A stretch of DNA of 64,000 bases, from assembly GCF_964355755.1 (NCBI RefSeq), contig NC_092672.1:33796437-33860436 (forward strand). Direction: 5' to 3'. This DNA is from Antedon mediterranea. Lineage: Eukaryota > Animalia > Echinodermata. Positions 1 through 64,000 of the stretch are shown piece after piece. The position numbers were made by a program, and so were the translations under genes. Under the pieces are notes generated by a model that ran no database searches, had not been told where the DNA came from, and was given only the letters and a program-made list of their open reading frames with translations. Every line of letters begins with the position of its first letter. Within the stretch, counting starts at the first letter, position 1.

Positions 1-257
1 TAGTTTTATTAGCTCAATCGCATGATTATGTTTGGCTAGGCCGGCCTTCTGTGCTGAATTTGCAAACTTGACCTGATGGCATTGACGTTTTCCGCTTGAA
101 CCTGTTTGAAAGTTTTTGTGGCTTGCGGGCTAGCTTAGGTCTACAGTACATTGTTGGGTTATTATTGTTGTCCGTAGTAAGCTAAAAATGATTTAATTTT
201 AAGGTTTTACAAAGTATAGGCCTCTAACTTGTTAATTGCAATTTTATTAATAATTAG

Positions 258-3200
258 GTTTCACGTAAAGAAGATTTAAGAAATACACTCCATGAGAAAT
301 TATCAGAACTTGGTGATGAATCCTTCGAGGAAAACAACTTTTCATTTGAAACTCAACAATCAAGTTTTGAAAGTGCTGCAGTTGATGATTTATTGAACAA
401 TTCAGAAGAACAAACACGATTAAAAGACTGTTCGGAAGAAGTAAAAGAATTTGAGATGAAAAGAAAAGCAAATGAAGATGAAGAGGAGGAGTCTGAAAAT
501 GAGGAGACGGTTTCGAGACTGGATGAAAGAATTCCTCCGAAGGTTTCTAAAACTGGAGATGGTGCCGGAGAAAATAAAGTGCCCTCACCATCTACAGCGA
601 AAGCAGAACTATTGACATTAAAACAAAGAAAGGAAAGTCCTTCACCTAAACAAGGTAAATAACAGTCCAGTCAAAAATTTAAAGAATTTAACTTGACTGA
701 AGTACATACTGACTCGCCCCCATTTAAGATAACTTCTATGTTCACATTCAGTGGCATCACTACTGTAGTACTGGTTGAAGTGAACCATCTTCACAGAGAC
801 GTCCCTGGTAGCCATTGACATGAAGTTGGCATTTGGATTTACTACTTTTAAATGTTTTTGGCACATGTGCTTATTGTTAAAAATTAATGTTACCTTATCT
901 ACAGCTTCAGAAACCAGCAAACCCGGAAAGACTAATTCACAGACAACTAAATTTTCAAAATCAACTTCTCAATCATCATCCAAGCCAGGTTCGCCAGCGT
1001 CCATATGGGCAACAGCCAAGTTTTCCGTCCATGTTTTCGAAGGACACAACGATCTCATTGGTGCTGTGGACTGTTTAGGAGATACCATTATATCTGGAGG
1101 GTATGTAAATTGTTTAGAAAGATATTGTTAATTGTTAAATGGAGATACTATTATATTACAAGAGTAGGTGTTGTGTGTATTTAATTGTGTTTACAATTTA
1201 TATTATATAGTCGAGATACTATGGTGAAAATCTGGAACATGGAGAACAAGGAAGAACAGCATAGTTTTGGAGGTCATACGGGTACTGTGACCTCAGTTAA
1301 GCTGCTAGATTCAATAGAAAATCGCAGGCTTGGTGAGTAGAAACAGGGAGTTGTAAAATCAACAACTCCCTGGTAGAACCAAGTACAGTATTTATACTTT
1401 AGGCCCACCTCAAAATTGGTAGTAATTCTTATACAAATGATCAATATGGAATCTTTAATCTTTTATTTATGTAATTAATTTTTAAATGATTTTGTTTCAT
1501 TAGAAAATGTTGTAGATGATTTACCTGAAGGCTGTCAACTTGCACTAAGTAGTTCGCTGGACTGTTCCATTAAGCTCTGGTGTATTTCATCTGCTACAAT
1601 GGTACGGTCCATGTACACGTACAATCCTGTAACATGTATGGGCTACTTTCCTGGTGTAGGATACATTGTCTCGGGCTCCGGTAAGGATAAGTTAACAAAT
1701 TAATTACAATCTATAATTCAAGAAATGACCAACTATAAGTAGCTTTAAATATTATTGTAATGCTTTGTAATGGCCATATATATTTAATATTAACCTTTTT
1801 CTGTAGATGGTGGTAAAGTGGAATTGTGGGATATTGAATCTGGAAACAACTTATTTTCAACATTAGCACATGATTCTGTGACGTGTATTTGGGTAAGTGT
1901 CCAACAAACCAAAGCAATAATCAATTGACTACACAGCTTTCGAGTCGCAAAGTCATTTTGCACATGCTCAGAATCATGAATATTAAACACCTCCTTTGTC
2001 ATATTTGAAATGGTTTAGAATTTGCTACTTTGGCGTTCCATACTTGCAATGTGTAAATACTGAGAAAACATTATTTCCTAATATTGAAATATTTATTAAT
2101 TATTTATTAGGTTGATGGCAGTCATGCATTTACTGGAGCAGAAGAAGGCATTATAAAGGTTTGGGAACTGCGTGAAAAGTCATTAGTGACTTTATACAGC
2201 TCGGAAAACATTGAATTAGCGCCCTCTAGAAAGCTCTCTGTAGAACCTGTGAAATGCCTTACGTCGTTCAATCAGAAAATATACTACGGAAACGACGGCC
2301 AGAATATAAAAGTTTTATCATGGAAAGCAGGTATATATTTACTTGTTGGAGCAATAGAAAGCAGTATTGATTAAAATTGAAAATTGTATTTGATTGAATT
2401 GATATTGATAGCTAAATATTTGCTGGTTGTATTTTTTGAAAAATGAGGTATGTTCCAACAAATCAAAGTTAATTTACCAAAACATTTGCTTGTTTGTTAG
2501 TGTTGTGCTAATTGTTATGCCAATTATATTTTGTACATCTTGCAAAAGTTTTCCGGTACAGTAGATATAAAAGTGGCAATATTAATTTAATTCATCTCTC
2601 CAGGTAAATTAACAAAATTGAAAAACCATACAAGCGATTTTGGGTTAACAGATTCAGTGGCTGTGAAGGATGGCTTGCTGATCTCAACAGGTCTTGATGT
2701 AGATAGTGGAAATTCTTTTGTAAATGGTAAGTGAAACCTGCTCTTAAAAGCCTAGCTTTTCTATTTTGAGCCAAAAGAAATCCTCCTGGACGTAAATCCT
2801 AATCTAACTTTTCTATTTTTGAGCCAAAACAAACTTCTGGACATAAAGCCTAGCCAAACATTTATATTCTGAGCCAAAGGAAAAACCTCCTGGACATAAA
2901 GCCTGGCTCAAATTTTCTATTTTGAGCCAAAACGAATGAACTTCTTCTGGAAGCCAGTTTAGAATAGCTTTTCTTTTTTTGTGAAAATACATTATTGGAT
3001 AAAGTGTCTCTTATATTTTTGTTTTTTTCTTTAGAAATTGTTTTTTTTTTATTTTTTCTATGTAAAGTCAGGTGCCATATTTTCTTTGTTTCATAACCTC
3101 AACTTGCACACTCTTTCTAAATTACATTTATGCATCTAAATAATAATAAATTAAATTTATAAAGCGCTTCATAATTACAGAAACAAACTCTAAATACATT

Positions 3201-4733
3201 TTGTTATTTTTTTACTTAGTACGAGTTTTGCCAGAGGAAATCTATGTAGCAACAGTTACTGATGAGGATGTTGGTCGCATTGTAAAGATAGCAATTTCTA
3301 AGAATAGGGAAGGCACTTTGCGACTAGTAACTGTGGGAAGTGAGTTAATTGTCTGGGACCTGGAACGACAAAAAAATAGGTGGGCGCTTGATTGATTGAT
3401 TGATTTTATTCGATATTCATACATAAAAAGTTAAAATATACAATGTATTAAAAGAATACCTGGATAACCCATTAAGTCGACAAAAAAGTAAACTTATTTC
3501 CAATGGGGTCCAATCCGTAATGACTGAAAAGTGAGTGGTTGGGCCTAGTACAATTATCATTAAGTATGACTCAGTAAAAATGAAAAAACAAGAAAATACA
3601 TTTTTCTTAGAGGTTTTATTCTATAGAAGTTCAATCATTAAAAAAATGTATCACAATTGAACCTGGAGTTTCCCTTTAAATCATTTTTGTTTTGTTTTAT
3701 AACTCCAGGTTTAAAATAAAAAGTCTAAAGGGAAATCGGATTTAACATTTTGAAAAAGAGCTTAAAGAGCAACTCCAGGTTCAACATAAAAAAAGAGCTT
3801 AAAGGGCAACTCCAGGTTTAACATAAAAAAAGAGATTAAAAAGCATTACCAGGTTTAACATTTTTTAAAGAGTTTAAAGGGCAACGCCATGTATAACATA
3901 AAAAAGAGCTTAAAGGGCAACTCCAGGTTCAACATAAAAAAAGAGCTTAAAGGGTACTGGGTTCAACTTAATTAAAAGCTTAAAGGGCAACTCCGGGTTG
4001 AACCTAAATAAGAGCAACTCCAGGTTCAACCTAAACAAAAGAGGTTAAGGATAACTCCAGGTTAAACTTAAAAAGAGCTTAAAGGGCAACTCCAGGCTTA
4101 ATATAAAAAAAACAGTTTAAAGGGCATCTCCAGGTTCAACACAACAATAAAGAGCTTAAAGGGCAATTCCGGGTTCAACCTAAATAAGAGGTTAAAGGGC
4201 AACTCCGGGTTAAACCTAAATAAGAGCTCAAAAGATAGCTTCAGGCTCAACACATAAAGAGCTTAAAGGGCAACTCCGGTTAGAACATAAATAGATCTTA
4301 AAGGGTTACTCCAGGCTCAACACACAAAAAAAGAGCTTAAAGGGCAACTCCAGGTTCAACATAAAAGAGCTTAAAGGGCAACTCCATGCTCATGAAAAAA
4401 AAGCTTCAAGGACTACTACAGGTTCGTTATATATATATATTTTGAAAAATAAGCTTTTTTATGGTGAATTTTAACATAAAAAAATAGCAACTACATTAAA
4501 TTATAAAAAAACAAAAATAAAGAGTGTTTAAACCTTTTCCCCACAGAAATCCAGAAAGTATATCCATTGAGTTCATATCATCTTTATCAACCAAAGCATG
4601 TGACACTGATCAAGACTCTGATTCTGATGTCAGCTCCGATGAAGATTATGGAAGCATCCGAACCCAGAGGCGACGGTCTTCTACAAATAGCACCAAACAA
4701 AATCCTTCCTGGTCTTGGTGTTCTGTTATTTAA
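258..4733 (+). CDS. WD40-repeat protein with acidic/Ser-rich low-complexity N-terminal region and C-terminal CaaX motif; 5' end not identified in the window
   Basis: GT-AG exons 258-654, 905-1100, 1211-1332, 1504-1680, 1807-1892, 2111-2330, 2604-2726, 3220-3379, 4547-4733 join in one frame (1668 nt incl. stop). WD motifs: FEGHNDLIGAV..ISGGRDTMVKIWN, FGGHTGTVTSV, LSSSLDCSIKLW, VSGSDGGKVELWD, FTGAEEGIIKVWE, LIVWD. Ends SWSWCSVI-stop. First exon begins at an AG acceptor, no start ATG assigned. Confidence 0.88.
2745..2940. repeat. Degenerate intronic tandem repeat, about 4 units of ~50 bp
   Basis: Recurring aaagcctag..ttttctattttgagccaaa..ctcctggac motif. Confidence 0.6.
3700..4425. repeat. Intronic minisatellite, ~35-40 bp unit (aaaagagcttaaagggcaactccaggttcaacat)
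   Basis: Many imperfect tandem copies in the last WD40 intron; one inverted copy near 3657-3680. Confidence 0.9.
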
Positions 4734-4764
4734 ATTCATTATTTAAAATTTATTAAAATTTTTA

Positions 4765-4900
4765 AAGCTATCTAAATGTGATGTGCCCGTATATGGACAT
4801 GATGATGTCATTTTACTACCACCTTTGGGCATACCACTACCATATATGGGCACATCACATTTTTTTGTCACATCAAGTTTAATAGTCTAGACAGAGCTTT
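4765..4900. mobile_element. MITE family 2 copy in the WD40 3' region
   Basis: Palindromic core gtgatgtgccc..atggacatgatgatgtca..gggcacatcac and terminus tagacagagcttt. Related copies near 18084-18250, 18830-18960, 34171-34291, 37500-37650, 38175-38305. Confidence 0.65.
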
Positions 4901-5279
4901 CTTCCATCAGAAAAAAATAATATTAGTCTTCTTTTGCGCATTTTGACGTGGTATATAATTATTACAGTATCTTCTCCAGCTCAGACAAATTATTTTTTAA
5001 ACTTATGTACATGTCTGATCACAAGCTAATTTCTGATTTCAAGTAAGTTCCGCATTGTTCTTGAATAAGACAGGTCTTTAAGAACAGCAGCCCTGGTCTA
5101 AAAAAATGCACTGTTATTATTAACATAAGTGCAGTGTCAGTAACGAGCTCGTCTTAAATATTGCTCTGGTGTGAAATAATTACCACTCTATACAATTCTG
5201 TCTCTCTGCTGTCAATATTAGCCGCTCATTTCACATAAGTGTCTGACATACTGTAAGCATGAACTAATTATACAGGTAC

Positions 5280-5810
5280 GTGTTTTCAAAATAAGTCGGG
5301 CAGTAAGTTCTCTTGGCCTATATTAGATTAGCATGAAGTAACATAAGAATATTCGATTGTTATTCATCGTTGCTTACAACCCAAAAGTACTTATCAATAT
5401 CGACGTTTCTATGGGTTAGTTAATTATTAAAGTTTGTTATACATAACTCCCGTTGCTATTACATAAAGCGAATACGATATTGATATTCGTGCATTTTCTC
5501 GAACAGCAAATTAAAGTCTAAAGTTTGTTTGTAGAATCTGAAAGGGCAAAACAAGAATTGGAAATTTTGCTTTCATGTTTGTTACGCGTATATGGAATGT
5601 GATATTAAACCTCCACAAACGTCACCTTATCACTTCTACGGACACGCTAACACAGCAATGTCAACGAACTGGGCAAATACAATGCAACGCAGTACGAGTG
5701 TATGCAGCTTTGTCGAAAGGACGCGCGTTGCCTAGCTTTTACGTACGCTGCTGATACGCAAGAGTGCGCGACGTTTGATCGGGATAGCGTCACTGGACCG
5801 CAATACATGA
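5280..5810 (+). pseudogene. Relic copy of the paralogue A upstream region plus truncated exon 1 (PAN)
   Basis: 5585-5810 is nearly identical to the PAN exon but has a 1-nt deletion (gtcaacgaa vs gtcaaacgaa), no signal peptide ORF, and ends at a MITE. Upstream blocks tgttttcaaaataagtc and attcgtgcattt recur at 6344 and 6649. Confidence 0.85.
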
Positions 5811-5933
5811 ACGTTTTAACCAATGACAAGCGATGTTATAAACAGTTAGCAATCACAAGCGAATAAGCCATGATTGGTCAATTCACTTGCGTTGCGTTAC
5901 GTCCTTGTGTTGCGTGCTAGTGGGAACCACGCT
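5811..5933. mobile_element. Partial MITE family 1 copy abutting the exon-1 relic
   Basis: Matches the reverse complement of the element at 16546-16724, ending ctagtgggaaccacgct. Confidence 0.75.
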
Positions 5934-6770
5934 GTGGCGGTGACGTTACAGTGACACGGTTGAAAGGAGCCATTGTGAAGTTTACCGCTTGGAGTTATCC
6001 AAGCGGGGGGTAGGTCTCTTTACGTTTTAGAATGTTATCGTAAATGTGCGATAGTTCATATGCTCCTTGAAACTTGACACTATATTGGATCATATAGAAG
6101 TAACTTTTTTCACATTACATTATCAGATCCAAATGAACTTATTTAATAATCTCTGGTCTCGTAAAAAAAATTCTGCTCGCAGTTAGGCGTTAATCTCTGG
6201 TCTCGTAAAAAAAACTCTGCTCGCAGTTAGGCGCCGCATTGTCTCTATTAAAGTTTAATATCGAGAGCACATAATACTTGAAATGAATCTCTCTTTCACA
6301 TACCGCTGTCATCATTTAACAGTGGTAACGATTATTATAATAATGTTTTCAAAATAAGTCAGGATAAGTAATGTCTTGATTGGCCAATAATATATTGGTG
6401 TTCGATTGGCATTAAGTAACTTAACCTAAGTAACAATTATAATCGATATCGTCGCTTATAGTTAAACTACCAAAATTAATGTATTGATAGTTTTTCTAGT
6501 TATTGATTTTTCTAAATATACTCGCGTACCGGTATTGATTATTGGAATTTCTAAATATACTCGCGTATTGATTAATGGAATTTCTATATGTCGTATTGGT
6601 GTTAATTATTATACTGTACAATGTTTTAATATGAGTATGGTAATGGACATTCGTGCATTTACTCGAACAACTTATTAAATGAAAGGCGAGTTTTAAGTTT
6701 TGTTTTTTTAAGTTTGGTTCTTTGTACAATTTGAAAGGACAAACTAAGAAGTGTATATATCTTTTTGAAA

Positions 6771-9700
6771 ATGGCTAATGCTTTTGCGACGACTGTTTTT
6801 TTAGCTGTTTTGATGTTAACCAGTTGTAACGCGTATGTGGAATGTGATGTCAAACCACCACAAACGTCACCTTATCACTTCTACGGACACGCTAACACAG
6901 CAATGTCAAACGAACTTGGCAAATACAATGCAACGCAATACGAGTGTATGCAGCTTTGTCGAAAGGACGCACGTTGCCTAGGCTTTACGTACGCTGCTGA
7001 TACGCAAGAGTGCGCGACGTTTGATCGGGATAGCGTCACTGGACCGGAACACATGGAGACGGTATCTGGTGTCTGGTTCTATGACATGCGTCGAAAAAAA
7101 AATAATCGAGTAAGTATATCGAATTTTTTTACATTTGTGTAACATATTTCAGCATTTGTTTGCCGGCCTGCCTGCTGGGAAGCTTTACCAAATATAGAAA
7201 TTGTCCATTTACGTTTTGCACAGCAGGCCAGAAATGTCTCGTTAGCATTCAATATCCTAAAAAGTCCTTATAGGTCTATAGAAAACCCATATTGTGGACA
7301 TCGGCCTCAACAGGCCCTGTTGTGGATAGAAAACAAATTAAGCTCTATAGAGAGATTTCATCAACTTCTATCAACAGAAATTTCTCTATACCATTCAATA
7401 CCCCAAAAATCCTTACGATGGGCAGTTCTTATATGGAAATCCCCTATTGTGGTGGACAACACGGCCTTAACAGGTTTCACCAATCCCATCAGCAAAAATG
7501 GCCCCTATAGCATTCAATATCATCGTTTGCCGTGAAAAGAACCAATTTTAATGAATAAATTGATTAACGTTGTTCAATTCATTTCTTGTATTATTATTAT
7601 TATTATTAAGCTGATCTGTTTAAATTGTATCTGACTGTGGGCCTACATCCGATGTATTATTGTATAATACATACATTTGTTTCTATGTGCAGTAGCTAGA
7701 CGTGTGCATTTGTAGTTAGGTTTTGCAGCCTGTAGGCCTACTGAAGACAATACAGTCATTTGTTTTTAAACATAAAAATGTTTCTGTCATGACATTCAAA
7801 AGAATAAAATATAAAATCAATTTGGCGTACCAAATGATCTGTAGTATTGATATACATATGGTTCATTATCATACTCTGTTAAACAATCAATACATACAAG
7901 TCATGTTGAATCTATATAAAAATGTACGTAAGGGAAAAATTCGGTAAATCGCGCCTTCTAGAATTTTTACTCGATGGTGTATAAAGTTGGTTTGTACTTC
8001 CGGTACTGAATTTAACCACCTGATGTAACCCTGTTTAATAAATTTCATTTGGAGTACCAAACTCCTATGATCTGTAGTATCAGCTGGAGCCGTACATATT
8101 GGGCATTATGTATTATTAGATTAAACAATCAATACAAGACTGTCAACATAATTTGTTTTCACTGCTTGTTTTGTAGTTACCGTAATGACGTCACAACATA
8201 AACATTTATTTATGTTTTAAAAAGTTAAAGCCGCTTTCCCACTAAAGACTAAATTTTATTTTTTAGTATTACAGTATTAAAAATAGCTTTCATAGAAGTA
8301 TGTTGTTCCCGTTGCCCCTGCTTATCTTCCAACTGGAATTTTTTTTATAGAGTTATGTAGGAAGATGCCAAACAAGTAACCGATGCTTTAACGGAGGCTC
8401 GTGTGTCAATGACTGCTCAGAACAAGGATACTCCTGCGCATGCCCAGTACAATTTCATGGGAAATTGTGTGAAAGTGGTAAATTTCTTGCACATAATCAA
8501 CAACCTACCTTGATTACATATACACGTAATCTCTTACGTCATAATATTACATTAATTAGTCGTTTAATTGGTTAAATTCAAGTATATTTTTGTATAAATG
8601 TTTTTGTAAAATGATCAACTTTTTTCAGGATTTATCCACGACTATGAGTTTAAATCAAACGTTGTTGGTATATCATCAGCAAGCAATACGGCGTTCACAT
8701 ACAAGAACAAACATTATCTTGTGATTGGAGGATAGTAAGTATTCAATCACGAGGAGAGTAGGGGAGGAGGGAGGAAAGAGGAGAAGGAGAGGGAGTAAAG
8801 AGGAGGAGATGGATGGAAGAGGAGGAGGAAGGGAGGCAGGAGGAGGAGAAGGAGGAGGAAAGCGAGGAAAGAGGAGGAGAGGAAGGAAAGAGGAGGAGAA
8901 GAGGGAAAATAGGGGGAGGAGGAGTGGAGGGAAGAGGAGGAGGAGGAGAGGGAGGAAAAAGGATGAGGAGAGGAAGGAAAGAGGATGAGGAGAGGAAGGA
9001 AAGAGGAGGAGGAGAGGGAGGGAAGGGAGGAGTGGAGTGGAGGGAAGAGAAGAAGAAAAGGGAGAAGAGGGAGGAGGAGGAGAGGGAGGAGAGGGAAGAG
9101 GAGGAGGAGGAGGAGAGGGAGGAAAGAGGAGGAGGAGAGGCAGGAAAGAGGAGGAGGAGAGGCAGGAAAGAGGAGGAGGAGAGGCAGGAAAGAGGAGGAG
9201 GAGAGGCAGGAAAGAGAAGGAGGAGGAGAGGCAGGAAAGAGAAGGAGGAGGAGAGGCAGGAAAGAGAAGGAGGAGGAGAGGCAGGAAAGAGAAGGAGGAG
9301 GAGAGGCAGGAAAGAGAAGGAGAGAGAGGGAAGAGGAGGAGAGAGGGGATGAGGAGTGAGGGAGGAGAAGATGGGGAAGAGGAGAGGGAGGGGAGGAAGA
9401 GAGAGTGGCGGAGGGGAGGAAAAGGAGGAGACGGCGACAGTGATGAGTAACTACTGACACATGCTTATTCCTTTATATTTTTATTTTTTAGTTTTAAATT
9501 ATATTTCTAAACCCTCATTAAATTTGGTTTCAGTATGGGCATTTCTGAAACACCAACAAAGGTGTACATATACAGCAATGCTGATGATATATATACCTAC
9601 CATCAAGATTTGGCTTCAACAACATCAGATATTGAGAACTTTATCATTAATGATCAACTTTATATTTTTGCCGCTGTTTATGAAACCTATGGTGTAGCCA

Positions 9701-12700
9701 ATGCATACATTAGAGATTCCTATCTTTACAAATTGAACATACATACAGGTACGTACTGTGTAGTGTTTTATTTCAATCTTTATTATTTATACCATAGAGA
9801 TATTATATATCTCTATGTTTATACGAACATATAAACGACACATACAAACGAATCGGAAAATGTTAAAATTGGGGTTGTTCTTGGTAGCTATCATCACGTA
9901 ATTTTGTTGCACGCATATTGGTCTTGGTCAATGTTTACATATATGACGCTTTTATATAACGTGTGCGGAAAATGAAATTGTATTTAAAATATCATTACAT
10001 TTCAGGTTTGTTCGAACAACACCAAACGATTGTAACACAGGGTGTGAGGTCCGCATCATATTTACAATTGGCTGAAAATCATTATTTACTTGTTGCTAAC
10101 TACTACGGGACGTCATATGAAGTTGACACCGAAGTGTATAGATGGAATTTTACCAGTAACCTATTCGTTGAGTATGTCCAGCTACCGAGTCATGGTGCTA
10201 TCACTGGTAAACTATTCTCAATGGACGGTGCATTGTACGCGGCAATAGCAAACTATTACGGGACCACTGATGGAACCGCAGTGAAATCTCAAGTTTGGAG
10301 AGTGACTAGAGGAGCACGTAAGTATGAACATGGATTAAAGAATAGAAGTGTATGCATCGATGGTGACATCAAACGATTTTCCAACGCGCTTGCCTATACT
10401 AAAGCACTGCTGTCAATCAAACAAACACGCTCATTGAACTCGGTGTCTCTAACCGCGGCCCTCTATAGAACGCTGCGAATCAACTGTTACATTTTTTAGA
10501 ACAAAACGTAACCATGTAGAAATCGTATGCGCAGTCTGATTGTTCTATTGGCATGCGTGCGTTGATGATTAATTGACAATAGCAATACATTGCTGAGCAA
10601 TTCTGTTTTAATTTCATCACAATCGGACTACGAAAAGTTAACTTTCTTACGACCGGTAATTTTAAGTAGTTGGTAATATTAATAAAATATGCAATTTTTA
10701 TATTTGAATTATCATATTGGCCTGCCACTTCCTGTCATTAAAATTTGCGTTAATCTATAGAATATTAAGTTATGCATTTCACCATGTTTGTCGTTACCGT
10801 GTCTTGTGGTGTCAAGTACAACAAACGTGTTTTTAATATATGGCTAAGCAGTGGTTTCTTCATAAACCTCCTTAATTATCGATATGATTATATTTAAAAT
10901 GTAGTACCAGGTGATTGGCTAGTGGTTATGTCATCCACATCATATCCAATCACCGGGCCTAATCGAATGAAAGCTGCGATCCCTGATCCGGGATTGGCTG
11001 GCTATGTATAGCTGCGATACGTCACCACTGACCGTACTACTCTCTAGCGCTCGTTTTGAAAAGTAGACGCATAAAACATAAAAGTACCTTGTCTATTACT
11101 GTAATTTCATTCCTACAAGAAGTAGACAACGGTGAGTATAGATATTATGATTACACGTTGTAGCTGCTACACGTAAGATTAGCCTACTAATAGGCCTACA
11201 TAGGAGGCCTATATCAATGTCGGCGAATCATAGGGTTTACTAGTAAGCCTAGAAGGCCTGGGCGGCCTAGTGTTCTTGCCGAGTTTGTAATTTTACATGT
11301 AGGCTGAGACAAAATCTAGTTGTTGTCTCAAACAAACGTGTTTTTAATATTTGGCTAAGCAGTGGTTTCTTCATAAATGAGACAACAACTAGTTGGCTAC
11401 TAAACAGGTAGAAAAATGCTATACTTCAAGGTCATAAAAACATTAGCGTAGATCAATAGCGGCAGATTTTGAACATTGGCAAAATTCATGTTTTTTTTTA
11501 ACCCAAAGGGTACTACAATTTACAAGCAATTTGTATTTAATCTTGTAATTACATTTAGTAATAATCTTGTAATATTTCTGGGAGATCGTTTAATTTGAAT
11601 TCGTCGCATAAAGTTTTTCTCGTCGCCATAGCAGCTAGCGCTAAAAATATAAAATATCTATCATGCCACCAAGATAAGAGCGCGCGAAAGCATAGCCAAC
11701 AAGGTTGAAGGTTGTTGCGCATGTGCAGAAAACAATATATTAGGCACGCGACCGTTTCGTTGTTAACGACGGTTAATTAAACTGTTAATGTTGTAACATT
11801 GTGGGCGGTCTGTCGGTTAGAGTCATAGAATCTTTGATCTCCAACTGATGTATATCCTTCTATTCCTTGGTATGAACTATTAAGGAAAATTAAAATTACT
11901 TTAACGGTGATGTAAAACTTATATTGAAGATACCTTGTTTATTAGGGGTTTATATTGGCTGTTTTCAAGATAGCGGCAGCCGAGCATTGTCAGATGCCGC
12001 TACCAGCTCTAGCAGCATGACAATTGAGTATTGTATCAACCATTGCTTCAACCATGGGAGTCCCTATGCTGGCGTACAATCATCATCACAATGTTTCTGC
12101 GGAACGACGTATGCAAAGTACTCACAGCGTTCTGAAAGTGAATGTTCGACAATATGTAATGGAAATTCGCAACAAATATGTGGGGGAAGCTGGAGGAACT
12201 CGGTATATACAACAGGTAAGTAAACAACAAATAAGAATATTATTCTTTAGTAGGATTTACAGGTACGTATATTTCGAGTAAAAGTCCAGACGTGCCTCCA
12301 TTCAATACACGCCATTGCGTGTATATTTCGAGTAAATGTACAGACGTGCCTCCAGTCAATACACGCCATCGACTGCATATTTCGAGTAAAAGTACAGACG
12401 TGCCTCCAGTCAATATACGTCATCGCGTGCATATTTTGATTAAATGTACAGACGTGCCTCCAGTCAATACACGCTATCGCGTGCATATTTTGAGTAAACA
12501 TACAGACGTGCTTCCAGTCAATACACGCTATCGCGTGCATATTTCGAGTAATTGTACTGACGTCGTGCCTCCAGTCAATACACGCTATCGGGTGCATATT
12601 TCAGGTAAATGATGTACAGGCGTGCTTCCAGTCAACACACGCTGTCGCGTGTATATTTCGAGTAAAAGTAAACAATGTTAATTTTTTTTAAACTAACGCA

Positions 12701-13440
12701 ACTTAGTTCAATATGCCAGCCCGTGTGTTTACGAGTAGAAGTATTGTAAAATTAAACACATATTCAATATCTCCATATGTATATATTGCAGGTATACCTT
12801 TATTATTATAATAGTCATACAGTTTGACTTTTCAGGTCGTGCTGAACTAGTACAGTCACTTGACGAATCGAACGCTGGCTCAACTGGAATCGACACATTT
12901 ACAAATAACGGAGATACTTACTTAGTAGTTGTGAATCATCATAACTGTATACAGAACACAATAGTGTACATATGGGACAAATCGACTGATGAATTTCAAA
13001 TTCATCAACGTATTCCCGTTGAACACTGTCCCTACAGATCTACCATTTTCAAAGTAAGTATAATTTGAACACTGTGCAATCACTTGGATTAGTACATTGA
13101 TAGGCCTATATCTAGGAATGTTCCCTTAAAGGTTACCTTCTTGTATTAATGTAATTTTCTTAATTTTGTTCAGGTTGGCGGAGAAGTGTTCATGATATTA
13201 ACCACACTCAGAACGGATTATAGTGGAAGTGTCAATGTTGAACATTATACTACGTCATCACCGATATTTAAACTTGAGGGCAGTATGTTCGTTAGATACG
13301 GAGCCATAACATCCCATGAATGTTATTTCATTTCTTTTTTTGAGCGAGATGGGGAGTACTTTTTAGGTCAGTCGAATCAACGAAATGCCGATGATGGAAG
13401 CAAAACTGATCCAAGTTTTAACATATACCAATGGGTGTAG
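6771..13440 (+). CDS. Paralogue A: secreted SP-PAN-EGF-(EAR/EPTP)4-WSC-(EAR/EPTP)3 protein, 617 aa
   Basis: Exons 6771-7109, 8351-8477, 8629-8734, 9534-9748, 10006-10317, 11946-12215, 12836-13053, 13174-13440; all GT-AG, 1854 nt open to TAG. Signal peptide MANAFATTVFLAVLMLTSCNA. PAN ECMQLCRKDARCLGFTY..ECATF. EGF CFNGGSC..YSCACPVQFHGKLCE. EAR-like FEQHQTIVTQG..YLLVANYY..EVYRWN. Confidence 0.88.
8750..9440. repeat. Polypurine (GGA/GAG) satellite in intron 3 of paralogue A
   Basis: ~690 bp almost entirely A/G on + strand, with an internal higher-order unit gagaggcaggaaagagaaggaggag. Confidence 0.95.
11946..12215 (+). CDS. WSC domain cassette exon of paralogue A (phase 1-1, 270 nt)
   Basis: YIGCFQD..RAL..SMTIEYCINHC..YAGVQ..QCFCG..SECSTICNGNSQQICGGSWRNSVY is the 8-Cys WSC pattern. 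Confidence 0.92.
12267..12670. repeat. 54-bp tandem minisatellite, ~7.5 copies, in the intron after the WSC exon of A
   Basis: atttcgagta recurs at 12271, 12325, 12379; unit atatttcgagtaaaagtacagacgtgcctccagtcaatacacgccatcgcgtgc. Confidence 0.92.
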
Positions 13441-15503
13441 TGCACTGTAAACTAGTATATTGTACCAAAAAATGGTTGTGATTTTGATAGCTTTTAGAAA
13501 ATGAAACTTTTTGAAATGATGTTTTTGTTAATATTATTATAAACAAATGGCCGGCACTTATTGTAAATTTGTTTTTAGCAACTTTAGTTTACAAAGAGAA
13601 GTTTACACTAGTTTAAACTGGGTTCAACTGGATTACACTGGCAATAGATAGTATTTTAGCCTGTAGTTGAGTTTGTCAAAGCTGTTGTTCCTGTACTGTA
13701 CCATGATGTACATTGTGTAGACCTCCAGAATCACCTGACTACAAAGACTCTGATTTGATTGGCTGAACATCAGCATAGGATGACCTCTGCAAACTAGTTT
13801 TCTCGTCTGTTCTCTGGTCTGGTCTACTCTGACAAACTTGTTCTTGCTAAACATAAAAGTTTGCTCACATTTTTAAACAAACTTGTTAGTAGATTAGGCT
13901 AATCCAGTTATGTTTGTCTTTTATTTTAATGACCTGACAAAAAACACAAACGTTTTATGCTCTACTAACAGTATTTGTTTTATAATTTGTATGTGGAATG
14001 CGATTCAAGGCGACTTTTCAGATGATAACCATTAGCCTACAGATCGTTATAGGTCGTATGAATAGGATCGCATAAATGATCAATAACTATTGTTAATATA
14101 AGAAATAAAAGTGAACAACTTCTATATTCAATTAAAAGCACGTCTTTGTTGATTTTTATTGCTCATAAAAAAACAAAATCGATGGTATGTACAATTGTGC
14201 TTTAGGTGATTTTATGTGATTTCGACTCGATGTGAACGAATGCTTATTGTTTCGAATCCATCTGAACACACGTCTCTTTGGTATGAAAGAAATAATACAT
14301 CAATAGAATCGATTATTGTTTTATATTAAGTTATAAACAATGTTATTGAAATTGCATATTTCAGCCACTTAGGAGGCAGACGAAGTAATAGTGAAAGATA
14401 AATCTATCATATAGATACTACCGTGAGTCGCAAACAGCAAATGCAAAATATAGCTATCTACAACGGATTGACAGTTTATCATCGAGGAAGCTTGAAATGA
14501 CAACAGAAACTTGTAACCCGGTCTTCTCAACTGCCAAGATCACAATCATGTGTACCTTTGCTTTGTTGTTACCTTGGTCCGACGCGTATATGGAATGTGA
14601 TATTAAACCTCCACAAACGTCACCTTATCACTTCTACGGACACGCTAACACAGCAATGTCAAACGAACTTGGCAAATACAATGCAACGCAATACGAGTGT
14701 ATGCAGCTTTGTCGAAAGGATGCACGTTGCCTAGCTTTTACGTACGCTGCTGATACGCAAGAGTGCGCGACGTTTGATCGAGATAGCGTCACTGGACCGG
14801 AACACATGGAGACGGTATCTGGTGTCTGGTTTTATGACATGCGACAAAAAGATTTTACTCGGGTGAGATTCAATGAATGATTATTTGTTTAACACTTGTC
14901 ACCAATTCAACCATGAAAGTCTAGCATGAGTGGTGGCAGGCAACGTTTCTTTTTTTTTTACCCGAGTGTAGTAGTGGTAATGATTTTAACCCACGAATCT
15001 GGAAAGCAGGCAAGTTACATGATTTGTGCCTAAAAATGAAAACTTGAAGTAATGAAAATGTCATAATTATTGTTTTCATTAATATTTCTCTCCTAAATTA
15101 AACCGTGAATTTATGAGTTACCAAAACTTGTTCCAAGTGTAGACGCACACAGGACTTAACGCAAGCAAAAATGTTTACAGCTGAACCAACATTATGTTAA
15201 GCTCTATCTACACTATCGACAAACGCATACCATTTTAAAATGAAATATCTGAAATAAAGTCGATTTTTTTTTAGTGACGGTATTACTGAAACACCAACAA
15301 AGGTATACAGGTACAACAACACTAACGAATTGTATGACCATTACCAAGATTTGTCTGGAACAAGTGATGTACGAGATATCGAGAATTTTATAATTAATGG
15401 ACAACTATATATGTTTGTCGCCAACTTTAAAACACATGGTATCGCCGATTCTAACAACAGAAATTCTTACGTTTACAAACTCAACCTACAAACAATTCAA
15501 GGT

Positions 15504-15834
15504 ATTTTTTTTTTATTAATTATAGTTTTATTTATTCTATTCAATCGAAACCAACAGCGATGATTACCGCCACTAACAGGTTTGATACAAACAAAGCCAG
15601 GACTGTTAAGCACCATGATTGGTCCAGGGTCCACCTTGACCAGAGGTCTGAGGCAGATACTAGATGCAGGGGCTGCCATAAGAGTCAGCAGTGCTGATTT
15701 GAAATGCCTAACGGGACCCCAGCGCCGTATACAGCACCCGCTATTCCCAGATGGTCTCCCATCCAAGCTCTAACCAGGCCCAACGTTGCATAACTTCGGT
15801 GATCTGACGAGAACCGGTGTTTCAACGTGGTAGT
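15504..15834 (-). mobile_element. 5S rRNA-derived SINE-like element (SINE3 type) in an intron of B
   Basis: Minus strand reads taccacgttgaaacaccggttctcgtcagatcaccgaagttatgcaacgttgggcctggttagagcttggatgggagaccatctgggaatagcgggtgctgta (5S-like, 15730-15834), then a ~190-nt unrelated body and an A-rich tail (aataaataaaactataattaataaaaaaaaa). Confidence 0.75.
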
Positions 15835-16545
15835 TATTGAATTTAGTTTGTTTTGATATTTAATACAATTACCATTTGCATATAATTTGCATATAATTTG
15901 TATATAATAAAATTGTGTTTGCTCTGAGACACAAATACAAAATACACAATGCAGATTAAAATTATCTCGATAAGGTCAAATTGTTACAACTAGTCTGGGT
16001 TCTAGAACGAAATTAGTAGCAAGATAAATATTTTGGTGCATATGGCGTTTCATACGTATAATACATGAGCTCGTATTCAGAAAAAACGCCGACTGGTGGA
16101 CTAACAAAAAAAAACAATAGCTACAGACTTGGGGCAATTCTACGTTACAACGTTCAGTACCCCAAATAATAGCTGGAGAATATATTGCAGGACCTGCAGG
16201 ACACATTTCCACAAGGACGAAGAACCGGTAAATCTTCATTCCCATTAGAAGTAATTCAAGCGTGGTTCCCACTAACGCAAGGCAACGCAATCTACGCAAC
16301 GTAAGAAAATGCCGTTCCAATGTGTTTGCCCCGCCTAGGTGGAATCAAACTGATTCAATTTCCTGCTGCGTGCGAGTTGCGTTTAAGCGCAGCGGGAACA
16401 AGGCATCAGAGATGCAACCGTCGTAAGCGTCAATTCGCTTGCGTAGAGATTACGTCGTTGCGTTACGTCCCTAGTAGAAACCAAACTTGGCCTTGTTCCC
16501 ACTAAAGAGGAAATGCAAGAACGTAGACGCAAGCAAGTTGACTAA

Positions 16546-16724
16546 AGCGTGGTTCCCACTAGCGACGCAACGCAAGGACGTAACGCAACGCAAGTGAATT
16601 GACCAATCACAAGCGATGGCTTATTCGCTTGTGATTGCTAACTGTCTATAACTTCGCTTGTCATTGGTTAAAACGCTTGCGTTGCCTTTACGTCCTTGCG
16701 TTACGTTCTAGTGGGAACCAAGCT
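16546..16724. mobile_element. MITE family 1 (PIF/Harbinger-like), full copy
   Basis: TIRs agc(g/t)tggttcccactag, flanks TAA/TTA. Related sequence at 16258-16545, 24505-24620, 43825-43960, 62760-62900. Confidence 0.75.
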
Positions 16725-17540
16725 TTAGGACAAGTGACAGTTGATTCATCGATAGTGATTGGTCAGCTCGCTTGTGTTGAGCTTACGCGCATCTCATCAT
16801 GTTTTATTTCAGGTTTATTCGAACAGCATCAAACTATTTTAACACAGGCTGCCGTCTATGCGTCATACGTACAATGGGCAACACACCATTATCTACTTGT
16901 GGTTAACCAATACAATGGGACGTCCTATGACGTCAACTCAAAAGTGTATCAATGGGATTTTGCCAGTAACCTCTTCGTAGAGTATGCGCAGCTACCGAGT
17001 CATTACGCTAACGGTGGTGAACTATTCTCAATGGATGGTGTATTATACGCGGCAATCGCAAACTATGACGAAACCACGAATGGCTACGCGGTCAAAGCTG
17101 AGGTTTGGCAAATAACAGAACAAAGTAAGTACAAGAATAATTTTAATTTCACATTTATCAAATTTAATGCGAACACCCTTTATATATCAAGGAAGCCCTT
17201 TTTGTTCGCTTTCCACTATTAAGCGCCAACCAATCGTAAATTAGGATTCCTGGATAAAGTAGAAATATTTAATCAGTATCAATAAATGCAAATAATACAT
17301 TACAGTCCGTTCCTAATTATGAACACTAAAGCTATATTGGAATACACATCGTGTCGTCATCAGAGTACAATCATCATTCGTGTGCAAAAATAAAATATGA
17401 CGTCACGGTTTCCAGTTTATTATTGATTGGAGTATACCGTTGTGAATTTCTTATTTGATGTTGATTATCGATTATTGATTTTCAACTAAAGAAGATGGAA
17501 TTGCGATAATAATTCAAAGGGTATCATGTGTTTTGTTTAG

Positions 17541-17813
17541 GAGTTTATGAAGGTTGTTTTGTAGACGCCAGTACCAGAGCATTGTCAGACGCGTCTACCT
17601 CTAGTGGAAGCATGGCAATTGAGTACTGTGTAAAGTATTGCTCTGACCAAGGAACTCCTTATGCTGGATTACAATTTGGATCAAACTGCTTTTGTGGAAC
17701 GACGTACTCGAAGTACGGAGAACGACGTCCTGAAAGTGAATGTTATTCGGTCTGTGCAGGAAATCCGCTAGAAAGGTGTGGTGGTGGCTGGAGAAATTCA
17801 GTATACAAAACAG
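17541..17813 (+). CDS. WSC domain cassette exon of paralogue B (phase 1-1, 273 nt)
   Basis: YEGCFVD..RAL..MAIEYCVKYC..YAGLQFGSNCFCG..ECYSVCAGNPLERCGGGWRNSVY. Confidence 0.85.
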
Positions 17814-20800
17814 GTATTCGAGAAGACAAGAAAAATCACCTATTGCATAATGATGATTGAGTTTATGTAATAATAAACACTTGATCCAAGTTTAAAACCA
17901 GTCATTGTTTACAGTTACTAAAAGTGTTATCACATCAAATATGAGAGGAAGGAAAAGTTTAATTGAGAGAAAGGTTAACTTCCTCTCCCAGTGTGTCCAC
18001 ATTGCATCATTTAGCCTAGTCATCACACAGTTTTTCGAAGACTTTCTTCTTAAATATCTCATTAATTTCCTTCCCACATTCTTATGCTCTGACTCGACTC
18101 CACTATCAAACTTTATGTGACAAAATTAATGTTACGAGCCCATATATGGACATAATGATGTGATGATTAATGATTTGGGCATCACTAACATATTTGGTTT
18201 ACATCACACTTGTTTTGTCAAATTAATTTGACAGTGTATTCAGAGCTTTAGGTATAATTTGTCTTTGTTTTTGAAAAGTTGTAATTCATGTTTTTTGACA
18301 CTCGTTTTATAAAGACTACATCATTTACATATCGAATACATATGACAAACTACAGCAGTTTTATTCGATCAAATAAATGCAATTTGACTTTTCAGGCGGT
18401 GGTCTTGAACTAGTACAGTCGCTGGACGAATCGAACGCTGGCTCAACAGGAATCGACATTTTCACAAATGACGGACATACTTACTTAGTAGTTGTGAATC
18501 ATTATAACTGTATACAGAACACAATAGTGTACATATGGGACAAATCGACTGATGAATTTAAAATTCATCAACGTATTCCTGTGAAGCATTGTCCCACTAG
18601 ATCTACCATTTTCAAGGTAAGTGTGATTGTGCCCGATCCCCATCGTGCCTATTATACATTTTCAATTGTTCGTGCTACAGCTGAAAAAAAAATGACCCAG
18701 GTCAAGTGGGCTGAAGTACTCAACAGCTTGAAATTGCTCATTGCAAATTTTGGAAATTTGCAGATTTGCCAAAATGTGCTTTGAAGAAATGAGATTTACG
18801 GGCATTAAAATAAGTTAAAGTGTAAAGATTCGTCTACACTATCAAACTAGTTTGACAGAAAAAGAGTGATGTGCCTAAATGTGGTAATGATATGACATCA
18901 TGTCTATATAGGGACACATCACAATTGTTTTCGCCAAAGTTTGATAGTATAGACAGAACCTAACGCAATTAAACTGCCTCTTTCGGGTTGCTTTTTGTTG
19001 ATCTATCTCTTAATTTGCCTTTTTTGTTTTATTAAATTATATCTTTCAACTATCTGATAACGTTGTTTATTTTCAGGTCGGAGGAGAAATATTTATGGTA
19101 TTACTCACTATAAGAACGGAATGGAGCAACGTCGATAACGTCGACGATATTGAGTTCTATACTACGTCATCGACGATATTTAAACTTGAGGGCAGTATGT
19201 TCGTAACATACGGATCCATAACGTCACATGAATGTTACTTCATTTCTTTTTTTGAGCGAGATGGGGAGTACTTTTTAGGTCAGTCGAATCAACGAAATGG
19301 CAATGATGGAAGCAAAACTGATCCAAGTTTTAACATTTACCAATGGGTGTAGAAGACTACCATGTCAAGTCTGTGATTCACTGAGTTAAGTCAATGCACT
19401 CATAATATTACTGTACTGATACTAACATAATTTCAAAACTTGCACTAAATTCTGTAATCGCACGATTGTTTTTCGTTTCTTAAAAGTACCTTGTTGTGAT
19501 GGCGCTAGTTACAATCCATTATGCGTGATTGACTAATAGAATTAAGTAATGCTTTAACGTCATACATATGGAGAGATACTTGTACTCGTGGTTCACTGTG
19601 AGTACGAGAGTCTGGTAGTACGTCATACTATTAGATATGGATGTTGTAAATACTGTGCGAATGAATTAAGCTATCGTTTTGTACATCAGACTACAAATAT
19701 TATTGACCGAAATGAATGAATCAAAGTTTGATGGCGCTAGATATACTTCGTAATGCACAAACGGTTAAGTAATTATTGTAATTCTTTTTAATGTTATTCA
19801 ATGGAATTGTTTGTGTTATATATTGAACACTGATAAATAGTTTGCATGGGGTAATTGGTCTTGCAAACCAAACCTTATCCAAACCGACCTAAATCAAAGT
19901 TTAGGGATTCCTGCAGACAGGACCACAATGTAAAACAGATACACTGTTATCTGATTGTTTCATCCTGTTTAAATATATTATTTATGACAGTATTACACGA
20001 GTAATCAAAATACGGTGTTGTTTTGTAATTTCTGGTACCGGTTGATCGGTAAAGGTTATGACTTGTAATATGACATCTCCCTGGTTTATGTAAATAAAGT
20101 ACGAATGAATTTAACTTGTTCTTACACATTTACACAAAAGAAAATGTATTTGGTATTACCAGTATAACTTTGTCACGAAACATGGCGACTTGAAAGCGAG
20201 TGACTGGCCAGGCGATTTAAGATATCTTTCGAGACGAGTAGGGGGGGGGGGGGTGACCCCGGATTACTAGTATATGCCTACACACAGCCACTGCCACTCA
20301 CATCCATTCATCTATAGGGAGCCACACGCGCTTCAGGCGACAGTGGGTGTTCTGTTATTGCAACTCGGCCTACTGAAAAATACAAGAAAAATAAAATTTC
20401 AATATTACGTGAAAATATTTACATAATACATTTATTGATTGATCACTTTAATTCAGAATAAATATTTCACATACAACAAACAATACAAAACGGAAAATCA
20501 CACTAAAATAGGATCTTCTCCCATTTAGTAAAGATATTTAAAGATCGTAACAGATAGTTCGTAGTACACCTAACAAGATCATGTTCACTATTAAAAACTC
20601 TTATTCTAAAATCATAGACGCAATTGCGTACATGCTCGTAAAAAGAGGATATTCTCCTTATAAAATTGTAGTTATATAGTTATAGTTACATTATGTAACG
20701 GTCGTCGCATTATTATTTTATTTAAAGCTAAAAGTATATTAACTTTAGTGTTTTAATTTATTTTACCCTAGACCAACATCGTTGTTTATTCCGTTACGAC

Positions 20801-21346
20801 AGTTACCGCATGCTAATTCAAGTTTTAATTAAAACTCAAATGTTAAATATAGGTTAAATAGGCCTATAACGTGCACATATTGCGTGAGCATCATCATTAT
20901 ATGATGTAAACTTTTTTAATGTATTTCACCGTAGCCCTACATCGTTGTTTACACCGTTCCGATGGTTACCGCATGATAATTTAATGTAAGTTTCAAATAT
21001 GATCATATTATAGTTCATGTGACACTGTCGGTACTAATTTTGTTTTGTGTTGAAACCTATTGTTGTTTATATTTAATTTCCGTTGTGACAGAATTACAGC
21101 TCATACTGTTTTTCATTCACGTTCTTGATATTGGAAAATAATGATTAAAATGCATAATTAACAATTTTAATCGATTATAGGTATAAACGTAATAGAATAA
21201 GTATTTTGAAATAAGGTAGCAAGTTACAGTTGAGAAAAGAGTTTGGAAGTATTGACATTGCGAAAGTTTGAATGTTAATCGCTAACGAAGTAGTGTTGAT
21301 TTCTACCTACTTTCAAGAGGAATGAAAATTGTAAAGAAACTTGAGG

Positions 21347-22001
21347 ATGCGCGCCACTATTATTACAGCGATCACGTGTATCACAGCTTTGACGTTAACT
21401 AGTAGTTGTGATGCCTATGTGGAATGTGATATCAAGCCACCAGAAACGTCACCTTCTCACTTCTACGGACACGCGAACACAGCAATGTCAAACGAACTTG
21501 GCAAATACAAGGCAACGCAATACGAGTGTATGCAGCTTTGTCGAAAGGACGCACGTTGCCTAGCTTTTACGTACGCTGCTGATACACAAGAGTGCGCGAC
21601 GTTTGATCGGGATAGCGTCACTGGACCGCAATACATGAAGACGGTGTCTGGTGTCTGGTTCTATGACATGCGACGAAAGAGAAAAGATTTTACTCGGGTA
21701 AGATTAAAGCATTATTTGCTTGAATTGTATTAATTGTAGGCTGTATTTGTCAATCTTATGATTTATTTGCAAGTTGTGGTATTGAATCAAAACTGCACTG
21801 TAAATGTTTCGTTTGTATAGAGTTACCTCGGAAGATGCCAACAAAACAACAAATGCGTTAACGGAGGCTCGAGTATCAATGATTGCTCAGAACAAGGATA
21901 CAGCTGCGCATGCCCCGTACAATTTTATGGGAAATTTTGCGAACACAGTAAGTACAAATCTAGAAAGCAGCAACTCCGGGAGTGCGTACCCCCGCCTGCT
22001 G

Positions 22002-22086
<85 letters not shown>

Positions 22087-22518
22087 CATACTGTAAATTA
22101 TAGAAACAGTGCTCATATTCGGAACATGATCTCATAATCGCGTCGAGCATAGCTCATTGGCGAAAGTTCCGTATTTTTTAGTTGTATGAAAAAATGTCTC
22201 TGGCGGGATTCGAACTGGCGTTTGTTGTATGAGAGAATGTATCTGGTGGGTGAAAATCTGTGATAATACCATACATGGCTCTGTGGTCTAGTGGTATGAT
22301 ACTCGCCCTGTAAGCGAGAGGTTGCAGGTTCGAATCCCGCCAGAGACATTTTTTCATACAACTAAAAAATACGGAACTTTCGCCAATGAGCTATGCTCGA
22401 CGCGATTATGAGATCGTGTTCCGAATATGAGCACTGTTTCTATAATTTACAGTATGATTTATATATAATTTACACAGTGCTACGCAACATCATTGATATA
22501 TATATATATATATATATA

Positions 22519-22571
<53 letters not shown>

Positions 22572-25500
22572 GTGTGTGCCTTAATGCTGTGTGTGATTTA
22601 GGCTAATTTTCACTACAAGCATTATGTATGTGAGTTTGGTGTAAAGGTTATGTAACCAGTCTTTCAACTATCAATAGTTTCAGTTGACTAACAACAGGAA
22701 AGCCAAAAACAAACGGGTGAATTTGAAAAGAAATGTGTTTTTTTTAACTACTCGTATCAAAAAGCATGTACAACAAATCAAATTATGTTTTAAAATTACA
22801 AATCACAAATTATAACGCTTGCTTCTTGTACAAAAATGAAGTTTTTTAAGACAATTTGTTCTCGAGAAATTACTTTAAGACTGCTCGCCGGCTTTTGAAA
22901 ATTCTTTCTTATCTTTTAACACTAGCATGTCTAAAGATCCTGCAATAACTTGTTGAGTAATCCTGCTAACAAACAGACAAACAAATGAAAGCACTCAGAA
23001 ACTGAGTGAAGTACTTGGCAAAATACATCGACTGATAGGGAGCATGTTGAAAGATACATTTTTTGCTTTAAGTATTAGCTTTACACGGTTTAAATCCTGC
23101 TGGGATTAATATTTTTAATACAAACAAACTCCGGAATTGCAACAATGACATTTCTAAAATCAAGATTGACCAGAATAATCGTTGAGGAGGAGTGTCTTGA
23201 AGCTGTGCCGATTTGCCGCGCCCCTGCCTTAACCCATGTAGTAAGCTTAACCCATGGAGCTATAAGCTTAACCGGTCGGCCAGTCGACTAATATTTTGGT
23301 CCATTTCAAAGAATATGTACATATAAAAAAATACAGAGTGTGCTATTTAATATATCGATAGAAGATAAGCTTTTGTGACATGACCAATATATCAATTTTC
23401 GTGAAAATCAATAGGCATGTTCTGACAGTAAGTATATACCTATGCAGAGAATGAAATACAAATATTGACACATGTGTTGGTACTAAAAAAACTAATTATC
23501 AACTAACAATAGTCTCATTTGACTAACACTGGAACAGCAACGCGAAAAACAAGCGGGTGGATTTTAAAAGAAATACCTTTTTTAAAACTACTCGTATTAA
23601 AAAGCCGTATTACAAATAACAAATTATTACTCTCGAGAAAATTCAATTTCAGTTTACTTGTTACTTTAAGGCTGCTCACCGGCTTTTTGAAAATGTTCTG
23701 CCATCTTTTAACACTAGCCGGTCTGAAAATAATATCATTTTTATTATTTGTGAAGTTATTAATATATCAATTTTCTTGAATTCAAATAGCATGGTCTCAT
23801 ACCTATCTACACCGAAAAATCCAGAATGATAACTTGAGAATTGTAGGCGCTATCGTGCTAAAAAACATACATACAAACAAAGTACTTTACTTGGCAACAT
23901 TTTATTTTGTCAATTAACAAACAGACACATGCAATCGATTACATATACCTCCTTGACGGAGATAAATTACAGATCTTCTCTCCATAAAAACCATGTCCCT
24001 CTAAATGAACACCCAAATATTACCTTATTTTTTTACACAAATCAGTAAATTTATACTTTGCTTTGCTGAAAACATTTGTTAAGCGTTAACATTAACAATA
24101 ATTTTTTCAGGATTTATCCACGATTATATGTTAAAATCAAAAATTGTTGGCATATCATCAGCAAGCAATACGGCGTTCACATACAAGAACAAACATTATC
24201 TCGTGATTGGCGGATAGTAAGTATCTTGAACTCGGACAACAGGAATATATATATAACCAAAACAAAGACTCAAAGTTATTCTTTCTATCACTGTCAGTAT
24301 TAGGCCTATACTGTGCAGCCTCTGCTGTCCTGCGAGAAATGGTTCTCGAAATTCAGATTCAAGACTGTTTGAATTCTAATTAAATTCCTCTTTATATTTA
24401 TGCTTATCCGTAATCTATGTGTTATTATCGTATATGTGAGTATTATTAATATTTTACTATTATAATTACGGTAGTTGATTTTTTTTAGACGTGAAACCAT
24501 TTAAGCCAACGCAAAGACGTAGCCGTACCGTAATTAATTTGACCAATCACAAGCGATAGATTGTTCGAACTGTCGTTTGCCCTTGGTCAACTCACTTGCC
24601 TTGTGTATACGTCTTTGCATTATAAGTGAACGGTCTGGAAACGGATTAATGAGGCGAAGTGGTTCTTTTTTACATTTCAGTGACGGTGCTTGTGGAACTT
24701 CAATATACAGATACAGCAATACTAATAAACTGTATGAACATTACCAAGATTTGACTAGAACAAGTGATGTACAAACAGTTGAGAATTTTATAATAAATGG
24801 ACAACTCTATATTTTGTTTGTTGCAAACAGCAGAATAGTTTACATCTACAAATTTAACTCACAAACAGGTAAGGTACTTGCCTATTGACAAAGAATGTAT
24901 AAAAAGTGTCGTTGCTATTGATACGTCAAACGCTTTAGTTTGCAGCTCGATACAGAGGAGGTGGATAACTAAATGTATTTGTGTAATTTCAACCAGTGAA
25001 TTATAACAGAATGGAAGGACAGCCGTAGCAGACCTAACTATATATCTCATCATTGTCATTTTACCTATTATCACCCTGGCGAAGGCCTTCCCAACCTGTC
25101 CCGTGTCCGTGCAGCTCTCTCATCCAGGATATGCCAGGATATAATCTCATCTCTACATCTTGTTTGTGTCTCGTCTACTTGTTCTTGCATATTGATTGAT
25201 TGATTGAATGAATGATTGATTGATTTTGATTGATTGATATTGATTTATTGATTGATTGATATTGATTGATTATTTATTGATATATATTAATTGATTGATA
25301 TTGACTGTTATTGATCACACACTCCTTTAATTTCTCTTCTATAAAAAATATGTAATTTTATTTGTTTTAGGTTTTTTCGAACAACATCAAGCGATGGCAA
25401 CACATGCCGCATGTGATGCATCGTATTTAAAATTGACCATAAATCATTATTTACTTGTGACTAACGGAACATCATATGAAGTAAACTCAACGGTGTATAA

Positions 25501-28500
25501 ATGGAATTTAACCAGTAACCTTTTCGTGGAGTATGCTCAGCTACCAAGTCATGGGTCTCTGAGTGGTAAACTATTCTCAGTAGATGGTATAATGTACGCG
25601 GCAATAGCAAATATAAACGGAACAGCAGCAGCAGCTCCAGGAGTTTGGAAAATAAAAGAAAACTGTAAGTGATATAAAGTGATTTCTTTTCAGTTACCTT
25701 ATTATATAATGCACCTCACTTACGATGACCAAATATCTAGCTTGTGTCTAATTTGTGAATGTTTGTATGTATAGCGGAAGGTGATGGTTAGTGGTGTTGC
25801 GCATTGGGTATACCAATTGACGACGTATGGATGCTCACGCGAGGCAAGGTATCATACATTATCAGTGAATAATGCTAATTTATCGATTCAAATACAGGAT
25901 ATTTTTTATAGTTAATACAGATTTCAATAATGGTTTTGATGAATGGACTCAAGAAAATGTTGATACGTCATCAATGGGTAAGGGCGTATATATTTGAGTT
26001 TGTTATAGAAATATTATAGTGATCCATCCAAGAGTTTGGTTGCAAAAGAAACAATTCCGGTTCGTTAAGATCTAATGAATGTACTAAAACTAATTCTATT
26101 TAAATACAGTAAAAGACCCATTCTCTAAATTTGTGACGTTTTATAAAAATAATGCATATATATATATATATTACTTTAAAATCATTAAACCAGGTCATTC
26201 CTTGTCTTAAATGTAAGTTTTATGGTAAATTATGATAAGAAGAGAGAAACAATGCACTACATAAAAAGCTCGCGGTGAATGTCCTCTCGTGGACGGTCTT
26301 TAGGCCTAGCCTAGCTAGGCTTGTTTTGTAGGCATAGCTGGTAAACATCGCTAAAATAATTAGAATCGACTTATTTTCACATTTTTAGTCGCATGCAACG
26401 CGACTCTACAGCTCACTATGTCGGTCGGCTGATCGTCGGTCGATTGGTCGGTAAACACTAACTAAAATTTGAACACGCGACTGCAGTCATGTATATGGTC
26501 TTGTTAACCGTTAAAAGAAGAAAAAAGTTATCTGAATAGGACCATATAGTATCTACTTTTACATTAAATGTTGTTTGTGACCTTTAGATCTATAAAACGT
26601 AGGGAATGGGACTTTAAGTTTCGGCAAAACAAGCATCATAGAACTCGAATTCTATGTTGTTTAGTTTGTTTATTTCCAAATGCATAGAGGATTTTCATTT
26701 CTTTGTTGTTTTCACTTTTTCAGTTTTACTCCAATTTCGGTTTTATTTAGTACCGTTTTTCTTAGTTAAAACAGATTTCCAGACAGGTTTTGATGGCTGG
26801 GCTCAAGTAAATAATGATGGGTTTGATTGGACACGGATAAAAGGTGCAACGAGATCAACAAACACTGGACCAACAGACGGCCATACAGGTACAGAAAAGT
26901 TTTTAGATGATTGGAGGTATTGGTAATTCTTTTTTTGATACAGTATAATATTGTACCATTTTGTTTATTTCAACAGATTATTATATTTATATTGAAACAT
27001 CAAATCCAATAACTGAAGGGATGTCAGCTCGCCTGAGAAGTCCATTACTATCAAACAGCCAAAGTACTGTATCTTTATCATTCTACTATCACATGTACGG
27101 AGCTACTATTGGAACACTCAACGTTTACAGAACGTCGAACTTGGAAGACAAACGGTTATGGACAAGAAGTGGTAACCAAGGAAATACATGGCATTATTCT
27201 GGTACAATAAAATGTACACACAATGGTTATGGAGACAACTACATTGTGTTTGAAGGCATTAGAGGAAGTTCCCATACTGGTGATATTGCAATTGATGACA
27301 TTCAATATAATGGTGGTATGTAACTTTAAAATGATATATTTTTTGTTGAGATTATGGAATTGCATTACTGTTTTACTACAGTACATATTATTAACAAATA
27401 AAAAAGAATGTCTAGAAAACTAACATTTCTAGTTTCTAGTATATTTCTGCTATTAGAAAAATCAGACAAACTAAATGAATTGTTCCATTAGTAATCAGAG
27501 GGACTAAAACAATATCAGTATACCTTTTTACTTGGCAAAATAGAATCTTGCTATAAAGTATAAGTATAGTACTTACTCTGTTTCATTCACACGATGCGTC
27601 CACAATTTATCGTTTTGAATGTTTTGGTGTTAATAGGTATATTACTTTAAAGAACACGCATGAGTATTCATTGGTGACGTCACAAAACTCTACATTAAAT
27701 CTGATATAGTGCAATCCATTTAGTGGTGGTATGAATTTTATAATAGCAGAATAATATAATAATAATAATAATAATAAACAGTATTTATATAGCGCCTAAT
27801 GGATCACTGACCCCTCTAGGTGCTTTACATAGGACCTTAACTAATGGTAATAAACTATCCCTTCCGGTATTTCTTAGTCGAGGTTTCGGGGATAAAACTA
27901 GAAAACTCAGATAAGGCAAACAACTACAGATCTTTTCTTACCCGATATAGGCTACTGTAGGAACTGGTAGTCGCAATCTAAAAACCAATCTATCATAAAG
28001 ATTAGATTTAACATTAACGTATCGTTGTGTGTTTGGTGCGGCATTTTTTTTTTCAATTTCCTTTTTTTATTTTTATGAAAATTTTTCTTTTAGTTCAAAC
28101 AGATTTCCAAACTGGTTTTAATGGTTGGACTCAAGAATATCATTGGACACGGAAATATGGTTCAACAAACACTGGACCAGTAAACGGTCATTCGGGAAAT
28201 ACAAGTAAGTGTATATAGGTGCATATAATAATGTTATTGATACAATTGAATATTAGACTACATTTCTGCAAGATCAAAAATGTATATAAAGTTATAATGT
28301 TTAATGTTTACATAGATGATTATTATGCTTACATTGAAACATCACCTGTAAGTGCTGAAAGGTCAGCTCGCCTAAGAAGTCCGGTTCTGCCAAAAAGCCA
28401 ATATGTATATTTATCATTTTACTACCACATGTACGCCGGAGCTACTATTGGAATACTTAAGGTTTACAGAAAAACAAACGTTGGGAACAGACTGTTATGG

Positions 28501-30605
28501 ACAAGAAGCGGTAACCAAGGAGATGCATGGTATTACGCTGCAGTACAATTTGAGCAAACTAGTGATGGAGACAACTACATTGTGTTTGAAGGCAGTAGTG
28601 ATATTGCAATTGATGACATTCAATATTGCTGCAGTAGTATGTATACTTTTAAAATGTTGTTAGTTAGGATTAATTATACAGTACTGTAGGCCTAGCTATC
28701 CTGCATACTATAGTACTTAGATTTCCTAAAATATTTGTATTTTTATTGTACGAAATTTTAATATTAATTATTTCTTTCTGTACAGATTTTGTTGCCCGTT
28801 TATCTAAAAAAGTTGAATCTGAATAATTTTCAAAATTTCCAAATGTATTTACATAATAAAATCTGGCCATAGATTGAGCGGGTGTCACTCAATCAACCAA
28901 CCGTGACGTCATGAAATACGCCATTTTGTGAATTCATCGTTTCAATTATATAACCATAACCACTTGTCAGATTTATAAATAAAATTCACAACGAGTAAAC
29001 TTCAGATTAATGTTCAACATATACCCATAACAAATGTACGTATACGCACGATAATTGCTGAGCAATCGCAAATCAACATTTTGTTTAAATGCTCAAAATC
29101 AATTTTTAGCGTTTGAATTTTTTCGCGTCGCGCACACATTTTCTTTGCGGACAACATAGATGTAAAAAAAAAATAATTATTATACATGATATTTGTTCTT
29201 CAGCCCTATAGTCATATATTCCTATATATAATTTTCATGAAGAGAAAATGTGAATAAAAGACACATGTAAAATCGTGCGCTCACCAATAGGCAATTGAAT
29301 GCAAATTTATATAAAAACATACCTATTTTAAATAGCTCTTCAGAATGAATGGTGACCCACAATAATGTTTTAAACTTATTTAAACATCCAGGTCATATGA
29401 TGACACATAGATTAATGTACGTGCAAGATCACTTATGGAATTAAATTCTAGTTATTACTCTAATTTGTAAACTGTTTTAATTTTGTCACTCACTAGGCGC
29501 TTTCTGGGCAACTGGAATCGAGACATTCACAAATGATGGCGATACTTACTTAGTAGCTGTGAATCCTTTGGAATGTGCACATACCATAATGGTGTATAGA
29601 TGGGATGAGATGTCTGAAAAATTTAAAATTCATCAACATATTCCTGTGGAACATTGTCCCACGAAATCTACGATTTTCAAAGTAAGTACCACCCCTGTGA
29701 ATCAGTCTCCTCATTTTCACACTACTACAAAATTACATGGCAAAATAACATTGAAATACACTACTTGTTTTCTGGAAATTAAAAAAATGACCGAATAAAA
29801 TGGTTCAATATAATAATTATTCTAATGTTGAAATTTCTGATGTAAAAAAAGTTTAAAATGTGTTACTTTCTCTGATTGGTGATCTTTGTTAATTTTTTGC
29901 AGTTTTTTCTAGATCTGTATTAAGTATTATATAACAACTAAATAAATTCCTGTCATTTGATTGGACAATGGGTCACATGGCGTGCAATAGTACGAACTAT
30001 TAAACAATCGTTTAATAGTACTTTTTTTCGTGTACGAAAAAAAATCTAGGCCTTTAGGTATTAGGCCTAGGCATTTTAGCCTTGCTAATTCAATGACAAG
30101 AACCTATTTAGATGTTTTAGATTCACAACTAATGAATGTTTTATATTCGTGTAATAGTACAAATAATTGCATTTGGTGAATTATTATATTATATCAACTC
30201 GGCTTCGCCTCGTTGAAAAAATAACCTTTTCATCCTTCACCTCATGCCATTGTTTGTACCATTACGCTCAACAACATTCATTATTTGTATATTTTATATT
30301 GTGTTCTATATCAATGAAGATGTTTTCTATATTTACAGGTTGGCGGAGAAGTATTTATGATAATAACCACAAGCAGAACGGAATCACGTGATGCTGATGA
30401 CAATTTTGAACTCTATACTCCGTCATCACCAATAATTAAATTAGAAAGGAGTATGTTCGTAAGTTACGGAGCCATACCATCACACGAATGTTATGATATA
30501 ACATTTTTTGAGCGAGATGGGAAGTACTTTTTGGGTCAGTCGAATAAACGAAATGTTAGTGGTGGCGTAACTAATCCAACCTTCAACATATACCAATGGG
30601 TGTAG
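21347..30605 (+). CDS. Paralogue C: secreted SP-PAN-EGF-(EAR)4-MAMx2-(EAR)3 protein, 825 aa with all exons
   Basis: Exons 21347-21697, 21821-21947, 24111-24216, 24681-24868, 25371-25664, 25912-25977, 26766-26888, 26977-27315, 28094-28204, 28316-28636, 29497-29681, 30339-30605; 2478 nt open to TAG. Confidence 0.82.
22005..22568. mobile_element. Foldback element carrying a tRNA-like sequence, flanked by (TA)n arrays
   Basis: Inverted arms ~22081-22215 and ~22328-22463; (TA)n at 22005-22082 and 22496-22568. Confidence 0.7.
22277..22348 (+). other. tRNA-like sequence (tRNA-Pro-like body, TGT at the anticodon position); probably repeat-derived
   Basis: ggctctg tggtctagtggt atgata ctcgc cctgtaa gcgag aggtt gcagg ttcgaat cccgc cagagac: A and B boxes intact, C at position 33, mismatches in acceptor and T stems. 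Confidence 0.65.
26766..28636 (+). CDS. Two MAM domains of paralogue C, each split over two phase 1-1 exons
   Basis: MAM motifs FDWTR..GAT.STNTGP..GHT, YIYIETS, ARLRSP, LSFYYHMYGATIGTLNVY, LWTRSGNQG..W, IVFEG, GDIAIDDI. Confidence 0.9.
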
Positions 30606-30654
30606 TTGATGTAAAGTTTAAAACGTATGGCGCTCGTTGATTTTCAAAACTCGA

Positions 30655-30882
30655 TATTGCATCATCGCCGCCAATATTTAAACTGGACGGAGGTTTGTTG
30701 GTAAATTAGGGAGCCATAACGTCATATAACTGTTCTTACAACATTTTTTAAGGAGATAGAAAGGGAGTACTTTTTGAGGCAGTTCATGGCTAAACTACAT
30801 TTCCTCCTCCATGGTCAGTCGAAGAAACAAAGTTTTTAGTGGGATAACCAATCCAAACTTCAACATATATCAATTGGTGTGT
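30655..30882 (+). pseudogene. Degenerate duplicate of the last EAR repeat coding sequence downstream of the C stop codon
   Basis: ccaatatttaaactggac..ggagccataacgtca..gggagtactttttg..ggtcagtcgaa..ccaaacttcaacatatatcaa parallels exon 8, with stops and indels. Shorter counterpart at ~53020-53140. Confidence 0.75.
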
Positions 30883-30953
30883 ATTTGTAGGTCCCGCTCT
30901 CCTGCCATGTGCCTTATTGAACTATAACATGCACATAAACTTATTTATATATC

Positions 30954-30959
30954 AATAAA
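30954..30959 (+). terminator. Candidate polyadenylation signal of paralogue C
   Basis: AATAAA ~350 nt after the stop; conserved at the equivalent place after E (53223-53228). Confidence 0.45.
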
Positions 30960-31821
30960 CTAAAAACTGTAACTATTTACAAAGTCTTAAAATATTGTAG
31001 TATAAACTAATGCGCCCTATGACTCTGATTTAACCTTTTGGGAAAGCGAGAGAGAGGGGAGAGAGGGAGTATCGTGTACGCGTCAACCAGAAGGAAATGA
31101 GCGCGTGCAGAAGGACCGTTAGACTCAATAGCTACGTCGCATGGCTCGTCGTACAAAAACGAATTACGCGATAAAAAAAATATGATATACGTAGAATGCA
31201 AATATTGAGGAGGATTGTTTTTTCCCTGTATCTAAACATCTCACACAAAACCCCAAATAAATGCACACTATATATCGTGTTAGTTTGATTATTGTTATAA
31301 GTAAAATCAACGGCGGTTTAATTACAGGATTTTTAAAATAATTTCATTTTGAACGTAACCTAATGTATCTTTCACAGAATACGCGTATATTGATATATTG
31401 CCTGGGCTACAGGCGGAGTTTTGTCTTAATATTAGTAAAGAGATAAATATTTGTGCACATATGGCGTTTCATAGGTTTATTTACTTGAGTTCAGACAAAA
31501 ATCAAAACGACGACGTAACGTGTGGAATGACTTAAAAAAGACAATAAATACAGACTTGGAGCAAGTCTAATTGATATAGTGAAATTATTTTAGACGAATA
31601 TGTGTTGTAATAAATAGAAGATTTGTTTCTGCCTTTAATCGATATTGTTCAATGTTTGTTTGACAAATTTTAATATTACTTGCTGTAGTAGTCTTGTCTT
31701 GTTTATATATGTATAAATCTATAGAAGTCTTATCAAGGTAAAAAGTGGTCAGAAAATAGACAAAATAGAACTAGAATAGTATGACTATATCCCTGTCGCT
31801 CTACATGTTGTCTACTACTTA

Positions 31822-32204
31822 AGCTTGGTTCCCACTAGAACGTAACGCAAGGACGTAAACGCAACGCAAGCGTTTTAACCAATGACAAGTAATAAGTACT
31901 TTCATCAATTTGTTTCCATGTGTAATATCTCCTTTAAAAAAATTTTTTTTTTTTAACTTTTTAACTTTTTAATGTTGTAAATTTTGATGTTTGAAAGCTT
32001 GTACCAATTTTATATGTAAATCTCTCGCAATTCAGTTTTATGTTATATATACTGCAAAGAGAAATATTGAATAAAAGCAGAATGAATGAAGCGAAGTTAC
32101 AGACAGTTAGCAATATCTCAAGCGAATAAGCTATCGCTTGTGATTGGTCAATTCACTTGCGTTGCGTTACGTCTTTACGTTGCGTCACTAGTGAGAACCA
32201 CGCG
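31822..32204. mobile_element. MITE family 1 copy with an internal AT-rich insertion
   Basis: Perfect TTA target duplication; the paralogous site at ~55020 is empty (tacTTAgatg). Confidence 0.8.
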
Positions 32205-35200
32205 TTAGATGTATAACGTAACGTGATTATACCATGGATGAAGTACGTCCTCTATACCCATTACACGAGCGGTATCACGTCTAACGACGCTTTTTTTTTG
32301 CTTTGTTTTTTACATTTTTACATTATTGTATTGTTATGTCGAACTTTGTCATGGTTACCGCATGTTTTAGTTTTAATATGTATGGTCATGTTTATGAAAA
32401 ATATTGACTATTAATATTTGTAAAATGCATATTAACAATGGTTAGGCTTAATAATTTATTTAACTAAAGTATAAGCATATGTGTTAGATTAGTATTACCA
32501 AGAACGTTTGTTTTTAGTCATATAATAAAGTATATATTGAAATAATGCTGTTAACTGAGTTTAGTGATTATTTAATTGCTGTTGATGGCGTGCTTACCTG
32601 GAATAATTTGCATAAAAATGTGGCGCATGCGCACGTTTGGAATCTACTTACTAGCTGGTGTGGTTAGTTGAGACGATGCCAGCGTATACACAAGAGAATG
32701 GTGTGATTGCTAGATGATAATGTAATTTTGCTACAGATTTAATACATCATCACTATGTGGCATGAATACGGGCCTTCTGTGTTCTTTCACATGTCACTTA
32801 GTGGTCACTTAGGCCGCAATTATAAATGCATCACGATACTTAGAAGTACACATTGCGAAAGACAGTCAACTACCAACGGTATTTTGTTGTTGTTTATGTT
32901 GATTCCGTTGTCATGTTTACAGCATTTTTAAAAATGTTTATGGTCATGAAGAATATTATTGAATATTAATGTTTTTAAAACGCATATTTAACAATGCTTA
33001 GGTTTAATTATTTATAAGTAAAGTATATAGGTGGTAGATAATGATATTACCAAGCACGTTTGTAATGGTTTTTGTTCATAGAATAAAGTATACTGAAATA
33101 TATTAAATAGTTTGGAAGCGCATTGTGAAAGACAGTGAACTACCAACGCTAGTGGGGGAACCATCGATGAGCTCTAAGTCACAAATTGTAGGAAACGTTA
33201 TACACCATTTTGACACGAAACACACAAGAACTTTTAACGTTCCTTCTCAACAGACATGATGCGCGCTGCCGCCAAAGTTGTTAACATAATTACATTTATC
33301 GTTCTGTTGTTAACTAGTTGCGATTCCTATGTGGAATGTGATATTAAACCTCCACACACGTCACCTTCTCACGTCTACGGACACGCTAACACAGCAATGT
33401 CAAACGAACTGGGCAAATACAAGGCAACGCAATACGAGTGTATGCAGCTTTATCGAAAAGACGCACGTTGCCTAGCGTTTACGTACGCTACTGATACGCA
33501 AGAGTGCGCGACGTTTGATCGGGATAGCGTCACTGGACCGCAATACATGAAGACGGTGTCTGGTGTCTGGTTCTATGACATGCGACGAAAGAGAAAAGAT
33601 TTTACTCGGGTAAGATTAAAGCATTATTTGCTTGAATTGTATTGTAGGCTGTATTTGTGAATCTTGTGATTTATTTGTTTGTGGTATTGGATTAACACTG
33701 CACTGTAAATGTTTCGTTTGTATAGAGTTACCTTGGCAGATGCCAACAAAACAACAAATGCGTTAACGGAGGCTCGTGTATCAATGATTGCTCAGAGAAC
33801 AAGGATACACCTGCGCATGCCCTGTACAATTTTATGGGAAATTTTGCGAACACAGTAAGTTCAAATACTAATTACATATCTTCTCCCAAATGAACACCAG
33901 AATAATTACTTAATTTGTTAACATAAATCAGTAAATTAACATTTGCTGAAAATATTTGTTTAGCGTTAACATTAACAATAATTTTTATCCACGATTACGT
34001 GTTAAAATCAAACATCGTTAGCAAATCATCGGCAAGCAATACGGCGTTCTCACATACAAGAACAAACATTATCTCGTGATTGGCGGATAGTAAGTGTTTT
34101 AGTATAGTGTTTTAGCATAAACAGAACATATACAGACGGGTTTGTCGTTTTGTGCTGGGGCAGTATGTAAAGTTCTGTCTACACAATCAAACTTTATGTG
34201 ACAACAAAATGGGATGTGCCCATATATGCCCATGATGATGTCATATCACTACCATATTTGGGTACATCACACTTTTTTGTCACATAAAGTTGGATAGTGT
34301 AGACAGAGCTTTACATTTTCATAGAAAGAATTTATCATTCGGGCTGATATGGCTCTGACAAAAAACAAGTTTATGTTTATCAAAATTCGCTATTTTTATT
34401 TGTTTATGTAACGATTGTTGTAATTCAGTTACAATTAAAATTAATAAACCCTTGATTGTTAAAAAAATTAAGATTAATTAAATCAGACTTTGAATAGGTT
34501 ATGTTGTAGTTTTAATAACGTTAATCACTTCAGTAGAAAAAAAACAGGGAAAAACAAAGTTTTCACTGATAAAATGAGAAAATAAATGGTTAAATTCAAC
34601 CAAAAACCCATTTGCTGGCAGACAATTTGACTATTTTTCCTTTAAATTACAGTTTTTCAGATAAATACATTTCTTTTCGATCAGATTTTTAGTCAAAATT
34701 GATAATGGATATTATGTGAAATTAAAAATGGCATATTCAACTAAAAATTTTGAAAACAATTTTTTTTCAAGGGGCCAATATATCTTTAACTGTAAGAAGT
34801 CATAATTATTCTTACAACAAATATTACAATTGTTACTATCGTGCAAATTGGTGTCTTTGAATTAGGAAATGGAGTGAGCAGTTTGTTAAGATGCATTATA
34901 GCACACATAAAAAGCTCACTTACTCGTGTTTTTGGCCCGAAGTTGGCACACTATCAGAATATACTTATCTAAATTCCTTTTTCTAATGAAAATTACCAAA
35001 ATTTGACTTTACCAAATGGTGTACGAAAAGTTGAGAATTTTATAATAAATGGAAAACTCTATATTATGTTTCTTGCAAACTACAGAACAGTCTACGTCTA
35101 TGTTTTGAACTCGCATGGTATGTATATACGTTTATTACACTACGCTGCAGCTCAAGAAAGAGTGATACCGAGAAGATTTATCCCAAGTACCAGGTCATGG

Positions 35201-35712
35201 GGTTCAGAGTGGTAAACTTTTCTCAGTGGATGGTAGTTTATACGCGGCAATAGCAAACTACAATGGAACGACTGAATCACCAGAGGTTTGGGAAATAAAA
35301 GAAAACTGTAAGTTCTAAAAACAACATTTGTTTTTAGTTTATGATTCACCTTCTTACAAGTTAACTACGACTCAGCTGTTCATCTTTTCATCAAATTTTA
35401 CTTTATTTTTACTAATTATCTTTTTATTTATTTCTTTCTTTATTTATTGCTCTATTTTTTCTATCTTTTTTAAAAACTATTAACTTGTCTTAGGCAGTCC
35501 CGTCACAAGATGTTTATCTTTTTGGGCTCCTGCTGTCGTCCTTATTTTGTAAATCTTAATCTTTGGACGAAAATAAATGTTATTTGAATTGAACTACAGC
35601 TGCTGTTCAATCGTAAATCAGGATTCCTGAATCAATTAGAAATATTTAATCAAGTATCAATAAATAAAAATAATACATTACAGCGTAGTCTGTTCCTAAT
35701 TATGAACACTAA

Positions 35713-36086
35713 AGCCGATTTTCCACTAGGCGAATTTGTTCGCGCGAATCGAAAGCGTCATGCTATGCACATGCGTATTCGCGTTTCTGTCTGTCATACT
35801 GCCTTCTTCGTCGAATTCTAGTTCCTTTGATTTTTCGCTTCAGCGAAATTGACTAGTTCGAATTGTTTCTACTTTTTGCGAAGCGAAACATTGCGCAACC
35901 AATCAGAGCTCAGGAAATGAGCTATGACGCTTTCATGAGCACTCATGCGAATCGAAATGCTCAGCAACCACGCGGAGAACATGAACGTCGCAGCTATTCG
36001 CTCTGTAGTGGAAAGAGGGTAGGCGATTTTTTTCTCTTCGAAACGTTGGATTCGCGCGAACAAATTCGCCTAGTGGAAAATCAGCT
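35713..36086. mobile_element. MITE family 3 (PIF/Harbinger-like)
   Basis: ~37-bp TIRs agc(c/t)gattttccactaggcgaatttgttcgcgcgaatc, flanks TAA/TTA; empty paralogous site at ~17325 (cacTAAagctat). A short relative lies at ~57041-57157. Confidence 0.85.
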
Positions 36087-36714
36087 TTAAGCTATATTGG
36101 AATACACATCGTGTTAAGATATATTATTCTGACAACAGAGTATAATCATCATTCGTGTGCAAAAAAAAAAAGAAATATGACGTCACGGTTACCAGTTTAT
36201 TATTGATTGGAGTATACCGTTGTTAATTTCTTATTTGAAGTTGATTATCGATTATTGATTTTCAACTAAAGATAAAATTGCGATAATAATTCAAAGGGTA
36301 TCATGTGTTTTGTTTAGGGGTTTATGAAGGTTGTTTTGTAGACGCCAGTACCAGAGCATTGTCAGACGCGTCTACCTCTAGTGGAAGCATGGCAATTGAG
36401 TACTGTGTAAAGTATTGCTCTGACCAAGGAATTCCTTATGCTGGATTACAAATGGGATCATACTGCTTTTGTGGAACGACGTACTCGAAGTACGGAGAAC
36501 GACGTCCTGAAAGTGAATGTTCTTCGGTCTGTGCAGGAAATCCGCTGGAAAAGTGTGGTGGTGTCTGGAGAAATTCAGTATACAAAACAGGTATTCGAGA
36601 AGACAAAGAACAATCACCTATTACATAATAATCATGATGGAGTTATGTAATAATAAACACGTGATCCAAGTTGAAAACCAGTCATTGTATACAGTTACTA
36701 AAAGTGTTATCACA

Positions 36715-37352
36715 TAAAGCCACTCCGAGAGTACATACCTCAGCCTACTGTATAAATTCTCCTATACATAAAATTTCTCCTGGAAAAAAAATATATATTA
36801 TATTTGTGTGTGTCTAATGTTGTTTGTGATCTAGGCTAATTTCACTACAAGCATGTGTATGCGAGTTTGGTGTAATGGTTATGTAACAAGCTTTTCAATT
36901 AACAATAGCTTCAGTTGACTAACAATAGAACAGCAACGCGAAAATCAAACGAGTGAATTTGAAAGAAATAGATTTTTTTAAACTACTCGCATAAAAAATG
37001 TCCACATTAAATCAAATTATGTTTTTAGAATTACAAATCACAAATTAAAACGAAGTTTTTTGGACAAGTATAGTTCTCGAGAAAATGCAATTTCAGTTTA
37101 CTTGTTACTTTAAGACTACTCGCCGGCTTTTGAAAAATTCTGTCCTATCTTTTAACACTAGGAGGTCTAAAAAGTATACTAAAAAGTGGTCCAGAATTGG
37201 GACCATTAAATGGTCCTTGACCACATATTTATCTGTATATTCATTTTGGTAAAGATCTTGTAATTACTTTTTGAGTAATCCTGCTAACAAACAAACAGAC
37301 AAACAAACAAACAGACGCGATCGATTACATATACCTCCTTGGCGGAGGTAAA
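36715..37352. mobile_element. Interspersed repeat with terminal hairpin and tetranucleotide tract (Helentron/HINE-like)
   Basis: Ends acaaacagac..tacctccttggcggaggta and is absent from the paralogous B intron (~17935). Relatives in intron 2 of C (to ~23965) and E (to ~43410), and inverted at ~63329-63860. Confidence 0.55.
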
Positions 37353-38885
37353 TAAGAGGAAGGGAAAGTTTAATTGAGAGAAAGGTTAACTTGCTCTCCC
37401 AGTGGACATACTGGGAGAGGTCGATCATCACAAAGTTTTTTGAAGACCTTCTCCTTAAAAATCTCATTAATTTCCTTCCCAAATTCTTATGCTTTGACTC
37501 CACTATCAAACTTTATGTGACAAAATTAATGTTACGAGCCCATATATGGACATGATGATGTGATGATTAGTGATTTGGGCATCACTAACATATTTGGTTT
37601 ACATCACACTTCTTTTGTCAAATTAATTTGACAGTGCAGGCAGAGCTTTAGGCATAATATTTCTTTGTATTTTACGAGTTGTAATTAAAAACATGTTTTT
37701 TGACATTCGTTTTATAAAGACTACAAAATTTACATATCGAATATATCTGTTCTGTTTTGAGAAAAACTACAGTTTTATTCGATCAAATAAATGCAATGTG
37801 ACTTTTCAGGCGGTGGTCTTGAACTAGTACAGTCGCTGGACGAATCGAACGCTGGCTCAACAGGAATCGATACATTCACAAATGACGGAGATACTTACTT
37901 AGTAGTTATGAATCATTATAACTGTATACAGAACACAATAGTTTACATATGGGACAAAGTGTCTGGTCAATTTAAAATTCATCAACGTATTCCCGTGAAG
38001 CATTGTCCCACTAGATCTACCATTTTCAAGGTAAGTGTGATCGTGCCCGATCCCCATCGTACCTATTAAAAATTTTCAATTTTTCGCGCTAAAGCTGAAA
38101 AATAAATGACCCAGGTCAATGTGCTTTGAAGAAAGGAGAATTACGGGCATTAAAATAAGTTTAAGTGTAAAGATTCGTCTACACTATCAAACTAGTTTGA
38201 CAGAAAAAGAGTGATGTGCCCAAATGTGGTAGTGATATGACATCATCATGTCTATATATGGGCACATCACATCTTTTCCACATAGTTTGATAGATAGACA
38301 GAACTTTAAACAATTAAACTGCCTCTTTCGAGTTGCTTTTTGTTGATCTCTCTCTTAATTTGCCTTTTTTGTTTTATTAAATTATATCTTTCAACTATCT
38401 GATAACGTTGTTTATTTTCAGGTCAGGGGAGAAATATTTATGGTATTACTCACTATCAGAACGGAATGGAGCAACGTTATAACGTCAACGATATTGAGTT
38501 CTATACTACGTCATCGCCGATATTTAAACTTGAGGGAAGTATGTTCGTAACATACGGATCCATAACGTCACATGAATGTTACTTCATTTCTTTTTTTGAG
38601 CGAGATGGGGAGTACTTTTTGGGACAGTCGAATCAACGAAATGGCAATGATGGAAGCAAAACTGATCCAAGTTTTAACATTTACCAATGGGTGTAGAAGA
38701 CCACGATTTCAAGTCTGTGATTCACTGAGTTAAGTCATAGCACTCATAATATAACTGTACTGATACTAACATGATTTCAAAACTTGCACTAAATTCTATA
38801 ATCGCACGATTGTTATTCGTTTCTTGAAAGTATCTTGTTGTGATGGCGCTGGTTACAATCCGTTATGCGTGACTAATAAAATTAA

Positions 38886-39230
38886 AGATGTATTGTCCCC
38901 CAAAAACATAAAAAATGAAGATTAATTAAATCAGACTTTGAATATGTTATTTTGTAGTTTTAATAAAGTTAATCACTTCCATAGAAAAAAAATGGAAAAA
39001 ATAATGTTTTCACTTATAAAATGACAAAATAAATGGTTAAATTCAATCAAAAACCTATTGGCTGGCAGCCAATTTGACCATTTTTTTGCTTTAGATTACA
39101 GTTTTTTCAGTTAAAATACATTTTTTTAAATCCAATTTTTGGTCAAAGTGGATAACTATTATTTTATATTAAAATGGCATATTCAACAAAAAATGTTTTA
39201 AGAATTTTTGTTCAGGGGGACAATACATCT
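38886..39230. mobile_element. MITE with TTAA target duplication (Kolobok-like)
   Basis: TTAA-agatgtattgtccccc...gggggacaatacatct-TTAA; empty site at ~19540 (gaaTTAAgtaatg). Partial copy at ~34455-34787. Confidence 0.8.
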
Positions 39231-40039
39231 TTAAGTAATGCTTAAACGTCATACGTATGGAGAGAGATTTGTACTCGTGGTTCACTGTGAGTATGGGAGT
39301 CTGGTATTACGTCATACTATTAGATATAGATGTCGTAAATACTGTACGAATGAATTAAGCTGTCGTTTTGTACATCCGACTACGAATATTATTGACCGAA
39401 ATGAATGATCAAAGTTTGATGGCGCTATTTATACTTCGTAATGCACAAATGGTTACGTAATTATTGTAATTCTTTGTATTGTTATTCAATGGAATTGTGT
39501 GTGTTATATATTGAAACACTGATAAATATTTTGAATGGGGTAATTGGTCTTGCACACCAAACCTTATCCAAACCGACCAAATCAAAGTTTAGGGATTCCC
39601 GAACCATGACAGTATTACATATGAGTAATCAAAATACGGTGTTGTTTTGTAATTTCTGGTACCGGTTGATCGGTGAAGGTTATGACTTGTAATAGGACAT
39701 CTCCCTGGTTTATGTAAATAAAGTACGAATGAATTTAACTTGTTCTTACATTTACACAAAAGAAAATGTATTTGGTATATATTACCAGTATAACTTTGTC
39801 ACGAAACATGGCGACTTGAAAGCGAGTGACTGGCCAGGCGATTTAAGACATCTTTCGAGACGAGTAGGGGGGGGGGGTGACCCCGGATTACTAGTATATG
39901 CCTACACACAGCCACTGCCACTCACATCCATTCATCTATAGAGAGCAACACACCCATCAGGCGGTAGGGGGTTTCCTTTTATTCCTACTCCTGGGCCTAA
40001 TGAAAAATACAAGAAAATTAAAAATGAAATAATACACTG

Positions 40040-41093
40040 GTTGATTGATTGATCCCTTTAATTCAGAATAAATATTTCACATACAACAAACAACACAAAA
40101 CAGAACATCACACTAAAAAGGATTTTCTTCCATTTAGTGATGAGATTTGAAGATTGTAACAGATAGTTCGTAGTACACACAACAAGATCATGTTCACTAA
40201 TCAAAAATCTTATTCTAAAATCATAGACGCACTTGCGTACATGCTCGTAAAAAGAGGATATTCAAATCATTAAATTGTAGTTATATAGATACGTTATGGT
40301 TAACCCTATTGCAACGGTTATATTATGTTATTTAAAGCTAAAAGTATAGGCCTATTGACTTGAGTATTTATTTTACCCTATGCCAGCATCGTTGTGTATA
40401 CCGTTGCCAGAGTTACCGCATGCTAATTCAAGTTTTAATTAAAACTCAATTGTTAAATAGGTTAAATATTACGCGCACATATTGCGTTAGCATCATCTGA
40501 TATGATGTAAACAATTGTTTAATGTATTTCACCGTAGGCCTACATCGTTGTTTACACCGTTGCGATAGACCGCATGATAATTTAATGTAAGTTTCAAATA
40601 TAATCATAATAATTATAGTTCATGTGACATTGTCGGTACTAATTTTGTTTTGTGTTAACATCTATTGTAATATTACGTGAAAATATTTAAATAATACGTT
40701 GATTGATTGATTGATCCCTTTAATTCAGAATAAATATTTCACATACAACAAACAATACAAAACAGAACATCACACTAAAAAAGGATTTTCTCCCATTTAG
40801 TGATGAGATTTGAAGATTGTAACAGATAGTTCGTAGTACACACAACAAGATCATGTTCACTAATCAAAAATCTTATTCTAAAATCATATACGCACTTGCG
40901 TGCATGCTCGTAAGAAGAGGATATTCAAGTCATTAAATTGTAGTTATATAGATACGTTATGGTTACCCTATTGCAACGGTTATATTATGTTATTTAAAGC
41001 TAAAAGTATAGGCCTATTGACTTGAGTATTTATTTTACCCTATGCCAGCATCGTTGTGTATACCGTTGCCAGAGTTACCGCATGCTAATTCAA
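40040..41093. repeat. ~390-bp direct duplication upstream of paralogue E
   Basis: ~40040-40432 is repeated almost identically at ~40700-41093; single copy upstream of C. Confidence 0.85.
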
Positions 41094-41244
41094 GTAACGT
41101 AGCAAGGTACAGTCAGTTGAGAAAAGAGTTTGGAAGTATTGACATTGCGAAAGTTTGAATGTTAACCGCTACTAACAAAGTAGTGTAGATTTCTACCCAT
41201 TTAACGATTTTCAAGACGAATGAAGATAGTAAAGAAACTTGAAG

Positions 41245-53007
<11,763 letters not shown>

Positions 53008-55439
53008 TTGATATTGCGTCACCGCCGCCAATATTTAAACTGGATGATGGAAATGTGTTCATATTAATTAGGGAGCCATAACGTCACTGTCTTACAACAT
53101 GTTTTAACGAGATAGAAAGGGAGTACTTTTGGAGGCAGTTCATAGAGAAGGAAATACGTGTGTGTATTTGTAGGTCCCGCTCTCCTGCTTATTGAAAAAT
53201 GTAAAAAACTTATTTATCTTTGAATAAACTTAAAACCGTAACTAATTAGAAAAATTAAAAAAGTCTTTTGTTTTGGTTAAAACACTGTTCAGGAAAACAC
53301 ATAAAAATGTGGTATTTTTTGGGAAAAAATGAAGATTGAGGGCGCTGTTCACACAAGTAAAAATACACTTTTTTGCCTGTATCTAATTAAGTTTTAGCCA
53401 TATTAATTTGAAAATAGTCTTATTTGATAGACAATTAAATTTTCTTTATATAAAAAAAAATCAACTTTATATTAAATACACATAATTCTGATAAATTCAT
53501 GTGAAGTGCTTAAAATCAGCAAATATAACACATTTTAATATTATAACAAATGCTAGTAATGTTAATAAATTACAAAGTTAGTGATCATAAATAGAATTCT
53601 TTTACATTTCTATAAAATGTTGTTATTATACAACATACAAATGTAAATGTTTCGAACCATTTCACAAAAACAACCATTTTACGGCCAATAGTTTTTGAGA
53701 TTATAGAAATATGTACTACCAGTACCGGTCAAAGGTCAATAAAAATATTTCGGGTCATTTTCTTGAAAAAGTTCTTATTAGACTGAATAGAAACATATAC
53801 CTCCAGATTAATTTGAGCCCTATTTAAAGTTTGTCCAACTATTAGTTACGGAGTTATATGATATGTAGGTCAAAGGTCAAATCTGCCAAAAATCATACTT
53901 CCAGCCATTTTTGGACAAACTTTTCCATTAGAACGAATATTAATATGCATCTCCCAAATAATTTGGCACTAAAATTATTTCATTTAATCTAAGCGTTGCG
54001 AAGATATGATCATTTTGTTTTCAATGGATCAAAACAATCAAATTGAGGTCAAAGGTCAAAGATGAATTTTAGAAATTTGACATGGGTTTTTATAACCAGC
54101 ATGATTCAAATATTCATAAAACACACTGTTTAAACTATCCCCATGATCTGCACACGAAGGCACTTTTTTTTACATAGGGATCTGGACTAGTAGTATAAAC
54201 TCATGCGCCCTATGACTCTGATTTAACCTTTTTGGGGAAGCGAGTGGGAGAGAGGGAGTACCGCGTACGCGTCAACCAGAAGGAAATGAGCGTGTGCAGA
54301 AGGACCGTTAGAATCAATAGCTGCGTCGCATGGCTCGTCGTACAAAAACGAATTACGCGATAAAAAAAAACAATAGCGTAGCGGCGCTATATAATCTTTG
54401 GTTAAACGCTATACGTAGAATGCAAATATTGAGGAGGATTGTTTTTTTCCCTGTATATAAACATATCTCACACAAAACCCCAAATAAATGCACACAATGT
54501 ATCGTGTTAGTTTGATTATTGTTAAAAGTAAAATCAGTGGTGGTATGATTACAGGATTTTTAAAATAATTTCATTTTGAACGTAACCTAATGTACCTTTT
54601 GCAGAATCCGCGTATATAGTGAAATTGTTTTAGACGGTCGCTTTCTTCTAGATGCTTTAATTGTAGAACGTAATTTATTTATTTTTCTCAGTTCTGGGTT
54701 AACCAACTAGCATAGGTGTTTAGCACCTGTTTGGTCTTTCAGTGCCTCCTTTTATAATTGTTTTGTCTTCTTTGTTATGTATTTGGCAGAAATTGAAATT
54801 GAATATGCGTTGTAATAAATATAAGGTTTGTTTCTGCCTTTAATCGATATTGTTCAATGTTTGTTTGACAAATGTTAATATTACTTGCTGTAGTAGTCTT
54901 TTAATGTTTATATATGTATAAATCTATAGAAGTCTTATAAAGTAAAAAGTGGTCAGAAAATAGATATAAAACTAGAATAGTATGACTATATCCCTGTCGC
55001 TCTACATGTTGTTGTCTTCTACTTAGATGTATAACGTAACGTGATAATAAACGTAACGTGATTATACCATGGATGAAGTACGTCCTCTACACCAAATACA
55101 CGAGCGGTATCGCGTCTAACGACGTTTTTTTATATATAATTCTTACAATATTTGCATTGTATATGTTGAACTTCTGTTGTCATGGTTACCGCATGTTTTA
55201 GTTGTTTTAGTATGTATGGTCATGTTTATGAAAAATATTGTAAAATGCATATTAACAATGGTTAGGCTTAATAATTTATTTAACTAAAGTATAAGCATAC
55301 TGTAGGTGTTAGATAATTATTACCAAGCACGTTTGTTTTTAGTCATATATATATATATTGAAATAATGCTGTAACTGAGTTTAGTGATTATTTAATTGCT
55401 GTTGATGGTATGCTTACCTCGAATAATTTGCAATGTTTG

Positions 55440-55750
55440 CATAAGTATGTGGCGCATGCGCACATTTGGAATCTTCTTACTAGCTGGTGTGATTAGTTGA
55501 GACGAGCATATACACAAGAGGTTAGTGTGATTGCTGCTAATAAAATGTCATGTGGCGCTGGCGCAAATTTGGAATCTCCTTACTAGCTGGTGTGGTTAGT
55601 TGAGACGATGCCAGCGTATACACACAGATTGGTGTGATTGCTACTAATAAAATGTCATGTGGCGCTGGCGCAAGTTTGGAATGTACTTACTAGCTGGCGT
55701 GGTTAGTTGAGACGAGCGTATACACAAGAGATAAGTGTGATTGCTACTAA
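55440..55750. repeat. Triplicated ~105-120 bp unit upstream of paralogue F
   Basis: atgtggcgc..tttggaat..ttactagctggtgtggttagttgagacg occurs three times; single copy upstream of D (~32618-32720). Confidence 0.8.
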
Positions 55751-57647
55751 TTTTGCTACAGATTTAATACATCATCACTATGTGGCATGAATACGGGCCT
55801 TCTGTGTTCTTTCACATGTCAAAGTGTTTGTCACTTAGGCCGCAGTTATAAATGCATCACGATAACGTTAAATAGTTTAGAAGTGCACATTGCGAAAGAC
55901 AGTCAACTACCAACGGTATTATGTTGTTATCATGTTTACCGCATTAAAAAAAAATATGTATGGTCATGCAGAATATTATTGAATATTAATGTTTTTAAAA
56001 GGCATATTTAATAATGGTTAGGTTTAATAATTTATAAGTAAAGTATATAGGTGGTAGATAATTATATTACCAAGAAGCACGTTTGTAATGGTTTTTGTTC
56101 ATTGAATAAAGTATACTGAAATAACCGTAAATTAAATAGTTTGGAAGCGCATTGCGAAAGACAGTGAACTACCAACGCTAGTGGGGGAACCATCCATGAG
56201 CTCTAAGTCACGACAGTGAACTACCAACGCTAGTGGGGGAACCATCGATGAGCTCTAAGTCACGAATTGTAGGAAACGTTATACACCATTTTGAAACGAA
56301 ACACACAAGAACTTTTAACGCTCATTTTAAACAGACATGATGCGCGCTGGCGCCAAAATTACATTTATCGTTCTGTTGTTAACTAGTTGCGATGCGGATG
56401 TGGAATGTGATATTAAACCTCCACAAACGTCACCTTCTCACTTCTACGGACACGCTAACACAACAATGTCAAACGAACTGGGCAAATACAAGGCAACGCA
56501 ATACGAGTGTATGCAGCTTTGTCGAAAGGACGCACGCTGCCTAGCTTTTACGCACGCTGCTAATACGCAAGAGTGCGCGACGTTTGATCGAGATAGCGTC
56601 ACTGGACCGCAATACATGGAGATGGTATCTGGTGTCTGGTTCTATGACATGCGACGAAAAAGAAAAGATTTTACTCGGGTAAGTTTTTTTTTCTACTTTT
56701 CAACTCCGGTTCCCAGGCCGAAAAAATCACTACAATTAATGGATGCCAACCCCATGTTTTTGAAGTTTGTTGTGAGCTTTCTAATTTTGTAAATCTTACG
56801 AATAAGATTTCCTTTGGATACTGATAAAGCATGTGAGGCCAAATATTCACGGTGACAATGTTAAAATTTGTTTATTGGTTATAGAATTACCTTGGGACAT
56901 GCCAAGCAAAGAACAAATGCATCAACGGTGGCTCGTGTGTCAATGACTGTTCAGAACTGGAATACACCTGTGTATGTCCAACAGATTTTTATGGAAAATT
57001 TTGTGAAAACAGTAAGTACAGATATAGTCTTCTCTTACCTAAAACCTGTTTTCCACTAGGCGAATTTATTCACGCGTATCCAATATTTTCGCAGAGAAAA
57101 AAATCGCGCTTACCTTTTCTAGCAGAAGCTAGAATCGCCTAGCGGAAAACTGGCTTAAATGGTCTTTCACACTATTTTCACGACGCTCCACGCGGCTATG
57201 CACCAATCGATATGCGCGTAGCCGCGTGAAAACGTCACATTGACGTTCAATAAAACGTTATTTTTAAAAGTTTTTTTTAAATAATTAATTCTGTACTTTA
57301 GATATCAAACAGAAACTGGTGGATTTAGACTCTAGCTGTCACCTTGTTTAATTTAAAGTTGAGATTGAATCTTTCAGAATTTATCCACGACTATGAGTTT
57401 AAATCAAACATTGTTGGTATATCATCAGCAAGCAATACGGCGTTCACATACAAGAAAAAACACTATCTTGTGATTGGCGGATAGTAAGTATTTTGAACTT
57501 TGACAACAGCGATTAAAATAACTAGACATGTAACTCGTCACTTGAGGAGGAGTTTGGTTATCCGCCCGCAACAAAACGTATCTTGCGCATTCAAGTACTT
57601 TTCCAAAAAGTAGCCTATTCAAAATAAATCCGTTTATTAATTGATTT

Positions 57648-57719
57648 CGCCTGATGGGATTCGAACCCGGTACCTCTGATACCAAAGGCGGTTGCACTAC
57701 ACATCGAGCCATATGAGCA
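57648..57719 (-). other. Degenerate tRNA-like sequence (probable SINE/MITE head)
   Basis: Minus strand gctcatatggctcgatgtgtagtgcaaccgcctttggtatcagaggtaccgggttcgaatcccatcaggcg; B box GGTTCGAATCC intact, stems poorly paired. Confidence 0.5.
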
Positions 57720-57802
57720 CCTACTGAAGGAAATTCCGAAGAAAGATTACTCGGTATGTCGTGAACCCCTCGATGCAAGTTGATTATTACATACCGAACT
57801 AA

Positions 57803-58730
57803 CGCCCGTATTCTTAAACCGGACTTTAGTCGTAGTTCGAGCTAAAACTAAAAAAATGACGTCATTTTAATTCATAAACCGAACTTCAACTAAATCACCG
57901 ACTAAATCAGGCCAACCTCGACTAAATCGAGACGGATTTTGATCAATTTTTTTAGTCCTGGAGGGGGCAGACTAAATGGTCGACTAAATGGTTTTTAAAC
58001 GATGTTTATAAAAAAACGTAACAGTCATTGAATTGTTATATTGGCCAGATATTGAAGAATGAAATATCTATATTTATATTAGCTTAATTAAATATACATT
58101 GGTATAAATTATAATAATGAAAATCATCTTTATTTACAACTGTATACAAATTACATTATTTTCTTCGCGCAAGTCCGACTTGAGCTACGTCACGCCATAG
58201 CGACAATGGGAGATGCGGCAATTCACCACGCGATGGAATGTTTAGGGGGCCTAGCGCTTTCTTGTCACGCTATGAAGTGCGTGGTTCGTGGCGATCATAC
58301 TTTGTTGGGGGCCTAGAAAATATAAAAGTTACCGTACCGCCATGGTTCCTAAATATATTTTTAAGATTTTATTTTTTGTTAATCAAATATACTTCACTGT
58401 TAAATTAATACTAATATTGTTCTAATAATTAACAATTAAAATTATTTTTCATGTATATAGTCCTGATGCGTAAAAAGTGTTGTAAGAAATGGAAAGTGAT
58501 ATCAATGCGCAAAATTTCGTCTGCTCCTCAAATACTCTCTTGTCATTGGCCAATGTATAGCCTTTGTTACCCAGACGTGTGCAACTCGACTAAAAGCTCG
58601 ACTTCATTAAGTCGAACTGCAAACTTCGACTACTTCGTTTTTTAATCGAATTTGAAGTAATAGCTCGAACTACGACTTTTCCAAGTCGAACTTCGAACTA
58701 CGACTAAAGTCCGGTTTAAGAATACGGGCG
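57803..58730. mobile_element. PIF/Harbinger-like non-autonomous element, 928 bp
   Basis: 38-bp TIR cgcccgtattcttaaaccggactttagtcgtagttcga and a perfect TAA target duplication. Confidence 0.88.
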
Positions 58731-59686
58731 TAAATCATAATTTTTACTTTCATAAAATCTTCACAAATTTTAAACAGTGACATATTATGAAAGTGCATAC
58801 TTTCAAGTTTCATATATTACAATATGAAGAAAAAAGATAAACGTTATGTTTATTGTTTTGCTCTTTGAAAATGTTATTGTTGGTTTGATTGTAAAAATTT
58901 CACAAATTAAATTTAATATGCAAATAATGTAGCCATCAAAGACGTTTTAACATTCAACACTATAATAAATCACATCTATGATTCATACTTTGCAAGAAAA
59001 TAAAATAAAAAATAGGGGTAACCTTGCATTCTGATGAACTGTATCGTTTTTAAAAGTAGACATATTTTGCAACATTTTCACAATTTTTTAACGTTTTACG
59101 TGCGCAGCCAGTCATGTTTAAAGTGCTCGTAAAACGTCATTTCGAGTTGACTAGTGAATAAAATAACCTAAAATTGTTAACGGAAGTTTGAAAAACACAA
59201 TTTATGTAAAAGAAATGCTCATACGCGTTCCCTGCGCCGTGCGCGCGTAAAAATGTGCGCACCAGTGGGAAGTTTCTAAACGCTTGAAATGACCTGAAAC
59301 GTGCTCTAATTTAATCAGAAATTGAAATTTCAAACGCCATTTTCGCGCACACTTTCTAATGTTACATGCCATTTTTAATCCATAGAAAGTTAGCGTATGA
59401 TGTAAATTAAACTTTGGCTAAGTTTCAATTATAAATGTTATTTGGTTTTTGACCTATGTTAAATACGCGAAATTCATAAAATCGCGCGAAAATCACGTTG
59501 CGCAATTGCAAACGTCGTGAAAACCTTCGCTGCACAACTTCACGTGAATGGCGATATGTTGAGAAAGTTACGAAATGTTATGTTTGCAAGCTTTTGAGAT
59601 ACGCGTGACACAAAAATTACAGAAAGAAGAATGGGGTAAAAAAAAAATGATTTCGTACAATCACAAGAGGTTATCCAGCAACTTCG

Positions 59687-62292
59687 TTGCGGATATTTAT
59701 AGAAATACCAAACAAAAATAAAAATACTATCATTGGAATAATATATAGAGCACCTGACCTCTCTGTCGATGAATTCGCCAAGGAAATTGAGAATCTCCTA
59801 TTCAAAATAAATTCGGAAAACAAAATATGTCACATCATGGGCGATTTTAATATTAACCTTATTCATTATGATAAAAATGATAAAATAAATGATTTTATAG
59901 ACATTATGTTATCAAATTCGTTCTACCCCTTAATATCAAAACCCACTAGAATCTCAACATCCTCTGCGACACTCATTGATAATATTTTTACCAACCAGAT
60001 CGACACAGAGTTCACTACAGGGGTTCTAATATCTGATATTACTGACCACTTACCAATATTTCAAATAAATCGTATTGAACAAAATATTAAAGTATCAGAT
60101 GATTCTAGCAATGACAATTGTTACCAGTTCAGGTATACCATCAATGATGAATCAATACAGAATATCAAACATGAAATTAGTTTAATGGACTGGACACCTA
60201 TTACACACGGAAAAAATCCAAACACTGCATATGAACTCTTCCATCAAATTCTTAAAAGTATCTATGATAAACATTTTTTACGTAAAATAAAAATAAAAAA
60301 ACATAAAGAAAATAAATTTAAACAACCATGGATGACAACTGATCTACTAAAATCAAGTAAAATAAAACTTAAACTTTACAACAAATATTTAAAAAATCGA
60401 ACAACAGAAAACAAACGAATTCATGATACGTATCGGAAAATATTTAATACTGCTTGTCGTTCAACCAAAAGAAAATACTATTCTGATAAATTCTCCCAAT
60501 CAAAAGGCAACCACAAAAAGACGTGGGATGTGATAAACTCGGTGATTTCAAATAGGAAGGCCAAACAAAATATTCCATCCTCCCTGATACATGATGGGGA
60601 AGACATTTCAGGGGAAGATAACATCACTTCTTCATTTAACAAATATTTCGTAAACATTGGAAATAACCTAACTAAACAAATAAACTGTTCGTTTAATCCA
60701 CTAGAATATATGGGTAATTGCCAGCCAAATTCATTTTTCACCACACCTGTAACGGAACAAGACATATTTGACATTATAAATAACATAGACAGCAATAAAA
60801 GTCCAGGGTACGATGATATATCCCCTCGCGTTGTTAAAGCCATTACAGATTATATAACTGTTCCCCTTACACATATCACAAACTGTTCTTTCGTTTCTGG
60901 TATAGTGCCAAACAAACTTAAAATTGCTAGGGTAATTCCAATATATAAAAAGGGTAACATCAACGAAATTAAAAATTATCGTCCTATATCAATCCTTCCA
61001 GTCCTATCCAAAATCCTTGAAAGAGCAATTTATAATAAACTATACACCTACTTAACGAAATATGCACTCTTAAACCCCCACCAATACGGATTTCGAGCTA
61101 AGCACTCAACATCCCACGCCATACTTGAACTAACAAAACACATAATCACATCTTTCGAGAACAAGAAATACTTAATTAGCGTATTTATGGACCTATCAAA
61201 GGCATTTGATGTAATGAATCATGATATTTTGCTTAAAAAGATACATCACTATGGTATACGAGGAACTGGTTACAAGTGGATTCAAAGCTATTTACAAGAA
61301 CGAAAACAATTTGTACAAATAAATCAAACCAAATCATCACTCCAACATATTAAATGTGGAGTACCGCAAGGGTCCATCCTTGGACCCTTGTTATTTCTTA
61401 TCTATGTTAACGATATTATTAGAGTAAGTGATAAAATAAACGTGATTTCCTTTGCGGATGATACCACTGTTTTCATGAGTGATAATAATATAAACAATCT
61501 TATAGACACATTAAATATTGAACTTTCAAAAATTAATAAATGGTTTATGACAAACAAACTTATTTTAAATATCGATAAGACTAACTACATTATTTTTAGA
61601 CCTCAGCAAAAAAAGATCCCTGAAATTACTTCCCAAATCCAAATTAACAAATCAATATTACAAAGAGAACACACAGTTATGTTTCTCGGAATACATATAA
61701 ATGAACATTTATGTTGGAAACCCCATATAAACTGCATCTCAAATAAAATCGCTAAATCCATTGGTATCATCTACAAGGTAAAACACGTCTTTCCTAAACA
61801 TATTCTTTTAAATCTGTACAATGCGTTTAGCTTACCACACCTCTATTACTGCAATATAATATGGGGAAATGAATATCCAACAAACTTAGAAAAAATACAT
61901 AAATTACAAAAACGTATAGCTAGAATGATTACAAACTCACCGATGAGAACAGCCTCCAAACCACTATTACAAAGTTTAAAAATGTTAAATATATACGATA
62001 TAAATAAAATTCAAATTGCATGCTTTATGTTCAAATATCATCTCCAGGAACTTCCCATCCCTATAAACAATTGATTGATTTAAACCCTAAAACTGATCGC
62101 TTAAAGACATTAAGAAACGCAAATAAGAAATATATTCCACACAGTAGACTAGAAATTAATAAAAGATCAATTTTTATTGAAGGACCAACATACTGGAATA
62201 AACTCCAGTCTACCCTAGAACAAAATCACATGACCTCACTCCCTAAGCTAAAGTACAATATTAAAAAGATGATATTTGAAACATATTGCTAG
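59687..62292 (+). CDS. LINE ORF2 remnant: partial AP endonuclease plus reverse transcriptase; frameshift near 62060
   Basis: APE motifs IYRAP, MGDFNI, TLIDNIF, ITDHLP. RT motifs NYRPISILP, QYGFR, DLSKAFD, GVPQGSILGPLLF, FADDT, FLG. The C-terminus continues in ORF 62020-62292 (GPTYWNKL). Confidence 0.9.
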
Positions 62293-62532
62293 CTACTATT
62301 GCTACTGCAAAATTGGGGTTGTAAACATTTAGCTTAATATCACTTTGTTGTGTTTGTGTTTTTTTTTTTTGTTTTTTTTTTCTGTCTCAAAATGTCATTT
62401 TTTGTTAATGTAATGCGTCCGTATAATATGTTTTATGTTTATGCTTAGGACTACAAAGACAAGCCACTTTGGCTTCTGTGTATCTTAACCCATAAACTTT
62501 GTAAAATATTGAATATTGAATAAATGTTGTTG
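59693..62532 (+). mobile_element. 5'-truncated non-LTR retrotransposon (CR1/L2 group) in intron 3 of F
   Basis: Long ORF2 remnant, then a 3' UTR with hairpin caagccactttggctt and an aataaa-containing end. Confidence 0.9.
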
Positions 62533-63328
62533 TATACTGGATAACCAATAAGCAAAACAAAGACGAAAGCCACGCTTTATTAAACTATCACTTGACTTGT
62601 ATATAATGTGTAACATATATTGTAGATGAGAAATGGTTCTCGAAACTCAAATTCAAGACTCTAAGGAATCTAATTAAATGCCTTGTTATACTACGTATGC
62701 TTTTCCGTAATTTTTGTGTTATTATAATATGATCATAATTATTTATTAAGAGAAATCATTAGCCTTTGTTCCCATTTGCGTCCAACGCAAAGACGTATAG
62801 GCAACGTAATTGATTTGACTAATCACAAGCGATGGATTGTTCGAACTTTCGTTTGCCATTGGTCAACTCGCTTGCGTTGTGTATACGTTCTTGCGTTAAA
62901 GGGAAAACGTCTGGAAACATTTGGAGTACTGAGACGAGGTAATTTTTTTTTGTAAATTTTAGTGACGGTTCTTGTGGAACTCCAATATACAGATACAACA
63001 ATACTAATAAACTGTATGAACATTACCAAGATTTGACTGGAACAAGTGATGTACAAAAAGTTGAGAATTTTAAAATAAATGGACAACTCTATATTTTGTT
63101 TGTTGCAAACAGCAGAATAGTTTACGTCTACAGATTTAACTCGCAAACAGGTAAGTGTACGCTACGTGTTGCCTATTGACAAAGAACGTATAAAAAGTGT
63201 CTTTGCTATTAGTTTGCAGTTCGATACAGATGAGGTTGGTAACCCAGTTCAACTTCAAATTAACTAAATGTATTTTGTAATTTCAACCAGTGAATTATAT
63301 AACAAAAATATGTAATATGTAAATACTG

Positions 63329-63860
63329 TACCTCCGCCAAGGAGGTTATATTTTCACCCCTGTGTGTGTGTGTGGGTGTCTGTGTCTGCGTGTCTGAGAA
63401 CAGCCTGGAGGCCACAGTTTGTATCCGATTCTCACCAAATTTGGCCACAATAATGTATCTCTTCAACGAGTTTGACTTTGAGGGGAAAAGTTCACAACTA
63501 ACAAAAAAAACTTTTTTACTGCCTAGAGACAACAGTTTTTATCCAATTCTCACCAAACTCAGCCACAATGATCAATGACTCATCATATAATTGTGGTTAA
63601 ATTTTGAAGGTTCAGGGTCAAAGATGAAGGTCCACAAAAAAAAGAAAAAATAAACCTCAGCGGGAATTGAACCGGCGATCTCAACTGTGAGAGGCTGAAT
63701 ACATAACCATTACACCAAACTCTCATCCACAACTTTGTAGTGTGTAGTTAGCCGAATTTACATTTAGAAATAATAGAAAAAAAATGTTAATATATATATT
63801 TTTTCCGGGGACATTTTACGTAGGAGAATGTTACAGAAGGCTCCCGGAGTACCCTCTAGT
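63329..63860. mobile_element. Helentron/HINE-like repeat containing a tRNA-like segment
   Basis: Starts tacctccgccaaggaggtta followed by (TG)n; minus-strand tRNA-like gtttggtgtaatggtta..ggttcaattcccgctgaggt at ~63654-63720. Confidence 0.5.
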
Positions 63861-64000
63861 TTTATTTGTTTTAGGTTTTTTTTAACAACATCAAGCGATG
63901 GCAACACATGGCGCATATGATGCATCGTATTTAGAATTGACTACAAATCATTATTTACTTGTGAATAACGGAACATCATACGAAGTGAACTCAACGGTGT

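What the first reader, a model, noticed from the sequence alone, without database searches (positions are those of the whole stretch)
6771..64000. Tandem family of secreted PAN-EGF-EAR propeller proteins with an interchangeable ligand-binding slot (WSC vs 2 or 3 MAM)
Seen: six paralogues share one exon scaffold (SP-PAN, EGF, seven EAR/EPTP-like repeats). At one fixed phase-1 position between repeats 4 and 5 they carry WSC (A, B, D), MAMx2 (C) or MAMx3 (E). Known: seven EAR repeats form the beta-propeller of LGI1 and are present in TSPEAR and ADGRV1; WSC is a carbohydrate-binding module; MAM and PAN are extracellular interaction modules. Inference: a constant propeller scaffold displays swappable recognition domains from one loop, suggesting a diversifying recognition, adhesion or matrix protein system. 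I know of no named family with this architecture but cannot search to confirm novelty.
Basis: partly seen in the sequence, partly recalled or inferred. Interest (0 to 1): 0.88.

Follow-up and report, generated by a model that had tools for sequence, protein, structure and literature searches.

The report
Echinoderm propeller proteins with plug-in domain
A feather-star gene cluster encodes an unnamed, echinoderm-wide family of likely secreted proteins whose predicted seven-bladed propeller carries a plug-in domain in one loop, normally WSC but replaced once by two or three MAM domains; three of the six copies are broken, so this is likely exon shuffling in a duplicating family rather than a rapidly switching recognition system.

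Summary
The architecture is real; the 'six-gene swappable system' is overstated. The window matches the crinoid Antedon mediterranea: gene A is identical to RefSeq XP_071946236.1.

- Genes: A (617 aa, WSC), C (803 aa, MAMx2) and E (959 aa, MAMx3) have open frames. B lacks two exons and stops after PAN, D has frameshifts, F has an in-frame stop.
- Fold: the AlphaFold model of A (pLDDT 78) closes one LGI1-type propeller around WSC (Z 37.3, rmsd 2.0 A, 317 of 330 residues). WSC sits between strands C and D of blade 4.
- Splicing: one RNA-like run joins EAR4 to WSC, and the last MAM to EAR5.
- Range: PAN-EGF-EAR-WSC-EAR occurs in all five echinoderm classes, so WSC is ancestral. MAM came in once in the Antedon lineage and was then duplicated. 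An Antedon paralogue has an empty slot; brittle-star homologues carry a discoidin domain in the equivalent loop of blade 2.

Function is inferred only: a secreted LGI1/TSPEAR-like bridging protein. No description was found in ten literature searches.

The parts
6771..13440 (+). Gene A, intact, 8 exons (6771-7109 SP-PAN; 8351-8477 EGF; 8629-8734; 9534-9748; 10006-10317; 11946-12215 WSC; 12836-13053; 13174-13440), 617 aa
   Evidence: GT-AG model identical to RefSeq XP_071946236.1; Pfam; fold
11946..12215 (+). WSC slot exon of A, phase 1-1, predicted to lie between strands C and D of blade 4
   Evidence: Pfam E 1.2e-21; one contig of run X1 joins 10317 to 11946 with 0 differences (table 8); strands
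14497..19352 (+). Gene B, WSC type, broken: exons 14497-14862, 15275-15501, 16813-17124, 17541-17813 (WSC), 18396-18616, 19077-19352; EGF and first EAR exon absent; stop straight after PAN
   Evidence: RefSeq models only the 3' 287 aa (P0003); an X2 contig spans 14821-15567 without gaps (X2 may be the assembly's own sample)
21347..30605 (+). Gene C, MAMx2 type, open frame of 803 aa in 11 exons (825 aa with the mini-exon); EGF has a Cys-to-Ser change; EAR5 exon (29497-29681) lacks strand D4
   Evidence: no database protein matching C appeared
26766..28636 (+). Slot of C: MAM1 (26766-26888 + 26977-27315) and MAM2 (28094-28204 + 28316-28636, with internal deletions), all phase 1-1
25912..25977 (+). 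66-nt phase 1-1 mini-exon, a truncated MAM start; counterpart in E at 45820-45885
   Evidence: used in RefSeq P0002; not significantly more conserved than the intron
33256..38696 (+). Gene D, WSC type (WSC exon 36318-36590), pseudogene; its 5' exons resemble C and its 3' exons resemble B
41245..53007 (+). Gene E, MAMx3 type, open frame of 959 aa in 13 exons (981 aa with the mini-exon); the EAR3-4 exon donor is the weak GTAGTG; EAR5 exon (52314-52507) lacks strand D4
   Evidence: RefSeq XP_071944910.1 (P0002) equals residues 266-981 of the mini-exon model
46280..52186 (+). Slot of E: MAM1 (46280-46402 + 46520-46837), MAM2 (50626-50748 + 50859-51194), MAM3 (51463-51585 + 51854-52186); MAM1 and MAM2 are 96% identical in DNA
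   Evidence: an X1 contig joins a last MAM exon to the E-type EAR5 acceptor
56337..64000 (+). Gene F, C/E-like 5' half, cut by the window end; in-frame TAA at 63883-63885; LINE-like element in intron 3
5580..5821 (+). Orphan, frameshifted PAN exon (seventh, relic copy) upstream of A

Best explanation
These genes encode a likely secreted extracellular bridging protein built on a predicted LGI1/TSPEAR-type seven-bladed EAR propeller, whose blade-4 C-D loop holds a phase-1 exon cassette (WSC in all five echinoderm classes, likely replaced once by MAM repeats in the Antedon lineage), so that the propeller face would bind a protein partner while the insert and the PAN-EGF arm would tether it to glycans or glycoproteins.

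Shown: exon structure, domain content, three open frames and three broken copies, family range, spliced slot junctions in one run. Predicted: one closed propeller in A with WSC hanging from the C4-D4 hairpin. Inferred: secretion (hydrophobic N-terminus, no later membrane segment); that C-D loops and the N-terminal arm lie on the face opposite the B-C/D-A loops (general propeller geometry, own knowledge); that this free face binds a partner, as the channel rim of LGI1 binds ADAM22; the history (tandem duplication, one MAM gain possibly after WSC loss, duplication of the B-C block, MAM copy-number change, decay of B, D, F). Untested: any ligand, and whether the MAM forms close the propeller without strand D4.
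For: Gene A equals the RefSeq protein. Its AF2 model from a 41-row alignment has pLDDT 78 and pTM 0.72, mostly 77-95 per ten residues over 161-617, with strands 358-374 and 450-464 running from blade 4 into and out of WSC. Best PDB matches are the LGI1 EPTP domain: Foldseek TM by target 0.82-0.83; VIA Z 37.3, rmsd 2.0, 317 of 330 residues over model 157-617, next unrelated fold Z 31.6. An independent Atlas model aligns 343 residues (158-617) to TSPEAR. The same PAN+EGF+EPTP+WSC set occurs in Anneissia, Acanthaster, Holothuria, Diadema and Amphiura. The five Antedon rows form one clade (97/97), with C/E (100/100) inside it next to the empty-slot P0005 (94/94). Amphiura has a ~158-residue F5/8C insert at A residues 259-264, the C2-D2 loop. 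Splicing is seen. dN/dS is below 1, including EAR and MAM of C vs E (0.47; 0.42-0.51). No membrane segment follows the N-terminus (max hydropathy 1.0-1.3). LGI1 binds ADAM22 at the channel rim (PMC5906670, passages). A fungal WSC protein binds long beta-1,3-glucan (PMC7816849, passages).
Against: No binding, localisation or tissue data exist for any member. The closest solved WSC is that of KREMEN1 (E 4e-18), which from my own knowledge binds proteins, so WSC need not bind sugar. The LGI1 Ca2+ site (Asp334/Glu336/Asp381) is not evidently kept: A has a D-x-E-x-F motif at the start of one A strand only, and C/E lack even that aspartate. C/E lack strand D4 and could not be folded. PAN and EGF were modelled poorly (pLDDT mostly 30-68). 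RNA evidence is one run that is only guessed to be RNA. The WSC-to-EAR5 and EAR4-to-MAM joins were not displayed. The MAM-type transcript matches E at 18 of 28 listed variant sites and is private at 10, so it may come from an allele or another paralogue. The test rejecting a crinoid WSC-only clade is marginal (p-AU 0.045).
Confidence: 0.55

Rival explanations
1. One reading: a diversifying recognition system (immune or allorecognition) in which a passive, constant propeller displays swappable ligand-binding domains.
For: Four slot states in one species: WSC, MAMx2, MAMx3, empty. A second slot is used in Amphiura. Tandem duplication with pseudogenes and a chimera is typical of recognition families (own knowledge). 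Two Amphiura genes with F5/8C+WSC (one also PAN) are on that paper's 'immune' list (PMC11310086 supplement table S2 rows); their match to P0019/P0159 is my inference from domains and chromosome size, and how the list was made I did not read.
Against: WSC is fixed across five classes. There is only one MAM gain. dN/dS is below 1 in all 13 comparisons. The scaffold changes as much as the slot. The Amphiura genes peak at only 3-4 TPM, in pluteus larvae.
Confidence: 0.2
2. Only the WSC gene A is functional; the MAM genes C and E are young shuffled copies on the way to decay, like B, D and F.
For: 3 of 6 neighbours are already broken. C/E lost strand D4. C lost an EGF cysteine and has a deleted second MAM. 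E has a weak donor, and RefSeq models only its 3' 716 aa. No MAM+EPTP protein of another species appeared (rows I scanned) or 35.
Against: Frames of 803 and 959 codons and all 10 and 12 introns are intact despite dS 0.1-0.4 between C and E. dN/dS is 0.28 (PAN+EGF) and 0.47 (EAR), with bootstrap intervals below 1. A MAM-type transcript is spliced at the new EAR5 acceptor.
Confidence: 0.15
3. A structural component of skeleton, adhesive or mucus matrix that cross-links by multivalent binding, with no receptor partner.
For: It is a secreted multi-module protein. MAM and WSC proteins occur in echinoderm skeletal proteomes (PMC5460417, passages). Vertebrate TSPEAR affects tooth and hair morphogenesis (PMC5065119, passages).
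Against: The skeletal WSC and MAM proteins listed in PMC5460417 have other annotations (SRCR/WSC/Sushi; meprin-like MAM). Expression of the candidate Amphiura homologues is low.
Confidence: 0.1

Closest known systems
LGI1-4 (LRR + EPTP propeller; PDB 5y2z, 9kzc)
   Same: Seven-bladed EPTP propeller closed by the N-terminal strand joining blade 7 (PMC5906670 passage; model Z 37.3, rmsd 2.0); signal peptide, an N-terminal module, propeller ending at the C-terminus.
   Different: PAN-EGF instead of LRR; the propeller is interrupted by a whole domain; 13-17% identity; the Ca2+ site is not evidently conserved.
TSPEAR (laminin-G + EAR repeats)
   Same: Top structural neighbour of the Atlas model, 343 residues aligned; N-terminal module followed by EAR propeller.
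   Different: No laminin-G/TSPN domain found by Pfam; internal WSC or MAM insert; echinoderm multigene family.
ADGRV1/GPR98 (EPTP repeats inside a giant adhesion GPCR)
   Same: EPTP repeats (PMC3691968 passage).
   Different: No membrane segment; no receptor domains in Pfam.
Integrin alpha subunits with or without the inserted I domain (recalled, no call)
   Same: Works alike in design: a seven-bladed propeller with an optional inserted domain, present in some paralogues and absent in others.
   Different: Different repeat (FG-GAP), membrane-anchored heterodimer, and as I recall the insert sits between blades on the ligand face; here it is predicted inside blade 4, between strands C and D.
KREMEN1 WSC domain and fungal WSC lectins
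   Same: The insert is a canonical eight-cysteine WSC domain (Pfam E 5e-20; KREMEN1 E 4e-18).
   Different: There WSC is a bead on a string; here both its ends feed one propeller blade.

Membership tests
EAR/EPTP propeller proteins (superfamily) | EPTP repeats detected by PF03736 | tested here: met
   P0001 96 bits against a cut-off of 21; exon hits
EAR/EPTP propeller proteins (superfamily) | Seven four-stranded blades closing one propeller, N-terminal strand completing blade 7 (gene A) | tested here: met
   Predicted models only:
EAR/EPTP propeller proteins (superfamily) | Closed propeller in the MAM forms C and E | tested here: inconclusive
   Strand D4 is absent; the Atlas model of the truncated RefSeq E has pTM 0.32 and matches MAM proteins; no fold of the full-length protein was obtained
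LGI1-4 | N-terminal leucine-rich repeat domain | tested here: not met
   Pfam finds PAN and EGF over residues 53-151 and no LRR
LGI1-4 | Central Ca2+ site of acidic residues from adjacent blades | tested here: inconclusive
   Motif scan only; no residue-level superposition
LGI1-4 | Binding to ADAM11/22/23 | not testable with these tools
   No partner known
TSPEAR | N-terminal thrombospondin-type laminin G domain | tested here: not met
   the region is occupied by PAN and EGF
ADGRV1/GPR98 | Seven-pass membrane domain | tested here: not met
   Hydropathy scan; the stop follows the last EAR strand
MALRD1-like (RefSeq name of E) | MAM domains interleaved with LDL-receptor class A repeats | tested here: not met
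   Pfam on P0002 gives MAM x3 and EPTP only
WSC lectins | Carbohydrate binding by the WSC domain | not testable with these tools
   Domain present; binding needs an assay

The most novel reading that the evidence does not exclude
The C-D loops of this EAR propeller are true exon-level sockets that echinoderms use again and again (WSC, MAMx2, MAMx3, empty, discoidin in blade 2) to re-aim one secreted adaptor, an integrin-I-domain-like design invented independently on the LGI1/TSPEAR fold; the MAM forms even work with a rebuilt or three-stranded blade 4 and give feather stars a set of functionally distinct recognition proteins.
Probability: 0.22. Interest if true: 0.75.

Novelty: new variant of a known kind. 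Interest (0 to 1): 0.5.

Why it matters
The EAR/EPTP families named in the papers I read (LGI, TSPEAR, GPR98) are vertebrate disease genes. This is an apparently undescribed, echinoderm-wide branch in which the propeller is split by a whole domain and is still predicted to close. It is a natural experiment in where the LGI1 fold tolerates insertions (C-D loops of blades 2 and 4). It is also a clean case of symmetric phase-1 exon shuffling with the with-, without- and replaced-insert states all present in one genome. Sea urchin and sea star orthologues make function testable. It is not, on present evidence, a new kind of variable recognition system.

Tried and rejected
- No whole genome is held, so other Antedon paralogues are known only from database proteins (P0004, P0005).
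- The single-sequence fold failed (pLDDT 34) and was replaced by the alignment fold.
- A complex prediction of the propeller pieces of E without the MAM insert never ran because the queue was full; there is no verdict.
- The idea that the MAM-derived mini-exon replaces strand D4 is unsupported: 3 of 66 differences against an intron rate of 0.096, p 0.11; its strand-profile score (-0.5 in E, -1.9 or lower in C) does not stand out.
- Positive selection: not seen in whole-domain pairwise dN/dS; no site model was run.
- Protein searches were shallow: 1 hit of 144 candidates, 6 of 31, 20 of 7997 (which missed the sea star, urchin and sea cucumber members). The HMMER search listed 150 of 7895 hits, mostly WSC repeats. 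Not finding MAM forms elsewhere, or members outside echinoderms, is therefore weak.
- No listed run is on record as RNA; lack of cover of an exon was not used as evidence.
- Literature: EPTP+WSC+echinoderm gave 0 papers; two of EAR repeat/sea urchin/WSC domain gave 8, none on this family by title and abstract start; EPTP+echinoderm gave 2, unrelated by listing; searches gave nothing on the family. The library lacks most subscription papers.
- No EPTP/TSPEAR term was found in the main text of PMC7351957, PMC5460417, PMC4336488 or in the held supplements of the first two. These are word searches, not sequence searches. One supplement of PMC11310086 was unreadable and another was cut.
- Earlier scan findings: none by sequence, words or nearby place; two from this genome were unrelated.
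Full report
Source and gene models. The window is AT-rich animal DNA with repeats of one gene unit. An exon of the first gene found one protein among 144 candidates, XP_071946236.1 of the crinoid Antedon mediterranea. My eight-exon GT-AG model of gene A (6771-13440) translates to exactly that 617-aa protein.

Which copies are intact. C (21347-30605) gives an open 803-aa frame and E (41245-53007) an open 959-aa frame, all introns GT-AG and all slot exons phase 1-1. RefSeq's partial model of E equals residues 266-981 of my model when a 66-nt mini-exon is included. B lacks the EGF and first EAR exons, which blastn finds only in A, C, D, E, F; its first exon runs into a stop. D has three frameshifts, a deleted acceptor and a truncated exon. 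F has TAA at 63883-63885 and is cut by the window end. A frameshifted seventh PAN exon lies at 5580-5821. So 3 of 6 copies are intact.

Splicing. Five runs hold the region, none on record as RNA. In X1 (guessed to be RNA), one 1159-nt contig joins 10317 to 11946 without a difference, i.e. EAR4 to WSC; 83 further letters on its 3' side were not displayed. In a second laying, a contig of depth 12 joins the donor of the last MAM exon to the EAR5 exon through the ten letters of the E-type acceptor. Of 28 listed variant sites in the three exonic contigs, 18 match E and 10 are private, so the source is an E allele or another MAM-type copy. The EAR4-to-MAM and WSC-to-EAR5 joins were not seen in these tables. 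X1 also holds low-depth intronic contigs.

Structure. A single-sequence fold failed. With a 41-row alignment the model of A reached pLDDT 78 and pTM 0.72. It has 28 propeller strands; the first (161-168) is read as completing blade 7, as in LGI1 (PMC5906670, passages). WSC lies between strands C4 and D4. The top seven Foldseek hits are LGI1 chains; the isolated EPTP domains score TM by target 0.82-0.83, which one half-propeller could not reach. VIA-align gives Z 37.3, rmsd 2.0 A, 317 of 330 residues over 157-617. The Atlas's own model aligns 343 residues to TSPEAR. For C and E it is open: their EAR5 exon starts at a new acceptor and lacks strand D4, the Atlas model of truncated E is uninformative, and the complex job did not run.

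Family range and history. A HMMER search of 1.84 billion representatives listed the best 150 of 7895 hits. I scanned 20 proteins with Pfam, chosen for broad or EAR-region matches plus a few WSC-repeat hits; six carry PAN+EGF+EPTP+WSC: A itself and proteins from Anneissia, Acanthaster, Holothuria, Diadema and Amphiura. All are 'uncharacterized' or named after WSC. WSC is in the same place in all, so it is the ancestral filler. Antedon P0005, on another chromosome-scale contig, lacks exactly the 91 slot residues. The two Amphiura proteins carry an extra F5/8C (discoidin) domain at A residues 259-264, the C-D loop of blade 2. On the propeller-only tree of 10 rows (D, F, P0004 and Amphiura left out) the five Antedon rows are one clade (97/97), C+E are sisters (100/100) and group with P0005 (94/94, not starred); forcing the crinoid WSC genes together is marginally rejected (p-AU 0.045) (similar 11-row tree). 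DNA comparison shows the block from B's 3' half through C repeated as D's 3' half through E. B and D are 94-97% identical in 3' exons, C and E 92-94%, D's EGF exon is 96% like C, and E's MAM1 and MAM2 are 96% identical. The simplest history is one MAM gain, perhaps into an already emptied slot, then block duplication and a MAM copy-number change.

Selection. Pairwise dN/dS is 0.20-0.52 in 12 of 13 comparisons, with bootstrap intervals below 1 in 11 of those 12; B vs D is 0.84 with a wide interval. C vs E gives 0.28 (PAN+EGF), 0.47 (EAR) and 0.42-0.51 (MAM). This argues for function of the MAM genes and gives no sign of diversifying selection at domain level. The propeller's long B-C loops differ most between A and C/E (25-26 of 81 identical, against 149-150 of 217 in strands), so the scaffold is not constant.

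Mechanism. The proteins have a hydrophobic N-terminus and no later membrane segment, hence are likely secreted. By general propeller geometry (own knowledge) C-D loops and the N-terminal arm lie on the face opposite the B-C and D-A loops. In LGI1 the rim of the channel binds ADAM22. I therefore infer a two-ended adaptor: the free face for a protein partner, the WSC or MAM insert and PAN-EGF for tethering to glycans or glycoproteins. Glycan binding is shown for a fungal WSC protein (PMC7816849, passages), but the nearest solved WSC is KREMEN1. The LGI1 calcium site is not evidently kept. The only expression hint is indirect: two Amphiura genes with matching domain sets peak at 3-4 TPM in pluteus larvae (PMC11310086, supplement table rows); their identity with P0019/P0159 is inferred, not checked by sequence.

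Novelty. It is an EAR/EPTP-propeller protein but not an LGI, TSPEAR, ADGRV1 or MALRD1 member. Ten literature searches found no description. Papers seen: passages of PMC5460417, PMC3691968, PMC5065119, PMC7816849, PMC5906670; passages, section 10 and a supplement word search of PMC7351957; a supplement word search of PMC5460417; a word search of PMC4336488; supplement rows of PMC11310086; all others as listings only. Optional domains inserted into propellers are known in principle (integrin I domain, recalled), and phase-1 exon shuffling with birth and death of copies is ordinary. Verdict: a real, undescribed variant of a known kind; interest 0.5.

Noticed in passing
window 59651-62292 (+): LINE-like element in intron 3 of gene F: 807-aa open stretch with a reverse transcriptase domain (Pfam RVT_1 E 3.5e-36), continuing in another frame.
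   Followed up: partly
window 49438-50312: 875-bp element with 193-nt inverted arms (94% complementary) in the MAM1-MAM2 intron of E, MITE-like; a second inverted pair 46964-47117 / 50340-50493 brackets most of that intron.
   Followed up: no
window 258-3400 (+): Exons of an unrelated gene upstream with WD40-like hits below Pfam cut-offs.
   Followed up: partly
window 25912-25977 and 45820-45885: Truncated MAM-start mini-exon with canonical splice sites, 95% identical between C and E, placed just after strand C4; used by RefSeq in E.
   Followed up: yes
window 30640-30800 and 53010-53143: Decayed partial duplicate of the last EAR exon just behind the stop codon of C and of E.
   Followed up: partly
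window 14497-19352: B's exons 4-8 are open and in phase with A's exon 3 (phase 2), so A exons 1-3 could in principle splice onto B's 3' half; not tested.
   Followed up: no
window first exons of A-F (e.g. 6829-7109): The PAN exons are 91-95% identical among all six copies while EAR exons of the same pairs are 70-90%, which suggests gene conversion or strong constraint on PAN.
   Followed up: partly
P0004 (XP_071944420.1), same 39-Mb contig length as the window's genes, not in the window: A further WSC-type paralogue, 355-aa partial model.
   Followed up: partly
window 3753-4425, 8764-9430, 12269-12670, 44589-45211, 55447-55751: Tandem repeats (37, 22, 54, 4 and 107 nt units) in introns and spacers.
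   Followed up: no
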